Source of the DNA: a virus
IMG/VR virus record: IMGVR_UViG_3300050343_000122
Location: 1-64,000 of that record
Length of the DNA stretch: 64,000 nt
Reading direction: 5' to 3' (one strand)
The notes beneath the pieces were generated by a model that ran no database searches, was not told the origin of the DNA, and saw only the letters and a list, made by a program, of their open reading frames with translations. The translations under genes and the position numbers were made by a program. This document shows, piece after piece, positions 1-64,000 of this stretch (its first letter is position 1; the number at the start of each line of letters is the position of its first letter).

Positions 1-7
1 TATGTTA

Positions 8-403
8 TTAATGTACTATCTTAAGAAAGTCTCCTGTACGGTATACGTCACCCACAGTTAAGCCAGCAAACACAGCAGCTGAATTATTAGGATACTCAGG
101 AGCACCTGTTATAGGTACAGTTAAGAGTACTTCCCAATCAGACGCTGTTCCAGCAAGATTAGCAATGTAGACTTTCCCACTTGTTGCACTTTGATCAATG
201 TGTATTTTTCCTACATAAGGTGCAGGACTTACAGGCGTAGATGTGTTAAACGAAGGAACCAAGTTCAAATTAATGTTACCTAGTATCGTTTGTAGGTCAT
301 CGCCAGGATTTATAACAGCATTACCTAAGTATCTACCATTATAAATAATACATTCTGCATTTTGATACACAGCACATGTGGGACAAATTTCAGCGGTTCT
401 CAT
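8..403 (-). CDS. Small Cys-rich putative virion/fibre-associated protein
   Basis: 131-aa ORF. Its N-terminus (CPTC..CIIYNG...INPGDDLQTILGNI) resembles the N-termini of 41705..42016 and 42028..43164. A TAAATTTG element lies just upstream. Confidence 0.6.
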   Translation of the reverse strand: MRTAEICPTCAVYQNAECIIYNGRYLGNAVINPGDDLQTILGNINLNLVPSFNTSTPVSPAPYVGKIHIDQSATSGKVYIANLAGTASDWEVLLTVPITGAPEYPNNSAAVFAGLTVGDVYRTGDFLKIVH

Positions 404-410
404 ATTATTA

Positions 411-475
411 CAAATTTATGTTATTATTTTTTATTTTTAATCATTACTAGTAAAATACCTTCGTATAATATAGCA
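411..475 (-). promoter_or_regulatory. Bacteroidota-type promoter (-7 TAAATTTG at 411-418) with upstream TGCTATATTAT motif (465-475)
   Basis: Matches the TAnnTTTG consensus in an AT-rich intergenic gap. The 11-mer recurs at 58175-58185. Confidence 0.6.
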
Positions 476-481
476 ATTGTA

Positions 482-3400
482 TTATCTTCTTCTCTTTTCT
501 TGGATGGTTACATCAAAATCTTTAGCGAATTCAGCATCAAACATAGCTATCCACTGTACCATAGACTTAGTTACAGGAAGCATTCTCATTCCCTGTTTTA
601 TAGGAAGAGCATCTTCTCTAACTTCTATTGGTCCTTTATCAAGATTACCAAATTCAATACCTGTAGTTTGTCTACTCATGTGTTGAACAAAAGTACTGAA
701 TTCTTTAAGCAAACTTAATGATGGTAATATACCTCCACTTAAAGTTGAACTCCACTCTGCTGGATTGTAAAAGAACATAAGTTCTTCATAGAATCTATTA
801 AAAGATTTTCTCATGTATCTATAAGAATTCTTTTCAGCTCTATCTGCATCATCATCTGGTTCAAAGAACCCTGTTACAAATAGCATTCCTTGGAGTGTCA
901 TAAGTATAAGAAGTTCTTGTAGTTGTTTTCTTGTATTCTGTCGTACCATTTCTATGAAGTCTTCTCTGGACATGTTTAATCTTTCTCCGGTTGTTTCTTC
1001 ATAAGACTTAGCGTACTTCTCAAACATTTGATCCATTTTTTCTAGACCTGCATCAGTTATATCATTACCAAATGCACCTATAGATATTAACTCCCTTACA
1101 CTTCTTAGTAGATTAAGATGAAGAAAGTTTCCAGCAAACAATCTAACTCTTCCTATGTCATACTTCTCTCCGGTAGTCATACCATCTTCTCCTACTCGTG
1201 TAGTAAAGTCATCACCTACTTTTCTGAACTCACTAAAACGTGTGTCTACAAGTTTAGGGATCCAACCTTTAAACACCATCATGGACTTAGTCCAAATATT
1301 CATGTTCATTTTAATTTGATCGAAGTCTGTAAAACCACCAGTAGCATTTCTAGCTATAGTTCTTGTAAGATTTGTAAGACGTTGAATCTCTTTTCTATTC
1401 TTTAAATCTAAACCTGGTACTACAACTTTACCATCTACAAGTTTTTGAGTGGCTGTAATAGATTTATTTTTCTTTAGTTCTTCAATCTCTTTCTTTATGG
1501 TATCCTTTACTGAATTATATGTTGCAGCATCCTTATATCTATCTTTATATTTATTTCTTACAAACTCTTTTATATTAATTAAGTTACCATCTATAACCAT
1601 GGTGTTATCTAAAAGAGTTTTGAATAGAGATCTTTCTAAGTGTAGTTCTGGTTCTCTAAAGAATGCAAACAATGTATCCTGTGCACCCATATCTAGTTTG
1701 GCAGACTTGGAGATAACAGAGTCTTTCAACTTTTCATAAGTAGGACTCTCTTTCAGTGGCATAAATATCTCTACCAACTGCTCGAACATATCTCTCTCTT
1801 CACCTTTACGCCATTTATTTCCTACAAGTTTCAGCTCATTAGCTGCAAACTCTCTAGCGTTGAAATAATTACCTGCTTGAGCTGCTACCTGTATGTTAGA
1901 ACCAAAAATGTTAACAGCACCAGACAGAGGTTCTAGACCTAAAGTCTTTGCTTGAAATGCATTATTAAGTGTTTGCATAAACTTAATAATAGAATAGTTA
2001 CTTCCTTTTTCTCCTACATCAAACAACTCTTTACCTGTTAATTGTTTAGCGATCTTATTTATTCCTGTTCTTAATCTACCAGTAGGTACACCAAAGTCTT
2101 CACCGTCTGCAGGGAACTGATTATCATACATGATTGTTTCCATAAACAGGTCGAATATCTTTGCATTATTTTCATTACCTTTCTCTATAACTGGTTTACC
2201 ACCTTCCATAGCAGTTCTTGAAAACCTGCCAGTTTTGTAGTGATCCTTAGCATGTACTATAGTTTTTACTAGATTCATCTGACCTTCTATATCACTCATG
2301 TACTTATACTTATTCATGTGATTGATATACAAGATTTGATTCTTAAAGAACTCTAACGATACATCAGTCATATCATTTGGTCCACCCTCAGAGTCTGCAC
2401 TAAAATCAAATGTATAGTATTTAGGAATAGCATTCTCAGTAGCTCCAGTTATTTCATTGATAGAACCGTATCCTATATCGTCTGCTCTTGCAGTTAATCT
2501 AGCTCCAAAATTCTTTACAGCACTCAGACTAAAATCCCATGCCATGCTTTCTGCTGTACCTTTACGTATAAAAGGTAGGAATGTACTTTGTACTCTATTA
2601 TCTAAATAACCTATGTCTTTAGCTTTTTCATTCATCTTTGAGATGAAGTTGTACAAATCTAGTAGGTCTGGATTCTTCTTTATTTCTTTATACTCTGTAG
2701 ATTCCCATTTAGATTGTGGATGTCTTTTAATTACATAGTTGTTCCATCCATTAAAATCATTTCTACCTATATCCCACTTACGTTTGGCTTCTAGTATAAG
2801 TCTATCTCTTAAAGCTTCATCATCGTATAGTTTGTTATACTTGTCTATTTCTCTTTTTAAAAGTTCATTAGCTTCTTTTTTGTAGCCTGCGATATCTATA
2901 CTTTCTTGTAAAAACTTTTTACTTCTATTGCCCTCTTCTGCATTTTGATCTATAGCATCATAAAAATCTCTAGAGTATTTATAGATTAATTTATTTACTA
3001 AGCCACCCTCTGTGTTTGTTTGATACAAAGGTCTTACAATATCTAATAGATTACCCCCTTGTTGTTTTAGTTTATCTCTAATTGCAAGAAGTTCATTAAC
3101 TTCACCAACAGAAGTTGCTTGTGCTTCTGATTGTGCAACTCTAGCTACCCTCGACAATATTCTTAAAGAAGGTAAAGGCAACTCAGATAAACTTCTAAAT
3201 GTAGACTTCAATCCTCGTAATAGTGTTTGAGGAGAAAGTAAACCACTTACATTATTCTTTAATCCTACAAACTTATCTGCAAATTCCCCACTTATCTTCT
3301 CTATCTCTCTTAGATTTCTACTTATTTGACGTGCTTTTTCATCTATGTCTTTTAAGTATGAAGCTTGTTCTTCCTTACTAAGACCAGAGTTTTTAATAAG

Positions 3401-5329
3401 TGGTTCTAGGTCTAAGTTAATTTGAGAAAATACTTTTCCTGTTTCTAGGTATTGAACTATTCTATCTGCATAGTCTGATAACTGTGCGTCCTCAAAGTCT
3501 TCAGCAGTAGGAGGCCTGTTCTTATATGTAGTTTCAAACTCTGCAATAAGGTTTTCACCTTCTGTTTGTTGCACAACCACCGCATCGATTAAAGGTGATA
3601 GGTTTTGATTTGCTTGTGCTTGACGTATGGCAGACTTTAGTATGTTAAGACGATCTCTTTTACTTGATCTATCAACCTCATCTGTAGGCTTTGTTTTTTC
3701 TATCTGAGTATAAACTGCATTTAATTTTTGAATAAGCTCATCTAAGTCTCTCACACCAGTAGTCTCAGTCTTTTCAGATACAGGAGTTAAAGTTAAAGGC
3801 TCAACACTTGAAGGATTAACACTTCCTATACCTATTCCAACAAACTCTAATGGAGACTTGCGATCTTGAAAGTTTTGTCTCTTTAAATTTAATAGTATAG
3901 GAACAGCTCTATTCTTTCCTATTTCTTTTACTCCATAGTTATCTTTTAAGATTTGCTTGTATGTACCAAGTTGTATACCATATGCTCCTTGTTTGTACCA
4001 TGCTACATCTTTTGCACCTTTAGCTACATTCATAAACTTCCAGTCATATATATGTGACTTTCCATCTTGATCTACAATCAGTAGGTCAATTGTGCCTGCC
4101 TCTTTATTCTGTTCATCATAAATCATGACTTCAGAAAACACCATAGGGTTTTTATTATTTTTAGAAAACTCTGCTATAAGATCTGTGTAATACTTTTCTA
4201 GTTTACTATAGACCTGAGCTTTCTTAACGTCTTGTATACTTGGTGCAGGACCTGGAACTTCCCTTCTCGTACCATCTGAGTTAAAGAATCTTCCATGTAT
4301 CTCTTCGAACATATCGTGAAACTCTACACCCAGTTGTCTTTTTAATTCATTATCTCTTTTCTCTTCTGCAGTAAATGATTTACCTCTAAACTTACTAGCG
4401 TACCATGCCTTTACTCTATCTGTAACTCTTTTTAATACTCGTTGATACTCACCATTTACAAGAACTTCATAATAGTTATTTGCATTCTCGTCATCTAGTA
4501 ATAAAGGATTAGCTTCTTTTGTACTCTCAACCTTCCTAAGACTATTCTTAGTAGCTATAAGTTTTTGCTGTATTGCCTTCTGTGCAGGGGTAATTGAAAA
4601 GTAAATTTCTTTTGCACTAGCATCAATCAGGTCTCCTTCTACACCCTCTGTTACTTGTTCTGCAGCTTGTTGAAATATGTCTAGATTAGATTGTGCATAC
4701 TGCCCTCTAAACCAATCTTTTATAGTGTTCCATATCTGTCTAAAAAAACTAGTGTTTTCTTCTTCTAGTGCAGCTGGATCACTTAGTTCGTTTAAGTTTT
4801 CACTTACTAGATATGTAATTAGTTTATCCGCTGCCTCTTTCTTTATCTTTCTAATATCAGGTCTACCGTTCTCTAACTGATAAACTGGATTGTCTCTATA
4901 TTGATCTAACGTATCTTTGTATATCTTAAATCTATCTATCTTAGATATCATCTGAGTAACTAGACTTGGGTTCTGTTGCTCTAGTATAGCCGTAGCAATG
5001 TGAACCATTTCCTCTGTAATGTCTATATCTGTTGCTCCTTCGCTTACAGCAATTATCTTTCCGGTAATATCAGCAATTGCATTAGCTGAACTAAAATCTA
5101 TTTCAGGGTTTTCCTTTGCATAATCTTGTAGCTCTACAATGTTTACACCCATCTTAGCTATCAACTCTTTTACTCTAGGAGTGATAGAATTAACTCCAGC
5201 TACATCTGTATATTCCTGTGCAGGAACATTACCATTGTAATTATTCCATAAAAAATATGCTCGGTCTTCTCCTTTAGCAGCAACTAATTGTTTCCACTCC
5301 GGTAAATTTATGTTAGGACATCTTGCCAT
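482..5329 (-). CDS. Large injected cargo protein with PD-(D/E)XK nuclease-like domain and degenerate zincin motif
   Basis: 1615 aa, directly downstream of the vRNAP with a TAATG overlap at 5329. AGTIDLLIVDQDGKSHIYDWK at ~4036-4100 and EEMVH at 5000-5014; helical C-terminal half. Confidence 0.7.
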   Translation of the reverse strand: MARCPNINLPEWKQLVAAKGEDRAYFLWNNYNGNVPAQEYTDVAGVNSITPRVKELIAKMGVNIVELQDYAKENPEIDFSSANAIADITGKIIAVSEGATDIDITEEMVHIATAILEQQNPSLVTQMISKIDRFKIYKDTLDQYRDNPVYQLENGRPDIRKIKKEAADKLITYLVSENLNELSDPAALEEENTSFFRQIWNTIKDWFRGQYAQSNLDIFQQAAEQVTEGVEGDLIDASAKEIYFSITPAQKAIQQKLIATKNSLRKVESTKEANPLLLDDENANNYYEVLVNGEYQRVLKRVTDRVKAWYASKFRGKSFTAEEKRDNELKRQLGVEFHDMFEEIHGRFFNSDGTRREVPGPAPSIQDVKKAQVYSKLEKYYTDLIAEFSKNNKNPMVFSEVMIYDEQNKEAGTIDLLIVDQDGKSHIYDWKFMNVAKGAKDVAWYKQGAYGIQLGTYKQILKDNYGVKEIGKNRAVPILLNLKRQNFQDRKSPLEFVGIGIGSVNPSSVEPLTLTPVSEKTETTGVRDLDELIQKLNAVYTQIEKTKPTDEVDRSSKRDRLNILKSAIRQAQANQNLSPLIDAVVVQQTEGENLIAEFETTYKNRPPTAEDFEDAQLSDYADRIVQYLETGKVFSQINLDLEPLIKNSGLSKEEQASYLKDIDEKARQISRNLREIEKISGEFADKFVGLKNNVSGLLSPQTLLRGLKSTFRSLSELPLPSLRILSRVARVAQSEAQATSVGEVNELLAIRDKLKQQGGNLLDIVRPLYQTNTEGGLVNKLIYKYSRDFYDAIDQNAEEGNRSKKFLQESIDIAGYKKEANELLKREIDKYNKLYDDEALRDRLILEAKRKWDIGRNDFNGWNNYVIKRHPQSKWESTEYKEIKKNPDLLDLYNFISKMNEKAKDIGYLDNRVQSTFLPFIRKGTAESMAWDFSLSAVKNFGARLTARADDIGYGSINEITGATENAIPKYYTFDFSADSEGGPNDMTDVSLEFFKNQILYINHMNKYKYMSDIEGQMNLVKTIVHAKDHYKTGRFSRTAMEGGKPVIEKGNENNAKIFDLFMETIMYDNQFPADGEDFGVPTGRLRTGINKIAKQLTGKELFDVGEKGSNYSIIKFMQTLNNAFQAKTLGLEPLSGAVNIFGSNIQVAAQAGNYFNAREFAANELKLVGNKWRKGEERDMFEQLVEIFMPLKESPTYEKLKDSVISKSAKLDMGAQDTLFAFFREPELHLERSLFKTLLDNTMVIDGNLINIKEFVRNKYKDRYKDAATYNSVKDTIKKEIEELKKNKSITATQKLVDGKVVVPGLDLKNRKEIQRLTNLTRTIARNATGGFTDFDQIKMNMNIWTKSMMVFKGWIPKLVDTRFSEFRKVGDDFTTRVGEDGMTTGEKYDIGRVRLFAGNFLHLNLLRSVRELISIGAFGNDITDAGLEKMDQMFEKYAKSYEETTGERLNMSREDFIEMVRQNTRKQLQELLILMTLQGMLFVTGFFEPDDDADRAEKNSYRYMRKSFNRFYEELMFFYNPAEWSSTLSGGILPSLSLLKEFSTFVQHMSRQTTGIEFGNLDKGPIEVREDALPIKQGMRMLPVTKSMVQWIAMFDAEFAKDFDVTIQEKRRR

Positions 5330-8300
5330 TACTTACAAATTAGTTTAAATATTTCACCAGCTTGATCTTCTGTGTAACCTAAGTCAAGTAACATTGGCAC
5401 ATTGATTTCAGATATATTAAATTCTTTTGAGCCAGTTCTACCTAGTTGAACCATGTCACCTTTCTTAGCAAACATAAGTTTGTTAGGTGCGACAGATTGT
5501 GTAGGTGCAGTTCTTGTTTTTCCTTTATTATTAAATGCTTCTACAATTGATGAGTCATGCTTTTCATCAGCTTTTACTGTACCGTTATCAAATACTGATG
5601 GTCTAGGTCCAGTATAATATTCTTTAGCTCTATATCCATCTCCTAATGCATTGACATGTTTATAAACAAAATAAAGTTTTGGTTCACTCTCACCTTTTTT
5701 TGTATAGGAGTGTATAAAAGGGTCAGCAGTTGGGAGCATACTAATACTATTACCTCTTACCTTTTTAAATAGTCCTTTATTTATGAATGAATAATCTCCT
5801 TTGGAGGCCATCTCTTTTCTTTCTTTTGCATCAAAGTTTGGATTGTTCCAACTAAATGTAACAAGATCTGATTGTGCAGCTCTACTACCTGTACTTAATG
5901 TCATCACTTGAGGAATAGCTCCGGATGCTACAGAAGCTTTTACACCCTTTGGAAGATATGCCATTGCTGGATTATACACATACATACCGTTTTGTTGTTG
6001 TATCCACCTTGCTCTTTCTTGAGGTACAATTCCTGTGCTTGATTCCCAGTTGTTTCTCTCAAACATGTTCAAGGTATAGAAGTCATCTAAGGTATCAATT
6101 TTATCTAACCTAGACAAGGTTTGATTGTATATTTCTTGAAAGTCTTCATACGGCATTAAAGAAGTAAATGATATTTGTGAGTTATCTAGTCCGGACTGCA
6201 GTATACCTGTCACTATAATCTTTTTATAAAGAGCAGGGTCTATGTTTTGTTTAAGTTCACGAAACGCATATATTATGGTGTTCTGCTCATATACCTTTCT
6301 ATTATTATTCCTAAGCTTTATGTTGTTAGGAGTATCTCCAGAACGTTTTGATGGATCTGTTTCTAATAACTGAATTACCTGATTACCGTATAGTGGGTGT
6401 TTAGGATTTCCAAGTACCTCAGTAACAAATGATGCCACCTCACCTGCTGTACCATCGTTATCCACAAGCATAGTTTTTAGCATCATATTTAACTGTTGGT
6501 CTGTTTGAACAGCATAATCATATAAGCTGTTAACAGCTCTTCTAGACACTTTTATAAATTCACTATCTGGTAAATTTGTATAAGGTAGTAACACATTTTG
6601 TAATATATCTCTAGTAGTTGATTGATCTGATGTAAGCATTAAAGACATAGCTTCTCTTGCCTCTAACAATGATGACACAGTTTCTTTTAAGAATGTATTA
6701 TCTATAAGAGCCATAGCTGCAGACACTGACTCACCTTTATTATTCATTGCATAGAACACTGGATCAACCCTTTCTGTAAGAGAAATTGCTTTAGATAATT
6801 GTGCTTGTTTCTTAAACACTAAGTAAGGATCATTAAATGTTGTTGTATCCCAATTAGTTCCTTGTGTAAGTGTAAACAAGTCACGTGCTTGTTCTGCATA
6901 GCTTATAAATTCATCTAATATAAATCTTTGATACGCTTTTTCTTTATTGCTCATATTGGTTTTACCAAGTTGAGATCTCAGGTAATCTCTGAAAGGGAGT
7001 AGTTCAGACTCTTTCTCTGTTAGTTCTGAAGGACTTCCATATTTGTCTTCTTTCAGTTCATTAGCAAAGTCTTCAATAAATAACCAAGTATATCCACTCT
7101 CCTCAATTCTACGTAAATAATCTCTAACGATTGGTTGATTCATAAAGTAGGATACAGTGTCAACAGGTACACCAGCTTTAATTAAATACAACCAAGTAGA
7201 CGCTGTAGCAGGTGTCATACCTAGTTCTATAATCCACGGTCCTGCTGATATGTCTACCATACCATCTATTACCTGTCCATTTATATCAGATATAAAATCA
7301 CCAGCCGCATTCTTTACACCAGACAAAGACACTGCTTCTCCAACACCTGGTATATTTACAGTGTTCTTTCTTCTAAACTTTATTTGTTCTGGCTTTACAT
7401 ATAGTAGAGAATGTTGATTAAGAGCTAAGTTAGTTTGATTAACTGCAGCTATACCAATACCTCTTTTACCTTGAACAAATGCATTACGTAACCTAGACAT
7501 AAACCTTTTATCAAGTAAGTTTCCTATGTTACTGTAGTCAAATGCTCCTGTTCTAGTTTTATCCACAATCTCTTCTGACAATGCTTTTAATTGACTAGCA
7601 TCATTAGGAACAATAAGTCTTTCAAAGTTCTCAGGTAATGTAATAATATTTTCTGTAGACTTTATATACTGGTTCTCTAAAGATCTAGAATACATTCTAT
7701 CTACTACTGTTTGTCTGATTCCTTTTTCTTGAAGCTCAAACATGTAATCATCTATAACGTCTTGATTGTCAAAGGTTTCTCCAAAGATAGCTTCTATTAA
7801 CTCGCCTTCAAGTTCTCCAGACTCAAAGTCTTTTATTCTTTGAGCTAGTTCTTTCTGTTGAGCTTTATTAAGTAGTGCCCCACTGTCATACAGTTCTTCA
7901 AACCTTTTCTTAGCTTGATCACCATATCCATAGAAAGGTACTTCTTGTAACTTACCATTAACTACAACTGCATTCTTAAGATACATGAAAAGTTTATCAA
8001 TATCAAAATCCGATCCCACCTTCTCAACTATTGCTGCAGGAACTACAACATTATCTCCAAACTCTTTAGGTAAGAATTGTTTTATTCTTATAGCATCTAT
8101 AGAGTTTTGTTTCTGTGTAGGTATACGGAATGCTACACCGGTCAATAACTCTTGACCTTCTTCAGTGTTATTTAGGTAGTCTAATAGTTCTGCATCTGTC
8201 ATTCCCATGTTAGAGAACCAGCGACCCACCATAACCTCCATAACTCTTTTACCATCTGCATCTTCATAGAACTTAAGGACATCAGAAGTATAACCAGTCT

Positions 8301-11300
8301 TTCCATTGATAGTAGTCTTAGCTACACGATTAGACTCAAACAGAGAAGAAGGTATTTGCACCTTTTGTCCACCTGATATTTTAGGACGTATGATATTCTT
8401 CTGCACTATAGAGTATAAGATATTTCTAACTTGATTGTATGCAGGTGTGGCCTCTAATATAACATCACCCACTAAGAATCCATCAAGAGCAGAACTTATG
8501 TTATCATTAGTTTCTCTTTTAAATATCTCTTCACGCAAAGTTTTAGTAGCTGGAGCCATGTCTGTTAATTGAAGACCATCTGCTGTTTGTTTTATACCTA
8601 ACTTTTTAAACAACTGATCAAGACCTTCCTTGGTCATCTCATTAAGTAGCTCTGTGTTGTTGGCAACCTCTGCGTAAATGAGTGAAGCTTTCTGTTTTTG
8701 TTCTTCACTTAAACTAAACCATTGATCAAGTGTACCAGTGTAATCTATAGGTAGACCATTATCTAATAAATCTAGAGTTAACAATTTAGTAATTTGACTA
8801 GCAAGTGTAACTCTACCATCTTCTTTTGATGGTACCTCCGATTGTATGCTCATGATATTAAAAGGAATATTTACGATGTTATCATAAACAGCATCATTAA
8901 ATGACCCATCATCATTGTATGTAGCATGTGTTGGACCAGCCCCAACCTTTCTACCAGACTCAAATATAATATAGTCTATATCCTCTCTAAGCATTTTATC
9001 AAATAACTTCAGACCATTAGATCCAGGATTTACTTCTTTCATCACTCTGTATGACAGAGGATAAAGAGCGTATTTGTCTAATACTACATCATTTGTATTG
9101 TTGTAATCAAAGTTCTCATTTAGCCTAGCTCCAGATACGATAGGTTTCAGTGCTTTGTATGCACTTTGTACACGAGGATTACCTTCTTTTAAAAGATCCT
9201 GTTCAGCTATGCTTAATGTTTGGTTCTTATCTCTTTTATAAAAAGCAATGTCATAACGGAATTGTTTCTCTTCTGCATCATTCCAATCGTTAGCTCGTAT
9301 TCTTATTTGTCGATAAGATTTAAATCTAACAATACCACCACCATCAGTTTCTACCATCTCTTTATAATTAGGTAGATCTATTACACTAATCACATCTCCA
9401 TGAGTTACAGTTCTTAATCCATCTTTGGTAAACTGTGTAAACCCAGGACTAAATTTATCAAAGTCTCTATTCCATAATCTGTTTGCGGATGCATTCCAAT
9501 TAGGTGAATTAGATACTAGTGGTTGTCTAGGAGACAAGAAGCTCTTTGTACGCTTAAGCTCATCCTTATATTTGTATGGATCACCATAAAGAATCTTATG
9601 CATCTCTATGTTGGCAATAATATAATTAGCCTGTAGTACAATAAGTTTTCTATTCATATCTTGAATAGTCATATTAGTCATTCCTTGTACTCCATTTGCT
9701 GTGTACTTGTCTATGAGCTCTCCTGTTTTTTCGTTCTCTTGTTGTGTTATTACACCAAACCTCATTAAATAGTCAGCATACTGATCCTTACTATTTATTA
9801 CATAACTAAAGGTTCTGTCAACAATTTGATCTGCATGTAAGTCATACACCTCTTCAGCTGAAAGTGAAGAGTCTAATATATTTACTTTTATATCTTTATG
9901 AATTTCTTCCCCCAATATGTCTTTAAAGAATCTAAGATCAGTAGCATCTCTATCTCCTACTTTTGCTATAGCACGGTCCTCTCTAGCTAGATTAACTTCA
10001 GATATAAAGTATTCTCTCATTATAGTATTGAATACAACATTGTTTTGAAGTAAGTCTCTTTCGGTTATAGGGTTACCCATTTCTAAAGTGTGCTCTAAAG
10101 AAGAGTCTCCAGGGACAAGGTTCATGTATATACCACTAATGTTGTAATTTAGTTCTTGTCGAAGTCTATCAGGAAATTGAAGTCTACCTGATTTTTTAGA
10201 AGTGCCTTTTTGAGAGTTTAGTATACCACCAGCATATCCAGGTTTAAACAAGTTAAGCTTGTCTGTTCTCAAGTTACCTTCTCTATCATACATTGAGTTT
10301 AATATAACAGACCCTTGAGAGAATGCATCTGTAAGTAAATAAGCATAAGGTGTACTACCTAGTTCTTCCTTATTGCTGACAGATGTCATAAAGTTATGAA
10401 CTTCAGATGCTGCATTAGGTCCAATATATGTTTGAGCTCTTTGTCCTTCTATATTAATGTATGTACTACTTACCTCCGGATTAGCTATGTCTACTTTTAA
10501 CTCAGCTAAATTCAACAGACGTTTAGATAAGTCTAATGATTTAGTAGAGAATATTTTTAAATTCTTAGTATCCTGAATACTTTTCTTTATACCATTTACA
10601 GAAGAAGCAAATATTTTCTTTTGTGTTTGATTAAGTAATGCATACTCTTTTGAATTAAAAGGTATACCTAACTCATCTAAGAATCTAAACATATTGTTTA
10701 AGGTAGCTAAGGAGTATTTGCCCAACTTAACAGTATCAGGATTAAATACACCATCTGTTTCTTTGAATATACCGTTACCTTGTTTAGACTTAGTTACAAT
10801 AGAGTTTAGATACTGTTGTTGCATTTGTCTAGATGCTAAAGATAAATTAGCATCTGTCAAAGCAGTTTCACCGTTCTCTAAAACCATCACCATCTTAACT
10901 GAAGGATCTTGTAACTTGAAGGTTTTCCAAAGTGCAGTGGCTAATGTAAGCTCGTGTGTTTCATTAAGTGTTCTAAAATCAAATGTACCTTCACTAGCAT
11001 TTTGTTTTGTAATACGTTTATAAAGTGCATTGTAATTAGGGTCACTGATAGCTATAGATCTAAGTCTTTCTATCATGTCTTCCATGCTAGTGGAAGAAGA
11101 TAACTGCTCTAGTAATGTAATGTATACTTGTGTAGTTGGTAAAAGTTTAACACCGTTAATAGTACTAGGACTAAACCTTATGTCACCATTATCGTTGACA
11201 TTAACTATAGGAAGTGTTCCCATTAACAATCTTAGGGCTACATTAGTTTTCTTGAAGTTGTCTATTTGAGTTGCATCTAGATTAAATCCTTTGTTAGACA

Positions 11301-14300
11301 TGTCTTCAGAAGCCATACTCATAGCACCTTCATCAAAAGTAACTCCAAAGGATCTCATGTACTCTTTGTGTTTCTTTACAATATCAGGCCATGAAGTACT
11401 GATGTTCTGCATAAGAGAAACAGTGTCTTGCAGTCTTACATCTCTTTCTTCGGACTGTGGTAAAGACTCTAGAGTTTTTACTATTTGTGCAGTTGATGCT
11501 AATACTTCTCCTTTTAATCTTGTATATAAAACATCTTCATTAAGTAATGCATTCTTAATATTGAATAAGCTCTGATTGTTTTTAATTAAATCTCTAAGTG
11601 TGAGATATGTCATGTGCTGGATAGTGTCATGCGTAGCAACATCACTTAACCCTGCCACTCTAAACACAGCATTGTTTCCTGGTATTGCAAAGTCAACAGT
11701 GTTGTTTGAAATGTCTAGATTAAAAGGACCAAGATCTTCGTAAGATTCACCAAAGAATTCAAAACCACCTCCATCAATCTTGTTAAACAACTCATCAGTA
11801 TAAGTTTGTGACTGTGGACTAATAAACCATTTTTCAATAAGATCCTTTAATTGTTTAAATAATCTAGAAAAGAAACCACCTTCTGGTTTTTTCTTGTCTT
11901 GTATATAATCTCTAAAGTCTTCTGCTAACTGTTCTCTCATTTGATCCAGTGTAGCATCTTTATGCTTAACTGTTCTGCCGGTTGGTCTATCTACAAAGCT
12001 TCCTCTACGAGATTTAAACTCGTTAAATAGTTTCTCTTTTTCTTGAGGAAATAAGAATTGTGCAAAGACAGCTTCAAATGCTTCATGATAGACTGTACCT
12101 ACTTCTGCATTTTCATATACATATATACTATTGTTTTCAAAGAATCCCCATGCTTTTTTTCCACCTTTAGTTTTTATTACATTCTTAACTCTGTTGAAAT
12201 TAACACCAGGTAAATTCTTAGACATCCATGCTCTTGCATCTTTCCAGTTTTCCTCACTCATTGCTTCTACAGAATCAGTAATAACCTCACGTAGAACTTC
12301 ATTGTTCATGTTATTCTGACCACGCTCTAATGCAGCTTTAACATCATCATCTAGTTGCTGATCTTTAGATTTTTGTAACTCTGCAAATTGTTCAGGAGAA
12401 ATCTGAACTGACATTTCTGCTTCTTCTTTCTTAAGTTTTGCAAGAGTAGGACTAATATAATTATATACTCTACCTTTTATTTCATTTTTATCTTTACCAC
12501 TCTTTTCAACTAACGCTACTACTTCTGCTAAGTCACCTCCTTCAATGAACTGTATCTTCTTTTTATAGTTTGATATTGTAGTATCAGCAGGTGCTCTAAA
12601 GATTAACTTTTTACCTTCTGGACTAGTATATGTATTAGCAGTTTGACCATCTAATACAATACGTTCTGCATCAGGAGTCACCTTAATTACTTTACTAGTT
12701 TGTTGTTCTGTGTCAGCTGGTGGTACTTCAGATATAAAGTCTCCAGCACTATCTTCATTTACAAAGTATACACCTTTTCTATTAACCTCTTCGCTATCTT
12801 TTATAACAGGTCTCATTGTAGTATGTAGAGGAAGTTCGAAGTCTTCTCTAACACCACCCCCTGGAATATTTTTAGATAGTAGGTAGGTTTGATAGTTTGG
12901 CCAAACGATAGACTCTACATTTCCTTCCTCACTAACTGATGTGATTTGTTCGAACTCTTGGTCTAGTTTCTGTGTATATGCATTATCTATATTGTTATAC
13001 ATCTGCCCTAGAGTATCAATAATAAGTTGTTTACTTTTATCTAAACTAGCAGGTCTTAAATCTATTTTTGTGTTAGGTCCTATTTGTAAAACTAACTTAC
13101 TAAAAGATAAACCTTTTACAGTTGTGCTTTCTTCTCTTTCAAAGAACACACTATTCTGACCTGTGTCTTTTCTTTTACCCTGAGCATCTTTTGGTATACC
13201 CCAATAGGTAACACCTTTTAAGAAGTTCAACATTCTTACAGACATGTCACTATTAGCACCTTGATCTGGATCAACTATTTGTTTAGATAATGTATACAAT
13301 GCATCAAATATAGCTTCAGCCTCAGATGTAGTATGTCTCCTATTTCTAAGTTTTACATAACCATTAGGTAAATCTAAATACACACTACCTAAAGGTTGAC
13401 TATATGCAACTGTTCCTTTAAATATGTTCTTGTTTGTAGTAGGAATAAGTATGACTTGATCTTTAGATAGATCCTCTTCTGCAATAAGGTCTGCTTCTAC
13501 AACAGATGTAGCACTAAACACATCATTGCCTTTAGAATCTTTCTCATACTGAGGAATACCAAACGATGCTTCAATATTAAAAGGTGCACCTATCATAGTC
13601 CTGTCTAGAATACCTTTTCTGAATACACCGAACTGTTTTTTAATTTCAGCTGTTTCTGCATTCTCCTCTCTAAACAAACTACCTTTACTGTTTGTGAGAT
13701 TTGCTTCAGGTATAACTTGGTATATAGCATTGTCTAGCTTACTTTGATTTTCACCAATAGCTTGACCGTTCACATCTACTAGATTACCTGCAGCATCTAT
13801 CATCACCATGATAATAATACTGTCACCAAACTTATCCATAAGTTCCTGATTACCATCATCAAGTATTCTTTCAACTACACCATCTAGTAATTGATCTTGT
13901 GTAGCACGTGTAATATACACACCACGAATTTGATTTCTGTTTTCAAACTTATTTAAGTTTACTCCAAACCTATTAGCTCTAATATGATGATCTTGTACTT
14001 CACCTGCAGGTTGTCCTATACTAGCTCTTGGTACTACGTCATTAGACTTTTTAGGAATAGGACTAAATGACTTTGGTTCAGATTCTATAACAGGACTATT
14101 AGTTTGTGTATTTAATAGTTGAGCTTGTAATTTAAGATCCTTAGATAGTTTATCTTGCTGTGCCTGTTCTTGTGCATACTCATCTATTATTCTTTGAAAC
14201 CTATCTGCTATTACTTTCTTAGCCTTGTATTCTCCCCTTAGACTTTCCAGCTGCTCTTCAAGTTCCTTAATACTTTCCATAGCATCAAACACGCCTCTTT

Positions 14301-17300
14301 CTCCTACACTGGTATCTAATTGTATATCGTTAGTTAGATTAAAGTTTGCCAACTCTTGTTTGAGCAAAGGCCAGACATTAACTAAGTCTTCCCCTTTAGC
14401 AGCTTTATCTAAAAGCTCTTTCATATAATCACCATAATCTTGGTCAAATACATACGTGGTTTCTAGAGCACTTCTAAGTAACTTGCTTGCTTCTTTTGCA
14501 GCTTTAATTATTGCTGTTACTAACTTTTGATTTTCAGCTATTTCTTTCTTTACAGCCTTTCCGTTTTGTTCTAGTAAATTAATTTGATCTTTTAGTTCCT
14601 GTAAAAACTCTCCAGTATTTCCTGGTAGATCTAATAAGTCTGTTTCAAATGCTTCGAAATAAGATATGTTAAACTCCTGCTCTTCTTGTTCTTTAGACAA
14701 CTGTTGAATACGAAGTGCTGTATCATCTTGCATTTCTGTCAACTTGTTCAGAGCTCTTGTAAAGTTTTTCTGTGCCTTAGAATACTTTAATTTGATTCTA
14801 GGACCACCTTCACGCATTTCATATATAGCACTTATATCTTTGTTGACATCAGCTAACTTCTTCTTATCTTTTTCTAACTGTTTGTTTATCTCCTCTAGCC
14901 TTCTTTTAGATTCAACACCTAAGTCATTCATTATCTTAAGCCTGTTCTCTCTGTTCTGTGCAAGAGTTTGTTCGTTCTTTGCTAACTCTTCTGCAGACAG
15001 GAATTGAATAGTTGCATCTTTTTGAGATTGAGTGACAGTTCCTACTGGTCTTATTCTAGCTTCATTATATCCTTCTTGAGGTGTAAAGAATTTATTTGCT
15101 AATTGTTTTTTGAGGACTGTACCATTAGCATCTTTATATACAAACAATAACTTACCATTATCATACTGTAATCTTCCTCTTCTTTTACCACCAAAGTTCT
15201 TTCCGAAGTTAAATTCAAATATATTGTTTCTGTGTCTGAAGTAGAAGTTTGCGGTTTTATTATTATTTACTGTTTCAAAAGGTGCCACCTTATAATCTAT
15301 AAGTACATCAGGAGATATAGTTTTAGTTTCACCAGCTGGTGTTTTTATTTCTATACTACCATCTTCTTTCTTTCCAATAACAGTGAAGTTAGGAATTACC
15401 ACTGGCTCATCTAGTGGTGTATCTTTTAAGAAGTTTACACCTTGTCCTACAAAATATTCCTGTCCTGCTTGTAGAGTCTTTTCTCCATTCTTTGTTTGAA
15501 CAACTATGCTTTCAGTTACATCATTAATGTCCTGTGTTATATCTGTCTCTGCCGGTCTTACATCAAATTCCTTAGGGTTGGTTTTTATATCCTCGTACTC
15601 TTGGAGAAGTTCTTCTCTCATTTTAGCTATAGTAGCTACATCATTTAACTTTTGTCCTAGTGTATCTTTTGTGTCCGAAATTACATCTAGATTATTTATT
15701 TCCTCAACTGCTGCGTTAAAGCTTTCAGCCTTATTGTTTAATACATCTTGAATGATTGTGTTAACATCGATATTAGGCAATGCAGTTTGAAGTTCTTGTG
15801 TAAGCTGAGGTATACGTGTGTCAAAGTCTGTAATCATACTAGCTGTATATAACATCTTATCCATTACAGCTGGTCCGTATACACGTCTTTGTTTTCCATC
15901 TGGACCCTCTTCTGTTATACCTCCGTATCTCAAGTTTAAAGACTGGTAAAGACTTAATGTACTTTCAGCTGTATTTTTAAACCTCTGCATGCGTGCAAGA
16001 AATGCATCTCTAGTATCACCCTCTTGTATCTTACCCTCAGCCTGAAGTTGAGCAAACCCTTGTTCTGTTTGTGCTAAGTTTATAACATCTGCAATCTCTT
16101 GTTGCACCATGTCGTATCTTCCATACTTTATTCTAGGAGTTAGATAATTAACTATATACTGTAACTCTAGATTCTTGTAAGCTAACTCATCTCCCATACG
16201 AGCTGCTGTTTCTATTTCTTGCCCTATAACCCCTGCTCTATTCACAGCATCTATAGTACCATTTGTAAAATCAGAGAAGGTATAAGGCTTACCAGTGATT
16301 GGGTTTAATCTATTAAGTGCTTGTAATGCTGCTTGTGTATTAGATTCTCTTGCACTGTTTCTTCGGTATCTTCCTCTACCAGTCATTATAGAACCAGACA
16401 GTCCACCGATTAGTGCATTCTTAGCTCCCTCATCACTAAACACACCTTTGGTCACTGCTGCACCAGCTGAGTCTAACCAAGAGGTTGCTTCATTATTATA
16501 CTTCTTATTATAATAATCTTGAGATCCTACACTAGCACCAAACTGTCCCACCTCTTCTGCAGCTTCTGTAGCTGAAAAAAGGTAAGGTCTAATTTTATTT
16601 ACTCTGGCTAATACAGGATGTATCTTACTTACTTTCTCAGTATACTTACCACCTTTGTATACTATTTCATCTGTTTCTCTTACTAAGCTGTTGATCGCAC
16701 CTTTGTCTCCTTTATATGTGAAGCGTCCTATACGTGGAAACATAACGTAGTTACTTGCACTTAAGATTCCTACATTTGTCCAGAATGAAGCATTCCCTGC
16801 ACCATCAGCAGCATCATTAATTACTTCTAGTGCTTCAGAGCCTGGTGTTACTCCATACTCATCTTCATATTCTTTTATTAATTTATCTCTAAATTCATTT
16901 GAATTATGTAAAGCTTCAATGCCTGCCTCACCGCTTGTTGCAAGACCTGCAACTACAGCTCGTTGTCCTGGGTTTAATATATTATATTGTGTTAGTAAAT
17001 TATCAGACAATGCCTTCACCTCACCATACACCCCAGCTCCTTTGCCTGCAGCACTTAATCCTTTTTCTGTGGCTGCAACTGTCTCAGCAGCTTTACCTAC
17101 ACTAACTAATTTAGCTGAAGGTATTACTGATGTCATAGCTTTTGTTGCAAGATTTATACCTCTACTAAACACACCACCGGACGCATATGCACCTGCTGCA
17201 AATCCTAAGTTTTTAACTACACCATCCCATAAAAAGTTTCCTGTTAGTAAATAGTCAGGACTGTACCACTTAGCATCTCTTTCTCTTTGTGTATAATAGT

Positions 17301-17859
17301 TTGGAAACTGATCTTCTGACCACTTGTTAACTGAGTCAAGTTTTCTATTAAATTCATTATCATAGAATGAAGCAAACCTACCATCAGAGATTGCTTTATA
17401 TGTTCCGTTTACTAGCCCCACGGTACTTTGTAGAAATGTATTAACTGCAAGTATGGATCCTTTGGTAACACCATTAACAGCTTTACTACCAAAACTTTGA
17501 TACTTTGCAGCAAGCTCTTCGTTGTCCACACCCATAGAAGTTGGTTGGAAATAATCATACCTTCCAGATCCTTCATACTCATCTTGAGTTGTTATCCTAC
17601 TTCCTGCACCTTTATTACCAGGCCTTGATGTTTCTTGAATAAGATTGTTAAGTCCACCTTTTCTAGGTGCCATCATTGGACTACTAGGAGTATATTGAGA
17701 ACGACCTTGAAGATTAGAAAACATATTAGGAGGAGGGGTATACCCACCAAACTGTGCATCAAATGACCCAAAGTCTAACTGAGGGGTAATAGGACTTGTA
17801 GCCATTGGTGGTATGTTAACTCCTTGTTGAGCTTTTTTAAGATCTTTTTTACTTGCCAT
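5329..17859 (-). CDS. Virion-packaged DNA-dependent RNA polymerase (crAss-like, double-psi beta-barrel), large fusion protein
   Basis: 4176 aa. Catalytic loop GSDFDIDKL (DFDID at 7996-8010) preceded by AFRIPTQ; ETDGGG and SGRKVG motifs; zincin-like HEAFE at 12073-12087. The N-terminal region has Gly/Ala-rich hydrophobic helices. Confidence 0.92.
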   Translation of the reverse strand: MASKKDLKKAQQGVNIPPMATSPITPQLDFGSFDAQFGGYTPPPNMFSNLQGRSQYTPSSPMMAPRKGGLNNLIQETSRPGNKGAGSRITTQDEYEGSGRYDYFQPTSMGVDNEELAAKYQSFGSKAVNGVTKGSILAVNTFLQSTVGLVNGTYKAISDGRFASFYDNEFNRKLDSVNKWSEDQFPNYYTQRERDAKWYSPDYLLTGNFLWDGVVKNLGFAAGAYASGGVFSRGINLATKAMTSVIPSAKLVSVGKAAETVAATEKGLSAAGKGAGVYGEVKALSDNLLTQYNILNPGQRAVVAGLATSGEAGIEALHNSNEFRDKLIKEYEDEYGVTPGSEALEVINDAADGAGNASFWTNVGILSASNYVMFPRIGRFTYKGDKGAINSLVRETDEIVYKGGKYTEKVSKIHPVLARVNKIRPYLFSATEAAEEVGQFGASVGSQDYYNKKYNNEATSWLDSAGAAVTKGVFSDEGAKNALIGGLSGSIMTGRGRYRRNSARESNTQAALQALNRLNPITGKPYTFSDFTNGTIDAVNRAGVIGQEIETAARMGDELAYKNLELQYIVNYLTPRIKYGRYDMVQQEIADVINLAQTEQGFAQLQAEGKIQEGDTRDAFLARMQRFKNTAESTLSLYQSLNLRYGGITEEGPDGKQRRVYGPAVMDKMLYTASMITDFDTRIPQLTQELQTALPNIDVNTIIQDVLNNKAESFNAAVEEINNLDVISDTKDTLGQKLNDVATIAKMREELLQEYEDIKTNPKEFDVRPAETDITQDINDVTESIVVQTKNGEKTLQAGQEYFVGQGVNFLKDTPLDEPVVIPNFTVIGKKEDGSIEIKTPAGETKTISPDVLIDYKVAPFETVNNNKTANFYFRHRNNIFEFNFGKNFGGKRRGRLQYDNGKLLFVYKDANGTVLKKQLANKFFTPQEGYNEARIRPVGTVTQSQKDATIQFLSAEELAKNEQTLAQNRENRLKIMNDLGVESKRRLEEINKQLEKDKKKLADVNKDISAIYEMREGGPRIKLKYSKAQKNFTRALNKLTEMQDDTALRIQQLSKEQEEQEFNISYFEAFETDLLDLPGNTGEFLQELKDQINLLEQNGKAVKKEIAENQKLVTAIIKAAKEASKLLRSALETTYVFDQDYGDYMKELLDKAAKGEDLVNVWPLLKQELANFNLTNDIQLDTSVGERGVFDAMESIKELEEQLESLRGEYKAKKVIADRFQRIIDEYAQEQAQQDKLSKDLKLQAQLLNTQTNSPVIESEPKSFSPIPKKSNDVVPRASIGQPAGEVQDHHIRANRFGVNLNKFENRNQIRGVYITRATQDQLLDGVVERILDDGNQELMDKFGDSIIIMVMIDAAGNLVDVNGQAIGENQSKLDNAIYQVIPEANLTNSKGSLFREENAETAEIKKQFGVFRKGILDRTMIGAPFNIEASFGIPQYEKDSKGNDVFSATSVVEADLIAEEDLSKDQVILIPTTNKNIFKGTVAYSQPLGSVYLDLPNGYVKLRNRRHTTSEAEAIFDALYTLSKQIVDPDQGANSDMSVRMLNFLKGVTYWGIPKDAQGKRKDTGQNSVFFEREESTTVKGLSFSKLVLQIGPNTKIDLRPASLDKSKQLIIDTLGQMYNNIDNAYTQKLDQEFEQITSVSEEGNVESIVWPNYQTYLLSKNIPGGGVREDFELPLHTTMRPVIKDSEEVNRKGVYFVNEDSAGDFISEVPPADTEQQTSKVIKVTPDAERIVLDGQTANTYTSPEGKKLIFRAPADTTISNYKKKIQFIEGGDLAEVVALVEKSGKDKNEIKGRVYNYISPTLAKLKKEEAEMSVQISPEQFAELQKSKDQQLDDDVKAALERGQNNMNNEVLREVITDSVEAMSEENWKDARAWMSKNLPGVNFNRVKNVIKTKGGKKAWGFFENNSIYVYENAEVGTVYHEAFEAVFAQFLFPQEKEKLFNEFKSRRGSFVDRPTGRTVKHKDATLDQMREQLAEDFRDYIQDKKKPEGGFFSRLFKQLKDLIEKWFISPQSQTYTDELFNKIDGGGFEFFGESYEDLGPFNLDISNNTVDFAIPGNNAVFRVAGLSDVATHDTIQHMTYLTLRDLIKNNQSLFNIKNALLNEDVLYTRLKGEVLASTAQIVKTLESLPQSEERDVRLQDTVSLMQNISTSWPDIVKKHKEYMRSFGVTFDEGAMSMASEDMSNKGFNLDATQIDNFKKTNVALRLLMGTLPIVNVNDNGDIRFSPSTINGVKLLPTTQVYITLLEQLSSSTSMEDMIERLRSIAISDPNYNALYKRITKQNASEGTFDFRTLNETHELTLATALWKTFKLQDPSVKMVMVLENGETALTDANLSLASRQMQQQYLNSIVTKSKQGNGIFKETDGVFNPDTVKLGKYSLATLNNMFRFLDELGIPFNSKEYALLNQTQKKIFASSVNGIKKSIQDTKNLKIFSTKSLDLSKRLLNLAELKVDIANPEVSSTYINIEGQRAQTYIGPNAASEVHNFMTSVSNKEELGSTPYAYLLTDAFSQGSVILNSMYDREGNLRTDKLNLFKPGYAGGILNSQKGTSKKSGRLQFPDRLRQELNYNISGIYMNLVPGDSSLEHTLEMGNPITERDLLQNNVVFNTIMREYFISEVNLAREDRAIAKVGDRDATDLRFFKDILGEEIHKDIKVNILDSSLSAEEVYDLHADQIVDRTFSYVINSKDQYADYLMRFGVITQQENEKTGELIDKYTANGVQGMTNMTIQDMNRKLIVLQANYIIANIEMHKILYGDPYKYKDELKRTKSFLSPRQPLVSNSPNWNASANRLWNRDFDKFSPGFTQFTKDGLRTVTHGDVISVIDLPNYKEMVETDGGGIVRFKSYRQIRIRANDWNDAEEKQFRYDIAFYKRDKNQTLSIAEQDLLKEGNPRVQSAYKALKPIVSGARLNENFDYNNTNDVVLDKYALYPLSYRVMKEVNPGSNGLKLFDKMLREDIDYIIFESGRKVGAGPTHATYNDDGSFNDAVYDNIVNIPFNIMSIQSEVPSKEDGRVTLASQITKLLTLDLLDNGLPIDYTGTLDQWFSLSEEQKQKASLIYAEVANNTELLNEMTKEGLDQLFKKLGIKQTADGLQLTDMAPATKTLREEIFKRETNDNISSALDGFLVGDVILEATPAYNQVRNILYSIVQKNIIRPKISGGQKVQIPSSLFESNRVAKTTINGKTGYTSDVLKFYEDADGKRVMEVMVGRWFSNMGMTDAELLDYLNNTEEGQELLTGVAFRIPTQKQNSIDAIRIKQFLPKEFGDNVVVPAAIVEKVGSDFDIDKLFMYLKNAVVVNGKLQEVPFYGYGDQAKKRFEELYDSGALLNKAQQKELAQRIKDFESGELEGELIEAIFGETFDNQDVIDDYMFELQEKGIRQTVVDRMYSRSLENQYIKSTENIITLPENFERLIVPNDASQLKALSEEIVDKTRTGAFDYSNIGNLLDKRFMSRLRNAFVQGKRGIGIAAVNQTNLALNQHSLLYVKPEQIKFRRKNTVNIPGVGEAVSLSGVKNAAGDFISDINGQVIDGMVDISAGPWIIELGMTPATASTWLYLIKAGVPVDTVSYFMNQPIVRDYLRRIEESGYTWLFIEDFANELKEDKYGSPSELTEKESELLPFRDYLRSQLGKTNMSNKEKAYQRFILDEFISYAEQARDLFTLTQGTNWDTTTFNDPYLVFKKQAQLSKAISLTERVDPVFYAMNNKGESVSAAMALIDNTFLKETVSSLLEAREAMSLMLTSDQSTTRDILQNVLLPYTNLPDSEFIKVSRRAVNSLYDYAVQTDQQLNMMLKTMLVDNDGTAGEVASFVTEVLGNPKHPLYGNQVIQLLETDPSKRSGDTPNNIKLRNNNRKVYEQNTIIYAFRELKQNIDPALYKKIIVTGILQSGLDNSQISFTSLMPYEDFQEIYNQTLSRLDKIDTLDDFYTLNMFERNNWESSTGIVPQERARWIQQQNGMYVYNPAMAYLPKGVKASVASGAIPQVMTLSTGSRAAQSDLVTFSWNNPNFDAKERKEMASKGDYSFINKGLFKKVRGNSISMLPTADPFIHSYTKKGESEPKLYFVYKHVNALGDGYRAKEYYTGPRPSVFDNGTVKADEKHDSSIVEAFNNKGKTRTAPTQSVAPNKLMFAKKGDMVQLGRTGSKEFNISEINVPMLLDLGYTEDQAGEIFKLICK

Positions 17860-17867
17860 AATATCTT

Positions 17868-20624
17868 TTATTGTCCTATTTTACCATCACCATTCAGATC
17901 TCTGCCAACAAACTTTTCATAATCTATATTTGTGTTGGGACTTTGTGCTGCTTTAGCTAACTGTTGGTACTGTCTTGAACTCATTTGAGCACCTGGTTCT
18001 ACAAGCAGCTCATATATAATCTCATCAGTGAGTTGACCTAATAAAGGTGCAATTTGTTCTTTTGGAACCATAGAAGGCCATAATATATTTTTAGATATTC
18101 TATCAGATACTGGATCATATATATTAAGTTGTAACCTGTACATTCCATTCTCTGTTTTTGGACTCATGTCACTCACAATATTTCCACTTGCTTTATAATA
18201 TTTAAGTGCTGGGAAGTCACCTGATTCAGAACTTAAGAATGCATTTTCCAAACTTGTTTTATATTTACTGTCTGTGGCTGTAGTAAAATAAGCATTTGGA
18301 TTTCTTCTGAATGATCTTTCTCCATTAGACAATGTAAATTCCTCTAGAGGTTGTCTAGTGTCTATCATTGCAGGTAATATTCTTTGATTGAAAGCTCTGA
18401 CAGCTGGGCTTGGTTCATATCTACCTTGAAAGAATCTTTCATATTGTTGTTGAGTTAAATCTATCTCACTAGGATTACCATCTCCATCCGTTACAATTAA
18501 TTGATACTTACCATCAGCTCCAGCAGTTACAACATTAGCAGATATTATACCTTTTTCAAGAGCAGTTCTAATATCTGAAGCTACACCACCGCCTCCAAAC
18601 ACTCCCTCATCAACATCTCCTTTATCCATGTCAATAGCTATTCCTCCTAGTAAACCATCAAACTCTGCTTTCTGTGCTGTGTTAGTTAGAGGAATAGGAT
18701 AGGCAACTGATTGAGGAATTATATTAGTCTTTCTTAATTCTTCTGCAATAAACTTTTCTCTCTGTTGTGTAAGATTACGTAATGTATTTTGAATAGGTTC
18801 GCTTTCACTAAAAGATATAATGTCATCATATACAGCACTACCAGAATCTTTAGTAACTCCATACAGTATATCTCTATCCATATACCCAGGAGCAAATAGT
18901 TGTTCGAATACAGCCTTCTCCTGTGCAGACAATTCACTCTCTGGACCCATAGCTTTCTTATAATCCCAGCTTTGAATTTCATCAGGGTACTCATCATCTG
19001 AATCTTCATATACATACTGTTGGAACTTATCACTATTAAACATACTAATTAATGATTTGTAGTCAGCAGTGTAAGTAGATGGTATGCCACCATCGTCATA
19101 ATTAATTGTTATTGACTTATTTGCAGCCTTCAGTTGAGGGGGTTCAGGGTATATTTTTAAAGCATCTTCATTAATAGATGTTACTAGATTACTTATTTGT
19201 TTATATTCTGCATCAAGTCTACTTAGAACAGATAGGTCCGATCTTAGATCATCTGGTAGAGATGCAGGATTACTACTATTTCTTGTTATTTCATCCTGTA
19301 ACTGTTTATCAGTGTATCCGTATTTAGTTTTTAATCTTTCACGCTCGGTTATTGTTAGTTGCAGTGCTTCTTCCATAGCAATTTTTCCAGCAGCTGCTAC
19401 TTGCGAATCACTAGCATCATCACCCTGATTAATAGGAACTCCTCCATATGCACCAACTTCAAGTGTAGCATTCTCTTGTTTTTTCAACCTAGCCATTTCT
19501 GCATTATGTCTTTCAGTCTGATAAAACTTAGCATTAAAGTTTGCTTGATCTTGTTGCATCTTAGCAACTTTAAGTTCTGTTTCTCTAAATGGATTACTGT
19601 GAATTGTTTCAGATACATTTTTATAAGAATAAGAATTAGTAAAATTCTTCATCCAATCAGTACTGTATAATTGTCCTTTTGCTGTTTCTACATCACTATT
19701 TAAAAAACTTGAAGACACACTTTCGTATTCTGATTTTAGAGATTCTGCCTGACGTTGAAGAGCATCTATTTGATCCTGAATAGCATTCTTTTCTGCAGCG
19801 GTCTTTGATGAGTCTTGCAAAGCCTCCATGTCTTTTATCTCCTTCTGAAGTCCTAGGAACGTGTTGTTGTATGACTGATTTACATCTTGAGAAAATACTT
19901 CATCATCTATACCATTGTATTTAAACTGTCCATCAATAGCCATTTGCTGATATGCATCTGGTGGAAGAGCAGCTTTTAAAGCAGTTTGAATTTTCTCTGG
20001 AGTAAGAGCTTCTATCTTTCTTCTAGTGACAGCATCATAATATACAACTTTACCTCTTGAGTCTGTAGTTGCATATATATCATTCTGTGTTGAATCAGCA
20101 GCTAAACCTTCTACAACATCCTGAGCCATTTTATTATAGTCTACATAAGGTCTGTATGTTGCATTGAATGTAGAGTTTAAATCTCCCTCCATCCAAGCTT
20201 GTACTTGTTTAGAAAAGAATAAATCATTTGATTGAGACCCTTTTCCTTTACCTGTAATTTCTTGTTGTTGTTCTAATTGTTTTCTATATTTAGCTGCAGA
20301 ACCAACAGCATTTAAAATAACTGGATCATTTACCAATTGTTTAGTCATACCATCAACTGAATTAACAAGTTGAAAGTTTGAGAAATCTGATGCAGCAATA
20401 CTATTGAGCTGTCCTCCTAAAGCATTAAGCTTAGATTGAAGATATTCTTTATCTTGTGGTCTAACTACATCAAGACCAGCAATGTTATCAATGCTGTCCT
20501 GAATCTTTTGTACTCCCTGGTTATATGCTTGTTGCTTGAACAAGCCAACCTTAAGCATTTCATCCTGAGGACGCTGCTCTACATATTCGTTGAAGGTGGG
20601 AATGTTATCTAGATATGATGCCAT
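17868..20624 (-). CDS. Putative injected cargo/core protein
   Basis: 918 aa with a coiled-coil-rich N-half; lies between the muzzle/cargo genes and the vRNAP, as in crAss-like phages. Confidence 0.65.
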   Translation of the reverse strand: MASYLDNIPTFNEYVEQRPQDEMLKVGLFKQQAYNQGVQKIQDSIDNIAGLDVVRPQDKEYLQSKLNALGGQLNSIAASDFSNFQLVNSVDGMTKQLVNDPVILNAVGSAAKYRKQLEQQQEITGKGKGSQSNDLFFSKQVQAWMEGDLNSTFNATYRPYVDYNKMAQDVVEGLAADSTQNDIYATTDSRGKVVYYDAVTRRKIEALTPEKIQTALKAALPPDAYQQMAIDGQFKYNGIDDEVFSQDVNQSYNNTFLGLQKEIKDMEALQDSSKTAAEKNAIQDQIDALQRQAESLKSEYESVSSSFLNSDVETAKGQLYSTDWMKNFTNSYSYKNVSETIHSNPFRETELKVAKMQQDQANFNAKFYQTERHNAEMARLKKQENATLEVGAYGGVPINQGDDASDSQVAAAGKIAMEEALQLTITERERLKTKYGYTDKQLQDEITRNSSNPASLPDDLRSDLSVLSRLDAEYKQISNLVTSINEDALKIYPEPPQLKAANKSITINYDDGGIPSTYTADYKSLISMFNSDKFQQYVYEDSDDEYPDEIQSWDYKKAMGPESELSAQEKAVFEQLFAPGYMDRDILYGVTKDSGSAVYDDIISFSESEPIQNTLRNLTQQREKFIAEELRKTNIIPQSVAYPIPLTNTAQKAEFDGLLGGIAIDMDKGDVDEGVFGGGGVASDIRTALEKGIISANVVTAGADGKYQLIVTDGDGNPSEIDLTQQQYERFFQGRYEPSPAVRAFNQRILPAMIDTRQPLEEFTLSNGERSFRRNPNAYFTTATDSKYKTSLENAFLSSESGDFPALKYYKASGNIVSDMSPKTENGMYRLQLNIYDPVSDRISKNILWPSMVPKEQIAPLLGQLTDEIIYELLVEPGAQMSSRQYQQLAKAAQSPNTNIDYEKFVGRDLNGDGKIGQ

Positions 20625-20631
20625 AATTTAA

Positions 20632-20707
20632 CAAATGTATTATTATTTAAAGACTTATCCAAGATACACTAATCGATTCTGGTAATTCTTTATAATCAGA
20701 TTAGTTA
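20632..20707 (-). promoter_or_regulatory. Bacteroidota-type promoter (-7 TACATTTG at 20632-20639) with upstream tandem operator-like motif (20670-20707)
   Basis: TAnnTTTG consensus. The upstream motif shares the TTCTTTATAA core and its spacing with 38964-39000. Confidence 0.65.
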
Positions 20708-23700
20708 TTGTTTTTTGAATTGTCTTAGTATATTACTATTCCTGTGGTTCTTTTTTACTTTTTTATTGATAGGTTTTAATTTTGTTCCGTACTTTCCAAC
20801 TGCTGTACTTGGATCATTTACATAATCGTATATAGGTTCAGCCCTTGCAGCATCTAACACTTCACCCATTGCGTCTTCATTTATACCTTCATTAGTAGAA
20901 TTAGTAGTTTGTCCACCTCCAAAACCACCACCAGTTAAATAATCAAAGATAGTTTGATACGGTCCAAAAGCAGATGTCTGTCCTTTACCAGGTATATTAA
21001 ACTGTGCCATTCCTTGATTAAATAAATCTAAATCTTCACTAAATCTAAAGTTAGGAAATAGTTCACGTAGAACTTTCTCTCTTCGGTTCTCTAGTTTATT
21101 CTGCTGATACTTATCAGATATAGACTTAACAATTTCTTGCTGTGTTGCTTTTGTATTAGCTACAGCTTGAGCTTGTCTTTGTTGTTGTTGATCATAAATA
21201 CCTAAGTTAGTAAGCCTTGCCTGATTAATCGCCTCAATGTTGCCAGAGTATACTTGATCTTTCATTGCTTGGTTCTGTCTAAACTCTTCAGCACCGACAC
21301 TATTAAGTGCATCAAAGAAAGGAGCTTGTGCAGCAGCTAGAGCTGCAGGATTATTTGCCAGTATAGGATTTTGAGCCATAGCTCTATACTGTGAGTTAAT
21401 TACATTTCTTTGATCCTGCAAACTTATATCGTAAGGAACTCTTAATCTAGGTTGGTATGTCTGTGCATAAACAGGATCAAGTTGATTGTTTGCAGCTGCA
21501 TTTATCTCAGGCAGTATCTGGTTATAATCAAGATCATTGTCTATAGGTCTTCTAAATAAGGGTCTAAGAAAACTTGCATCAAATGGTGTTTTTGGTTTTA
21601 CTGTAGTAGTTTCTGTAGTAGTTGCTTCTTCTTCTACCTCTGCAAATTCATATTCAGCAGGTGCAGCTTCCTTTGATTCTACCTCAGGGGTAAATCTAGC
21701 ACTAGAAGTTTCTTCACCAATAACACCATCTACATTTACTGACACGTTTATACCTGCATCTTTGTTTCTTTTATTAAATTCTCTTTGGAATCTTTTTACA
21801 TCTTCTTTCTTTCTACGATCAAAGTTCTCCCAATCAAACCAAGAGTTTTCTTTTACAAACGCTTCATAATCTGCTTCAGTTACATTACCAGCTAATCCTG
21901 TTTTATCATCATACTTCTGTCCTTTAGGCATATCACCTATATCAGAACCAGTTGCATCTTTACGATCAATTTTTTCTTTTGCTGGTGTCTTTTCCTTCTT
22001 CCACTTTTTCTGCTCTTCATCCCATGTAAAGCCAGCATCTTCAGCTTCTTTTATTGTTTTAAATTTTGTAGGAAGGTTATTTATTTTAAGACCACCTTGG
22101 GCTATAGGTATTTCTGTACCATCTTCAGCATAATCCTGTGTGTCTTTAACAGCTTCTATCTCACCTTTAGATAAGAACTTATTACCATCTATACCACGTT
22201 CATTAAATGTATCATTTAAGGCTGTTTGAAGATCAGCTAACATTTCTTTCTTATTAGCTATATCTTTTAATTTCATGTCACCACCTTGTACAATTGCATC
22301 TGAAGTTGATCTTACCAACTCGCCCCATTTAGTCTTTTGGGTATCTCCAGCATTTTCTACAGCTTTTCCCATTTGTTTATTTATTCTTGCTTCCTCATCA
22401 TTGAGGTTGTTTACATAGTTTTTAAACTTTTTACCTTTTGCATTATCGTCACCTAACTCTGATATAAAATTATTTGGTATTTTTAAATCTCCAAACACTA
22501 CTAAGTTTTCCTGGTTCCCACCGTCTTGCATAATTTGAGCTGGTTCATTTTCTACTTCTACCACTGCTTCATTATTAGCAACGGACTGTGGACCATACGC
22601 AACACCAATACCAGTTTGACCAGTCTTAGGATCTTTTTTATCATGCGAGTTACCAGAGAAATATAAACTTTCTCCCCCAGCATAAGGGTTATAGGATACA
22701 GCATTTACATCTCCACCCCATAGAGTTTTAACATTACCATCACCTGCTACCGATCCACCTTTTTGCATATGAGAAGCATATCCTGCGTGGATTTGAGGAC
22801 CTATCTTCATGTTGTTCATGTCGGAAATATTTGTATTGATAGCATCTCTAGCTATATCTTGTTTATTATCATTAGTGTCTATTAAACCTCCTATACCACT
22901 TCCAATAAAATCACCAATAGCACCACCAAGTGGTCCACCAACAAGCGTACCTATACCTCTACCAACACCACCACCAATATTGCTTCCTGCATCTCTACTA
23001 GCTTTATCTCCATAAAGTGAATTTCCTAACGTGTTTCCTATTGCATCATATGGTACTCCTCCACCATCTTGATACGATTTAACTATGCTAGGATTATTTA
23101 GTGGAACGTATCCTCCATCCTGAAGAGCACGCATGCTATTTACATTTCTTCTATTAAGCATTCTATTATGTTCTAATTTTTCTTTCATAGTTTCGTAGTA
23201 AGGTAGACCATAAGTAAATTCTCCTTTACCAAGAAGGTCATCTCCTTTTAGATTTAAGTTTCTAGGACCTCCAGCTCTAAAGTTATTTAGAAAATTACCA
23301 CCACGTTTAGCAAGTACGTTTGTGCCTACACCATAAATAGGGAAGAACTCTTCGCCTGTGTTCTGAATATCTTCAGGACGAACATAGTCTCTTTCTATTT
23401 CTTCTGGTTTAGTCAGAGCAGCCTGTCGTGCTATTGCACTTACCTCCTGCATTTGTTTAAGATCTTTTAGGGCATCCTTCTGACTTTTTATCTTACTGAT
23501 ACCCATCATGATATCTTTTGTAATAGGACTATTAAGGACTTGACCTAATTCCTCTGATTGTAAAAAGCTTCCCACTTTCTGTCCAAAATTCATAGCAGTT
23601 CCATCCTCATTGTATTGCCCTTTACTAAATGCTTTTCCAAACATACCAGATCCATCAGGATTACCATACTGATCTTGCTGTGGGATCTCAAATCCTAGAT

Positions 23701-24472
23701 CCATACTTTGTATCTGACCCAAACCAGTTTGTGCTTTAGGTGCTTCATGTCCCCAACCTTTTTTCTTAAGTGCTAAGTGCTCTTTGTAAGTCATAGCTTT
23801 CTTACCCTTCTTAGTCTTAGGATCATACATCATGTGTGGTTCAAACTTTTCAACCTTTCCACCTTTTTTAAGCATCTTACCAATTCTTTCAGCTTGGCTC
23901 TTGTGCATATTAGAAGCTTTGTATAACTCACCTTCTATCTTTTTCAATTTATCTTTACTAATTTTAGCACCCTTCTTACCAGCCACCATTCCTATTATTT
24001 CTGCATCACCAACTTCTACAGATCCTGTTGGACCACCTTCGCCTCCACCAAATAAACCACTAAGTCCTTCTAGTGCACCTCCCATGCCTTGTATTTTTCC
24101 TAATAGACCATCATCTTGTTTTTTGTTCATGTTAGCATACATAGCATCTATCTTTGCTTTGTATTCATAATCTTCTTTCTCCTCTTCAGTAGTCAAAGCA
24201 TCAACGCCAAGCTCATAGGCCCTATCTTTAAACTGATCAAAGTAATCCAAAGTATCTTTATTTACACTCTTTAGAAGTTCTGTACCGTCAATAACTTTAC
24301 GGTTATTACCAGCTTCCACATCAGTGTATTCTATAACATCACCTACTGCAGCTTTCTTAAGCTTAGCTAGTTCTTTTCCATGCTTCTTCATAAAAGCTGC
24401 CTCTGTAGGAAACTTCTTGTAGAATTCTTTTTCAGACTTAACGCCTGCTATTTTTAATATTTGAGCTTTCAT
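20705..24472 (-). CDS. Putative injected cargo protein with repeated x-x-GG motifs
   Basis: 1255 aa. Gly-rich hydrophobic segment (GGGVGRGIGTLVGGPLGGAIGDFIGSGIGG), VEVENE motif, Q/N-rich C-terminus and many (A/Q)xGG motifs. Confidence 0.65.
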   Translation of the reverse strand: MKAQILKIAGVKSEKEFYKKFPTEAAFMKKHGKELAKLKKAAVGDVIEYTDVEAGNNRKVIDGTELLKSVNKDTLDYFDQFKDRAYELGVDALTTEEEKEDYEYKAKIDAMYANMNKKQDDGLLGKIQGMGGALEGLSGLFGGGEGGPTGSVEVGDAEIIGMVAGKKGAKISKDKLKKIEGELYKASNMHKSQAERIGKMLKKGGKVEKFEPHMMYDPKTKKGKKAMTYKEHLALKKKGWGHEAPKAQTGLGQIQSMDLGFEIPQQDQYGNPDGSGMFGKAFSKGQYNEDGTAMNFGQKVGSFLQSEELGQVLNSPITKDIMMGISKIKSQKDALKDLKQMQEVSAIARQAALTKPEEIERDYVRPEDIQNTGEEFFPIYGVGTNVLAKRGGNFLNNFRAGGPRNLNLKGDDLLGKGEFTYGLPYYETMKEKLEHNRMLNRRNVNSMRALQDGGYVPLNNPSIVKSYQDGGGVPYDAIGNTLGNSLYGDKASRDAGSNIGGGVGRGIGTLVGGPLGGAIGDFIGSGIGGLIDTNDNKQDIARDAINTNISDMNNMKIGPQIHAGYASHMQKGGSVAGDGNVKTLWGGDVNAVSYNPYAGGESLYFSGNSHDKKDPKTGQTGIGVAYGPQSVANNEAVVEVENEPAQIMQDGGNQENLVVFGDLKIPNNFISELGDDNAKGKKFKNYVNNLNDEEARINKQMGKAVENAGDTQKTKWGELVRSTSDAIVQGGDMKLKDIANKKEMLADLQTALNDTFNERGIDGNKFLSKGEIEAVKDTQDYAEDGTEIPIAQGGLKINNLPTKFKTIKEAEDAGFTWDEEQKKWKKEKTPAKEKIDRKDATGSDIGDMPKGQKYDDKTGLAGNVTEADYEAFVKENSWFDWENFDRRKKEDVKRFQREFNKRNKDAGINVSVNVDGVIGEETSSARFTPEVESKEAAPAEYEFAEVEEEATTTETTTVKPKTPFDASFLRPLFRRPIDNDLDYNQILPEINAAANNQLDPVYAQTYQPRLRVPYDISLQDQRNVINSQYRAMAQNPILANNPAALAAAQAPFFDALNSVGAEEFRQNQAMKDQVYSGNIEAINQARLTNLGIYDQQQQRQAQAVANTKATQQEIVKSISDKYQQNKLENRREKVLRELFPNFRFSEDLDLFNQGMAQFNIPGKGQTSAFGPYQTIFDYLTGGGFGGGQTTNSTNEGINEDAMGEVLDAARAEPIYDYVNDPSTAVGKYGTKLKPINKKVKKNHRNSNILRQFKKQ

Positions 24473-24476
24473 ATTA

Positions 24477-27400
24477 TTAGTATTTGTCTAACCAGCCTCC
24501 TGGTTGTGGTGTATTATAGTTCGTAAAGTTAGTTAATTGATCTAAGCTGACCAAAGATTCTCCCTGCTTTGCATAACCCATGTTAGAAGATTTAGATAAT
24601 TTAGTGTTATCTGATACAGTATTTAAAAGTTCCAGTATCTCCTCATCGTTGTATACCTCTTGCAACTCTCTAAACTGTTCATTATCTTTCATCACTTCCA
24701 TCATGTCAGAGGTTACCTCTGAATCAAAGATGCTAGGCATTCCTTCCTCTTTTCCAATTGGACTAGTTTCATAGAAATATCTAATAGAATTAAGTCTTGC
24801 TCTAGTTTCTGTTGGATCACCTATATAGTTTACCCTGTCTTTAATATCTCCTCTAACTTTTCTAGGTGCATCTAATTTCTTTGTGTCCTTAAGAGTTCTC
24901 TTTCTATATTTATTAATAAGCTTTTGATCACTAGATGGTATAGTTAATCTATTAAACTCAGCACCTGGTGAGAAATCTTGAGCGTGTGACAACTCATGAA
25001 GTACTACATCTTTATCTTGATTACCTATTAGTTTAGGTTCTGATGTATCTAGAAGACTAGAGTTTAATTTAATGTCATGCCTGCTACGATTATATCTACC
25101 TAAGAAGTCATCAGCATGGTCATCAATACTAAAATCAACGTTATCTAAATTGTTTATTCTTTTGTAAGTTAGTCTCTCTATATCTTTTTCATCTCCATCA
25201 AAACTATTACTTAATAGTTCTTGACCTCTTTTAGAATTTGTCCAGTCTTTTAAAAAGTCAACTTGAGGTGAAGTGTCAGGAACTCTGTTTATATATGGAA
25301 AGCTTGATGTCGCTGTTTTAAGTTTAAGTCCATCCTGTGCCATAGGATACTCTGTTACAGAGCTACCATCGTATGTGTAATTCTCAACACCTGGTTGCAT
25401 CATCTTTGTATCACCAGTGTCAGATATTCCAAGTACAGGATAGTTAACACCCTTCATTGTTATATTGTTGGAGTTTATTTTAGTTATCTTTCCTGGGTGT
25501 GCTAATTGTCCTCTATTATCTTCTATCACACCACCTTCTTGAAACTTGTCTAACCATCCACCATCTTGAGCTTTCTGACAACTACCCTTACTAAAAGGTG
25601 TCTTACCAGCAACTGTTTTATATCCTGGCCAACATCTTCCACCATCTCTTTGTTGAGGTATACTACCAATAGCAACAGGTGCTGCTACAGCAGGAAGAAC
25701 TTTAAACAGATTCTTAAATGCTTTTTTATCTTTTATCATTTTAAAGAACCTTACATCCACTGAAGTTTTACCTGCTTTACCTTCCGATATTATTTTATTT
25801 ATCAAGTCATCAGAAACCTCATATTGTTTATCTGTTCCCCAAAACTTTTTAGGTATGTATTCCATTCTTAACTCATCAATCCTTCCAGCAACTTCTTGTG
25901 GTCTAGATAGATATTCTATACTTTCTGTTGTATCATCTCCTAAGTTTTTTATATTTCCATAAACTTTTTGGATATCCTTTTTGTGAGCTCCTGTTAACAC
26001 CTTTGTGTAATCATCTGTTACCTGAGGAACAGCAGATTGAATTGTTCTAGCATATTCAGGCTTAGTAGCTCTTGCACCAATATCCATTGCATGTTTATTT
26101 TCATGTGCAATAGTTCTTGAAAGTTTCCAATTCCTTTGGGATAAATTTGGAAATCTTGATTCAAACCTAGGAAGAGAAATAAGTGACCTATTTTCTGAAG
26201 CTCTAAAGAACCCTAGTGTGTTAGGGTTCTTAGCAAAATAGCTTATATCATCAGCACTTGTAGGTGCCATTACTTTTGTAAATCTACCTGTTGCTCCTAT
26301 TTGATCTACATTCATTCTAGCATTATTAGCGTAGTTAATTTTATTAGCTCCTTCAACTACCTGATCGTTTAACCTTCTTAGTAACATTGCATCATCAGCA
26401 AGTCTTGGGAACATTTTATGTATTGCACTTAAAGGTACACTTAGTTCACCGCTTGGTGTAAATAGCTCTGGTTGTTTTGCTTTTAATTGTTCAAGACCTC
26501 GTTTGTATAAATTTTGATTATTACGAACTTGTCTGGTTAGACCGGGATCATTAAATTGATATGTAAAATCATCAAATCTTGTTTGAAACCCTGGAGCTTT
26601 TTGCCAAGTCTTATTAAAGTCAGCAGCTGCTTTAACACCACTTTCATTAAAACCTCTAAATTTAGATTTAAACGGTCCTCCCTTTAGTAGTCCCATTAAT
26701 TCAGTAAGACCTACCCTAGTGTCTGACAAAGGATTAGTAAGATTATCTACTCCTCTTTTAAGTGATTGTCTTAGTGAAGGTGCTGCTGCATCAACACTTG
26801 CATCTACTAGTCCAGATTGTCCAAGACCTCTATAGTACATGTTTGGTTTGGATTTCAATGCATTCGTAAAAGGTGCCATAAGAGGTTTTTTAAACAAACC
26901 TGCACCTATATATGTTGTGGGATCTGTTGCTATATCAAGAGCGATTGCTCCAACTGGATTCTCAATGTTTAATACTTGAGATGGTGTTCTTTGTGTATCA
27001 AATGTAAGTGCATTTAAAAAGTTGGCATCTCTACCTCTTAGTGCTTGTATACCCTCCACCATAAGCGATTGAGGAACTTGTAATGCAGATAAAGGTTGTT
27101 GCACTAACATACCTGTTACCATATCCCTGGTGTCTTCAGCAAGTCCTCTTTTTGTATAAGCAGCTCTTCTTACACCTCTACCAATCGGACCATCATCATT
27201 AAAGTATTTTCTTTGCTCTGCACTTAAATCATTATAGTAAGGATACTTCTCATAGTCTACCCCTGAGTACATTACTACCTCATCTAGTTGATTAGGAACA
27301 TCAGCAAATGTACCCTCTTCATATGCTTTTTTATATTCAGGAGTGCCATACATAACTGTACCATCCTGAGCTTTCTTAGGTTCTTCAGGAGATGTTCCAG

Positions 27401-27605
27401 ACGTACGTGCATACATCATACCAGATGCACCTGGAAGACTTCCTCCCATAGCAAACTTATCTAACCAACCACCGTTAATTGCTTTCACAGGCGTAGCACC
27501 TCCAGCTATAGCACCGAAGTATTTCTTCTGCTTATCAGTCAGACCTCTCCCATGGACAGTTCCGTCTTCTAAAATCTTTCTCGCTTTACCTGGTGTTAAT
27601 GCCAT
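24477..27605 (-). CDS. Modular cargo-type protein with two zincin-like HExxH metallopeptidase domains
   Basis: 1042 aa. HENKH (26091-26105) with downstream YLSRPQEVAGR; HELSH (24984-24998) with downstream YIGDPTETRAR; GGWLDK occurs three times. Confidence 0.7.
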   Translation of the reverse strand: MALTPGKARKILEDGTVHGRGLTDKQKKYFGAIAGGATPVKAINGGWLDKFAMGGSLPGASGMMYARTSGTSPEEPKKAQDGTVMYGTPEYKKAYEEGTFADVPNQLDEVVMYSGVDYEKYPYYNDLSAEQRKYFNDDGPIGRGVRRAAYTKRGLAEDTRDMVTGMLVQQPLSALQVPQSLMVEGIQALRGRDANFLNALTFDTQRTPSQVLNIENPVGAIALDIATDPTTYIGAGLFKKPLMAPFTNALKSKPNMYYRGLGQSGLVDASVDAAAPSLRQSLKRGVDNLTNPLSDTRVGLTELMGLLKGGPFKSKFRGFNESGVKAAADFNKTWQKAPGFQTRFDDFTYQFNDPGLTRQVRNNQNLYKRGLEQLKAKQPELFTPSGELSVPLSAIHKMFPRLADDAMLLRRLNDQVVEGANKINYANNARMNVDQIGATGRFTKVMAPTSADDISYFAKNPNTLGFFRASENRSLISLPRFESRFPNLSQRNWKLSRTIAHENKHAMDIGARATKPEYARTIQSAVPQVTDDYTKVLTGAHKKDIQKVYGNIKNLGDDTTESIEYLSRPQEVAGRIDELRMEYIPKKFWGTDKQYEVSDDLINKIISEGKAGKTSVDVRFFKMIKDKKAFKNLFKVLPAVAAPVAIGSIPQQRDGGRCWPGYKTVAGKTPFSKGSCQKAQDGGWLDKFQEGGVIEDNRGQLAHPGKITKINSNNITMKGVNYPVLGISDTGDTKMMQPGVENYTYDGSSVTEYPMAQDGLKLKTATSSFPYINRVPDTSPQVDFLKDWTNSKRGQELLSNSFDGDEKDIERLTYKRINNLDNVDFSIDDHADDFLGRYNRSRHDIKLNSSLLDTSEPKLIGNQDKDVVLHELSHAQDFSPGAEFNRLTIPSSDQKLINKYRKRTLKDTKKLDAPRKVRGDIKDRVNYIGDPTETRARLNSIRYFYETSPIGKEEGMPSIFDSEVTSDMMEVMKDNEQFRELQEVYNDEEILELLNTVSDNTKLSKSSNMGYAKQGESLVSLDQLTNFTNYNTPQPGGWLDKY

Positions 27606-28471
27606 TACTTATATGATATTTGTGCTGGTGCTACAATAAATTGACTAACTATGTGTGTAGTAGATGTATTATCTAATATATGTCTTACCTTTAAATCCTT
27701 TGCTCTAAGTTGTGACTTCTTAAATGATAGGTCACCATAGTTCATGTTATCTTGATTTACCTCCTTATCCAAAGATAGTGATGTACACGGTGTTTCAAAT
27801 AAAGGAACATTACTACTTTTTTGTAATGCCCAAAAAGTATTATACTGATAAAAGTTATCACTTTTAGTGAATACAATCGTCTTACTGTCACTATTTAATA
27901 TAGGATATTGTAAGTATGAACTTAGATCATTCATAGGTTTAGGTACAAGTTCTAGTATACCTGTTGATTGTTGTCCGTTATATAATACAGCTTTATTAAA
28001 GTATTTATTATCTGTCTGAACTTTACTGTTGTCATCAAATGCCCCAACAGTAGAAGGTATATATGTATATGTCTTACTATAATCTTTTATGTTCTGTACT
28101 ATTTGATCATTATACTTGTAATCAAATGGATACTCAATGATGTAAGGAGAAATGTCCCCATAGTAATAGTTATATAAACTATCGTTTCTCAAGTGAGTCC
28201 ACAAACATCCTGTTCTTTTAGGAACAAATTTAGAATTTCTATAATCAAATCCATTTATCTTTCCTTGAACATCAAAAGATTTTACAAACTCGCAGTCCCC
28301 TGTTGAGGTTAGCGTAATAACTCTCACTGCATTTTGTACATCATAGGACACACCTGTTATTAATGTAAACAAAGATACGCCTGTAGCTATAGTATTACCT
28401 AAGTCATCAGTGATTGTAAACGGTCCTACGTTAGGACTAGCAGATGTTATTTTTATACTTATTGTTTTCAT
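27605..28471 (-). CDS. GPF domain fused to the probable C-terminal part of the tail stabilization (muzzle) protein
   Basis: 288 aa. N-terminal SASPNVGPF...ITLTSTGDC domain, followed by LWTHL..YNYYYG..PYIIEYPF...FNKAVLYNGQQSTG. Confidence 0.6.
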   Translation of the reverse strand: MKTISIKITSASPNVGPFTITDDLGNTIATGVSLFTLITGVSYDVQNAVRVITLTSTGDCEFVKSFDVQGKINGFDYRNSKFVPKRTGCLWTHLRNDSLYNYYYGDISPYIIEYPFDYKYNDQIVQNIKDYSKTYTYIPSTVGAFDDNSKVQTDNKYFNKAVLYNGQQSTGILELVPKPMNDLSSYLQYPILNSDSKTIVFTKSDNFYQYNTFWALQKSSNVPLFETPCTSLSLDKEVNQDNMNYGDLSFKKSQLRAKDLKVRHILDNTSTTHIVSQFIVAPAQISYK

Positions 28472-28473
28472 AT

Positions 28474-31400
28474 TTATATATCACAAGCACCTATTAGTGT
28501 GGCTGATGGTCCTAGATCACCAGGTGTATTAGTATTTGCACAAATGAAACTAGTCTGACCTGTTGCAACAGATACAACTTGTTCTATTCCACTACAGTCT
28601 GTATACCTTATTGCTATTGGTCCAGTAATTTCCCACTTAGAACAATTAGGTTGTATACTTGTAGTAGTAGTTGTTGTTGGAGCAAGTGTAGTACTAGTTG
28701 TTGTGGTTGTTGGTCCTGCACTTGGACTAACGCATGATGTAAGTTGAGTTATATTTGTTGGACTAAAGTAGTTTTCGATCTTTCCTTTACCACTAGTAGC
28801 TCCTTCTAGAACTACTTCAAATGGAGAGAAAGGTGCCACAGAAAACTGAGCATATGGGTAAACAGGAGTATTTCCTTTACATACAATTATAATGTCACAG
28901 TCACACGAATGGATTGTTATATCCACTCCACTAAATTCACTACTAGTAATAGTAGAAACTATCTCTGGAGTTACTACTTGGTTATCATAATCCCACTGAA
29001 CATATTCAAATGCTCCTGTTGCTATTACTTCTCTAATTGTTATTAGTTTACCTTCAGTTGTGTATAATAAATTAGTAGGGTATGTGTAACCAGTTTGTAA
29101 AAGAATTTTCGATGATGGGATTCCACTTGTTGTATCTATTTCTACTATAAATCCTTGAGCTGTATCTATTGCAAGAATTGCACTGTCATCTTTAACTACC
29201 ACTCCAGCAGTTGTACCAAATGCATTATCAGCGATTACTAAATCTGAATCTGCTACTACAGTCCATGGGCTTGTTGTAATTGTCCATTTCTTAAATGAAG
29301 TATTAATACCTGGTGAAACTGCGTATAGAGCAGTTGGGCCAACAGCTAACTTACCAGACGTATAGCCAGGAATATTTATATAGGCATAGTTAACCCAATC
29401 TTGTTCTACATTTTGAAGAACTACATTACCATCATCATCATTATAAATAAGTCCACAACATTGATCTAGATCTCCATTAAACATAGTAGTTGTAGTAGTT
29501 AATGTATTACAATCACATGGTACTTGTTCTAACAATATTCCATCTTCAACATAATTAGCAGTTTGATAAGAGTTTATATCTACACTAGTATACCAACCAT
29601 CAGGAACTTTTGTACAAGAATCATCATCACCAAAATAAAGAACTTGTCCTATAGATACGTTAGCACCATTAACATCTGCTCCTGAATATTCGAACGTGAA
29701 GTTTATAGGTACAGCCTCATCATTACTATTTAGATTTGCTAAAAATGCTCCTATAGCACAAGCACTTGCTGCACTTGATGATCCTATAATAGGAGCAGGT
29801 TCAGTCATAATCTGATAACCTTCTGTAAAAGTAGATTGTGAAAGAGGTGAAGGTCTAGAACAAATTGTTGTAGTAGTAGGACTAGGAACAGTAATATATC
29901 CTACACCATCTATGTCACAATTTATTTCTTCTAATATTGATATATCAAGATCACAATCAGGAACATATCCTGTAGTAGTTGTAGTAGTAAATAAAGGATC
30001 AGATGAAGTTGTGGTAGTAGTTGTTCTAATTTCTTCAGGTTCTACCTCTCCAAACCATCCATCCAGATATGGAGTCTCTTCCCCTATTTCAGATCTATCA
30101 GGAGTTTCTAACACTGCTGTAAATTGTGTACAACAGTTATTTATACCAGAATAGTAAAAGTTGTTTTCACCAATGTAGAAATTAGGTAGATAGGAATGAA
30201 AAGATATCCAACTTCTAGTACTAAAGTCAAAAGACATAGTCCAAGATTTGTTACAGAAATACTCTCTATCAAATAAGTATACTTCTTGTTCTTGTTCTGT
30301 TTCTCCTACCGTTACATAAAACTTCTTATTTACAGAATCATACCTTACATCATCGTTAACAGGAATATAGTCTAACTTAGTAATAATTACTCTATCAAAC
30401 CTATTATCATATACACCGTGTAACCCAATGCCATTAAAATGGTTGTCTGTATAAACATCTGGGAAGTATTCTAGAATCTCAAAAGGTAAATGACTTGTCA
30501 TAAATCTATTTACACCTGATCCAAACTTAGTCATGTCTATAACTTTTGACCCAGCCATTAAGAATATCTGACCTCTTTTTGCATCTGCAGTAACTGCTCC
30601 GTATGGAACTTTTAGTAAGAACTTATTTTGAGAACCTACATATCCCAAATCTGTCTCTGCAAAATCTATAGGAGGTGCTCCATCAAACAATCTAGGATTA
30701 CCTATATATGCTGCTTGAGGATTACTGGTATCAATAGTTAGTAACTTGTTATATAGCAAAGCTTTATTTTCAAACCTTGCCAATACAGCCTTATCCATCA
30801 TTCCATCTAAAGATGTTAGATTACCGTAGTTTTGTGGGAAGTCATGGTAAGAAAGAGCTCTATATACTAACCAGTTGTTTACTCTATTATCTGCACTGTC
30901 CCCTTGTGTATCTGAATAAATTGCTCTGAATGGAAAGAATGTATAACATTCAGCTATCCAATCTGGAGGCAGTTGACTAAACACATTTTCTTTGTTCTGT
31001 TTAGAGAATGTTACATTATAGTAATACGTATTATCTTGAGCAATTGGTACATTTGTTTCTTGTAACCAGTCATCAGGAATACCTGAACTTACATGAGGCC
31101 AGAAGTCTCCTTCTTTTGTATTAAATGCTTGCCTTAAGTCTGTATTATATACACTCTCACAATAGAAATTAGGAACACCATATGCCCATAGATACATATA
31201 TCCATCATAAAATGATCTATATGTTCCTGCATAAGACTCTTGATCATTAGGAGGTGGACCAATTAAAGAAGGATCGCTAGGACAATCAAGATTATGTGCT
31301 TTAGTTGATATAAGATTGTACATTAACTGATCAGGGTCGCCTGATGTTACATTATAAGGTTCTAAGATAGATCTTGCCGAATGCCAGTATTTAGGATAAG

Positions 31401-34400
31401 CAACATTACCTAACTCATCAAAGAATATATCTGAATCATCTGGTGCTTGCACTCTATTATCTATAAAGAATGGTAGTTTAGTTTTGAATGTAAATCTAGA
31501 TATAAATATATCTCCACCAAATATTGTATCTGTCCCTGAAGCTGTAACAAGTTTTTGATAACCAGTGTCAATTCTTTGAAATGAGTTTAATTGACCCCAT
31601 TGATTAGGAAGAATATTCTTCATAGAAGCATAGTATGATACTACTTTTATATCTTGCTCTTGTCCTGGTTTGTCACAAACTCCAGACTCCCCTATGCTAA
31701 ATCTTGAGTATTCTACCATACTAGATTCACCGTCTGCTCCAATTAAACTTTCAGTATTTTGAGGTAAAGGAAGTGCTAAAATATCATCACTAATAGTAGT
31801 ATTAATATATACAGAAGATTCTCTATTCCAATTATTAATTGGAGGTTGGCTATTATTAAAAGATTGTACACCTGGTATAAGGTATCTTGTAAGTTCTATT
31901 TCTCTTTGTTTGATACCACCGTTCGTATTATTATTGATAGGAAAATGATAATCATAGTTTGCTCTTGAGTTGAAAGACATTGCATAATTCTTTCTTGTAA
32001 TACCATTTATGTATATAGTAAGATAGGATTGGTATACTGTAAACATTATACCAGCATTAAATACACCTGAACCCATAGAAGCCACTCTCTCAGAACTTTT
32101 TAACGCATCTTCTTGAGCTTCTTTACTTAGAAGTTTGTACTTAGCATTGTCTTTAACTTCTACAAAGTGAGCCTTTCCTGCTCCAAACATTACACTTTCT
32201 AACTTAAGTACGCTTCCTAAGAATGGTTGTCCAAAAGATGTGTCTGGTGAATTGAAGATTTGCTTATCTAGAATATCTTTTGCTTCTTCATAGTCAGCCC
32301 CATCTAATGGTTTAATAGGTATATCTCTGTCACATTTTAAACAGGATCTTCTACTATGTCTTTTAGAGAATTCATTATTTTGTCCTCCAGAACCAGTATC
32401 ATTTGCATTTTCAGCTGGAGTAAAAGTATCCCAAGCATTTACTGGAGTTGGAAATCCAGGTCCGCTATAAGCAGCACTCGAAGCAACACTATCATCAAAA
32501 AGAGGAAGAGGATTAGTAGGTTGTCCAAATCCAGGACTTGGCCAAGGTTGTACATTGTCTGGATTTTCTTCTACTTTAACACATGTCTGACATGCTTTTG
32601 ATTCCTGATCAGGATCCGGACATGGGTAATTAGGATCAAAGGTATTTGGAGGATATGATATTATGTCATAGTTTTCTTCTGGATTATCAGGATCTGGTTC
32701 AGTACAAGGTCCTGGATAAATTTGAGTTAGAAAAATACGAGGATTTGAACAGCAACTACCAGAAGGTTCACGCCAAGTAGGTGCATAGGGGTGATTTCCT
32801 TCATATCCATAACTTGCTCCAGCTGGTGCTCCTCCAGGACTTTCATCAAAATCAATTTGGTTTGTACCATAAACATCAAATTCAGGGTCAGCATTTGTAA
32901 TCACATTAACTCTGTCAATACCGTCAATAATATCACCACCCCACCTCAGAGTAGCAGAACAATTTACTGTTCCATCAAAATTAAAATTGTTAAATGGATT
33001 TTGCCATTTTAATTCATATCTACTACAAGGGCCTTTATCACTAAAAGGTACAGGAAAAATCTGACAGTTGGAGCTATGGTCACCAATCCATACATCAAAG
33101 TCTCCAGGTCCTATTGTTATAACACCTTTCAGAGATACAGGTCTTGTTAAGGAACAAACTTCTAAAATACAATTAGGTGAAATAGTGGCTTGTGTTTGTT
33201 TACCATTTTCAATACTAGTATATACAAATACTCCATCTTCATCATTTACAGTTATATCTATACCATATGCAGTATACCAAGGTCCAAGAAAAAAATCTGT
33301 AGCCTTATCAGGCATATATAAAAGCCATGACTTAGATTTATAATTCCAAGCATTGTTATTCTCTTGTAGGAACGAGTCCTCTCCAGATACTTGATTATAT
33401 GGGTAGTTAGGGTAGTAGTATTCTTGATCATCTTTTGTATACTTGTTTAAATTTCTAAGAATACCTTTTGCTATTACTGATTTGTTTGTACCACGGTCCC
33501 CTCTTACTATTTTAAATGCTACAATATCATCTTTCTGTTCTTGAGTAAGATTAGAAGCTGTTATTAGTCCTGTTATTTGAGTATTGTTAATCTTAACTCC
33601 TATAGGATAGATAGCATCAGAGTCTTGCATCGTGGGTACAATACTAGTACCTTCATAAACAATCTGTGGATTTTCTACAATAGGACTTACTAATACATCT
33701 GGAAACTTATGATGTCGTATAGGTGTATCTGCAAGGCTTCCCCACAACTCAGTATTACATGGATACTTTTCAGTAGATTCCCAGTATGCAAAGTTTCCGT
33801 ATTCAAAAGGTCCTTTATAATTAGCTTCTCCATTATACTCAGGTGAAAATCCTAAGTTTGTAGCATTGTTATATATCTTCCAATAAGGACTATAACCAAT
33901 ACCACTTTCAAAGTAATCAGGTTCTCCAATAAAGTCATCATTGGTATTAGGAACATCCGGTTGAGGGTTTAGATTAAGTGGGCCTGGTATGTGAAATGAG
34001 TCTGTCTGTTTTCCATTTCGTAAAAGAAATACTATTTCAAATGCATACACTTCATCACGCATGTATCCACGATAATTAGTAGCATTCAATTCATCACTGT
34101 AGTCTTCTCCAGGTGGGAGTCTATGTGTTTCCCATTGTAATGTTATTTGACTAGCAATATTCTGATAATTAATTCTATCTACAGAAGCTAAGTCACTCCA
34201 TATCAGCGTGTCTTGTGCAGAAGTTATATCCTTGGCTACATCATAATATGGATACTTCTCAAAAATATCTGCAATAGATAATTGTATAGGATTTGCATCT
34301 GCACCAGTGTATGTAATTATCTGTTGATCTTCAGTAATGTTATATGTACCTACTAACTCTACAGAGGTTATATCATTAATAGTTTTTATTACTGCTAAAT

Positions 34401-35259
34401 TGAAGTAGTTATATTGTCCTGATAAGTCCAGGTTTGATACTCTTAGTTCTATTGATTTACCTACTGGATAGTTAAAGTTTACTGTTGTGTTTAACGGATC
34501 AGCAATAGGTGTAGGGTTAGTAACTGAATAGTAAGAAGTAAGATCGCTACCAGCTGCATCTGAATACTGTACAGCAAATTGATATGTTCCAGCAACCAGT
34601 GAGCCTACGTTTAGTATATCGTTTATTTCTAAAAAAGGTATGTCGAAATTAGGTTGTATCTTAAGTTGATTACAATCCAATTGATCAGTATATACAGGAT
34701 CACATCCAGGGTCTGAGTTAGGATCAATAACATATGGAATGTTATCTATATCTAAATATCTCCTAGCATTAAATCCATCTGTCCAGTATATCTCTGTACT
34801 GCAATTTGTTATTCTATGCACTACTTTATGTATAGGATAATCTATACTAAAGTTTAAACAAGGAGCATTTACTAATGTTTGATATTGACAATCATTATTA
34901 AACATGAAGCCAATTTCACTATCACCAGTTAAAGGATCTGTTAGAAAGAATATGTTTTTCTTTTTCTCTGGAATTGTATATTTTCCAATGAGTTCGTACC
35001 CATCAGGAAAACTTAAACAAGGCTCATTACCAGGTTCATTTTGATAGTTGACTGAACTAGAATCAAAGTTCTCTATAGTAGCATTCAATGCATAGGTAAG
35101 ACTTCCTGTCTTTACTTGATTGATGGTGCTATCCATGTTAAGACCAGTAGTAGCTTGATTATATTCAAGTCTAACTTGGCCTTTCTGAGCTTTGTCATCT
35201 TTTTTAGCAGCAGCAGCTTTTTTAGCTTTTGCGTCTTCCATTTCTTTTCTAGTAGCCAT
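28474..35259 (-). CDS. Tail stabilization/muzzle protein (P22 gp10-like) with internal insertion and Thr-linked C-terminal extension
   Basis: 2261 aa. GLNMD..LTYALNA N-terminus, GYMRDEVYAFEIVF, FGGDIFISRF, GVYDNRFDRVIITK and SWISFHSY; follows the ring and IHF-like genes. Confidence 0.8.
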   Translation of the reverse strand: MATRKEMEDAKAKKAAAAKKDDKAQKGQVRLEYNQATTGLNMDSTINQVKTGSLTYALNATIENFDSSSVNYQNEPGNEPCLSFPDGYELIGKYTIPEKKKNIFFLTDPLTGDSEIGFMFNNDCQYQTLVNAPCLNFSIDYPIHKVVHRITNCSTEIYWTDGFNARRYLDIDNIPYVIDPNSDPGCDPVYTDQLDCNQLKIQPNFDIPFLEINDILNVGSLVAGTYQFAVQYSDAAGSDLTSYYSVTNPTPIADPLNTTVNFNYPVGKSIELRVSNLDLSGQYNYFNLAVIKTINDITSVELVGTYNITEDQQIITYTGADANPIQLSIADIFEKYPYYDVAKDITSAQDTLIWSDLASVDRINYQNIASQITLQWETHRLPPGEDYSDELNATNYRGYMRDEVYAFEIVFLLRNGKQTDSFHIPGPLNLNPQPDVPNTNDDFIGEPDYFESGIGYSPYWKIYNNATNLGFSPEYNGEANYKGPFEYGNFAYWESTEKYPCNTELWGSLADTPIRHHKFPDVLVSPIVENPQIVYEGTSIVPTMQDSDAIYPIGVKINNTQITGLITASNLTQEQKDDIVAFKIVRGDRGTNKSVIAKGILRNLNKYTKDDQEYYYPNYPYNQVSGEDSFLQENNNAWNYKSKSWLLYMPDKATDFFLGPWYTAYGIDITVNDEDGVFVYTSIENGKQTQATISPNCILEVCSLTRPVSLKGVITIGPGDFDVWIGDHSSNCQIFPVPFSDKGPCSRYELKWQNPFNNFNFDGTVNCSATLRWGGDIIDGIDRVNVITNADPEFDVYGTNQIDFDESPGGAPAGASYGYEGNHPYAPTWREPSGSCCSNPRIFLTQIYPGPCTEPDPDNPEENYDIISYPPNTFDPNYPCPDPDQESKACQTCVKVEENPDNVQPWPSPGFGQPTNPLPLFDDSVASSAAYSGPGFPTPVNAWDTFTPAENANDTGSGGQNNEFSKRHSRRSCLKCDRDIPIKPLDGADYEEAKDILDKQIFNSPDTSFGQPFLGSVLKLESVMFGAGKAHFVEVKDNAKYKLLSKEAQEDALKSSERVASMGSGVFNAGIMFTVYQSYLTIYINGITRKNYAMSFNSRANYDYHFPINNNTNGGIKQREIELTRYLIPGVQSFNNSQPPINNWNRESSVYINTTISDDILALPLPQNTESLIGADGESSMVEYSRFSIGESGVCDKPGQEQDIKVVSYYASMKNILPNQWGQLNSFQRIDTGYQKLVTASGTDTIFGGDIFISRFTFKTKLPFFIDNRVQAPDDSDIFFDELGNVAYPKYWHSARSILEPYNVTSGDPDQLMYNLISTKAHNLDCPSDPSLIGPPPNDQESYAGTYRSFYDGYMYLWAYGVPNFYCESVYNTDLRQAFNTKEGDFWPHVSSGIPDDWLQETNVPIAQDNTYYYNVTFSKQNKENVFSQLPPDWIAECYTFFPFRAIYSDTQGDSADNRVNNWLVYRALSYHDFPQNYGNLTSLDGMMDKAVLARFENKALLYNKLLTIDTSNPQAAYIGNPRLFDGAPPIDFAETDLGYVGSQNKFLLKVPYGAVTADAKRGQIFLMAGSKVIDMTKFGSGVNRFMTSHLPFEILEYFPDVYTDNHFNGIGLHGVYDNRFDRVIITKLDYIPVNDDVRYDSVNKKFYVTVGETEQEQEVYLFDREYFCNKSWTMSFDFSTRSWISFHSYLPNFYIGENNFYYSGINNCCTQFTAVLETPDRSEIGEETPYLDGWFGEVEPEEIRTTTTTTSSDPLFTTTTTTGYVPDCDLDISILEEINCDIDGVGYITVPSPTTTTICSRPSPLSQSTFTEGYQIMTEPAPIIGSSSAASACAIGAFLANLNSNDEAVPINFTFEYSGADVNGANVSIGQVLYFGDDDSCTKVPDGWYTSVDINSYQTANYVEDGILLEQVPCDCNTLTTTTTMFNGDLDQCCGLIYNDDDGNVVLQNVEQDWVNYAYINIPGYTSGKLAVGPTALYAVSPGINTSFKKWTITTSPWTVVADSDLVIADNAFGTTAGVVVKDDSAILAIDTAQGFIVEIDTTSGIPSSKILLQTGYTYPTNLLYTTEGKLITIREVIATGAFEYVQWDYDNQVVTPEIVSTITSSEFSGVDITIHSCDCDIIIVCKGNTPVYPYAQFSVAPFSPFEVVLEGATSGKGKIENYFSPTNITQLTSCVSPSAGPTTTTTSTTLAPTTTTTTSIQPNCSKWEITGPIAIRYTDCSGIEQVVSVATGQTSFICANTNTPGDLGPSATLIGACDI

Positions 35260-35269
35260 ATGCTATTTG

Positions 35270-36286
35270 TTAACTCCTACCGTTACCTCTCCACAAACCA
35301 TATCCATATCTGTTTGAATATCTTCCTGACACTTGAGATTTTGCATCAGGTAATTCATACATATTATTACGATTGAGATCAGTAATAACTCTTCTTTGTT
35401 TTTGATATACTGTTTCTTTCTTAAGTTCTGTTTCTGCCATAATCCAAGACTCATCAGACATTTGTTTATAATAAACTAGTTTTTGTTGTAGCTGATTAAA
35501 TGTTTCATCATTTGTCTGATTTGTTAGAGTTTCAAATACCTTAAACTTAATAAACGATTCTATATATTCTCTTACACGATAATTATCTGGAATCAATTGA
35601 TTTCCTATCTTGTCATAGTCTGTAGAATAGAATACTAAATGAACTACTCCTTTTCTAAAGTTAGTAACAAACTTATTGTCTCTTACATCAAAAGAATCGT
35701 AAGAAGAAGATCCTGGAGTGAACTCACGTCCTGATAAAGCTAACTGATTGTATTGGTCCCAAGAATCTGTATATGCTAAATTACAGCTCTTTCTAGCTGA
35801 GATGTTACCTGGTTTAAGTAGGTATGTTCTTCTATATGCTCTAGGTATTTCACTGTTTGTTTTATATACAGCTTGTACTATCTCAGGCATACATGTCCCA
35901 TCGCAACTAGGATGTTGACAATCAGGATTATTACAGGGAGTACCACCAATAGTTAAAGGAGCAATTTGAATAGTTGTAGCATTTGCAGCCTGACTATAAA
36001 AAGAAGATGCTGCAGGATAAGGGTTTCCTGGAATAACTGCACACATCCAAGCTTCTCTCACAGCATGAAAGTTGTCTGGTAACCTTGCTTCAAAGTCTTC
36101 TATAAATAGAGCCTCTGTAGTAATCTTATATGTTGTTCTTCCCATTTTCCTAAGACACTTATCTAAGTATGTAGGAAATAGTAAATCATCTACAGCACCA
36201 GTATCGAAGTAACTTTTAAGCTCTTCTTTTACTGTAGCGTATAGTGGTTCTGGGGATACAAAATCGTATTTATAATAGTATGACAT
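35270..36286 (-). CDS. Putative tail/neck ring protein
   Basis: 338 aa with LPDNF, FVTNFRKGVVHLVFYS and LIPDN motifs; immediately upstream of the muzzle gene, as in crAss-like phages. Confidence 0.65.
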   Translation of the reverse strand: MSYYYKYDFVSPEPLYATVKEELKSYFDTGAVDDLLFPTYLDKCLRKMGRTTYKITTEALFIEDFEARLPDNFHAVREAWMCAVIPGNPYPAASSFYSQAANATTIQIAPLTIGGTPCNNPDCQHPSCDGTCMPEIVQAVYKTNSEIPRAYRRTYLLKPGNISARKSCNLAYTDSWDQYNQLALSGREFTPGSSSYDSFDVRDNKFVTNFRKGVVHLVFYSTDYDKIGNQLIPDNYRVREYIESFIKFKVFETLTNQTNDETFNQLQQKLVYYKQMSDESWIMAETELKKETVYQKQRRVITDLNRNNMYELPDAKSQVSGRYSNRYGYGLWRGNGRS

Positions 36287-36289
36287 AAC

Positions 36290-36769
36290 TTATTTTTTCC
36301 ATTCGTGATAGGTCTGTTGATATTTAGGATCTGCTTTTATATAATGAGAAAGGTCTCTGGAAGTTCTTCTAGATGGTTTAAAATACCATAAGTCTGAGTT
36401 TCTAAATCTTGCTGTAGATTTAAACCACATCCAACCAAAAAAATAACCTTCTGTATGATAGTTAAAGTTATATACAACTTTTCCTTTCTTTCGTGTCTTC
36501 TGCCAATCAATAGGAAGATTTACAAACTCCTTTCCATTGATGTCTTTAGTTTTTCTTCTTTTCTTCTTATTAATCGAAAACTCTCCAAAACCAGTTGGAA
36601 GCTTTTCTTTCTCTCCTGTTTCTAAAATATAGTGTTTGAATGACTCATTGAAACCATACAGGATATTTCTCCACTCATCAAAAGTTAGAGATATTAAAGG
36701 GTGCTTCTTACAGAAGTCCTCGTAATTCTTTTTACTTGCACTTCGCCAGTCAACTGCTACTCTTGACAT
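36290..36769 (-). CDS. IHF/HU-like DNA-binding protein (crAss-like)
   Basis: Basic protein with LPTGFGEFSINKKK, IDWQKT and WYFKPSR motifs. The start is moved to the ATG at 36769 to avoid overlap with the upstream gene. Confidence 0.65.
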   Translation of the reverse strand: MSRVAVDWRSASKKNYEDFCKKHPLISLTFDEWRNILYGFNESFKHYILETGEKEKLPTGFGEFSINKKKRRKTKDINGKEFVNLPIDWQKTRKKGKVVYNFNYHTEGYFFGWMWFKSTARFRNSDLWYFKPSRRTSRDLSHYIKADPKYQQTYHEWKK

Positions 36770-36779
36770 ATATAATTTA

Positions 36780-37508
36780 TTACTGAGTTGGTTGGGCATT
36801 TGGAGCTTGTCCATCTATGCCTTCGTTACTCATGTCGGTTTTAATTTGGAAGTATGTAGCTAAGAGTTTTTGTGATACTAATCCTAAAGCTGAAGACTCT
36901 AAATAACCTGGTAGAGCATACTCTTTATCCAAAGGGTTTTTACAATATTCTTCATCTGTAACATCCACACCACCACAATCACAATCTGGATACATAATTT
37001 CACTAGGTACATCTTCTTCAAAAAATGCAGATAGTCTGATTGCTTTTAGTAAAGGATTGTTTACATATAAGTATCCATTAGATATCCAGAAGTAATAATC
37101 ATTTTTTACTATTGGTAGTTTCAATAAATTCAAATATCTATTTATAGTTATCTCCTTTAATTTAGTTCCTCTTCCTCCCATAGCATCTACAGAATATACA
37201 CCCTGTATTACATATTGGTAGTTACCTTCCGATATTCTAGGTAGTTTATGTGCAGTTCTGGATACATTACACTCGTCTGCATACTCACAACATTCTGAGA
37301 TGGGAACTTCTTTCATCTCTAGACAAGGAATAGTGGTATATAATGTATCACTAGCCCATAGTTTTCTTAAATTGGTTTCTCTTTTTATCAACATTTGAGA
37401 TGTGTTTCTTATCTCAGAAGCAATAACTCTATCCGTTATCAAAGCATCTGTTGATAAAATCTTATGTGTACCTCTCACATCCGAAACCAATTTTCTTAAT
37501 GTTGCCAT
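36780..37508 (-). CDS. Putative tail tubular/ring protein
   Basis: 242 aa with YFWISNGYLYV..AIRLSAFFEED and C-terminal EYALPGYL; conserved position before the IHF-like gene. Confidence 0.65.
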   Translation of the reverse strand: MATLRKLVSDVRGTHKILSTDALITDRVIASEIRNTSQMLIKRETNLRKLWASDTLYTTIPCLEMKEVPISECCEYADECNVSRTAHKLPRISEGNYQYVIQGVYSVDAMGGRGTKLKEITINRYLNLLKLPIVKNDYYFWISNGYLYVNNPLLKAIRLSAFFEEDVPSEIMYPDCDCGGVDVTDEEYCKNPLDKEYALPGYLESSALGLVSQKLLATYFQIKTDMSNEGIDGQAPNAQPTQ

Positions 37509-37512
37509 TGTT

Positions 37513-37653
37513 TTATTTTTTATAATTACCGAAGCCTTTTATTCCTCCCTCTTGGTCAGCCTCTCTCATATAATTCTTTTTCATATTATAAGGACGCACC
37601 TTGGGAGCTTTTACATTCTTGCCTGGTGTAGGCTTTCCATACTTTGTTGCCAT
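37513..37653 (-). CDS. Small basic hypothetical protein (46 aa, absent from the ORF track)
   Basis: ATG at 37653 to TAA at 37513 gives MATKYGKPTPGKNVKAPKVRPYNMKKNYMREADQEGGIKGFGNYKK, which fills the gap between its neighbours. Confidence 0.6.
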   Translation of the reverse strand: MATKYGKPTPGKNVKAPKVRPYNMKKNYMREADQEGGIKGFGNYKK

Positions 37654-37655
37654 AA

Positions 37656-38897
37656 TTATATTCTTTCTTCAAATTCAGCAACCTTGCCAACTTTACTATC
37701 GTAAACTAAAGCTAAGGCAGCTCGTACACTATGTACAAAATTATTATCTTTATGCCACCTATCTGTTCCAGATAAACTAGGCATTTGTTGTATCCTAACT
37801 CCTTTTATCTCTTTGGCCATATAGTGATGTTTATCACCTGTATGAACTTCTCTATATGTAGCATCACCAAACCACTTACTATATTTTGGATGCGTTGCAA
37901 ACAATAATGGTAATGCATCAATTTTACAATTACCATGATGGAAGCCAATGAACGTATTACCTACTACAGTAGCTTTTACTAAACCTTCTTCTCTTACAAA
38001 AGATATATTCTTATCTTCCTTAAAATATATGTCTAACGCATGAGCTAAGTAATATGATTTAGTTCTATCGTGATTACCTTGTACTAAAATAACCTCAACA
38101 TGTTTAGAATTAGTCTTTAACATTTTAATAGTATCTACTAAAAGATCAAATCCCATCTCGTACTCTGACGCATAATCTAATATTATATCTTGAGGAGTAC
38201 CATTAGTTGTAGTGTTCTGATAATTATCTGTATGAAAGAAATCATTAGATATAGGAAACACTACTTTATTTATATTGTAAATAGATCTAACTTTATGAGT
38301 TAAAGCTTCTGCTATTTTCACAAATCTATTAGCTCTAGTTTGTGGATCATTATCTCCATCAACATATCTTTTAGCTAAGTGATAATCTGATAAAGATAAC
38401 TCAATATCTACCAGAGGTTTCAGCTCCATCTGAGGAGCAGGAATAGGAATGTAGTTTGACTTATAGTTCTCTAGGAACTTGCTGAAGTCATCAGCTGTAT
38501 AATCTTTTGGACCTTTTCTTTTAGAAAAGATTGAAGATGTAAACTTCCCAGTGGGAAGAACCTTAGACCAATAGTTAGTAATTATATACTTTTCTAGATC
38601 TATCTTGTGTAATTGTGCTAACTCTATATCACTTTTTGGTTCGAAGTCTAGAGTTATTGTACTTTCAATTGTGCCCTGTTCATTGCTAACTTTTCTTACT
38701 GCTTCCTCAATCTGTTTACTATTTGTTGCCCCATCTAGAAATTTATTACTGTCGTCATATTTCTTTCCTTTTAGTTCCTTTTTCAGCTCTTTTACTTCAT
38801 TAACTGTAACGTTTAGCTTTTCTGCATACCACTCTTCACTTCTTTTTCTTGTTAACAACTCTTTAAGTTGATTAAGAAGACTCTGATTCTCAGACAT
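37656..38897 (-). CDS. Calcineurin-like metallophosphoesterase with N-terminal HTH-like segment
   Basis: Motifs SDYHL, NDFFHTD, GNHD, FHHG and TGDKHH. The N-terminal WYAEKLNVTVNEV resembles an HTH. Confidence 0.8.
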   Translation of the reverse strand: MSENQSLLNQLKELLTRKRSEEWYAEKLNVTVNEVKELKKELKGKKYDDSNKFLDGATNSKQIEEAVRKVSNEQGTIESTITLDFEPKSDIELAQLHKIDLEKYIITNYWSKVLPTGKFTSSIFSKRKGPKDYTADDFSKFLENYKSNYIPIPAPQMELKPLVDIELSLSDYHLAKRYVDGDNDPQTRANRFVKIAEALTHKVRSIYNINKVVFPISNDFFHTDNYQNTTTNGTPQDIILDYASEYEMGFDLLVDTIKMLKTNSKHVEVILVQGNHDRTKSYYLAHALDIYFKEDKNISFVREEGLVKATVVGNTFIGFHHGNCKIDALPLLFATHPKYSKWFGDATYREVHTGDKHHYMAKEIKGVRIQQMPSLSGTDRWHKDNNFVHSVRAALALVYDSKVGKVAEFEERI

Positions 38898-38925
38898 ATG
38901 TATCGTATTTAATTAGAAAATATCT

Positions 38926-39000
38926 CAAAGATAGATAAATTATTTAACTTAACATAAAAAACTTAACCATGAGAGTTATTCTTTATAACTAATTTGGTTA
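38926..39000 (-). promoter_or_regulatory. Bacteroidota-type promoter (-7 TATCTTTG at 38926-38933) with tandem TAAC-N7-GTTA palindromes (38964-39000)
   Basis: Directly visible motifs lying just downstream of a terminator. Confidence 0.7.
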
Positions 39001-39003
39001 TAT

Positions 39004-39070
39004 ATAAAACTCCCTAGGGGCGTTTTGCCCCTGGGAGAAGTTCTCTAAAACCAACAAAAGAGAACTTTTT
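39004..39070. terminator. Back-to-back hairpins, probable bidirectional intrinsic terminator
   Basis: CTCCCTAGGGGC/GCCCCTGGGAG (39010-39037) has a T-run on the minus strand; AAGTTCTCT/AGAGAACTT (39038-39067) has a T-run on the plus strand. Confidence 0.8.
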
Positions 39071-39073
39071 ATT

Positions 39074-39739
39074 CTATCTCACATCACTTCCACAACATTC
39101 GTCATAGATCCATGAAAACTCAAAGTCATCTCCAGACGATCCTACCCACTGAAGATCTTCAATAAAACATGGGTTTACTAATGTATTCCCTGATATCTCG
39201 TAGTTGCGTATTGATAATGTACCTTGATTACCGTTTCCATTATTTTGTGTGTTTATCATTTGTACAGTGTTTCTTAGAGTTATTATATCTGGATCAAAAA
39301 AGAACAACTGCATGTTGCTCAAGGGACAAAGAAAGTCTGGTTCAGTTATCACTAACGGTGTATTGCTAGCAACAAATATCGATCCCACTTGAGCATTTTG
39401 ATTTAGATCTAAATTCCCTATTAAGCTCCCATTTAGAAATACATCAAAATTGTCATCTCTTTCTGAGTTCTCATTACAAACCTGAAAGACAGTGACAGTA
39501 TTTGGACAATTTGGAGGTGCGTCTATTTCTCTATCTAGATAAGTATCACAGTCAGGACTAGTAGATATAATTCTAACTACAGCAGTTCCAAAAGGAACGT
39601 TATATGAAACAAATCCTGCAAGTAGTTGATTGCTTGTTACATCTACTTCAAAAGCTTCAGTAAAACCATCAACCTGAGAAAACAAGTTAAAAGGTCCAGC
39701 ATCTGCTCCTATGTTACTAGCTTGTATTAGTATTGCCAT
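39074..39739 (-). CDS. GPF-domain protein with beta-rich C-terminal domain
   Basis: 221 aa. N-terminal GADAGPFNLFSQVDGF...VPFGTAVVRIISTSPDC. Confidence 0.7.
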   Translation of the reverse strand: MAILIQASNIGADAGPFNLFSQVDGFTEAFEVDVTSNQLLAGFVSYNVPFGTAVVRIISTSPDCDTYLDREIDAPPNCPNTVTVFQVCNENSERDDNFDVFLNGSLIGNLDLNQNAQVGSIFVASNTPLVITEPDFLCPLSNMQLFFFDPDIITLRNTVQMINTQNNGNGNQGTLSIRNYEISGNTLVNPCFIEDLQWVGSSGDDFEFSWIYDECCGSDVR

Positions 39740-39753
39740 TTTATATTTTTATT

Positions 39754-40293
39754 TTATTGACAAAGAGTAGTACAACATAAAACTTCATATCCATTTAAAG
39801 CTATCTGTATTGCTGCTACACTTGTGTCAGTTGCACTCGGTCCTATTTTATACCATCCTGCATCCAATTCTAATAGACTTGCTGTTGCTGGGTTTGGATC
39901 ATCATATAAAAAAGACCCAACAGATGGAACATAATTAAAAGTATCACCATTGTGCCAGTACTCAGTTACCGGTAATATAGATGCATCTGAACATGCATCT
40001 GTAGCATTATTGTGAGGTGCTGGAGCATCAAAAAGTCCAAATCCAGATGTATATTGTGAGACAATTGATGCGTCAACATAATTATCACAGTCAGCATTGT
40101 TATTTTTTATTCTCACAATGGTAGTTCCACTAGGAACAAGACTTGTAGATATGTTATAACCTAGTGCACTTGTTAGAATAGTTATAGAAACGTTCGTAGC
40201 AAAGGGTGTTGTATAAAGATCTGCATTTGAATATAGATCAACTGGTCCTGAGCAACTGCCTGCGGATTCTAGTTTTATTGTTAGTGTTGCCAT
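39754..40293 (-). CDS. GPF-domain protein with C-terminal 'AC..GWY..C' module
   Basis: 179 aa. N-terminal AGSCSGPVDLYSNAD...VPSGTTIVRIKNNNADC. Confidence 0.7.
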   Translation of the reverse strand: MATLTIKLESAGSCSGPVDLYSNADLYTTPFATNVSITILTSALGYNISTSLVPSGTTIVRIKNNNADCDNYVDASIVSQYTSGFGLFDAPAPHNNATDACSDASILPVTEYWHNGDTFNYVPSVGSFLYDDPNPATASLLELDAGWYKIGPSATDTSVAAIQIALNGYEVLCCTTLCQ

Positions 40294-40307
40294 TTTATAA
40301 TTTTATT

Positions 40308-41450
40308 TTATGGATCTGGACAATCCTCAATGTTAGTAATACGTCCATTTGTATCAATTTTTATAAGCCAAGTTCCTGGATCAGCTGTAGATATAGACAT
40401 TTGAAACTTGTACCATTTGTTGTCTCCGTTAAATGTTTGAAGTGCTGGAAATATTACATCATATGTAAAATCATTTATTTGTGGTTCAGCAAGTGATCCA
40501 TTTTTCCATAGGAATGCAGCAAGGTCAGCATTACATAAACCAATATTTAGATTTGAACTACTAGTTATTGATCTTATACCAGCTGCAAGAGATGCACTAG
40601 GTGTTGTACTAGTAGTTGTCGTAATTGGAGTTTTAGTTGTTGTAGTACCAGTAAGTGTTACGGTAGGATTATTTAAGGAACAATCACATGTAGTAGTAGT
40701 TGTTGTTGTTGAAGAAGAGCTGGTACTAGTTGTAGTGCTAGTAGAACTAGTAGAACTAGTAGTTGTTGTTGTAACTTCTTTATAAGTATCAGCTATAAAG
40801 GAGAAGTCTACATCAACTCCTGCTCCAGTATAATTAGGACTTAGGGCACTTACAAAACTATCAGTACAGAAAGTACACACATCCTGTCCTTGATATAGTA
40901 TTCCGTCTTTTTGAATTGTATTGATAAAATTGTAAACTCCGACTCTGTTACTATCTATTGTAGCAGAAACTACATCTCCTGGTAAGATTTGAATAGTTCC
41001 ACTTTGTGAAGATGCATTACCTGTAATAGTTGCATCTACAACATTAGTTCCATTAACATCTATTTTTAAGTTACTGCTCTGTGGATCTGCCGCAATTAGA
41101 GAACTTGGAGTGTTTGTTATCAACTCCCAATTAAATCTATTAGGTGGTTGATCTGTTGTAGTGGTTGATGTTGATGTTGAAGTACTTGTAGTAGTTGATG
41201 TACTAGAACTACTTGTTGTAGTTGTTGTAGGACAATTAGTTGGTAGGTCAATACAATTATCACATGTACCAACAGAGCAGACTCTTATAATAGTTGCTCC
41301 TGTAGGAAGTTCAATAACATATCCATTAGTTAAAGTTAAAGCAGGAACTTGTGTTTGAAATGGATTAGTATATCCATCTGCATCTGAGTATAAATCAAAA
41401 GGTCCAGCAGAGCCTCCTGGGGGTATGGTTATGTTTATTTGTATCAACAT
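40308..41450 (-). CDS. GPF-domain, Thr-linker multi-module protein
   Basis: 380 aa. GGSAGPFDLYSDADGY...LPTGATIIRVCSVGTC, then three Thr/Ser tracts separating two modules. Confidence 0.75.
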   Translation of the reverse strand: MLIQINITIPPGGSAGPFDLYSDADGYTNPFQTQVPALTLTNGYVIELPTGATIIRVCSVGTCDNCIDLPTNCPTTTTTSSSSTSTTTSTSTSTSTTTTDQPPNRFNWELITNTPSSLIAADPQSSNLKIDVNGTNVVDATITGNASSQSGTIQILPGDVVSATIDSNRVGVYNFINTIQKDGILYQGQDVCTFCTDSFVSALSPNYTGAGVDVDFSFIADTYKEVTTTTTSSTSSTSTTTSTSSSSTTTTTTTCDCSLNNPTVTLTGTTTTKTPITTTTSTTPSASLAAGIRSITSSSNLNIGLCNADLAAFLWKNGSLAEPQINDFTYDVIFPALQTFNGDNKWYKFQMSISTADPGTWLIKIDTNGRITNIEDCPDP

Positions 41451-41453
41451 ATC

Positions 41454-41705
41454 TTATGGTGTTGGTGTTGTTGTGGTAGTTGTAGTTTGTTCTAATACAA
41501 TATCAAAACTATTTTCACATAATGAATCTGACGTTACTCTTATTATAGTAGTAAAATCAGGAACTACAGTACTAGTATAGCCAGCTAATAAATTAACTTT
41601 AGTTACACCAGTTTCAAAAGCAGCAGTGAACCCATCTACATCTGAGAACAGATCGAAGGGTCCAGTATTGTTTCCTGCAGTTGTTAGTTTAATAAATGCT
41701 TCCAT
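41454..41705 (-). CDS. Stand-alone GPF domain with poly-Thr tail (83 aa)
   Basis: Likely start MEAFIKL at 41705 (TAATG overlap with the upstream gene). AGNNTGPFDLFSDVDGF...IRVTSDSLC, ending TTTTTTTPTP. Confidence 0.7.
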   Translation of the reverse strand: MEAFIKLTTAGNNTGPFDLFSDVDGFTAAFETGVTKVNLLAGYTSTVVPDFTTIIRVTSDSLCENSFDIVLEQTTTTTTTPTP

Positions 41706-42016
41706 TATGATCCGCAACAAGTATTTAGTGTGTTATTTATATTTATAACTTGCTCTTTTATAGCAGAAATATCTGATGTATTAGTTGCTTGTTGAGTCTT
41801 CAATATACAAAGAAGTTCGTCAATTTTAGACAAAGCAACGTTTAAATCATCACAAGGTTCTACATTAGAACAAGGTAATATTGGTCCATTGTATGTAATA
41901 GATTTTGAATAATGTATTCCAGTTTGACATGGATCATTACTTACAGAAGTAGAACAACCACAAGTAGTGTTCACTGCTATATTTGTACAACAAGGATTAG
42001 TGGGTAAGTATGCCAT
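41705..42016 (-). CDS. Small Cys-rich coiled-coil protein, fibre-associated
   Basis: 103 aa. The ITYNGPILPC..VEPCDDLNVALSKID module is shared with 8..403 and 42028..43164. Confidence 0.65.
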   Translation of the reverse strand: MAYLPTNPCCTNIAVNTTCGCSTSVSNDPCQTGIHYSKSITYNGPILPCSNVEPCDDLNVALSKIDELLCILKTQQATNTSDISAIKEQVININNTLNTCCGS

Positions 42017-42027
42017 TGTTTTTAGTA

Positions 42028-43164
42028 TTAAGGTATGTAAATTATATAATATGATCCAATTCCAGGTTGATAATTATTATGTGGTAATCCTCCACCAGTA
42101 GAATTTATTGTAACAGTTGTAGCTACACTTTGACTAACCTCAGTAGTTTTTCCTACAGTAGCTGTATTACTTGCTCCTCTAAGTGCATATCCTAAGTTAC
42201 CACCTGTGCTTTTTGACTGGCGAATATAGTTATTGCTTGTAGGAGGATTTGTTTCATTTGAACTTCCCATAGTTGCAACAAGGTGGGTGTGAGAAGCTGG
42301 ACTAAGTGAAGCTACTACAGTATTAGTGTGTGTATGTGAAGGTATTTGTGCTGTTGTTAATACAACTTGATTTGTTCCAGTAAGGTCATTTACGTTATAT
42401 GTAGGATTTCCACTAACAGACGGATCAACTATTTTATCCATAGTTTGACCTGGCATATCAGTAGCTCCAACAGCTACTCTTCCTCTCATATCTGGTGTAC
42501 CATTGTTTCCATTACATAGAAATATTCTATCCCAAATACCTATTCCTGCACCTGATGCATCAAATGGTGTTAAGTCTCCAAAGTATGGCTGTGCAGAAAA
42601 TGGAACCATTCGATTACTAATAAGCTGTTGCTGAGGATTAGTGTTTAAATAGTTTTCTATATACGTATTAATATCAACAATTCGTACGTAGTTGTTTGTA
42701 ACATCAGTAATAAAAGTGTTCAGTGACTGCTCAACTTCACACAACTTATTTATAGTTTGTTGTAATACATCTGATGTACTTGTAGTATCTGTTACTCCAG
42801 ATACACAGCCTACATCATAGTTTACATCTGATCCTGAACCACCTTCTATCTCACTTACTTCTTCCTGTAATTTACAGATAGTTTTGATTATACCTACTAG
42901 GTAGTTATTTAAAGTTAATGGATTACAGTCATCTAGATTAGCCTGCACTGCAGGGCATATATCTGATGGGGGAACCACAGGTGTTATACCTGTTCCGTCT
43001 AGTGTAGATCCTAAAAAGGTAATAAGAGCTTGCTCCACAAATGATAGGGAGTCTCCATTCTTTATTCCTAGTATAGGAACGTCTACACCTGTATATTTAA
43101 CGCACTTGTCTGAAGTAATTTCAGTACATCCGTTATAACAATTTGAGCAATTTTGTGTTGACAT
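42028..43164 (-). CDS. Short tail fibre with phage tail-collar-like domain
   Basis: LCNGNNGTPDMRGRVAVG, VVLTTAQIPSHTH and GGGLPHNNYQP..YYIIY motifs; Cys-rich N-terminus and coiled coil. Confidence 0.8.
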   Translation of the reverse strand: MSTQNCSNCYNGCTEITSDKCVKYTGVDVPILGIKNGDSLSFVEQALITFLGSTLDGTGITPVVPPSDICPAVQANLDDCNPLTLNNYLVGIIKTICKLQEEVSEIEGGSGSDVNYDVGCVSGVTDTTSTSDVLQQTINKLCEVEQSLNTFITDVTNNYVRIVDINTYIENYLNTNPQQQLISNRMVPFSAQPYFGDLTPFDASGAGIGIWDRIFLCNGNNGTPDMRGRVAVGATDMPGQTMDKIVDPSVSGNPTYNVNDLTGTNQVVLTTAQIPSHTHTNTVVASLSPASHTHLVATMGSSNETNPPTSNNYIRQSKSTGGNLGYALRGASNTATVGKTTEVSQSVATTVTINSTGGGLPHNNYQPGIGSYYIIYIP

Positions 43165-43188
43165 AATTTTATTTATTTGTTTATCACA

Positions 43189-46100
43189 CTATGGTGATGT
43201 TTGTGTTACGCTTAGAGAAATAGCACCTGTTCCTGTTACAAAAAAGTTTCCAGCTACTGGACCTATTAATGTTTCAGCAGCTCCAGTATCGGTATCAGTA
43301 AAACTAGTAAATCCACTAACTTGAAGACCACTTGCTGTTAAAGTGCAGTTTTGTCCTGGGTTACTTGATTTATAAGTTGCTTGTAGATCATAATTCTTTC
43401 CGTTTACTAAAGTAAAGTTGTAAGTTCCATTACTGTTTGGATCAGCAGGATAACTCTCTGAAACATTACCGTCTTCACCATCAAAAGATACAAACTGAAC
43501 TCCGTCTCCAGGATCTTCAAAGTCTATTATAAGGCTTGCAGGTGCAGTTGCAGTAGTAATAGTATCATAAAGCCAAACACTATTACTTACACCTGTTTGA
43601 GTCCAGTTGGGAAAGACAAATGTATAGTCACTAGATGCAGATACAAGACTTGTATCGAATTGCGTTGGTTGAACACTAGTGGTTAGTTTGTGTTCAACAA
43701 AAGTAGTATCGCTTGATAAATTTTCAGTTGTCATTGATGCACTAATAACGTCACCTACTGCTGTCATTATAACACCACCGTCTGATGAATTAGTTGTGTT
43801 TATATTAGAATTTACAACTGTTGTACCATTAATTACTATCTTAAGATTCGCACTCCTAAATAGACTTGATCCACTTGGGTTAGAGTCTCCAGTAAACACC
43901 CAATTCCATGCATACGATTTAGGATCAGGAGTTGTACTTGTAGTAGTTGTACTACTTGTACTTGTTGTTGTAGAAGTACTTGTAGAAGTACTTGTGGACG
44001 TACTAGTAGTACTTGTACTTGTGGATGTACTTGTACTTGTGCTTGTGCTAGTAGAACTACTTGTAGTAGTGGTAGTAGGCACAGGAGTAGTAGTTGTTGT
44101 TGTTGTAGGTATAGGTGTGGTAGTACTAGTAGTTGTACTAGAAGTGCTAGTAGAACTACTTGTAGTAGTAGTGGTTGATCCACAATCTCCATATGCAGTA
44201 ACTTTATAACCATCTCCAGTTGTATGATCAAAGGTAGAAAGTATTGATGATAAGTCATTACCATTTGCATCTATCTTTGAAAATTGGAATGCACTTGTAC
44301 CTGATAACGGACCTGAAGCAGCGTTAGTGCTAACTTTACCATAAGGAACAGTAACTGCTCCAACTCCAACATCAAGAAGTTGATACACTGCTGTATAGTC
44401 TACTCCTCCTATATTAAATACTACATCATAGTTGGTATTTGGAACTTGAGACCAGTTGGTATAACTTGTTGTGTTTGTAGTTGGTCCAACGAAAGATGAT
44501 CGAACATATAGAGAGGGGGTATTCACACCTACAGGACTTGGTGGGTCTGTATACCAGAAGTTATTATCTGTAGTAGTTAAATAGTCAAACTCTAGACATC
44601 CAACTAGTGGTGTAATAGTTGTTGTTGTAGTTGTAGTACTAGAAGTGCTCGTAGAAGTGCTAGTGGACGTGCTAGTAGATGTACTAGTTGAACTACTTGT
44701 TGTAGTAGTAGTTGGTACAGGGGTAGTAGTACTAGTAGTTGTACTAGAAGTACTTGTACTGGTACTGGTACTGGTACTTGTACTAGACGAACTTGTTGTA
44801 GTTGTTGTTAGCTGATCATCTGGACATAAATAAAAATCAAGAAGGCAACCTGCTAACTTATCTCCTACATGTGTAAATATTAGTTCATTAATTCTATCAC
44901 CATTGTTTCTAGGAAATATATTAAATAAAGCACGAGCTGGTTGATCTCCTGAATTCAACTTTGCTTTAAATATCACACTACCATCTGTCTCATTAGAAAC
45001 TATAAAACTATCAGGATTTTCTCTACATACCTGTATAAATGATATATTAAGATCTACGTCAGATGTTACTCTCACTGTTTCATATATTCCTGGATTAGGA
45101 TAATACCCTATACCAGTACAGTAAAATGCCATAGATGATATTGAGTTATCAAATGACATTGTAGATGAAGCACACTTTCCACCACCTAGAGCATATGTAC
45201 CCTGATTATTATATTGATTATTGTGGAAACCTTGTAGTTCACAATCTGGATCAGTTCCATTATTTGCAAGAAGTTGCGAAGAAGAACTTGGAACATATGT
45301 TGTCTCACAATCAGCGTTATCAGATGATAATGTCAGTACAAATCCATTACTTAATGTTTTAACTCCATTTCCAGTGCTTATTCCTGGGAATCCCTCTGGA
45401 GCATCAAAGTTATAAGGTTGGCTACAGTTACCTGAAATAGGAGCTGAACTAGTGGTGGTGGTGGTGGTTTCAGAACCACAGTTATTTTCTAAACTACCTG
45501 TAAATCCTACTTGCCAGTACGCTTCACTTTCACAATATATTATTTTCTGGTCACTTTGTCCATCTATAGTTATATACTCAATTGTATCTGGATCTACTAG
45601 TGGACCAGGAGTAACAAACTGCTGTATACCCATTTGTTCTGCAACCATATCTATTCTACAGGCATAACCATATAGATAACAACCAGCTGCCACCTGAGCT
45701 CCACCAGCATAACATAGTCCTATTATCTTGATAGTTCCCTCTATATCTGCGAGGAGGAGTGATCCTGAATCTCCTGAATATATAGGATTACAACAATATT
45801 CTGTTGTACTCGCATTATCAGGATCTTCTTGAGGAGGTTTAATAAATCTAATAGCATCAGTAAACTTACAATTTACACTAGTTGCTTGTGAACTAGGATA
45901 AGCTATATTTTCAAGCGTAGCATTTATTGATTGAATTAACATAGGACAATCTGGTACAATACCTTTAGGTCCAGTAGTTCTTCCAGTACTATATACACGA
46001 GGGTTTGTAGCTAATATATTATCTATTTCTAATGTAGAAGCAAACGGTGGTGGATTACTACCTAGTATAGACTCTAGTCCTACTTGATTCCATGCAATTG

Positions 46101-46779
46101 TTGGATCCCATCTTGTCGGATCAATGGAAATTATAGCTGCATCTACCTGATTAAATAAACCTGTAGACTTTGCATGAATAGGAACATACTGTAAACTTAC
46201 ACCACAGTTATAACTTGCAGGTGTGGATGCACTTCCAAATTCTCCTTGTTGGTATACATAATCTACTGGACTATATTCATTTACAAGAGCTCCAGTAACA
46301 CTTCTATCAGATGTATAAAATGCATCTTGAATAGTAACGTGATTATTTGTTAAACCAACTGAACAGCCTGTTTCTGAATGTATAACTACACCTCCAAGAG
46401 TACCTACACTAGTTCCATTATTTCTACTAGAAAAAGAAATACCACCTTGTAAATGTTGAAAGAACTGTCTGTTTGCTAGTGAAGTGTTATTTGTTTGTCC
46501 ACAAGTTGAAGAACACGTACCTATAATTTCATGCTTCGCTATTTCTATTACATCTGTTTTTATACTTTTTCCAGATACTATAACACGTGATGGAATATGT
46601 TCATTTATTGAAATCTCAGAAAGAGGCTTCTTTTTTTCTACAGCTATAACTATAGCAAAGTCACCTGTCCACGTTCCATTAACAACTTTTCTTCCCCAAG
46701 CAACACTAGTTACATTAGGAAGTTGCTGAGACAACTCTAATATTCTATCTTTTATTTCTTGTGTTAATAGTCCTTTCAT
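43189..46779 (-). CDS. Chymotrypsin-like (S1, Nal1-type) serine protease fused to Thr/Ser linkers and beta-sandwich modules
   Basis: GTLGG, LTNNHV (His 46339-46341), VDAAII (Asp 46141-46143) and GDSGS (Ser 45766-45768); N-terminal prodomain-like region; long Thr/Ser tracts. Confidence 0.85.
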   Translation of the reverse strand: MKGLLTQEIKDRILELSQQLPNVTSVAWGRKVVNGTWTGDFAIVIAVEKKKPLSEISINEHIPSRVIVSGKSIKTDVIEIAKHEIIGTCSSTCGQTNNTSLANRQFFQHLQGGISFSSRNNGTSVGTLGGVVIHSETGCSVGLTNNHVTIQDAFYTSDRSVTGALVNEYSPVDYVYQQGEFGSASTPASYNCGVSLQYVPIHAKSTGLFNQVDAAIISIDPTRWDPTIAWNQVGLESILGSNPPPFASTLEIDNILATNPRVYSTGRTTGPKGIVPDCPMLIQSINATLENIAYPSSQATSVNCKFTDAIRFIKPPQEDPDNASTTEYCCNPIYSGDSGSLLLADIEGTIKIIGLCYAGGAQVAAGCYLYGYACRIDMVAEQMGIQQFVTPGPLVDPDTIEYITIDGQSDQKIIYCESEAYWQVGFTGSLENNCGSETTTTTTSSAPISGNCSQPYNFDAPEGFPGISTGNGVKTLSNGFVLTLSSDNADCETTYVPSSSSQLLANNGTDPDCELQGFHNNQYNNQGTYALGGGKCASSTMSFDNSISSMAFYCTGIGYYPNPGIYETVRVTSDVDLNISFIQVCRENPDSFIVSNETDGSVIFKAKLNSGDQPARALFNIFPRNNGDRINELIFTHVGDKLAGCLLDFYLCPDDQLTTTTTSSSSTSTSTSTSTSTSSTTTSTTTPVPTTTTTSSSTSTSTSTSTSTSTSTSSTTTTTTTITPLVGCLEFDYLTTTDNNFWYTDPPSPVGVNTPSLYVRSSFVGPTTNTTSYTNWSQVPNTNYDVVFNIGGVDYTAVYQLLDVGVGAVTVPYGKVSTNAASGPLSGTSAFQFSKIDANGNDLSSILSTFDHTTGDGYKVTAYGDCGSTTTTTSSSTSTSSTTTSTTTPIPTTTTTTTPVPTTTTTSSSTSTSTSTSTSTSTSTTSTSTSTSTSTSTTTSTSSTTTTSTTPDPKSYAWNWVFTGDSNPSGSSLFRSANLKIVINGTTVVNSNINTTNSSDGGVIMTAVGDVISASMTTENLSSDTTFVEHKLTTSVQPTQFDTSLVSASSDYTFVFPNWTQTGVSNSVWLYDTITTATAPASLIIDFEDPGDGVQFVSFDGEDGNVSESYPADPNSNGTYNFTLVNGKNYDLQATYKSSNPGQNCTLTASGLQVSGFTSFTDTDTGAAETLIGPVAGNFFVTGTGAISLSVTQTSP
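43930..44176 (-). repeat. Low-complexity Thr/Ser-coding tract (ACT/ACA/AGT repeats)
   Basis: Encodes an ~80-residue T/S/P linker that is a near-duplicate of the 44610-44810 tract. Confidence 0.9.
44610..44810 (-). repeat. Low-complexity Thr/Ser-coding tract
   Basis: Encodes TTTTTSSSSTSTSTS...TTTPVPTTTTTSSSTSTS... Confidence 0.9.
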
Positions 46780-46788
46780 ATCTATGTG

Positions 46789-49551
46789 TTATGCTGGTTC
46801 TGACCCTGCACTGAATTTGGTAAATATTGTTCTTACACCAGGTATAGGTGTAGTAGTGGTAGTTGTTGTTGTTATATCAGGATCTGTTGTAGTAGTGGTA
46901 GTTGTACCAAGTACTGCAAATCCATCATTTGTTCTACATAATGGTAAACTTCCTGAACTTCCACCAAAGTATTCATCTTCGTTTGCTACTTCTTCCCAAA
47001 CATGTGTTTGTAGATTAACTCTATATAATCTAAATCCTCCTGTAGTAATACCTAAAGTTACATATAAATAATCATCAACTACAGCCATATCTCCACCACT
47101 GTTCCAATTACCAACTGGTCCTGGAATCTCTACTTCTAGATTACCTGTGTCATAATCAAACTGAGCAAGTACATATGGTTGAGTTCCATAATTAGATTTG
47201 ACTGCTATAAATTTATTTGGTGTTCCATCTTCTTTAAGGGTAACCACATGTTCACCAGAACCATTAAATGGTTCAGGTATAAAGAATTTAAGTGCAACTG
47301 CTAATGTTGTAGATCCATCTACAAATTCAGCTTCAATCACTTGTTGACCTCCTCCAGCAAAGGAAGAGATACCATACGATAGTACCATTAAGTTGTCATT
47401 AACCGTACTTACTCCAAAAAAAGTAGGAGGAAATATATTAGGTAACCCACTTTGATCTATAGTATAAAGTATACCCTCCCATGTAAAGTTTGAAGGTGTA
47501 CCACTTGGTAATGTGGTATCATAACTCCATCTTGTAAATTGTGTAATTCTATCTCCTTCTGCATTTTTATTGTTAACTTGACCAATAAAATAATTATTAG
47601 TAATATCTGAATTAGGTAGTTGGAAATAGCTACCTCCTGGAAGAGCAATTTCCTCTATAGTATTTGTTACAGTATTTTGTGAATAAACTCTACTATAGGT
47701 TCCATTCAAATTATCAGGAGCACATATTCCATCACTACATCTATATGCAACGTTACGAGTAAATATTCTTGAACAACTTAAAGGAGGGGTGACACAACCA
47801 AGCAGAATTGGTCCCCCAGTTGGTGCATTACCGGATATAGTTATAACAGTAAAGTTGGTAGGAGTTGTTACAATAAACTCTCCATCACCTTCTGTATTGT
47901 AATCTGGCACACCTCCACCTATTCTATTTCCTTGTACTTGTACATTACATCCATTACTTATTGATATAGAAGGTGTTCCTGTATTTGTAGTAATTTCATA
48001 AACGTCCCCAGCACTAAAGTCAGGAGAAGTGTTAAGTACAGCAGCTCTAATAGGAAGATTATTAATAGGACTTTCAAAAGTTAGAGTAATACTAAAATCA
48101 TTACCTTGAACAGTTGTTAACTTATTAGTTGCAGCTGGATTAGATAATCCACTACATCCGCTATTAGGTATACCTCCAACTGGATTTCCTGGTAGTAATG
48201 CTAAGAAGTTATCGTCAGCACTAGCTGTAACCTGAATTCCCTGATATGTAAAAGTAACAGGCCCAATATAGAAGAGGTTATTTTCAGCATCTCGTTCAGT
48301 TAGTGCAGGTATCCAAGTAGCCTCACAATCAGGATCTGTTAATTTAATACCAACATTTGCACAACCAGTTGATGTATGTATCCAAACACTATCGTCAGCC
48401 ACTGTAGTTTCTAATGTAGCATTATATGGTGCTGTTTGACTTATGTTATATACTTCAAGTGTTTCTGGTTGAATTACTTGTATTAATCCATTTACACCCC
48501 ATACAGGCATAGCTTTAGTTGAACCAGTCCATGTAGATGTAAATTCAGGAACACCAGAATTCTGTAAGTTGATTATAGGAGTGTTAGGATTTGGTGACCA
48601 ACTACCAGATGAAGGTAAGCCTGGATATTGTTTAATTCGATTTGAGGCATTGAAATCACTTTGGTCTTCATAATATCTACTAGAAAGAATAACATCACCA
48701 TCATTAGTAATAAACATACCTGTAAGCTCTGTTGTGTGTCCAAAGGTATTACCAAAGCTAACAGTGACTTGATCACTATTATTAAATTCAGTTAATTCAA
48801 TATCTCCAACTGTAGAAATGTCCCATTCGTAAACACCCATAGCAACATTTCCATTAAATCTATCGCTAAACCCTACAAGTAATGTTTTATTATCAGAGGT
48901 TGTAGCTATTGTAGATATTTTAGTTCCCCATATACTTTTGTAATTAAGTGAACTTACAGCAATCGTTATTTCTCTAACATAAGATAAAGTTGGTGCAGAA
49001 CCAGATAGAACTATGTCCCACTCTCTAATGTATGCCACTGTATTATCAGTTGTAACACTAGCCAACCATAACTTATCTTCTGTAGAGCAGATAGGTCTGT
49101 TGATTCCTACAGTAGTTGTAAAGTCATTAGGTACAAGCACAGGACTTGAAGAATTAGTATTAAAGTCATATACAGCTATTTCTCCAGGGTTACCTCCATA
49201 AGTTGACCATGTACATGGTGAGAATGCTGGATAATTAGTACTTGTTGTAGTACTTGTTGATGATGACGTGGTTGTTGTTGTTGTAACATCACAAAGAATA
49301 GATCCAGAAAAATCACAGTTTGGTGTAGCACAAGAATAAATATCTGTTGTATTAGGTGTACACAATGCACCCAAGTCCAACAGTCTAACAGTTATAGTTC
49401 CATCAGGGGCTAATGATGTTTCATACCCAGACAATAGATCCGCTTTACTCACACCTGTCTCAAATGGAGTAATAAACCCATCTACGTTCGAGTATAGATC
49501 AAAAGGACCTGTGTCTGCACCTGCAAAACTTAATGTTATTATTATTGTCAT
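46789..49551 (-). CDS. GPF-domain adhesin-like protein with two beta-propeller-like and one jelly-roll-like module
   Basis: 920 aa. N-terminal AGADTGPFDLYSNVDGF; Thr tracts near both ends; internally repeated beta-rich domains. Confidence 0.7.
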   Translation of the reverse strand: MTIIITLSFAGADTGPFDLYSNVDGFITPFETGVSKADLLSGYETSLAPDGTITVRLLDLGALCTPNTTDIYSCATPNCDFSGSILCDVTTTTTTSSSTSTTTSTNYPAFSPCTWSTYGGNPGEIAVYDFNTNSSSPVLVPNDFTTTVGINRPICSTEDKLWLASVTTDNTVAYIREWDIVLSGSAPTLSYVREITIAVSSLNYKSIWGTKISTIATTSDNKTLLVGFSDRFNGNVAMGVYEWDISTVGDIELTEFNNSDQVTVSFGNTFGHTTELTGMFITNDGDVILSSRYYEDQSDFNASNRIKQYPGLPSSGSWSPNPNTPIINLQNSGVPEFTSTWTGSTKAMPVWGVNGLIQVIQPETLEVYNISQTAPYNATLETTVADDSVWIHTSTGCANVGIKLTDPDCEATWIPALTERDAENNLFYIGPVTFTYQGIQVTASADDNFLALLPGNPVGGIPNSGCSGLSNPAATNKLTTVQGNDFSITLTFESPINNLPIRAAVLNTSPDFSAGDVYEITTNTGTPSISISNGCNVQVQGNRIGGGVPDYNTEGDGEFIVTTPTNFTVITISGNAPTGGPILLGCVTPPLSCSRIFTRNVAYRCSDGICAPDNLNGTYSRVYSQNTVTNTIEEIALPGGSYFQLPNSDITNNYFIGQVNNKNAEGDRITQFTRWSYDTTLPSGTPSNFTWEGILYTIDQSGLPNIFPPTFFGVSTVNDNLMVLSYGISSFAGGGQQVIEAEFVDGSTTLAVALKFFIPEPFNGSGEHVVTLKEDGTPNKFIAVKSNYGTQPYVLAQFDYDTGNLEVEIPGPVGNWNSGGDMAVVDDYLYVTLGITTGGFRLYRVNLQTHVWEEVANEDEYFGGSSGSLPLCRTNDGFAVLGTTTTTTTDPDITTTTTTTTPIPGVRTIFTKFSAGSEPA

Positions 49552-49575
49552 CTTTATCTACAATTTTTGATTTTA

Positions 49576-51315
49576 CTAAACTCCATATCCAAAGCTTATT
49601 AATGTATTTCTTATTTCATCATACCAGTACTGCTCTGGGTTAGCAGGATTATTATCTAGATCCGCTGACCATGCAAATCTTGCAGGACTTGCACTTGGGT
49701 AGTTTACTAGATTATCTGTAGAACTGTTGTAAGCACTAGCAGGAGCATTACCAATACTTGCAACTACAGCTACACCATTATTTCCTGCATTAAGAAGTCC
49801 TTCAGGTGAAACTAGAGGTTTTATTGTTGAGAATGTGTACTGACTTGTAGCTGCTGGATGGAAAAACTTAGCTCTATATACATTAGTGTTACCTTTTGCA
49901 TTTTCTACATTCGTAACAAAAGTTCTTACACTTGCTATATCATCTACTATTCTTGAATTTGTTTGACTCGCTCGAGTTGACCAGGAGGTCCTGAACTTGG
50001 GTAATTACCATCCATATTATATCCTATACCTGACTCATCACCAAATGCCATAATTACTAAACTATCTGCATCAGGAAAATATCCTGTTGGGTCTATAGTG
50101 TCCCCAAGACCTTTGTTTGAGAGCATTTGAATTTGTCTCTCTTGACCACTATGACACCAGTATACACGAGTTTCAAACTCATCACTACCATTGGTAGCTC
50201 TGTCTGTATTTCCACTTGCTTCAGTTCCACCTGTTGCATAAAAATCTTGAAGTAAGTTTCTTAAATTAGATGTGTTTTGGTAATCAGCAGTTTTCTGAGC
50301 ATCTGTTAGATTAAACGTGACAACACCATTAGCTCCCTGGATTAATATCTGCTGTTAATGCAACAGGGTCTCCATTACTGTCTACAAGATTAAATGTTAG
50401 AGCATTTGATCCTACAGTAATAAAAGTTCCTGCAGGTATTGAAGGATGTATAGCTTCCATGCCAGGTACCACACATAAATACGCCCCACCTGTAGTGTTT
50501 CCACTAGGTTGTTGCACGGTAACTTTATTAGCCTGATTACCATATGACAGTTGGATTTGTGTTGATCCTGCTGGTGCAGTTCCACCAACTAGAACTTTTA
50601 CACCTGTAACACTAGCTATTTTTGCTGTCACTGCAATTGTGCTATTCATAGAACCTGAAACATCACTCCAGAAAGTAAAGTATGAGTTTCCTGTGACTGG
50701 TATTAGACTACTAGTAGTTGTAGTGGTAACAGGATCAGTAGTGGTAGTTGTTGTTGTGCTTGATGTACTTGTACTAGTTGTACTTGTACTAGTTGTACTT
50801 GTACTTGTGCTAGTTGTACTTGTACTAGTACTAGTAGAACTAGTTGTGGTAGTAGTTGGTGTTGTAAAACATCCTTCCACTCTACAGTCTGGATAGATTG
50901 TACTAGTTGTAGTAGTAGTTGATGATGTACTAGTTGTAGTAGTACTAGAGGTACTAGTTGTTGTTGTTGTTGGATTAGGACAAGGTTTGATTGCACATGT
51001 AGTTATTTCACATACAGTTGGTTCGTTACAGAATGGTACACAACCAGCTGTAAGACGTATTACCTTACTTGCAATGTCTTCTGTAGATACACTGTTGCAA
51101 CCTTTTGCATAATGACTGTCACAAAATCTATGTTGTAATATACGTTTATAGACTAACAGTTCTGAAATCTCACTAACAGCTATGGGTCTGTTTAACATAA
51201 ATACAACATTGTTGTATAAGTTATTCCCTAGCTCTGCAAGTTTACAGTCTATTTTTCGTAATAGATCAGGAATGTTTGCACACTCCTTACAATTCGTTAG
51301 TCTTGGTGAGATCAT
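49576..51315 (-). pseudogene. Putative tail-hub protein with Thr linkers and vWA-like domain, disrupted by two compensating frameshifts (or sequencing errors)
   Basis: The ORF track stops at TAA 50329. Coding continues in the +1 frame (..GANGVVTFNLTDAQK..DSLVIMAFGDES..) to TAG 49947, then in the original frame (..WSTRASQTNSRIVDD..ISFGYGV) to TAG 49576. The reconstructed protein is ~579 aa, with DVSGS at 50650-50664. Confidence 0.75.
50710..50970 (-). repeat. Low-complexity Thr/Ser-coding tracts
   Basis: Two T/S runs flanking YPDCRVEGCF. Confidence 0.9.
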
Positions 51316-51320
51316 ATGTC

Positions 51321-51431
51321 TTACTTTTTACCTTGCTGTTTTTCTAACTTAGCTTTACAGGTAGCACATAGACCATTTGAAAGTCTACAGCCACACCCCA
51401 CTTTTGCTCCACATCCTGCACACTGTGCCAT
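51321..51431 (-). CDS. 36-aa Cys-rich microprotein (CxxC-GCGC-CxxC), absent from the ORF track
   Basis: MAQCAGCGAKVGCGCRLSNGLCATCKAKLEKQQGKK; ATG at 51431, TAA at 51321; fills the intergenic gap. Confidence 0.75.
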   Translation of the reverse strand: MAQCAGCGAKVGCGCRLSNGLCATCKAKLEKQQGKK

Positions 51432-51433
51432 AA

Positions 51434-52000
51434 TTAAATAAAGTTTATTTGGTAGTTGTTTCCAGTACAACCACAATTTGATTTTATAAATGTATCAAGC
51501 ATATTACTAGCTTGATTGTATAGTTTTAAAGCTTCTTTCTCAGCACAGTTATTAGCAGCAGCTAATGACCCTTGAATAAAGAAGTTAATTGTATTTAAAG
51601 TAACGTTAGACTGTGTTCTCAGAGCACTGTCACACTCCATCATATTTAACTTTAAAAACGCATCGTCAAACTTTTGTTGAAGTTTATCAATACGCATTAT
51701 AGTCTTTTCTACATAATTCTTGTAGGCAGGTGCCACAGAGTATTTCAGATAGTATATACCATCTGGAATAGGTTGTTTGCATCCAGCTTCAGTAATTCCT
51801 AAAGTATCTGACGCAAAAATATTTGTTTCTAAGGGTTTGAAAGGTAAGACTTTTGTTCCAAATCCAGGTATCTCTATTTCAATCGTAGGTGATGAGACCA
51901 ACGGTGGATCATCTGGATACACTGATGCATCAGTAACTGCTAGTAAATTAACACTATAACTAGGAGGAACAATAATATCTAACTGTAAAATAGCTGACAT
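51434..52000 (-). CDS. Conserved structural protein (putative tail fibre hub)
   Basis: 188 aa. An Ig-like N-half with IPDGIYYLKYSV is followed by a helical Cys-containing C-half; role inferred from synteny. Confidence 0.55.
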   Translation of the reverse strand: MSAILQLDIIVPPSYSVNLLAVTDASVYPDDPPLVSSPTIEIEIPGFGTKVLPFKPLETNIFASDTLGITEAGCKQPIPDGIYYLKYSVAPAYKNYVEKTIMRIDKLQQKFDDAFLKLNMMECDSALRTQSNVTLNTINFFIQGSLAAANNCAEKEALKLYNQASNMLDTFIKSNCGCTGNNYQINFI

Positions 52001-52011
52001 AAGAATTATTT

Positions 52012-52061
52012 AAAAAAAAATACCAGAGGATTGAGTATTTAATCCTCTCACCTCTGGTATT
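52012..52061 (-). terminator. Intrinsic terminator after the putative auxiliary capsid gene
   Basis: AATACCAGAGG/CCTCTGGTATT 11-bp stem with a 9-nt T-run at its 3' end on the minus strand. Confidence 0.85.
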
Positions 52062-52094
52062 ATAGGTTAGTATTGTTTTATGTAACTCTGTCTA

Positions 52095-53234
52095 TTAGGC
52101 AGCAGTAGTTGTAGTTGTAGTTGTAATACAAACATTATTATCAACAACATCTCCAAGAGCAGCCTCTAGGACAGCAGATACAGCTGTAGATAGTCCAGCA
52201 GAAGAATCTTCATTAGGTACAGCAACTATTACAATATTGTCCATGTGGATATAATCACCCCATTGGTAAGCAGCTTTGTCATATTCATTGAATCTGATTG
52301 TGTAGCTATCGTACACAGCTCCATCAGTTACATAAGACTCAAAGTTCTCATTGTAACCACCCATTCTATAAAGAGATTTTAAATACCCAGCTTGGTAGCT
52401 ATAGTAGTTAATTTCTGCTTGCTTCCATTCAGTAGATAATCCTGAAGGGTAAGTAGAATTTTGGATGATAGAAGAAGTTGCAACAATGTTACATGCATCA
52501 GCTACGATAAAGTCAGCAGTAGTAGCTGGTCCTTCGTATACAAATGCATTAAAATACATTCTGTCATATTCAAATGGGAATGCAGCGATATCACATGGTT
52601 GACCATATTGTGTTAATGGTTTTCCGTGGATTCTAAGTTTAGTTCCACCTACATTTTCAAAAGTATAGAAACTGCTGAAAGAAATATTGTCTGGATTGTT
52701 ACCAGGAGCTTTCTTGTTAAAAGCAGCAATAAGTGAATTGATTAATGCATTAGTGTCAACATCAGTACATACATCACCACCACACTCACAACATGGAGCT
52801 TGGACAGTTACTGAACGTGTAAATCCGTTGAAGTATAACGTATTAATATAATTTGAAAAAGCTCTAAGCGTTACAGTTAGTATTTCACCACATTGTACTT
52901 TGAAGTCTGTGATGTCAGTAATCTGATTAGCTGCAGTTGCACAACCAGAAACTTTATACCATTCTGTTACGTTAGAGTTACAAGATGCACCAGCTGTTGG
53001 GCATCCTTTAATTTTGTCAGATCTTTTAGATCCTTGCAAATAAGTATTTGCTCTACCTTGTGCGACATAGAAATATGGTGAATCAGCAATATCTGTAGCA
53101 TCAACTGCTGCATATGTATTGCTAAAAAAACCAACTTCACCAGCGGTCAAGTCTTGGGTAGATTTCGAACCAGAGCTAGGTATTGTAGAACCTACTGGCA
53201 CCACGAATAACGTGGTTAATGCGAATGTACTCAT
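52095..53234 (-). CDS. Conserved crAss-like structural protein (putative auxiliary capsid protein) with poly-Thr C-terminus
   Basis: 379 aa; third gene after the MCP and followed by a strong terminator; ends CITTTTTTTAA. Confidence 0.6.
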   Translation of the reverse strand: MSTFALTTLFVVPVGSTIPSSGSKSTQDLTAGEVGFFSNTYAAVDATDIADSPYFYVAQGRANTYLQGSKRSDKIKGCPTAGASCNSNVTEWYKVSGCATAANQITDITDFKVQCGEILTVTLRAFSNYINTLYFNGFTRSVTVQAPCCECGGDVCTDVDTNALINSLIAAFNKKAPGNNPDNISFSSFYTFENVGGTKLRIHGKPLTQYGQPCDIAAFPFEYDRMYFNAFVYEGPATTADFIVADACNIVATSSIIQNSTYPSGLSTEWKQAEINYYSYQAGYLKSLYRMGGYNENFESYVTDGAVYDSYTIRFNEYDKAAYQWGDYIHMDNIVIVAVPNEDSSAGLSTAVSAVLEAALGDVVDNNVCITTTTTTTAA

Positions 53235-53262
53235 AATTTAATTTATATTTAAGGGTTAATAA

Positions 53263-53994
53263 TTATTCATTTGTTTGAATTCTAAATTGTGCACTTTGTA
53301 CAGCAGCAGCATTCTCTGTGTACATAGCTAGATTCTGAACTGTTAAATCTACAACTTCATCCTCTAGATATTCTTCTAGTTCACAATTTACGTCTGTAGA
53401 TGGTGTACCATCTAACATAATATATCCTGATTTATTTATATATACAGGATATCTCATATACATTATATATATCATTGTGGGGGTAAATGTACCGTCCGTA
53501 TAGACACTTAGACTATTAGAAGACAATGAGTTCATTGTTTCCTGATACTCGAAGCTTGGTTTATAATGATCATTGTTAAGTAATAAGGAGATGTCTCCAT
53601 GTTTACTTAGATCTTTATTAATCCAAATCTTACGATCTTTGCATCTTCCTTTATCAGCTAGCAAATAACTATCTACATAGAACATGTATTTAGGTTTGAG
53701 TTGTGTAAGGTCAGCATCCCACTGATGTAATTGTGTATTAGTTTCTACTAATTGTAATGGTTGGTTTGTAAAATCTACAACTAAGTTTTGTAAATCCTCA
53801 TACCTTTTTTTAAACGCATCAAAACCTAACCTGTTAGGAATTGGAAAACCATCAACTTTTTGTTTTATCAACTTAATCTGAGCCTCATTCAAACTCAAGA
53901 TTTTGTCTTCTAGTGCAATTTGTTGATGCTCGTTAGTTGATAGTTTATTTAGTTTTTGATCAATCTTGTATAATAAACTATCGACTGGTATCAT
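53263..53994 (-). CDS. Putative head-tail ring/connector protein
   Basis: 243 aa with LSLNEAQIKLIKQ, YMRYP and CELEEYLEDEVVDLTV motifs typical of the crAss-like post-MCP gene. Confidence 0.7.
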   Translation of the reverse strand: MIPVDSLLYKIDQKLNKLSTNEHQQIALEDKILSLNEAQIKLIKQKVDGFPIPNRLGFDAFKKRYEDLQNLVVDFTNQPLQLVETNTQLHQWDADLTQLKPKYMFYVDSYLLADKGRCKDRKIWINKDLSKHGDISLLLNNDHYKPSFEYQETMNSLSSNSLSVYTDGTFTPTMIYIMYMRYPVYINKSGYIMLDGTPSTDVNCELEEYLEDEVVDLTVQNLAMYTENAAAVQSAQFRIQTNE

Positions 53995-54024
53995 ATTTAA
54001 CTAGTTTTATAAAAAACTAGCTAC

Positions 54025-54993
54025 TTATACTGCAGCTAGTTTCTTAGATTTTAATTTCTTTTCGAGTACTAGTAAGTCATCTTGGTGATCTTCATCAATT
54101 AGATACTTAACTAATTCATCTTCATCCATTGCTACTTCATAATCTCCTTCGTATATCTTACCGCTCGGTTTGATTCTATAGATAGAATGTTGAATAGCTT
54201 GTTTAACTAAATCTTTAATATGTAGTAAATTATCTTTCATGTCTGCAAATCTGCCAAACACTTCTACAGGATTTAATCCTTTGAAAGAACCACTTTTAAC
54301 TTCAGATTGTTTTAACATGTTATCAACTAAATTATAAACAACTTCCTCTTTGGAATCTGATGTAACTGGTAATCCGAGTAGTCTTGCAACTTTTCTCTTC
54401 TTCTCCATACTCATGCCATCGAACTTAATGATAGCTTTATTAATTTGTTGTTTCTTTTTATAAACTATTTGACTTTCAACCTCATCATTTACAACATAAA
54501 ACTGTGTATCTGCTGGAAACTCACCTCTTTCCCACGCTTGGTAAGAAGATGCAATGGTTGGATGTACCCTTAACCATGCAAAAGAAAGTTCTTGAATAGG
54601 TACAGTTAAATCGTAAAGATTATCTCCATCTAAAAGTTTAATTGCTTTTACATGTAAGAGATCTTGTGATCCAGTTGATAGTCCGTAGTTCCAAAACTTT
54701 GATCTTGGTCCTAAATCTATATCTCCTAGAGCAGCTTGAAGTTTATCTTTAAGCTCAGTAACTCTTTCTATCTCTAGTTCTTTTTCAAGAGGATCTTGAA
54801 TCCTTTTAATATACCCAGCTTCAGGATCTAAACCTGTTCGGTACTTACCATCTAATTCCTTGTAAGGGTACTTAAATACCCCTGTTCCAGGAATCCTTGT
54901 CATACCTTGTTTAGATAGACCACTTTGAAGGGTCTGTAGTTGACTGCTATTATACTCTTTCTTAATCGTAGAGATTTTTCCTAATTTACCCAT
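54025..54993 (-). CDS. Conserved crAss-like protein downstream of MCP, function unknown
   Basis: 322 aa with YRTGLD, FW and WLRVHPTIA motifs; conserved position. Confidence 0.6.
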   Translation of the reverse strand: MGKLGKISTIKKEYNSSQLQTLQSGLSKQGMTRIPGTGVFKYPYKELDGKYRTGLDPEAGYIKRIQDPLEKELEIERVTELKDKLQAALGDIDLGPRSKFWNYGLSTGSQDLLHVKAIKLLDGDNLYDLTVPIQELSFAWLRVHPTIASSYQAWERGEFPADTQFYVVNDEVESQIVYKKKQQINKAIIKFDGMSMEKKRKVARLLGLPVTSDSKEEVVYNLVDNMLKQSEVKSGSFKGLNPVEVFGRFADMKDNLLHIKDLVKQAIQHSIYRIKPSGKIYEGDYEVAMDEDELVKYLIDEDHQDDLLVLEKKLKSKKLAAV

Positions 54994-55038
54994 AATGTAG
55001 TTTAATTAATTATTCTTTTTGGTTTTATTTTACTTAGT

Positions 55039-55174
55039 AGAGTGATCCAATTGAATGGGTAGAAACTTAATTCGTCACTCTGATTGAGAAGCCTGTCCCC
55101 TCTGAGGAGGGACAGTGTGGGTGAGGGGACTACTTCTCTGTGAAGGGTGAGTATTACGCTAGCAATAATTCACC
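55039..55174 (-). other. Three-hairpin structured RNA element downstream of the MCP stop codon
   Basis: GC-rich island. Stems AGAGTGA/TCACTCT (55039-55081), GAGAAG..GTCCCCTC/GAGGGGAC..CTTCTC (55086-55138) and GGTGA/TCACC (55146-55174). Confidence 0.7.
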
Positions 55175-55184
55175 TATTCTGTTT

Positions 55185-56750
55185 TTAGAACTGTGGAATT
55201 TCTTCAATAAGTACAGTTCTTGATAAATCCTCGATAAATACATCGCATCTATCTTTCATCCAGATTTCGTATCCTGGGAATTTATTAGCAGACTGCATTC
55301 CTTGAGACTTAGCAAAGCCTAGGTGGGAACGAGTTCCGTCAATATAACCCCAAGTCATAGAAGGAGCACCCTTCATACGAACTTCTCGGATGTTGTTTAC
55401 CATTGCACCATCAGATAGTGGAGAAACATCAAACACCATAAATACTGGAGTAGATTTCATGTTTTGTCCAAACTCTAAATTAGTTTGTGGTAAATCAAGT
55501 TCTTTCAAGTGAATTAATTCAACTCGACCTGTCTCTCTTGTAACCATTGCATCGAATGCAAAGTTATAAGTGATATTTTGTCCTTCTCCTTGCATGTATC
55601 TGTTTCCAGAATCTGCAACGAAAGTAAGACCTGAATTAAGTGCATCGTCTTTAAGAGCTTGTTGGAATACATCGAATCCAGCCTCATTAGTATACATCTT
55701 AACTCGTCTATCTTTAACATCCACTCGTCTATAGAACAAGTCTCCAAATACTGAACGAATCAGGTTTGCAGAGAACTCACCTCTATTGTATTGTACTAAG
55801 TTTCCGTTATTTCTCATTCTGTGGTATACACCAGCAGAAGTTCTTTTTAAGTTTTGTTGTGAACCATTAGTTTTAACAGTACCTGGAGAAGCCCAGATCA
55901 TTCTTTTAACTTTTAGTTCTAGCATAGACTTACGCATCCAGAACTCAATAAATGGCTCCCACTTAACATCTTCTCTTCTTAAAGGAAGTTGATTACGTCT
56001 TTGTGGAGCATATACTAAGATATCCAGTGGCTTACCAGCAGAATCACGCAACATTTTGTCATCAGCCCATTCTGTAATTTTGTGCTCATATCCATATGCA
56101 GAACCTAGTGATTCAAACATAGTGATTTCTTCACCTAATTTAGGAAGGCCTAATAGATCTTGATCAAATTCACCGATAGCAGCATCTACTAATTCTAATT
56201 CAACACCTTGTGTTAAGAATGTAGGATTAACAAAGTCTACAATTGGATTATCACTTACTAGTGTGAATTTGTAAATCCATCCCATGTTCCATGGTTGTGG
56301 ATCTTTAATTACGTAGAAACGTGGTCCATATTGACGTGTTCCTACAGAGATGATAGCATTCTTGGAGAATTCGTTAGAACTTAAGATAAGCTCAAACTCT
56401 TGTCCATCAACACCAACTTTACCTCCAGCATCAATCACATCTTGTGTAGATTTTGGAATGTCAATAATTTTAGGGAATTTGTAAGGAACTGCGATATTCC
56501 ATTTCCATGCATCGCTGTTATTATCAATAAAGTAAGGTGTACTCTTATTGATCATGTCTAGAAAATCATTGCTATACAATGAAGATTGAGTATACAGACT
56601 GATAATCTTTTTATCATAGTCTGCAGGCTCAGTAGAGTGAAAAGACTCTAGGTGGTTTGCATCTGTAAGTTTACCTACAGCACGTGCGTCCATAGACGCT
56701 ACACGAGCATAAGTAAAACCAGTTAAACCTGGGATTGTTTGAATTGCCAT
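55185..56750 (-). CDS. Major capsid protein (crAss-like, HK97 fold)
   Basis: 521 aa; follows the portal and the acidic scaffold-like gene; MYTNEAGFDVFQQA and VFIEDLSRTVLIE motifs. Confidence 0.88.
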   Translation of the reverse strand: MAIQTIPGLTGFTYARVASMDARAVGKLTDANHLESFHSTEPADYDKKIISLYTQSSLYSNDFLDMINKSTPYFIDNNSDAWKWNIAVPYKFPKIIDIPKSTQDVIDAGGKVGVDGQEFELILSSNEFSKNAIISVGTRQYGPRFYVIKDPQPWNMGWIYKFTLVSDNPIVDFVNPTFLTQGVELELVDAAIGEFDQDLLGLPKLGEEITMFESLGSAYGYEHKITEWADDKMLRDSAGKPLDILVYAPQRRNQLPLRREDVKWEPFIEFWMRKSMLELKVKRMIWASPGTVKTNGSQQNLKRTSAGVYHRMRNNGNLVQYNRGEFSANLIRSVFGDLFYRRVDVKDRRVKMYTNEAGFDVFQQALKDDALNSGLTFVADSGNRYMQGEGQNITYNFAFDAMVTRETGRVELIHLKELDLPQTNLEFGQNMKSTPVFMVFDVSPLSDGAMVNNIREVRMKGAPSMTWGYIDGTRSHLGFAKSQGMQSANKFPGYEIWMKDRCDVFIEDLSRTVLIEEIPQF

Positions 56751-56780
56751 TTTTATTTGTTTTTTATTATTAATTAAAAT

Positions 56781-58064
56781 TTACAAGAACCATGAATTAG
56801 GTTTCTTATTGTTACTACTTTGTTTTTTAGAAGCAACAGTTTTAGCTTTCGTAACTTGTCTTGCAACTTCTCCAAATAACTGGTTAGACTTTTTAGTCAC
56901 ACCTGCTCTTTGTATCGTAGATAACGTTGGATCTTTTTCTAACACCTTTAGTAGTAATCCCACTTTTACTTTTAATTCATGATTCTCTGGTCTTTTCAAA
57001 TCTAAGATAGAACGATCAAAATCTGTTAGGGTATCTCCACTTGGTGTTTTCCATTTATCCACTAGTAAGAAGTCTTGTAGTTCGTTTGCTAAATTAGAGT
57101 TGATAGGTATACCATCGAACTCTTTTTCTTTTACTTTATCTGAAAGTATAGTCTGAACATTAGTAACATACTCTTGCTTAATAGCATTTTTTGTTTGTAA
57201 CTCTTGTTGAGACTGTGCCTCTAGTTGTTGAAGCTTTTTAGCTTCCTTTTTTACTAGCACCTTATGGTGTCTAGTTGATACGGATTCTAGATCACCGTAA
57301 TTTTGTAATCTTTCAATTTCTTTATCTATGTCTTCTGTTTCGAACCCTTGATCAGAAAGTGCTTGTTTCATCACTTGTTTTTGATTGTTTTCTTTGCTCA
57401 AGTCCATTTCAGAAAAGTTAACAATATTATTGTAAGTTCCGAAATATTCTTTTGGGTTTACACCTTTTACAAAGATTGATTCAAACGCTTGTTGATAATC
57501 TTCACCAAATTGACCTATGAATTGTTGAACTAAATCTTGTGCTCCCTTTTTCTTTTCAGATTCAAAACGAGCTAAGAAGTCTTCTGGTGATTCTATGTTT
57601 ACCTCTTCATCTTCTTCCTTGTTAAATACTCCTAGTTCAAATAGGTCATTTGCTAAAGCTTCAAAATTAGGGGCAGTTGCATCAGATTCCTCATCTTCCA
57701 CCTTATCTAGAACATCAGGTTCTGGTTCTGGTTCAACCACTGGAGTTTCCTCTGTAGTTATTTCTTCCTCTTCTGTATCCGGACTATCACTTAAGAAGTC
57801 AGCAATTAGAGATTCTCCAGTTTGCTTTTCTTCTTCAGTCTTTCCGTCTACACTTTTAGGAGGAACAATATCTTTACCTTTGGGAGCTGTCTTTTCAGGG
57901 ACAGTATCTTCTACCTCTTTGACTATTGGCTCTACTGCTTCTGGATCTGCTTGAGCAGTCTCAGGAGCTAATAAATCGTTTAGTAACTGGGTATCACCAG
58001 CTCCACCAACAGACATGGTATCTTGTATGCCAAAGTTACCTTGTGCTTGCATATTATCAGACAT
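56781..58064 (-). CDS. Acidic scaffold-like protein
   Basis: 427 aa with a very acidic, disordered N-half and a helical C-half; lies between portal and MCP. Confidence 0.65.
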   Translation of the reverse strand: MSDNMQAQGNFGIQDTMSVGGAGDTQLLNDLLAPETAQADPEAVEPIVKEVEDTVPEKTAPKGKDIVPPKSVDGKTEEEKQTGESLIADFLSDSPDTEEEEITTEETPVVEPEPEPDVLDKVEDEESDATAPNFEALANDLFELGVFNKEEDEEVNIESPEDFLARFESEKKKGAQDLVQQFIGQFGEDYQQAFESIFVKGVNPKEYFGTYNNIVNFSEMDLSKENNQKQVMKQALSDQGFETEDIDKEIERLQNYGDLESVSTRHHKVLVKKEAKKLQQLEAQSQQELQTKNAIKQEYVTNVQTILSDKVKEKEFDGIPINSNLANELQDFLLVDKWKTPSGDTLTDFDRSILDLKRPENHELKVKVGLLLKVLEKDPTLSTIQRAGVTKKSNQLFGEVARQVTKAKTVASKKQSSNNKKPNSWFL

Positions 58065-58111
58065 ATGTAGTTATTTTTATTATAAATTGGTTTTACTTCC
58101 GTATTTTACTG

Positions 58112-58185
58112 TAAATTTAATTCAGTCAGTTCGAATTACAAAACTTTATTTATCTATTTTTGTAAATTCTTGAAATAATATAGCA
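58112..58185 (-). promoter_or_regulatory. Probable promoter for the capsid operon (TTTG-19 nt-TAAATTTA) with upstream TGCTATATTAT motif
   Basis: -33/-7-like elements at Bacteroidota spacing, with one mismatch in the -7. The 11-mer is identical to 465-475. Confidence 0.55.
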
Positions 58186-58219
58186 TTAATATTTTCTCTT
58201 CTATAATGAAGATAATTAT

Positions 58220-60802
58220 TTAGCTTTTCTTTCTTCCTTTTGCGTTCTCTTTTGCTACAGCTAGATCATTTGCTTGATTGTCACGAGCTAGTTTTATTTT
58301 GTCTCGTTCAAGTTGTAGTTTCTGCTGTGATAAAGAGTTTCTATTGTTGATCTCTGCCATCTTTCCTTCAAACTCTTTATTTGCTTTGTTTGTTTCTGCT
58401 GACAGTTTAGATAGTTCTATTATATCAGGAGCACCTGAGTTATCAATGTCAGCCCCTACACCTTGTGGATCTTTAGCCATAGCATTAATAAGAGCTATCT
58501 CTTTTTTATTAACTCTATCAAGTTCATTTTGTCTATCTGCATTAGCTTGATCTTGCAACTTCATTTGGGCAGCTTGTTGTAATGCAGCCTGGGCTTGTTG
58601 TTGTTGAGCCTCTTGCTGTTGTTGCTGCATTTGAAGTTGTTGTTGTTGTTGAGCATCCATCTTATCTCTGAGATCCTTAAATGTTTTCTTCATCTCTCTC
58701 ATTGATTTGGTGCTGTATAATTCTATTACATCATAAAGCGTACCACCGTTTTGAATAACTGCTTGTGATAATTGTCTAAGCTCATTAAACATTTGAGTGT
58801 CTTCAGGTCTATTAGTTAAGAATACTTGAAGATCACGTAATGATAGGTCTGTACCGTTAACTTGCACAAATGCAGACTCACCTTCATTAGTTATATATGA
58901 TAATGTAGATTGTGGTTTCTGACTTTCTATATATAGAGCTGAATCTACAATTGCTTGATATAATTGTCCTGTTACATACTCATGAGCAACGAATAGAGGC
59001 TCTGTCTGAGAGTAACTCTGTTGCATTGCTGTGTTTGTAGCTGTGGCTGTTTCTGATGCAGCTATAGATCCCATACGTTGTTTCGACATACCAATGAGCT
59101 CCCAACATTCTACTTTCATTTGTTGTGCTAGGGTATATCTTGATTGTATTTCCTGTGTACGTGTAAGATCTAGTGATGTGAACTGGTTAAATGAACTTGG
59201 AGCTTTTAAGTTCTCTGGACTATCATCTACAAATACTACACCCCTATTTCTTGCTTCCATTTCCCACATCTCTAATGCATCTTGTGAGTCTCCATCTTTA
59301 GGAATAGGAATGTGGCGTAAAGACATAAGCTGAACTTTACCCATCTCCTTCTCTAGTAACTTATATAATTGATTCATGCAAACATTATAGATAACCTGAA
59401 AAGGTTTCATTAAGTCTACTAAAGATTTAGCTTCTGTATTCTTCTGCTCATAAACTGTACCTATAATAGGACAGTAGTCTAGTAGTTTATAAGGTTTAAC
59501 ATGATAGATGTCTGCACCTATTTTAATTCCTTGATACCATTGATTTACCCATCCCCACTCTAGTGAGATTTGTGTAGGCATCATACCATTCTTGTAATTT
59601 TCATCTACAAGTGTAGATTGTTCATTACCTAGTTCGTCTAAATATATAAGTCTACCAATTTTCTTTTTAGAAACCCAATAGCTTCTGAGAACTACATACT
59701 TGTATCCAAACGCTGACACATTATTAGTTAGACCTAAAAAGTCTCTCAACCCATCATCGTTCTCCTTCATTTCAGACTCTATAATCATACGTGTCTGTAA
59801 TACTAAAGGATCATAAGTATCGTAAGTAATAGAATCAGCACCTGGTGTAACATCTGGATTAGTAAGGTTAGATTCTGAAACATTTAACAGTCCATAGTTT
59901 TCAAGAGATGATCTTAAGTGATCAATCTCTTCTTTAGTTAGTTCTGGAACTGCTTCAATTATTTCTGATAGCTCCATTACTTCTACTGTACCTGCAGCAT
60001 ATGCTCCTTGTTTTCTACCTGTAGGATCAGATATATACTTCTTATTAGGTGTAGTTAAATACCAAGTATTTCTAGGATTACATACTTCTATGTTATATCC
60101 TGCCTTAGAGTTATCTTCATAAATGTGATAGAATTGACGTGCAGATATTAGAAGGTCTCTAAATGCTTCCTCTGACTTTTCTTTCATATTAAAGTCTGCT
60201 TTCTGTGCAGTAAGGACATGGTTGGCCCACTTTTCTGCTACAGAGGTGTAACTATCAAGTTGATCTTTTACTTGATCAAATGTAAGTTTCTCTAAATCTT
60301 CTTGACTTATTTCTTCTCCAGCAATGGATGCTTTTTGAACAACTTGTTCTTTTACTTTTCCTACAACGTACGCTTTTAATGTGTCTGTTTTAAATTGTAG
60401 CTCCTGAGCTTGACTGTCATCATCAAATGCCTTCACTCTAAATGAATCAGGACGTTTTGATATCTCACCTACAAGTTCGTTTACTGGAGTAGTTACAATA
60501 GAATACATCTTTACATAAGCAGGTAAGTCTGCATCTGAAACTAATTGATCTGTAAAGCTTCTTACTTCTGGCTCCTGATAAAAATCTTCTCTACGAAGAA
60601 TTCCTTTCATTAGATCATAGTTCTTTACAAACGTATCCCTATTTCTTATATACATTGCATATGCTTGATTTGCAAAGTAGTCCATTGTGTTCTTAACCCA
60701 ACTGTCATCTTGTTTCTGCTTCTCAGTTTTAAACTGATCAGGAAATATATTTAAGTACGCATACTTAACTGTTGAATCGTTTGAATATCTTATAATTGCC
60801 AT
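58220..60802 (-). CDS. Portal protein
   Basis: 860 aa directly after TerL. SLVDLMKPFQVIYN, LIGMSKQRMG and Q-rich barrel; crAss-like portal motifs. Confidence 0.9.
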   Translation of the reverse strand: MAIIRYSNDSTVKYAYLNIFPDQFKTEKQKQDDSWVKNTMDYFANQAYAMYIRNRDTFVKNYDLMKGILRREDFYQEPEVRSFTDQLVSDADLPAYVKMYSIVTTPVNELVGEISKRPDSFRVKAFDDDSQAQELQFKTDTLKAYVVGKVKEQVVQKASIAGEEISQEDLEKLTFDQVKDQLDSYTSVAEKWANHVLTAQKADFNMKEKSEEAFRDLLISARQFYHIYEDNSKAGYNIEVCNPRNTWYLTTPNKKYISDPTGRKQGAYAAGTVEVMELSEIIEAVPELTKEEIDHLRSSLENYGLLNVSESNLTNPDVTPGADSITYDTYDPLVLQTRMIIESEMKENDDGLRDFLGLTNNVSAFGYKYVVLRSYWVSKKKIGRLIYLDELGNEQSTLVDENYKNGMMPTQISLEWGWVNQWYQGIKIGADIYHVKPYKLLDYCPIIGTVYEQKNTEAKSLVDLMKPFQVIYNVCMNQLYKLLEKEMGKVQLMSLRHIPIPKDGDSQDALEMWEMEARNRGVVFVDDSPENLKAPSSFNQFTSLDLTRTQEIQSRYTLAQQMKVECWELIGMSKQRMGSIAASETATATNTAMQQSYSQTEPLFVAHEYVTGQLYQAIVDSALYIESQKPQSTLSYITNEGESAFVQVNGTDLSLRDLQVFLTNRPEDTQMFNELRQLSQAVIQNGGTLYDVIELYSTKSMREMKKTFKDLRDKMDAQQQQQLQMQQQQQEAQQQQAQAALQQAAQMKLQDQANADRQNELDRVNKKEIALINAMAKDPQGVGADIDNSGAPDIIELSKLSAETNKANKEFEGKMAEINNRNSLSQQKLQLERDKIKLARDNQANDLAVAKENAKGRKKS

Positions 60803-62823
60803 TATGAAAAAAGTTTATTTCTTTTTCTACCAAAGAGTCCCCTTGACTCTGTAAATAGAATATTTTTCTTATTTTGTTTACGGAATGATGAAAATCTTTC
60901 ATCTTCTTTTGCACCCACTTTACCTATCATTGGATCTAGTTTCATTGCTAGTCCTACGGCTAATTCAGCTGCAATAATTCGGTCAAAGTTACCTGACTCG
61001 TTATATTGTATCATTTCTTCAAGCAGTACAGGGTCTAATATTTTAGACATACCTTTTACCTCTGATACTGTTTCTCCTTCTTCATTGGTTTCTGTGTGTA
61101 CCACTTCTTCAGTGTATTTCTTCAAACAACTATGTAAGAAGTCTCGTATCTTTTCTGAAGATCTATGTATACCGTAGTCACGTCTCACGGTAGTATTTGG
61201 TACTATTTCTTTTAACCACTGTGGTTGTTTTTCTAAATAATGAGCATCTCCTTTGTTAATCATGTAGTCAATAAAGGATATCTCATCATTTTCACACAAT
61301 GCTCTTGCATTGTAGTACTTTATTAGGTATCTAGCTTGTTCTTCCCAGGTTTCTTTCTTGTCTGGACGTGCACAATAGCTTGCAACAAACATATCTTGGT
61401 ACTTTTCTCCAGATATAGCATGCATACGCTTATATATGTATACAGAACCTAATGATGAGCTATATGCTGATTTACCCTGTCTATATGGGTCAATACCTGC
61501 AACATATAAGCCATATGGAGGATTTTCTATAGGAAACTCGTATATAATCACCGGTGCATCCTTCATATCAGTCTGCTTTAGTGGAAAGTTAGTTATAGGA
61601 AGCTTATCTGTAAAATCATGCTTTACTCCTTCTCCATCATCGTATAATATAACAGGTGTACCTGTTTTTTCTTGTTCTGATATTCTGTACTTCTGACGCT
61701 TGGCTGCTTCTATGTCAAATATGTTTGTATCTTCATTCAAGAATATATCATCTACGTCTTGAGGATAATACATCTTTTCTTTTAAGTAAGCAACTCTATC
61801 ACCAGCCTTCTTTAATCTTTCTAGGATATCGTTTGTGATCTCTGTTGCCTTCTCTTCATTTGATACTAGCATAGGGATCTTAGAAAGGGAAGAAGACTTT
61901 TCTTTATTTAAGAAACTACCTAATGTAGATTCTTCTTTTGCCTCCATTCTATATTTATGTGATATGAATAATCCATGGATACGCTTCTCATCTTTTTGGT
62001 TATTGTACGTAAGAAAGTTAAAATTATCTACGTCAAACATTAATGACTTTGCATCCATAAACATTTTCATGTCACCACCTGTACCTGTAAGAATGGGACT
62101 ACATCCCCATCCAAAAGGTGTGGTAAATCCTGGTATTGCAGCTTGTAAGCCACGTAAGAAGTTACCTTTACCTATCTCATCAATAATAAGTCTACGAGGT
62201 TTTGTACCTGCAATAGCTTCTTCATTATTACCTCCATCCAAGTTACGAATAAGGATCTGTGAGAATGGTATTCTTGTACCAGATTTAGTTTTTATACCAA
62301 GTGTTACTTGATTTTTCCAGTTATCTTCTACTCTTTGCCATCTCCATTCTTTTGGTAAAAAGTTTAAACCTTTATCAATCTTATCTGTAATCAACTTTAT
62401 ATCAGGTGCATTCAAACCTGCAATAATGTTTTGAGAGTTTTCATCAAAGGTAGCACCATGACCAATATAACTAGCTTCTATCACTGACTTAGCAAAACGT
62501 CTAATTCCTAATATCACTAGACCTTTCTTTTCTTTGTGAGCTCTATCTATCTCATTAGTTACCAACCACTCATTGTCACGTAATAATGGATTTGAATACT
62601 TTTGATTAATCCTACCGTACTCATCAATTATATCTACCTCTGTGTGCCAGAAGTTTAAGTGCCAATATAAGAATGGATTTATATATGTACCATCTACTGT
62701 ACATCCATTCATACACACCTCCTTATGAAAATCAAAAAATGCTTTATGCTCTTCTGAGTCTGGATCTGGAATTCGTTTCTGATTTATAAACCACTCAGAG
62801 TATTGCAAGTTTTGATAATCCAT
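60802..62823 (-). CDS. terL: Terminase large subunit
   Basis: Walker A-like GIRRFAKS, Walker B LIIDEIG and TGTGG; nuclease motifs YVAGIDPY and NFDRI. Confidence 0.93.
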   Translation of the reverse strand: MDYQNLQYSEWFINQKRIPDPDSEEHKAFFDFHKEVCMNGCTVDGTYINPFLYWHLNFWHTEVDIIDEYGRINQKYSNPLLRDNEWLVTNEIDRAHKEKKGLVILGIRRFAKSVIEASYIGHGATFDENSQNIIAGLNAPDIKLITDKIDKGLNFLPKEWRWQRVEDNWKNQVTLGIKTKSGTRIPFSQILIRNLDGGNNEEAIAGTKPRRLIIDEIGKGNFLRGLQAAIPGFTTPFGWGCSPILTGTGGDMKMFMDAKSLMFDVDNFNFLTYNNQKDEKRIHGLFISHKYRMEAKEESTLGSFLNKEKSSSLSKIPMLVSNEEKATEITNDILERLKKAGDRVAYLKEKMYYPQDVDDIFLNEDTNIFDIEAAKRQKYRISEQEKTGTPVILYDDGEGVKHDFTDKLPITNFPLKQTDMKDAPVIIYEFPIENPPYGLYVAGIDPYRQGKSAYSSSLGSVYIYKRMHAISGEKYQDMFVASYCARPDKKETWEEQARYLIKYYNARALCENDEISFIDYMINKGDAHYLEKQPQWLKEIVPNTTVRRDYGIHRSSEKIRDFLHSCLKKYTEEVVHTETNEEGETVSEVKGMSKILDPVLLEEMIQYNESGNFDRIIAAELAVGLAMKLDPMIGKVGAKEDERFSSFRKQNKKNILFTESRGLFGRKRNKLFS

Positions 62824-63152
62824 TAATCTCTAGTTTTTAGAAAATCTTCAGCCATACTACCTAGTGCTGCACCTCCTCTTGTTTCCACTTTTTTAACTTC
62901 CTTCTCACGAAGATTGTCTACCTGACCTAATAAGGCTAAGTAGTTTTTCATGGTATCTTGTATAAATTTACCTTGTGATTCAATAGAAGCTACAACCATA
63001 GGTATAGATCCACCATTTGCAGTTTGCTTATACTCTATCCTGTCTTTTAAAGATGGAAGAGGGTTTGCATCTACATAAGCTTTCCATTGGACCAACTGTT
63101 GTTCAGCCCAATCTAATTCTGCATTTATGTATGTAGTTTTCTTTACTGGCAT
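62823..63152 (-). CDS. Hypothetical protein (possible terminase small subunit)
   Basis: 109-aa helical protein coupled to terL by a TAATG overlap; role inferred from position only. Confidence 0.45.
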   Translation of the reverse strand: MPVKKTTYINAELDWAEQQLVQWKAYVDANPLPSLKDRIEYKQTANGGSIPMVVASIESQGKFIQDTMKNYLALLGQVDNLREKEVKKVETRGGAALGSMAEDFLKTRD

Positions 63153-63159
63153 TCATTTT

Positions 63160-63408
63160 TTATTTACCTATTGACATTCCGTCTTCTATAATTTTGTTTA
63201 AATCAAAATTATCATCAAGTAACTCCACTGCATCCAGTTTAGCTTGGTAGTCATTTAGGAGATTATAAAACTTTTTATCTGAGATAGACCATACATCTTC
63301 TCCATCTAATGCTGTGGCAATATGTTTGCCTATGTTCATTTTAGGGTGAGTCTTTTTAAGCAGGTCTATAATATTAATTATCTTTTGTACGTACATTGGT
63401 TTAATCAA
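63160..63408 (-). CDS. Hypothetical protein
   Basis: 82 aa, co-oriented and tightly packed with its neighbours. Confidence 0.6.
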   Translation of the reverse strand: MIKPMYVQKIINIIDLLKKTHPKMNIGKHIATALDGEDVWSISDKKFYNLLNDYQAKLDAVELLDDNFDLNKIIEDGMSIGK

Positions 63409-63691
63409 TTAGGTCATTTATATCTTCGTCTGATATAGGGGGTAAATTTTCTTCGTAATCTTGTTCAGTAACCATATACTCTGGATCAGTGTCATACATT
63501 TTGTTTTCTTCTGTTTCTTGATCGACATAGTACTCAGGTTTAACTGTAATCTTAATCATGTCTTGATCTGAGTCAGTTGGTTCACCTTCTATATCTATAA
63601 AGTCTGCACCATCATCATATATCTTCTTAAGCATATCTATTAATGCCATAATAGACACTTTTCTTAGTTTTGTAAATCTCTTTGCACTCAT
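63401..63691 (-). CDS. Acidic hypothetical protein
   Basis: 96 aa; ATGA overlap with the upstream gene. Confidence 0.6.
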   Translation of the reverse strand: MSAKRFTKLRKVSIMALIDMLKKIYDDGADFIDIEGEPTDSDQDMIKITVKPEYYVDQETEENKMYDTDPEYMVTEQDYEENLPPISDEDINDLID

Positions 63692-63990
63692 AACTCATAT
63701 TCTTCAATTACATCTTGTTGTTCATCATTTAACACTGCCAACCATTTGTGTATAGGGCATTCGCAAGATAGGCATTTTGTTTTAGCTGACAAAGTACAAC
63801 CGCAACTAACACAATGTGCATCCGGTCTAACCACTTTATGATTCTTTGAATGGTTAGGACAATCTTCACATATGGCCATGCGTTCTGCACTCACCAAGTC
63901 TATCTGCTCCACCATATCGGCATCAGGGAGTAGCTTATTCTTCCATCCTTCGTATATCTGACCTACGTTGATTTTTAGATTTTTATACAT
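63688..63990 (-). CDS. Cys-rich putative zinc-binding protein
   Basis: RMAICEDCP...CVSCGC.L.AKT..LSCECP..KW pattern. Confidence 0.7.
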   Translation of the reverse strand: MYKNLKINVGQIYEGWKNKLLPDADMVEQIDLVSAERMAICEDCPNHSKNHKVVRPDAHCVSCGCTLSAKTKCLSCECPIHKWLAVLNDEQQDVIEEYEL

Positions 63991-64000
63991 TAGTCCTGTA

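What the first reader, a model, noticed from the sequence alone, without database searches (positions are those of the whole stretch)
20705..27605. Two cargo proteins punctuated by ~20 (K/Y/M/F)-A/Q-x-G(G) motifs: possible polyproteins cut into small effectors
Seen in 24477..27605: KAINGG, KFAMGG, KAQDG, QRDGG, KAQDGG, KFQEGG, MAQDG and YAKQG. Seen in 20705..24472: KAAVG, LKKGG, KAQTG, AKRGG, FRAGG, LQDGG, YQDGG, MQKGG, MQDGG, YAEDG and IAQGG. The motifs bracket discrete mini-modules, such as CWPGYKTVAGKTPFSKGSC, FEPHMMYDPKTKKGKKAMTYKEHLALKKKGWGH and each HExxH domain. Established: GG-X sites are cleavage signals in some viral core polyproteins such as ASFV pp220. Inference: these motifs are maturation sites or capsid-targeting signals that let the phage package a variable cassette of injected peptides.
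Basis: partly seen in the sequence, partly recalled or inferred. Interest (0 to 1): 0.7.

Follow-up and report, generated by a model that had tools for sequence, protein, structure and literature searches.

The report
Junction tags in crass-phage cargo proteins
Two large proteins that this marine crAss-like phage most likely carries in its particle and injects are strings of swappable modules whose joints carry short conserved glycine-ending peptides; the motif is real and modules are gained and lost exactly there, but nothing shows that the joints are cut, and several checks favour uncut connectors and docking handles.

Summary
Observation confirmed. All 19 listed strings are present. A stricter motif occurs 13 times in the two ORFs, against 0.5 expected from shuffles and 5 in the other ~34,000 residues of this complete 113.5-kb genome.

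The genes follow the crassvirus ring and muzzle genes. The 1255-aa protein is a remote homologue of crassvirus cargo protein C1 (gp45). The 1042-aa protein is a ~105-130-aa frame (WLDKY handle, small beta domain, MA[QK]xG joint, tail ending GGWLDKY) loaded with cassettes, including two zincin-like modules. The frame profile finds 4,088 representative proteins of 126-1,827 aa.

Homology between relatives breaks exactly at the final Gly of the joint. All joints of the 1042-aa protein lie in low-confidence linkers. Synonymous codons vary, so the peptide is what is conserved.

Cutting is not shown:
- A 98%-complete relative keeps the motifs with no HExxH anywhere.
- Another relative lacks the serine-protease-like domain.
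- No C5, C48 or C39 peptidase is encoded.
- In phage crAss001 the GGWL..GG element lies inside a continuously modelled cryo-EM domain.

Best reading: uncut standard joints plus docking handles. A polyprotein remains possible (~0.3). I found no published description. This scan has noted and followed up the same motif system on other DNA several times, and the cut-or-uncut question was left open there too.

The parts
24477..27605 (-). P0002, 1042 aa: frame-and-cassette cargo protein. It sits between the 288-aa gene and the C1-like gene.
27474..27605 (-). P0002 residues 1-44: conserved N-terminal mini-domain, clade-specific
27441..27473 (-). P0002 residues 45-55: handle 1, GGWLDKF followed by AMGG
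27360..27374 (-). P0002 residues 78-82: KAQDG joint. Homologue coverage drops here.
25695..26648 (-). P0002 residues 320-637: zincin-like module 1 (H501-E502-x-x-H505, conserved in at least 90% of the alignment), pLDDT about 90
25575..25652 (-). P0002 residues 652-677: QRDGG joint plus the Cys hairpin mini-module CWPGYK...SKGSC. The same module occurs in P0001-family proteins.
25530..25574 (-). P0002 residues 678-692: KAQDG-GWLDKF-QEGG, composite joint plus handle 2, where the frame starts
25344..25529 (-). P0002 residues 693-754: frame beta domain (I710, G719 and P723 invariant)
25329..25343 (-). P0002 residues 755-759: MAQDG joint, the insertion point of the frame
24576..25328 (-). P0002 residues 760-1010: inserted zincin-like module 2 (HELSH 870). 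Absent in frame-only relatives.
24477..24575 (-). P0002 residues 1011-1042 plus the stop codon: YAKQG joint, LDQLTNFTNYNTPQP tail and the terminal handle GGWLDKY
20705..24472 (-). P0001, 1255 aa: remote homologue of crassvirus cargo protein C1 (gp45). Length-stable family.
24341..24472 (-). P0001 residues 1-44: the most conserved stretch of the protein. It ends in KKA[AQ]VG, with G44 invariant.
23858..23968 (-). P0001 residues 169-205: optional helical mini-module KISKDKL...RIGKMLKKGG between duplicated KKGG joints. The same module sits at the 781 joint in relatives.
23723..23857 (-). P0001 residues 206-250: FEPHMMYDPKT... mini-module ending in PKAQTG (pLDDT 79-84)
23111..23296 (-). P0001 residues 393-454: optional inserted mini-module between AKRGG and LQDGG. 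Absent in about 77% of aligned relatives.
22868..22993 (-). P0001 residues 494-535: glycine-zipper stretch that aligns with the gp45 N-terminal Gly-rich or transmembrane region
22373..22726 (-). P0001 residues 583-700: G-N-S-H...T-G-I-G-V...LKIP region aligned to the portal-bound domain of gp45. It includes MQDGG 648-652.
22091..22132 (-). P0001 residues 781-794: double joint YAEDG-TEI-PIAQGG. This is an insertion hotspot that holds 20-60-aa modules in relatives.

Best explanation
The two ORFs are the first virion cargo (ejected) proteins of a complete 113.5-kb marine crass-like phage.

Shown:
- They lie directly after the crassvirus ring and muzzle genes.
- P0001 is a remote homologue of cargo protein C1 (gp45).
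- P0002 is a small frame carrying inserted cassettes. The frame is a WLDKY handle, a beta domain of about 62 aa, an MA[QK]xG joint, and a tail ending in GGWLDKY.
- The cassettes here are an N-terminal mini-domain, two zincin-like modules and a Cys hairpin.
- Each joint carries a short peptide of the types hydrophobic-x-x-G-G or (P)KAQxG.
- The joints sit in disordered linkers. They are conserved as peptide rather than as DNA. They are the exact points where modules are gained, lost and moved, including between the two proteins.

Inferred mechanism:
- The joints are standard, uncut connectors. They let any cassette be spliced in frame, and let the string unfold and thread module by module through portal and tail.
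- The three WLDKY handles and the beta domain dock the frame inside the particle, so that whatever is inserted is packaged and injected with it.
- The zincin and other modules are payload, not the processing enzyme.

The stated confidence is for the whole reading including the inferred 'uncut' part; the frame-and-cassette anatomy alone I hold at about 0.85.
For: Context:
- Pfam CrAss_Ring_1, CrAss_Ring_2 and crAss_MUZ hit the upstream genes.
- Gene order is conserved in 32 + 58 related loci.
- P0001 against the gp45 family by hhalign: probability 90.8%, E 1.2e-6, 574 columns. Atlas feature hit to a crAss_CARG1 cluster, 0.91.

Frame:
- Natural 105-132-aa forms consist of the frame alone.
- The frame profile finds 4,088 representatives. 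Of 116 new top hits, 115 end in W-L-x-x-Y.
- Handle copy number is about 3 whatever the length, whereas AQxG joints scale with length (rho 0.54, p 8e-10).

Joints:
- Homology breaks pile up on the last Gly.
- Insert and no-insert forms differ exactly at PMA[QK]xG.
- P0001-family mini-modules come and go between duplicated joints, and some occur at different joints or in both proteins.
- Joints lie in linkers with pLDDT below 50.
- Synonymous codons vary among copies.

Against cutting:
- Relative G001 (98% complete) has no HExxH in 87 ORFs but 11 junction motifs.
- G005 lacks the serine-protease-like domain.
- 72 of 116 frame proteins lack HExxH.
- No C5, C48 or C39 peptidase.
- In crAss001 gp45, A425-FGGWLNTQGG opens the continuously modelled portal-bound segment 425-552 (PMC10172136).
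Against: - A plain hinge does not explain why K-A-Q and the residue before x-x-G-G are so well conserved across hundreds of unrelated joints. Some common partner, a protease or a receptor, is implied and none is identified.
- No direct evidence exists that either protein is in the virion or full length. There is no cultured close relative.
- Docking of the handles is inferred from a single cryo-EM statement about a distant homologue. I could not inspect the coordinates.
- Phage head proteases that trim packaged proteins at short motifs are well known. An unrecognised or host protease cannot be excluded.
- The frame beta domain shows no similarity to the C1 portal-binding domain.
- My strict regex did not scale with length in the wider clade of 38 loci (rho 0.19, p 0.25).
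Confidence: 0.5

Rival explanations
1. Polyprotein: the joints are recognition sites of a protease. Candidates are the zincin modules in cis or trans, the serine-protease-like N-domain of the 1196-aa structural protein, an unrecognised phage enzyme, or a host enzyme. The protease would cut the cargo proteins into free modules inside the head or after injection.
For: - The motif is short, high-copy, peptide-level conserved and sits in disordered linkers, like the sites of adenovirus, ASFV and phiKZ-type head proteases (established knowledge).
- Zincin 1 of P0002 keeps HExxH in at least 90% of close relatives.
- Iyer et al. 2017 predict processing of polyvalent proteins by their metallopeptidase domains, and P1 DdrB is processed.
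- Modules occur in any order and in several bays.
- In crAss001, gp45 parts lie on both sides of the portal, with two joints (AFAEGG 259, IAKDGG 369) between them.
Against: - No protease co-occurs with the motif. G001 has no HExxH at all. G005 lacks the serine-protease-like domain. 62% of frame proteins lack HExxH.
- No C5, C48 or C39 family in the genome.
- The GGWL..QGG element of gp45 is uncut in the solved virion (PMC10172136).
- N4 virion RNA polymerase with such a peptidase domain is packaged unprocessed.
- crAss001 gp45 is reported as a 90.8-kDa virion protein and no processing is mentioned.
Confidence: 0.3
2. Pure loading or condensation tags: the many joints are multivalent short linear motifs. 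They would bind a repeated site inside the procapsid (portal wing, ring or muzzle lumen, capsid wall, or another cargo domain), and their main role would be to recruit and pack the cargo. Under this rival they do not act as connectors.
For: - Strong conservation of specific side chains in disordered segments.
- Motifs are confined to cargo-slot genes in every genome checked.
- Highly conserved N-terminal peptides end in a joint.
- gp45 contacts portal, tail barrel and probably muzzle through short segments.
Against: - No receptor is identified.
- Copy number of AQxG joints follows the number of modules rather than any fixed stoichiometry.
- The motif sits exactly at indel boundaries, which a mere binding tag need not do.
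Confidence: 0.15
3. DNA-level recombination signal only: the motif is the translation of a short conserved nucleotide box that promotes cassette exchange, and the peptide has no role.
For: - Breakpoints of homology coincide with the motif.
- The motif is duplicated around inserts.
Against: - Copies use different synonymous codons at Ala, Gln, Gly, Lys and Asp, close to background usage.
- The joint is kept in all 55 relatives that have no insert at that site.
- Joint residues are among the invariant columns of a family at 50% identity.
Confidence: 0.04
4. Chance or low-complexity artefact of Gly- and Lys-rich proteins.
For:
Against: - Shuffles that keep composition give 0.5 against 13 observed.
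- Positions are conserved in homologues and coincide with domain borders.
Confidence: 0.01

Closest known systems
Cargo protein C1 (gp45) of Bacteroides phage crAss001 and gut Crassvirales (Bayfield et al. 2023, PMC10172136; Pfam PF25725 crAss_CARG1)
   Same: - Gene slot behind the muzzle gene.
- Profile-profile similarity of P0001 over 574 columns, covering the Gly zipper, the G-x-S-H...I-G-V domain and the C-terminal region.
- Gut C1 proteins also carry hydrophobic-x-x-G-G joints in front of optional mini-modules, and a GGWLxxxGG element.
   Different: - The Pfam model itself does not match.
- P0001 is about 400 aa longer.
- An extra, highly variable frame-and-cassette gene (P0002) and a 288-aa gene stand between the muzzle gene and the C1-like gene.
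- The published work does not mention the joints.
Polyvalent proteins of phages and conjugative elements (Iyer, Burroughs, Anand, de Souza, Aravind 2017, PMC5512222)
   Same: - Several unrelated enzyme-like domains in one phage polypeptide.
- Zincin-like HExxH modules as the commonest domain.
- Relatives with ART-PolyVal and Peptidase_M91.
- Extreme variability of architecture.
- Predicted delivery with the DNA.
   Different: - Here the cassettes sit in a defined small frame, with conserved handles at both ends and a standard peptide at each joint.
- That paper has no mention of linkers or of glycine.
- No Pfam polyvalent-metallopeptidase model matches P0002.
MuF-type and other polymorphic toxin or effector systems, with a conserved delivery part, a junction motif and a variable cassette. 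Examples are CdiA VENN, Rhs PxxxxDPxGL and phage MuF toxins (my own knowledge).
   Same: - A conserved delivery scaffold.
- A short peptide motif that demarcates exchangeable payload.
   Different: - Those systems have one C-terminal payload. Here there are several bays and up to eight joints.
- There is no sequence similarity. This resemblance was recalled, not tested.
Gly-Gly-X processing of virion polyproteins: adenovirus AVP, ASFV pS273R on pp220 and pp62, poxvirus I7
   Same: - A short motif ending in Gly-Gly, present many times in packaged core proteins.
   Different: - The defining clan CE cysteine protease is absent.
- The hydrophobic residue sits one position further from GG.
- Many joints end in a single Gly after AQx.

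Membership tests
Crassvirus cargo protein C1 (gp45; Pfam PF25725 crAss_CARG1) | Match to the Pfam model above its cut-off (27 bits) | tested here: not met
   No hit for P0001 or P0002 at E<=0.1. No hit in six frames of the whole genome at E<=10.
Crassvirus cargo protein C1 (gp45; Pfam PF25725 crAss_CARG1) | Detectable homology to gp45-family sequences | tested here: met
   hhalign of the P0001-family alignment against eight gut C1 proteins: probability 90.8%, E 1.2e-6, 574 columns. Atlas feature search of residues 560-780: crAss_CARG1 cluster, score 0.91. A single-sequence HMM search gave only weak hits.
Crassvirus cargo protein C1 (gp45; Pfam PF25725 crAss_CARG1) | Gene located behind ring and muzzle genes and before the giant RNA-polymerase-associated genes | tested here: met
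   CrAss_Ring_1, CrAss_Ring_2 and crAss_MUZ lie upstream. Two extra genes lie in between. The order is conserved in about 90 loci.
Crassvirus cargo protein C1 (gp45; Pfam PF25725 crAss_CARG1) | Present in virions, bound to the portal wing | not testable with these tools
   No cultured relative. The AlphaFold model of this region has pLDDT 25-36.
Polyvalent proteins (Iyer et al. 2017) | Two or more unrelated effector or enzyme domains in one phage polypeptide, with highly variable architectures among relatives | tested here: met
   Two zincin-like modules plus others here. Relatives have 0-4 HExxH modules, ART-PolyVal or M91. Lengths range from 374 to 1827 aa.
Polyvalent proteins (Iyer et al. 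2017) | Zincin-like metallopeptidase domain (HExxH plus a distal Glu, zincin fold) | tested here: inconclusive
   HENKH and HELSH are present. Residues 772-999 align to M13 gluzincins (Z 8.3, rmsd 4.8, 190 aligned) and to the lethal-factor catalytic lobe (Z 7.0, rmsd 3.8, 134 aligned). Pfam gives only SprT-like, E 0.004, below its cut-off.
Polyvalent proteins (Iyer et al. 2017) | Autoproteolytic processing by the metallopeptidase domain | not testable with these tools
   Indirect evidence speaks against it being needed. The motifs persist without any HExxH.
Gly-Gly-X virion polyprotein processing (adenain / ASFV pS273R / Ulp1-like, clan CE) | Virus-encoded clan CE cysteine protease | tested here: not met
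   Peptidase_C5 and Peptidase_C48 models: no match in six frames of the complete genome at E<=1. Also no Peptidase_C39.
Gly-Gly-X virion polyprotein processing (adenain / ASFV pS273R / Ulp1-like, clan CE) | Demonstrated cleavage after Gly-Gly in virion proteins | not testable with these tools
   Needs proteomics. The only structural datum (crAss001 gp45 residues 425-552, continuous through GGWLNTQGG) argues against cleavage at that element (PMC10172136).

The most novel reading that the evidence does not exclude
The joint peptides are the recognition code of an unrecognised maturation system shared by marine and gut crassviruses. One form would be a so-far unidentified protease that cuts the cargo proteins into dozens of free small effectors inside the head or in the host. 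The other would be a multivalent docking code that loads any tagged cassette into the particle. Under the first form, phages would run a true polyprotein strategy for injected proteins. That could also explain why parts of gp45 lie on both sides of the portal in crAss001.
Probability: 0.3. Interest if true: 0.8.

Novelty: new variant of a known kind. Interest (0 to 1): 0.55.

Why it matters
Crassviruses are among the most abundant phages in the gut and the sea, and they carry megadaltons of protein that is injected ahead of the DNA. How that cargo is chosen, packed and diversified is unknown.

This work points to a small frame protein with standard joints and terminal handles, found in thousands of protein clusters and accepting unrelated cassettes. 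That would be a simple rule for how these phages evolve and load their injected arsenal. It also gives a handle for finding new anti-defence or host-takeover modules: cut the proteins at the joints and treat each piece as a unit.

The cut-or-uncut question can now be tested on a cultured phage, because crAss001 gp45 carries the same joints at known positions.

Tried and rejected
- PDB sequence searches with P0001, P0002 and the P0001 profile found nothing.
- PHROGs gave no family for either protein.
- tblastn of P0002 against cultured phages found no match. The beta domain gave only a marginal hit, E 0.05, in Leptolyngbya phage Lbo-JY46.
- Foldseek with whole models gave no match at E<=0.001. 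There were weak lethal-factor-like rows for P0002 and only coiled-coil rows for P0001.
- VIA-align on P0001 gave only generic helical hairpins, Z at most 8.1. That model is low confidence (mean pLDDT 46).
- P0002 against crAss001 gp45 by hhalign: no similarity.
- P0001 against gp46 (C2): none.
- Frame beta domain against the C1 portal-binding domain or against P0001: none (probability 2.3% and 0.3%). I dropped the idea that the beta domain is a paralogue of the C1 portal binder.
- An automatic indel-block test on the P0001 family was noisy. Five of 8 left flanks end in a loose motif against a 19% background, but the right ends were mis-set by alignment ambiguity. I rely on the by-eye blocks.
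- My strict joint regex did not correlate with length in the wider set of 38 loci. It did so in two other sets.
- Spontaneous Asn-Gly or Asp-Gly chemistry as the meaning of the motif was considered and dropped, because the x position also holds E, T, G, K, L and F.
The smallest frame gene seen in the proper slot is 229-254 aa.
- A literature search for the motif strings found nothing relevant.
Full report
**What is there.**
The window is 64 kb of a complete 113,502-bp phage genome with direct terminal repeats. On the minus strand the gene order is:
- terminase, portal and major capsid protein;
- two genes matching Pfam CrAss_Ring_2 and CrAss_Ring_1;
- a 2261-aa gene matching crAss_MUZ, E 2e-33;
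- a 288-aa gene;
- the two ORFs of the finding: P0002 (24477-27605, 1042 aa) and P0001 (20705-24472, 1255 aa);
- a 918-aa gene and giant ORFs of 4176 and 1615 aa.

This is the layout of phage crAss001, where gp45 and gp46 behind the muzzle gene are the cargo proteins C1 and C2. No close cultured relative exists in the phage collection.

All 19 strings, the two mini-modules and both HExxH sites are present. I defined a stricter pattern after looking at the data.
- It occurs 7 + 6 times, against 0.41 + 0.13 in 5000 composition-preserving shuffles.
- That is 5.66 per 1000 residues, against 0.15 in the other ~34,000 residues of the proteome.
- GGWLxK[YF] occurs three times in P0002 and nowhere else.
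- Motif copies use different synonymous codons, within the gene and across 21 related genes. So the peptide, not a DNA box, is what is kept.

**P0002 is a frame with cassettes.**
Its family (345 hits) shows high identity over very different fractions of the query. The shared pieces are the N-terminus, a beta-rich piece of about 62 aa preceded by GGWLDK[YF]-x-x-GG, and a tail ending in LDQLTNFTNYNTPQPGGWLDKY.

Fifty-five relatives read ...SVTEYPMAKDGKSLVELDQLTNFTNY... Relatives with one to three extra modules read PMAQxG, then the module(s), then [MY]AK[QD]G-SLV... The insertions therefore sit exactly in the joint, and the joint is duplicated. Alignment A5 shows the window's residues 760-1010 as one clean insertion into a frame that also exists alone as 105-132-aa proteins.

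Breakpoint statistics from all-against-all BLAST of 120 relatives:
- 17-27% of internal alignment ends lie within -6..+10 of a joint start, against about 4% in circular-shift controls.
- The peak is on the final Gly.
- The commonest breakpoint contexts, found without using the motif, are ...PMAKDG|...LDKFQNGG|...PKAQLG| and |KNGGWLSKYE.
- These sequences are related to one another, so the counts are not independent events.

The AlphaFold model (mean pLDDT 67) has folded parts at 1-37, 120-160, 320-637, 662-678, 693-755 and 778-999. All ten motif instances lie in or abut the intervening segments with pLDDT below 50. Residues 772-999 align with the catalytic lobe of M13 gluzincins (Z 8.3, rmsd 4.8, 190 aligned). 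That level is suggestive only. Pfam sees only a sub-threshold SprT-like match.

The frame gene always lies between the ~288-aa gene and the C1-like gene. It ranges from 229 to 1701 aa in 58 further loci and from 374 to 1584 aa in the first 32. A profile of the frame finds 4,088 representative proteins at E<=0.001 (957 at 1e-30) among 1.84 billion. Among 116 new top hits:
- lengths run from 175 to 1827 aa;
- 115 end in W-L-x-x-Y plus at most three residues;
- 39 begin with the handle;
- only 44 contain HExxH;
- joint count follows length (rho 0.45, p 5e-7).

In the close family the handle count is about 3 in 84 of 110 proteins whatever the length, while AQxG joints rise from 3.0 to 5.4 (rho 0.54, p 8e-10). 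So there are two motif classes: fixed handles and per-module joints.

**P0001 is a C1 homologue with mini-cassettes.**
Its family is uniform in length, with full-length similarity down to 40% identity. At nearly every listed motif, however, relatives differ by modules of 20-70 aa lying between duplicated joints. These sites are 165-205, 246, 388-454, 467, 568 and 781-794.
- The helical module KLKKIEGELHKASKMHKSQAERIGKM occurs at two different joints.
- The Cys hairpin RCWPGY...SKGSC and one further module occur in both protein families.
- Joint residues (K465, F467, G470, G471, S567, G572, G573, P245, K246) are among the best conserved columns in otherwise disordered stretches.

The Pfam C1 model does not match. 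A profile-profile comparison with eight gut C1 proteins gives probability 90.8% and E 1.2e-6 over 574 columns, and the protein atlas points the same way. The gut C1 proteins themselves carry TFAEGG, LYEDGG or IAKDGG-type joints in front of optional modules. DAC15 has the KGKFTAY module twice and cr106 lacks the DFAGP module. The system therefore reaches cultured crassviruses.

**Cut or not cut?**
Nothing here shows cleavage. Five checks speak against a dedicated phage protease.
1. The only HExxH motifs in this genome are the two in P0002. A 98%-complete relative has none in 87 ORFs yet keeps 5 + 6 joints and three handles.
2. The serine-protease-like N-domain of the 1196-aa structural protein (PHROG 'protease') is present in that relative. 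It is not detected in another 98%-complete one that also keeps the motifs.
3. No Peptidase_C5, C48 or C39 model matches the genome.
4. In crAss001 the modelled portal-bound segment of gp45 is residues 425-552 (PMC10172136). It begins A425-F-G-G-W-L-N-T-Q-G-G. That handle-plus-GG element is therefore inside one continuous chain in the virion.
5. The crAss001 paper reports gp45 as a 90.8-kDa virion protein and mentions no protease.

On the other side, a mere hinge does not explain the conserved side chains. Head proteases that trim packaged proteins are common. Two gp45 joints also lie between the tail-barrel helix (214-245) and the portal-bound domain, which a cut would neatly explain.

I therefore commit to uncut standard joints plus docking handles at about 0.5, and keep the polyprotein reading at about 0.3.

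**Compared with what is known.**
The nearest concepts are crassvirus cargo proteins and the polyvalent proteins of Iyer et al. 2017. That paper does not mention linkers or glycine motifs, and no paper in the library holds the motif strings in this sense.

This scan has met the same system repeatedly on other DNA, and several follow-up reports reached the same open question. One of them gave me the lead to PF25725, which I tested. New here, as far as I can tell:
- the definition of the minimal frame and its size range;
- the separation of handles from joints by copy-number behaviour;
- the absence of any co-occurring protease in complete relatives;
- the placement of the handle at the start of the solved portal-bound domain.

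Noticed in passing
window 27605-28471 (-): A 288-aa gene whose stop overlaps the start of the frame gene (shared base 27605). It is conserved at 287-295 aa and abuts the frame gene (gap 0) in most of the ~90 related loci where a neighbour was held. It has no Pfam or PHROG match. It is a candidate partner or receptor of the frame protein.
   Followed up: partly
window 23723-23857 (-), P0001 residues 206-250: The mini-module FEPHMMYDPKTKKGKKAMTYKEHLALKKKGWGH is nearly invariant across the family and is the best-predicted piece of P0001 (pLDDT 79-84). Its function is unknown.
   Followed up: partly
window 21692-21952 (-), P0001 residues 841-927: This stretch matches 'virion structural protein' genes of Cellulophaga phages phi4:1 and phi17:2 (37.9% over 87 aa, E 2e-8). 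It looks like a peptidoglycan-binding repeat by eye (VDGxxGxxT). Pfam gives no hit.
   Followed up: partly
whole genome (G000): HExxH occurs only twice in all 96 ORFs, both times in P0002. In crAss001 the single HExxH among the tail and cargo proteins gp43-gp50 that I checked is in gp47, at residue 2157.
   Followed up: yes
loci L053-L105 (e.g. L054:5881-6600): Many frame proteins of the wider clade start with a Cys-rich peptide, MSSGKVKCTCGWSWN, instead of the WLDxY handle. This was seen in 23 of 116 representatives. It may be a zinc-ribbon-like N-terminal cassette.
   Followed up: no
window 17868-20624 (-): A 918-aa gene follows the C1-like gene in all related loci (788-957 aa) and is free of junction motifs. 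By position it is a candidate counterpart of cargo protein C2. I did not compare it with gp46.
   Followed up: no
window 43189-46779 (-): The N-terminal ~260 aa match PHROG 20754 'protease' (E 8.5e-12) but no Pfam family. A homologue is present in relative G001 (47% identity). None is detected in G005.
   Followed up: partly
window 55185-56750 (-): The nearest cultured relative of the major capsid protein is Leptolyngbya phage Lbo-JY46, at 25.6% identity. This lineage has no close cultured representative in the phage collection.
   Followed up: no

Follow-up and report, generated by a model that had tools for sequence, protein, structure and literature searches.

The locus analysed here raises the question of why six genes of one phage begin with the same short domain and continue into differing sequence, and what that domain might do. 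The window, a stretch of 64,000 nucleotides from IMG/VR record IMGVR_UViG_3300050343_000122, comes from an uncultured marine crAss-like phage. A sequence-only reading had described six genes sharing an N-terminal 'GPF' domain, and had seen in it a candidate universal docking module for interchangeable virion appendages. We found all six ORFs on the minus strand at the starts reported by that reading (Table 1). An N-terminal domain of ~72 aa is common to five of them, with starts at 39739, 40293, 41450, 41705 and 49551. An HMM built from these five N-termini recovered its own copies with E values of 1.7e-37 to 4.5e-33 and, among all six-frame ORFs of the window, also matched the gene starting at 28471 (E 4.8e-5; next best E 1.3). 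Pairwise BLASTP connected all six copies, and hhalign placed a profile made from the canonical copies of other phages on the family of the 28471 gene with a probability of 97.2 % and an E value of 3.6e-11. By these comparisons, the 28471 gene is a true but old homologue of the GPF domain. When all six frames of the complete 113,502-bp genome were searched, exactly these six copies and no seventh came up. The proposed set of six genes with a shared N-terminal domain is confirmed.

Table 1. Genes of the GPF array and its surroundings in the window.
Gene product	Coordinates (strand)	Features
GPF-83	41454..41705 (-)	GPF domain (about 41490-41705) and short poly-Thr tail; single Cys
GPF-380	40308..41450 (-)	GPF domain, then beta modules linked by poly-Thr/Ser
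GPF-179	39754..40293 (-)	GPF domain and ~100-aa payload containing Cys
GPF-221	39074..39739 (-)	GPF domain and ~145-aa beta-rich payload
GPF-920	46789..49551 (-)	GPF domain and large payload with poly-Thr linkers
288-aa core protein	27605..28471 (-)	Divergent GPF-like domain at start (about 28262-28471); directly after muzzle gene
103-aa protein	41705..42016 (-)	10 conserved Cys; coiled-coil-like C-terminal region
378-aa tail-fibre protein	42028..43164 (-)	Cys-rich N-terminus
Protease-adhesin protein	43189..46779 (-)	1,196 aa; PHROG protease, E 8.5e-12
Tail ring protein 2	36780..37508 (-)	Pfam CrAss_Ring_2, E 3.4e-20
Tail ring protein 1	35270..36286 (-)	Pfam CrAss_Ring_1, E 6.9e-8
Muzzle protein	28474..35259 (-)	2,261 aa; Pfam crAss_MUZ, E 2.1e-33

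AlphaFold modelled residues 1-80 of the 288-aa protein with a pLDDT of 79-94 (10-residue block means) and the strand and helix order of the GPF domain, and the remainder below 50. This gene had been taken for half of the muzzle protein, a reading that the searches did not support: no similarity to Pfam crAss_MUZ, PDB sequences or phi-crAss001 gp44 was detected. Pfam, PF25731 included, gave no match to the protein at E <= 1, its C-terminal 210 aa among the regions covered, and the HMM of its family (2,362 clusters; 281-291 aa in the 120 listed) matched gp44 only at E 0.73.

Searches of Pfam, PHROGs, NCBIfam, PDB sequences and cultured phages (50,697 records) returned no match to the GPF domain, in agreement with the earlier impression that it belongs to no named family. 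The six GPF proteins likewise had no match at E <= 1 in the whole Pfam library, apart from a weak, sub-threshold Kelch_6 match of GPF-920 (E 0.0036). This match was the sole basis for calling the 920-aa protein 'multi-propeller', a description that we do not retain. The family comprises 1,741 clusters at 50 % identity and is confined to viruses: at least 563 IMG/VR stretches carry the domain, and a search of 185,579 genomes found it only in MAG contigs whose gene order is that of these phages. In the best 150 of the 1,741 clusters the domain starts at residue 1-24 of the called N-terminus and the C-termini behind it are unrelated, the usual layout being domain, poly-Thr and then a variable Cys-rich part; many family members consist of the domain and a poly-Thr tail and nothing more. 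Relatives have 2 to 6 copies, and at least one canonical copy, in many cases domain-only, is present in each of the near-complete relatives examined. No member of the family is annotated, and the clade is an abundant marine crAss-like one.

AlphaFold predicts seven beta-strands and one short helix for the GPF domain (pLDDT 89.8), and on this model its fold class is an FN3/Ig-like beta-sandwich. VIA superposed it on many FN3 domains (Z 5.0-6.0, rmsd 2.3-3.0 A, 66-71 residues), and Foldseek found no match in the PDB at E <= 1e-3. Matches of this kind (VIA Z 6.0 at best) are generic to the fold, and are therefore silent on function and do not imply homology. The only significant structural matches were Foldseek hits in BFVD to five proteins of the uncultured Virus NIOZ-UU157 (939, 417, 287, 77 and 77 aa; E 2.8e-7 to 5e-4, TM up to 0.91), which form the same paralogue set as that of the window; lacking annotation, they add to the distribution of the family and not to its function. 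The T9SS C-terminal sorting domain is also Ig-like and about 70-80 aa long, and sits at the extreme C-terminus of secreted proteins. We rejected it as a relative, as its structural likeness is generic (Z 4.9-5.5) and all 150 listed members have the GPF domain at the N-terminus or close to it. The domain had further been likened to the dockerin/cohesin pair of cellulosomes. A dockerin, of about 70 aa, consists of a duplicated helical Ca-binding motif, is mostly found at the C-terminus and docks onto the cohesin repeats of a scaffoldin. The logic of one constant module on many payloads is all that the two have in common: the GPF domain is an N-terminal sandwich of beta-strands rather than duplicated Ca-binding F-hand helices, dockerin (type I/II, PF00404) gave no Pfam match at E <= 1, and we noticed no cohesin-like repeated receptor in the tail module.

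What lies behind the domain can be swapped. Between two otherwise near-identical phages (loci L076 and L063), whose flanks are 98.2 % and 98.3 % identical, the stretch from the end of the poly-Thr linker to the 3' end of the gene has been replaced by an unrelated payload segment (196 nt vs 572 nt). GPF genes are 14-86 % identical in loci where ring 1, ring 2 and the exonuclease are 83-97 % identical, and so diverge much faster. Payload modules also recur outside the family, on the protease-adhesin protein, one module of which is common to GPF-380, and on the C-terminal ~520 aa of the muzzle, which consist of modules linked by poly-Thr. The last, 4-Cys module of the muzzle (28474-28680) is homologous to GPF payloads of other phages (BLASTP E 8e-8 and 1e-6). 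Family C-termini, cassette replacement and shared modules all bear out the earlier picture of a constant N-terminal module with variable payloads. Of the 150 representatives, 147 have no Pfam match, and the payload of GPF-221 has none in Pfam or the atlas; an ice-binding-like domain (E 1.2e-48) forms one payload in another phage.

Thousands of related viral genes retain the domain and vary what follows it, and the role of a virion anchor is therefore the most likely one. We put at about an even chance the full form of this reading, in which a virion anchor, probably on the tail, displays swappable adhesin cassettes and is possibly locked by disulfides. The GPF domain would fasten each protein to a fixed virion site, probably on the tail-fibre or hub complex that the neighbouring genes encode, with its C-terminus facing outward. 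A mucin-like poly-Thr linker would follow, and on it one or several small disulfide-rich modules, adhesive or enzymatic, or none at all. Recombination at the linker would let phage populations swap these modules. In this lineage, duplication of the gene would have given five specialised paralogues that form a stable set, with an ancient sixth copy in the core protein adjoining the muzzle gene. In favour of an anchor, the muzzle that carries the shared payload modules is a known distal part of the tail. Against it, a monomer-type Ig-like domain is unlike the usual trimeric fibre anchor. Members with only the domain and poly-Thr are common, and the domain therefore has a role of its own; they also indicate that the payload is dispensable, and a purely structural role fits them equally well.

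The genomic position of the array points to the tail. In every relative fetched (86 loci), the gene order is 378-aa fibre, 103-aa Cys-rich protein, GPF gene(s), exonuclease, ring 2, ring 1 and muzzle, with ring 2 marking a tail barrel module immediately downstream of the GPF array. The 378-aa gene, found in 83 of the 86 loci, matches PHROG tail fiber/tail proteins (E 5e-17 and 1e-20) and weakly T4 Gp10_C (E 0.0029), and is a candidate docking platform. A homologue of the 103-aa gene adjoins a GPF gene in 72 of the 86 loci, mostly within 37 nt. GPF-83 starts at the ATG at 41705, not at the upstream TTG at 41720, and its start overlaps the stop of the 103-aa gene in a TAATG, so that the two are translationally coupled; the 103-aa protein is a candidate partner of the GPF domain.

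This context bears on the proposal of a capsid decoration or head-fibre role for the GPF proteins, comparable to that of T4 Hoc, T5 pb10 and phi-crAss001 gp21/gp29, the N-domain sitting on the capsid lattice and the payload adhering weakly to surfaces or particles. Decoration proteins are typically small and Ig-like, with an anchoring and a displayed part, and the head fibres of phi-crAss001 combine an N-terminal capsid-binding part with a C-terminal Ig-like part (PMC10172136). Optional payloads and variable copy number would suit such non-essential, adhesive modules on the virion surface, and the ice-binding payload suggests general surface adhesion. However, the GPF genes lie among fibre and tail-barrel genes and not next to capsid genes, the first of them is coupled to the gene that follows the tail fibre gene, and their payloads share modules with a distal tail protein. 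There is also no sequence relation to Hoc, pb10 or gp29 and no similarity to Pfam Head_fiber_dimeric or Phage_head_fibr, and here the Ig-like part would anchor rather than be displayed. We therefore consider a capsid location improbable.

The position downstream of the 378-aa fibre gene would also be expected of Tfa-like assembly chaperones or tip-bound accessories, with the variable C-terminal part matched to fibre tips; Tfa proteins too have a conserved N-terminal and a variable C-terminal part. Yet none of the six proteins matched Pfam tail-fibre assembly families (E <= 1), and payloads that range from none to 850 aa, joined by poly-Thr and rich in disulfides, have the marks of displayed extracellular modules. 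Moreover, the adjacent fibre gene stays 98 % identical while the payload changes, so payload and fibre do not co-vary, and we give a Tfa-like role very little weight. A role off the virion, in or on the infected cell (e.g. at the host surface), with the domain as a targeting or oligomerisation module, would accord with the absence of annotated members. It is similarly far-fetched given that the GPF genes are embedded, co-oriented and tightly packed in a structural operon and share modules with the muzzle; the sequence also has no signal-peptide-like N-terminus, and in a confident model beta-strand 1 begins with the very first residues.

A structural role within the tail would be filled if the GPF domain itself built the tail collar or fibre hub in place of THA and THB, the paralogues co-assembling as hetero-oligomers and the payloads being accessory decorations. 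In phi-crAss001, a member of the same virus order, a THA2-THB hub takes up residues 1-26 of gp22, extra fibre proteins branch from gp22, and fibre hubs and rings are disulfide-linked in a disulfide-stabilised tail (PMC10172136). Ring 1, ring 2 and muzzle have Pfam matches here, and the Cys-rich tail module with its conserved cysteines and the logic of a branched multi-protein appendage recall that virion. Unlike in phi-crAss001, THA, THB and gp22 homologues are not detectable: crAss_THA and crAss_THB (PF25724 and PF25711), which do recognise phi-crAss001 gp38 and gp39, found no match in the six-frame translation of the complete genome with the threshold relaxed to E <= 10. The top 50 structural matches of the GPF domain list neither THA nor THB. 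The fibre genes adjoin ring 2 rather than the portal gene, and the GPF genes occupy, immediately upstream of ring 2, the position of THA and THB in phi-crAss001. A hub would also suit the presence of a canonical copy in all near-complete relatives examined and the stable, specialised paralogue lineages. On the other hand, phi-crAss001 THB looks largely helical as read from its sequence, THA has about 215 aa, and neither resembles the GPF domain in sequence. Core tail genes change far more slowly than the GPF genes, and by size and order a 188-aa gene (51434-52000) and the conserved first ~115 aa of a 328-aa gene (50329-51315) would appear the better fit for THA and THB. A hub built of GPF domains is thus unlikely in our view, although less so than a capsid location.

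If the GPF domain is instead a tail anchor, its docking element would be a folded domain, unlike the 26-residue peptide of gp22. Modular RBPs with a conserved N-terminal virion anchor and binding domains that are exchangeable at the C-terminus include T7-like gp17, Klebsiella and G7C/CBA120-type anchor/branch tailspikes and the shoulder-neck-head RBPs of lactococcal phages. Judged from the genes alone, the GPF proteins share with these a conserved N-terminus and hypervariable C-terminus, a location in the tail and fibre module, C-terminal cassette exchange between near-identical phages and several differently tipped copies in one genome. They differ in that the anchor would be a ~72-aa monomer-type FN3/Ig-like sandwich to which none of the libraries contains a relative by sequence, that many members are payload-free, that the junction is a poly-Thr linker, and that the payloads are tiny and Cys-rich rather than trimeric beta-helix or fibre tips.

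Cysteines suggest how such an anchor might be held. The domain has exactly one Cys in 131 of the 150 representatives, the payload Cys count is even in 120 of 146, and the unpaired Cys, with which the domain ends, is conserved. The adjoining tail proteins, too, have Cys columns that are near-invariant. The single conserved Cys may lock the protein to a partner through an intermolecular disulfide. In a bolder version, which we hold to be a possibility on the doubtful side, fixed sockets on the virions of this clade take any protein that starts with a GPF domain, held covalently by the lone Cys, with cassettes swapped at the poly-Thr joint. If this were true, phage populations could fit out their virions anew with other adhesins or enzymes, an ice-binding module among them. 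The system would then be a natural disulfide-locked phage-display platform, and its virion docking domain would be of a kind not described before.

The sequences of the paralogues argue against one universal socket, as the N-domains of the others are 37-47 % identical to that of GPF-83 and form old, separate lineages. In a tree, the paralogues of this subclade formed old orthologous lineages, each with its own N-domain subtype. Within the subclade the copies are accordingly not freely swappable versions of one adaptor, and the earlier term 'universal' is not supported for them. GPF-83 is the most conserved paralogue, with orthologues 82-86 % identical in relatives L012-L018, and the GPF-380 orthologues form a clade with 99 % support. 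Orthologues of GPF-920 have 894-973 aa. Those of GPF-221 have 216-223 aa, or 71 aa in some relatives, and the GPF-179 lineage is represented in relatives by proteins of only 72-79 aa that consist of the domain without a payload.

We found all six open reading frames that the sequence-only reading had described as sharing an N-terminal domain, here called the GPF domain, and the whole genome carries exactly six copies. An HMM built from the N-termini of the five close copies (GPF-83, GPF-380, GPF-179, GPF-221 and GPF-920, named by their length in amino acids) scored these at E 1e-33 to 1e-37, and among all six-frame ORFs it recovered the gene of the 288-aa protein next to the muzzle gene at E 4.8e-5, with nothing else below E 1. 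A profile of the canonical domain from other phages matched the family of this 288-aa protein at 97.2 % probability (E 3.6e-11), and in its AlphaFold model the first 80 residues have the strand and helix order of the canonical domain. Its proposed identity as half of the muzzle was not supported: the protein resembles neither any muzzle model nor phi-crAss001 gp44, and because an HMM of its family also showed no similarity to gp44, the idea of a split muzzle is unsupported. AlphaFold folded the N-domain of this protein alone. Residues 85–288 show extreme conservation: dozens of aromatic and charged positions are invariant among 61 homologues. Despite this, their pLDDT is < 50, as expected if they fold only inside a larger assembly. 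The description of the 920-aa protein as a multi-propeller, for which one sub-threshold Kelch match was obtained, is likewise unsupported.

The GPF domain is predicted to form a compact sandwich of seven strands plus a single short helix (AlphaFold, pLDDT 89.8). Structure searches matched it to generic FN3/Ig-like folds only (VIA, Z ≤ 6.0), Foldseek against the PDB gave no match at E ≤ 1e-3, and PDB sequence searches with protein P0001, the muzzle protein and the domain profile gave none either. The domain HMM found nothing significant among the phi-crAss001 virion proteins gp21–gp44. In the ESM Atlas, GPF-83 matched unnamed viral clusters only and the GPF-221 payload (the part behind the domain) matched nothing, and the significant matches in a viral structure library were only five uncharacterised proteins of 939, 417, 287, 77 and 77 aa from uncultured Virus NIOZ-UU157. 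Scanning the six proteins against Pfam, PHROGs and NCBIfam yielded no usable match, in agreement with the earlier view that the domain is not a named family. Three candidate identities were rejected: dockerin for its wrong fold, T9SS-CTD as the domain lies at the opposite protein end, and a signal peptide as the N-terminus forms the first strand of the fold. The suggested likeness to dockerin and cohesin stands as a matter of logic only, not of fold or family.

The source record is complete (113,502 bp, with direct terminal repeats), and the window is its first 64 kb, with every large gene on the minus strand. PHROG and Pfam identifications of terminase, portal, capsid, ring and muzzle proteins mark it as a crAss-like phage, though a remote one. 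Megablast against 50,697 cultured-phage records gave no DNA-level match to the region. The nearest cultured capsid protein, from Leptolyngbya phage Lbo-JY46, is 25.6 % identical over 95 % of length; this was the only cultured-phage match of the capsid protein, and no Bacteroides or Cellulophaga crAss-like phage appeared. Relatives are present in Tara Oceans data. Marine Crassvirales clades with ~34 % GC and predicted Bacteroidota hosts have been described (PMC13558084, PMC11502894).

Coordinates of the GPF genes and of neighbouring structural features in the window
Feature	Position	Strand	Basis or remark
288-aa protein, divergent GPF copy	27605-28471	-	
Muzzle protein	28474-35259	-	PF25731, E 2.1e-33
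Muzzle, C-terminal ~520 aa	28474-30040	-	poly-Thr-linked modules
Muzzle, last 4-Cys module	28474-28680		
Crassvirus tail ring 1	35270-36286	-	PF24228, E 6.9e-8
Crassvirus tail ring 2	36780-37508	-	PF25702, E 3.4e-20
SbcD/Mre11-like DNA repair exonuclease	37656-38897	-	PHROG 704, E 2.5e-53
GPF-221	start 39739	-	
GPF-179	start 40293	-	
GPF-380	start 41450	-	
GPF-83	start 41705	-	ATG start; domain at about 41490-41705
103-aa protein	41705-42016		ten conserved Cys
378-aa tail fibre	42028-43164		PHROG tail fiber, E 5e-17; weak T4 Gp10_C match
1,196-aa protease-adhesin	43189-46779	-	N-terminal protease-like region, PHROG 20754, E 8.5e-12
GPF-920	start 49551	-	
Stretch between 328-aa gene and GPF-920	49576-50329		~750 nt
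328-aa protein	50329-51315	-	
188-aa protein	51434-52000	-	
Major capsid protein	55185-56750	-	PHROG/Pfam
Portal	58220-60802	-	PHROG/Pfam
Terminase	60802-62823	-	PHROG/Pfam
Cys-rich tail-module regions	35270-37508, 41705-43164, 50329-53234	-	

When 1.84 billion representative proteins were searched exhaustively with HMMER, 1,741 clusters, defined at 50 % identity, passed E ≤ 1e-3 and 1,282 passed E ≤ 1e-10, and at least 563 stretches in IMG/VR carry the family. We inspected the best 80 of these loci and the best 150 of the 1,741 representatives, a sample that rare fused or internal forms could have escaped. The domain starts within the first 11 residues in 148 of these 150; in the other two, both short proteins, it starts at residues 23–24, where the start was probably called too far upstream. 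Protein lengths in the same 150 run from 78 to 520 aa (median 190), and members typically consist of the domain, a poly-Thr linker and a small Cys-rich part that varies between clusters. No match was found by tblastn with GPF-83 and a consensus-like family member in the 50,697 cultured-phage records, and only seven contigs were confirmed by tblastn among 185,579 prokaryote genomes. Six of the seven are MAG contigs, of which five are long enough for context and all have the same phage gene order, the sixth being 1.7 kb; the seventh, from an isolate genome, is a weak partial match. MAG contigs L088–L092, labelled Woesearchaeota, Chthoniobacter, Tissierellales, Cytophagales and Sediminibacterium, show the window's phage structural gene order; most likely they are viral and were binned with unrelated MAGs. 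The family occurs in viruses only and belongs to a marine crAss-like lineage of global distribution. Among unannotated virus-only families it is one of the larger ones, without a Pfam, PHROG or NCBIfam model or a cultured member, and a profile of the domain would improve marine virome annotation at once.

Near-complete relatives carry two, three, four or six copies, the minimum set being one canonical copy plus the divergent muzzle-adjacent one. A single canonical copy measures from ~83 aa (domain and poly-Thr tail) to ~310 aa. Among the 198 GPF proteins of the loci, 77 are ≤ 105 aa long, a few of them cut by contig ends; these short members show that the domain has a role by itself and can do without a payload. 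In a quick N-domain tree, the 83-, 380-, 179-, 221-, 920- and 288-type copies each cluster with same-position genes of other genomes (SH-aLRT 87–99 %, reaching ≥ 95 % only for the 83-, 380- and 288-type clades); as judged from this tree, the window's paralogues are shown to be old. Some relatives have lost the payload in the 179- and 221-type lineages, leaving 71–79 aa. By sequence identity the GPF genes are diverging faster than their neighbours: in loci L012–L018 the exonuclease, ring 2 and ring 1 are 83–97 % identical to the window, the GPF N-domains 51–86 % and the payloads 30–91 %. Exchange is most directly visible between L076 and L063: identity is 98.2 % across the 3,082 nt that lead to the end of the poly-Thr run, the sequences beyond it are wholly different (196 vs 572 nt), and identity returns to 98.3 % from just past the stop codon. 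This difference is a cassette replacement that has one of its breakpoints at the poly-Thr linker. The same holds for L074 and L042, and such near-identical N-domains with unrelated payloads bear out the proposal of a constant N-terminal module carrying variable payloads. That the payload changes while the fibre gene stays constant argues against GPF proteins being Tfa-like fibre chaperones, which we consider very improbable.

Only three of the best 150 of 1,741 representatives had a Pfam match. In P0082, a protein from the metagenome library, an ice-binding-like domain lies directly behind the GPF domain (PF11999, E 1.2e-48), so that this phage protein may bind ice or act as an adhesin. Judged by sequence alignment, payload modules also occur outside GPF proteins. 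The 2,261-aa muzzle protein ends in a 4-Cys module that aligns with what other phages carry as GPF payloads (BLASTP E 8e-8, 1e-6), and one module of GPF-380 recurs in the 1,196-aa protease-adhesin. Since the muzzle forms the distal tail end in phi-crAss001 (PMC10172136), at least one recognised outer component of the tail carries the shared modules. Behind its protease-like region the 1,196-aa protein has very long Ser/Thr tracts and beta modules, and its gene follows the 920-type GPF gene in the window, L008–L011, L020 and L022–L029, also in those cases where the position of the block with respect to the fibre gene has shifted.

Gene order is conserved in 86 related loci and comprises ten elements from the capsid side to the 288-aa protein: capsid-proximal genes, the 188-aa and 328-aa proteins, a variable region, the 378-aa tail fibre, the 103-aa protein, the GPF gene or genes, the SbcD-like exonuclease, ring 2 with a 174-aa protein and ring 1, the muzzle and the 288-aa protein. 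The GPF gene usually comes ≤ 37 nt after the 103-aa gene and often overlaps it; in the window, the start of GPF-83 overlaps the preceding gene's stop as TAATG. We propose that the GPF domain would anchor its protein at a fixed particle site, most probably the fibre/hub complex of the adjacent 378-aa and 103-aa proteins or an unrecognised hub. GPF genes occupy the position of those for the crassvirus tail hub proteins THA and THB, for which the Pfam models found nothing in the genome; both points favour the domain itself being a collar or hub subunit, which we regard as unlikely. Less probable still is that GPF proteins decorate the capsid, and a role outside the virion seems remote.

Cysteines may offer a means of attachment. 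Exactly one lies in the domain in 131 of the best 150 of 1,741 representatives, at a nearly invariant position close to the domain end, and it is the sole cysteine of 34/47 domain-only proteins in the loci and of all four among the representatives. Payloads have an even number of cysteines in 120 of 146 representatives, which together with the one domain cysteine leaves the latter without an internal partner. Near-invariant cysteines number 10 in the 103-aa protein, 10 in the 378-aa fibre, seven in ring 2, six in ring 1 and nine in a 379-aa protein, a content that suggests a heavily disulfide-stitched tail. As a guide to the disulfide partner these counts were not discriminating, several being odd. 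In phi-crAss001, disulfides tie fibre hubs to one another and to rings (PMC10172136). An intermolecular disulfide through the lone cysteine is a reasonable conjecture.

In the anchoring mechanism we favour, the C-terminus of the protein would face outward, the poly-Thr linker would hold out an adhesion or enzyme module, or nothing, and populations would re-tip the protein by recombination at the linker. We infer the virion location, partner, disulfide and payload function, and we consider the chances of the mechanism as a whole evenly balanced. Its architecture is of the same kind as that of modular phage receptor-binding proteins, and the arrangement recalls how fibres branch in phi-crAss001. 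What is new is the anchor domain, which is small and Ig-like, is frequently found without a payload and may be held covalently. Should this domain prove to be the invariant anchor of variable proteins that bind hosts or surfaces, it would help to locate receptor-binding genes in these uncultured phages, host-range evolution could be followed in metagenomes by the turnover of cassettes at their junction with the poly-Thr linker, and the compact ~72-aa tag might load foreign domains onto particles.

We also observed that the stretch between the 328-aa gene and GPF-920 has no coding-strand ORF ≥ 60 aa, and that conservation of the 328-aa protein in relatives is limited to its first ~115–150 aa. 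The exonuclease gene lies within the tail module, with the GPF array on one side and ring 2 on the other, an odd location for a DNA-metabolism gene, and is kept at that spot in 71 of the 86 related loci.

Follow-up and report, generated by a model that had tools for sequence, protein, structure and literature searches.

The genes between positions 28474 and 51315 of the analysed DNA, all on the minus strand, encode tail-region proteins that runs of threonine and serine divide into segments. This arrangement raises the question of whether the segments are interchangeable parts and, if so, how they are exchanged. The stretch under study (64,000 nucleotides, hereafter the window) is part of a 113.5-kb virus record (IMG/VR, IMGVR_UViG_3300050343_000122) that is complete, bears direct terminal repeats and represents a crAss-like phage. 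The original prediction had described the block as a repertoire of receptor- or glycan-binding modules diversified by recombination and not by a DGR. The tail genes that locate the block are the following.

28474..35259, minus strand: muzzle protein, 2261 aa (PF25731 crAss_MUZ, E 2.1e-33)
35270-36286, minus strand: crAss tail ring protein 1 by homology (E 6.9e-8); the muzzle gene follows directly
36780-37508, minus strand: crAss tail ring protein 2 by homology (E 3.4e-20), also preceding the muzzle gene

The muzzle protein scores 116 bits against PF25731 (Crassvirales muzzle), for a gathering cut-off of 27, and the product of another gene of the block, o42028, matches tail-fibre PHROGs. Among cultured phages, those of Cellulophaga and Flavobacterium come closest, with matches to the muzzle core only (about 30% identity). 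Since homologues moreover carry Tara source names, the virus is probably a marine crAss-like podovirus infecting Bacteroidota. The proteins themselves consist of beta-rich modules with Thr/Ser linkers between them, and the modules are borne by carriers of four types: a domain called Nt, a Cys-rich domain called N50, a trypsin-like protease and the C-terminus of the muzzle.

41229..41450, minus strand: Nt domain copy (BLASTP E 1e-8 to 1e-17 among copies)
49324-49551, 41487-41705, 40060-40293, 39515-39739 and 28256-28471, minus strand: other Nt copies (BLASTP/profile)
49579..51315, minus strand: N50-carrier gene, Cys-rich N-terminal domain plus modules, disrupted by two frameshifts
45469..46779, minus strand: trypsin-like protease domain (aa 1-437), to which four modules are appended (phrog_20754, E 8.5e-12)

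Nt is an N-terminal domain of about 70 residues common to o46789, o41454, o40308, o39754, o39074 and, more weakly, o27605; the whole genome holds six copies, every one inside the window. AF2 predicted it as a small beta-sandwich (pLDDT ~90), and it may resemble the Type 9 secretion C-terminal domain. Its payload differs from protein to protein, being M1-M2, M2, C39 or propeller-sandwich-propeller (modules listed below). In a full HMMER scan of metagenomic collections, over 1000 clusters (50% identity) contained Nt, nearly always at the N-terminus, in proteins of 78-1088 aa. A Thr/Ser linker is present in 149 of the best 150 Nt-family proteins, and the 191 payload segments of these 150 proteins fall into at least 91 BLAST clusters. 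Pfam recognised only Fib_succ_major (three proteins) and a DUF5122 propeller (one protein) among 150 Nt-family representatives, and the best viral structure matches were proteins of the uncultured marine virus NIOZ-UU157. M2-like modules also fell within the Nt component on single-linkage clustering; hhalign gives no support to this grouping, which was rejected as a linkage artefact. Among GenBank phages, no match was obtained to the block by megablast, nor to o46789 or Nt by tblastn, so that no cultured phage of that collection carries Nt; Pfam and PHROGs returned no named family for any payload module or for Nt.

The product of o27605 (288 aa), encoded just after the muzzle gene, has a divergent Nt at 28256-28471 on the minus strand (27% identity to the o46789 Nt; profile iE 1.6e-7), followed by a further 212 residues. 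Bare Nt proteins of 76-94 aa consist of Nt and a short poly-Thr tail with no payload; the window has one (41454-41720, minus strand) and relatives up to three (loci L005-L016 and L039). Such proteins may be blank plugs or remnants, or may act as partners in assembly. An AT-rich repeat of 34 nt, with copies at 39727-39760 and 40281-40314 that are 91% identical, covers the start codon and upstream region of two neighbouring Nt genes, o39074 and o39754. The repeat may act as a common promoter or ribosome-binding cassette, and gene-level recombination could make use of it as well.

Concerning the other carriers, the intact 581-aa homologue of the N50-carrier protein in locus L004 matches the window by tblastn in frames -2 (aa 1-329), -3 (326-445) and again -2 (446-581). 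The ORF-free gap at 49576-50329 is thus explained by a pair of frameshifts, which may reflect either faulty sequencing or a genuine disruption. The N50 domain (o50329 aa 1-115; 50971-51315, minus strand) has about ten conserved Cys in 115 residues and no Pfam match, and heads a short multi-module protein or a large propeller fibre according to the clade. The protease domain stands alone (~440 aa) in relatives L005-L016, L030 and L039. The muzzle C-terminal extension starts at about aa 1764 and comprises three Thr-linked modules.

The modules of the window and the two linkers discussed below were delimited as follows.

28711..29484, minus strand: muzzle beta-propeller-type module (aa 1926-2183; hhalign and HMM)
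29500..29865, minus strand: muzzle M2-like module (aa 1799-1920; hhalign to the other M2 copies; conserved Cys at positions 2 and 117)
39077..39514, minus strand: o39074 C-terminal module C39 (aa 76-221)
39757..40011, minus strand: o39754 M2 (aa 95-179; hhalign)
40311..40586, minus strand: o40308 M2 (aa 289-380; AF2 pLDDT 71-97)
40773..41153, minus strand: o40308 M1 (aa 100-226), putative Ig/pilin-like beta-sandwich
43192..43554, minus strand: terminal module pC of the protease extension (aa 1076-1196)
43549..43926, minus strand: M1 copy of the protease extension (aa 952-1077; BLASTP and HMM)
43930..44178, minus strand: Thr/Ser linker DNA 3' of pMid, containing a recombination junction
44179..44616, minus strand: cassette pMid of the protease extension (aa 722-867), the swapped slot
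44617..44808, minus strand: Thr/Ser linker DNA 5' of pMid, containing a recombination junction and an insertion site
44809..45444, minus strand: pM4 of the protease extension (aa 446-657), with copies of ~30% identity on N50 carriers
46906..47775, minus strand: o46789 propeller M3b (aa 593-882)
47776..48351, minus strand: o46789 beta-sandwich M4 (aa 401-592; AF2 all-beta, pLDDT 72-93)
48352..49236, minus strand: o46789 propeller M3a (aa 106-400)

Cysteines mark the ends of many of these modules, since 11 of 14 payload families have a conserved Cys near both termini. In an alignment of 73 homologues of o46789, the invariant C113 and C397 bracket M3a, C409 and C586 bracket M4, and C593 starts M3b. 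pMid has exactly two Cys, at positions 7 and 145 of 146, both conserved. Judging from these positions, the terminal Cys probably form a disulfide clasp joining both ends of the module. A search for a host origin of pMid found no relative in bacterial or archaeal genomes.

The module coordinates of the original prediction, once converted to residues, agree with the domain borders found here. It had also proposed that four families, M1 to M4, recur in different proteins; the relation was established for M1 and M3, is probable for M2 and was not recovered by alignment for M4. The M1 copies of o40308 and the protease are 42% identical (BLASTP E 1.2e-5, HMM iE 1.5e-36), and M1 may be an Ig-like or Gram-positive pilin-type beta-sandwich. 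M3 is a beta-propeller, of which o46789 (920 aa) has two copies and the muzzle C-terminus a third. AF2 places the propellers of o46789 at aa 110-393 and 588-872 (mean pLDDT of the model 79), and most of the predicted M3 domain can be superposed on propellers of solved structure. With deep profiles, hhalign gave 97.6% over 184 columns for the muzzle propeller segment against M3b and 96.7% over 234 columns against M3a, and the muzzle propeller HMM matches o46789 aa 698-817 (iE 8.7e-8); M3a and M3b compared directly stay below 20%. For M2, hhalign gave 83% between the o40308 and o39754 copies, and 88.6% and 65% against the muzzle copy, over spans of 49-85 columns for all pairs (muzzle with o40308, 49; muzzle with o39754, 85). 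Deep profiles were required: with shallow ones, made from no sequences but those of the loci, the M2 and M3 relations were underestimated or not seen. As a control, none of 135 profile pairs exceeded 20% besides pairs that had been predicted. The o46789 M4 and the protease pM4 reached 7% in hhalign, and local, low-MAC and global alignments all failed. Both modules share the same three nearest ESM-Atlas clusters of a protein language model (scores 0.91-0.93), which is a lead to a common fold class and no demonstration of it. Fold searches with the whole models were dominated by the propellers for o46789 and by Nt and M1 for o40308, and placed neither the M4 nor the M2 fold.

To follow these modules in relatives, 39 loci from IMG/VR and several hundred proteins from large collections were annotated with the family HMMs. 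Invariant architectures were not seen in close relatives: gene order is conserved and the module content of the slots is not. The arrangements observed were:

Protease extension: none; M1-pC; M1-M1-pC; pMid-M1-pC; pMid-M1-M1-pC; pM4-pMid-M1-pC (window); pM4-C39-M1-pC; pM4-x-pMid-M1-pC; pM4-y-M1-pC
Propeller-sandwich-propeller payload: on Nt in the clade of the window; on N50 in L022-L036
Third and fourth Nt genes: payload present or absent
Muzzle extension: one, two or three modules (mzA, mzP3 and mzC each present or absent)

In line with this, the M2 of o39754 is missing in many relatives, whose orthologues (76-81 aa) consist of Nt only. The extended proteases of relatives keep pC at the C-terminus, at 29-88% identity. 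Single modules also occur on unrelated carriers at 69-91% identity, in agreement with the shuffling that had been predicted. The 146-aa pMid is found on protease, N50 and Nt carriers at 69-78% identity, and a 77-residue mini-module of L004 recurs on N50 carriers at 86-91%. In L002 and L003, the pMid slot of the protease is filled by a C39-like cassette that is 54% identical to C39. A pMid tree labelled by carrier gave five changes; it was too poorly resolved for counting transfers, shuffled labels doing as well in 34 of 200 trials. A further arrangement was noticed in the o46789 homologues of L008-L016, where a pM4-type module of about 200 residues (aa ~180-372) lies inside the first beta-propeller, flanked by M3a residues 2-68 and 67-295. 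Modules can thus be placed within other modules, and the predicted Cys clasp would explain how one module sits inside a loop of another.

The closest genomes allowed the limits of the exchanged pieces to be read in the DNA, as cassette swap, insertion and deletion were all seen among genomes 94-98% identical. The window and L002/L003 are collinear at 95-96% DNA identity except at window positions 44178-44672: homology stops at 44673 and restarts at 44177 (L002) or 44144 (L003), both within Thr/Ser linker DNA. L001 and L004 carry 353 extra bases within linker 44617-44712 (at 44638-44697 in L004). L017 differs from the window between 43966, where homology restarts, and 44611, and its flanks are unequal in identity (85.7% versus 94.9%), a mosaic pattern. 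Compared with L023, L028 carries a 581-base insertion of pMid whose junctions also lie within linkers. Six of six junctions, from three independent events, fall in linkers, and because linkers with a 12-nt margin make up only about 7% of the block this is far from chance, with the caveat that alignments tend to stop in low-complexity DNA, which may inflate the apparent precision of the junctions. Not all exchanges fall in linkers: the large fibre of L008-L016 shows two replacements whose junctions coincide with module borders devoid of Thr/Ser linker. The linker DNA, mainly ACA, ACT and AGT codons, has a 3-nt periodicity, and exact matches between different linkers are of 16-26 nt, most of them of 16-21 nt.

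These results show that the modules are units of exchange which, in natural relatives, are inserted, deleted, replaced and moved between carriers. RVT_1 (reverse transcriptase) had no match in the complete 113.5-kb record, control genomes being positive, and a DGR is excluded on this ground; the differing architectures of close relatives and the junctions in linkers also point to recombination. The idea of a repertoire diversified by recombination therefore stands, without the M4 paralogy that had been part of it. It is likely, in our judgement, that the block is a set of appendages built on one plan, namely a carrier, Thr/Ser linkers and autonomous beta-rich modules, with the linkers as putative joints and the modules as putative host-binding elements. 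Under this plan, the carriers would attach the proteins to the virion and the modules would bind host surface structures, so that swaps would change adsorption specificity. Linkers, being barely constrained in length and sequence, would tolerate crossovers and so act as recombination joints, akin to introns in exon shuffling. Going by fold resemblance and gene neighbourhood, the modules may bind receptors or glycans. Two features of modular receptor-binding proteins were found, one N-terminal domain on several proteins and exchange of C-terminal modules between related phages; the top fold matches of the propellers include enzymes (GH32, GH43, glutaminyl cyclase), and the propellers are similar both to glycoside hydrolases and to binding domains.

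A more far-reaching reading, possible rather than probable, is that the linker tracts are recombination joints maintained by selection and that the appendage genes behave like exon-shuffled mosaic genes. In-frame microhomology of 3-nt periodicity would then let Cys-clasped modules move among the four carriers, even into loops, and the whole could form a plug-and-play adsorption toolkit of uncultured marine crAss-like phages, spread over more than 1000 of their protein clusters. The linkers may instead serve chiefly as glycosylation sites or spacers.

Other explanations were weighed against the same data. The modules could be virion decorations that do not bind a host receptor, sticking to particles, mucus or algal polysaccharides or degrading polysaccharides, and varying for reasons other than host range. 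The AF2 monomer models would suit this, as they show globular propellers and Ig-like or other sandwiches and no beta-helix; propeller matches to GH43, GH32 and other enzymes, the presence of a protease among the carriers and the existence of capsid fibres in PhiCrAss001 (PMC10172136) are also compatible with it. We nevertheless find it rather unlikely, since the genes are flanked by the tail ring and muzzle genes on one side and a tail-fibre-like gene on the other, the muzzle at the tail tip itself carries a fused module set, and cassette turnover at strain level is the usual signature of adsorption proteins. An old duplication followed by slow divergence in place, with selection acting on linkers solely as spacers or O-glycosylation sites and with incidental recombination, would fit the age of the paralogues within the genome (M1 copies 42% identical, M2 and M3 related by profiles only) and the L002 cassette, which is just 54% identical to every C39 orthologue. 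Recent exchange is however required by the presence, absence and replacement of cassettes among genomes about 95% identical, together with modules at 86-91% identity on different carriers, and this makes duplication in place an improbable account.

Finally, metagenome assemblers might have joined different phage strains at repetitive linker DNA, every relative being a metagenomic contig and the junctions falling in low-complexity repeats. No exact repeat long enough to explain assembly chimeras was found in the linkers, where the longest (26 nt) is shorter than the usual final assembly k-mers, and the variants recur in independent samples (L002 and L003; L001 and L004; P0249, with 9 member sequences). 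For these two reasons chimeric assembly is unlikely and, as the swapped cassettes are moreover in frame between collinear flanks of 95% identity, we regard an artefact as highly improbable.

Threonine-, proline- and serine-rich linkers are known in carbohydrate-active and cellulosomal proteins, and exon shuffling in extracellular mosaic proteins. Like these cellular proteins, the block proteins combine autonomous modules, often disulfide-bonded (here putatively), and low-complexity linkers in many recombined architectures; unlike these secreted proteins, they belong to a phage structural block and exchange modules between near-identical genomes. Receptor-binding proteins of Klebsiella and E. 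coli phages associate an N-terminal anchor with horizontally exchanged C-terminal specificity modules (PMC8262889; PMC10408124). As in those phages, a conserved N-terminal part occurs here on several proteins of one phage with unrelated C-terminal parts, and swapped modules distinguish close relatives. Those proteins are tailspikes with depolymerase activity, trimeric and beta-helical, whose junctions are short and structured, whereas the present ones are small Cys-bounded propellers and sandwiches, several per protein on long Thr/Ser linkers, with a protease and the muzzle also acting as carriers. The receptor-binding protein of Staphylococcus phage phi11 (PDB 5efv) showed 8% identity in structural alignment, a match no better than those of many unrelated propellers.

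In PhiCrAss001, fibres dock on the tail hubs by their N-termini, gp22 via residues 1-26, and the muzzle gp44 ends with the crass domain, no C-terminal extension being described (PMC10172136). The muzzle and ring proteins 1 and 2 of the present phage are recognisably homologous to those of PhiCrAss001, and both phages have fibre genes in this region, but the muzzle bears an extension here (gp44 being compared by its published description only) and Nt, which has no Pfam model, was not found in the GenBank phage collection, which should include PhiCrAss001. In T4-type phages, PeSLs are mobile regulatory cassettes that mediate modular shuffling (PMC2839356). The linkers would resemble them as short repeated sequences used as recombination points in phage genomes; PeSLs are however intergenic promoter-terminator cassettes producing gene-level swaps, whereas the linkers are coding DNA inside genes. 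A closer analogue may be the repeat of 34 nt that precedes two Nt genes. A literature text search in an incomplete collection returned no paper linking threonine-rich linkers to recombination of phage fibres. Modular receptor-binding proteins with swapped parts are therefore known, and what is new here is the use of low-complexity linkers as putative joints, the Cys-bounded modules and the four carrier types, including a protease and the muzzle.

Marine crAss-like phages are abundant and mostly uncultured, and their appendage proteins have no Pfam families. The block described here shows how such proteins are constructed and how they change from strain to strain. The module borders, the four carrier types and the natural swap variants make questions of host recognition testable, and they would help to predict which parts of such genomes vary within a population. 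If the linkers do act as recombination joints, they would offer a clear viral parallel to exon shuffling.
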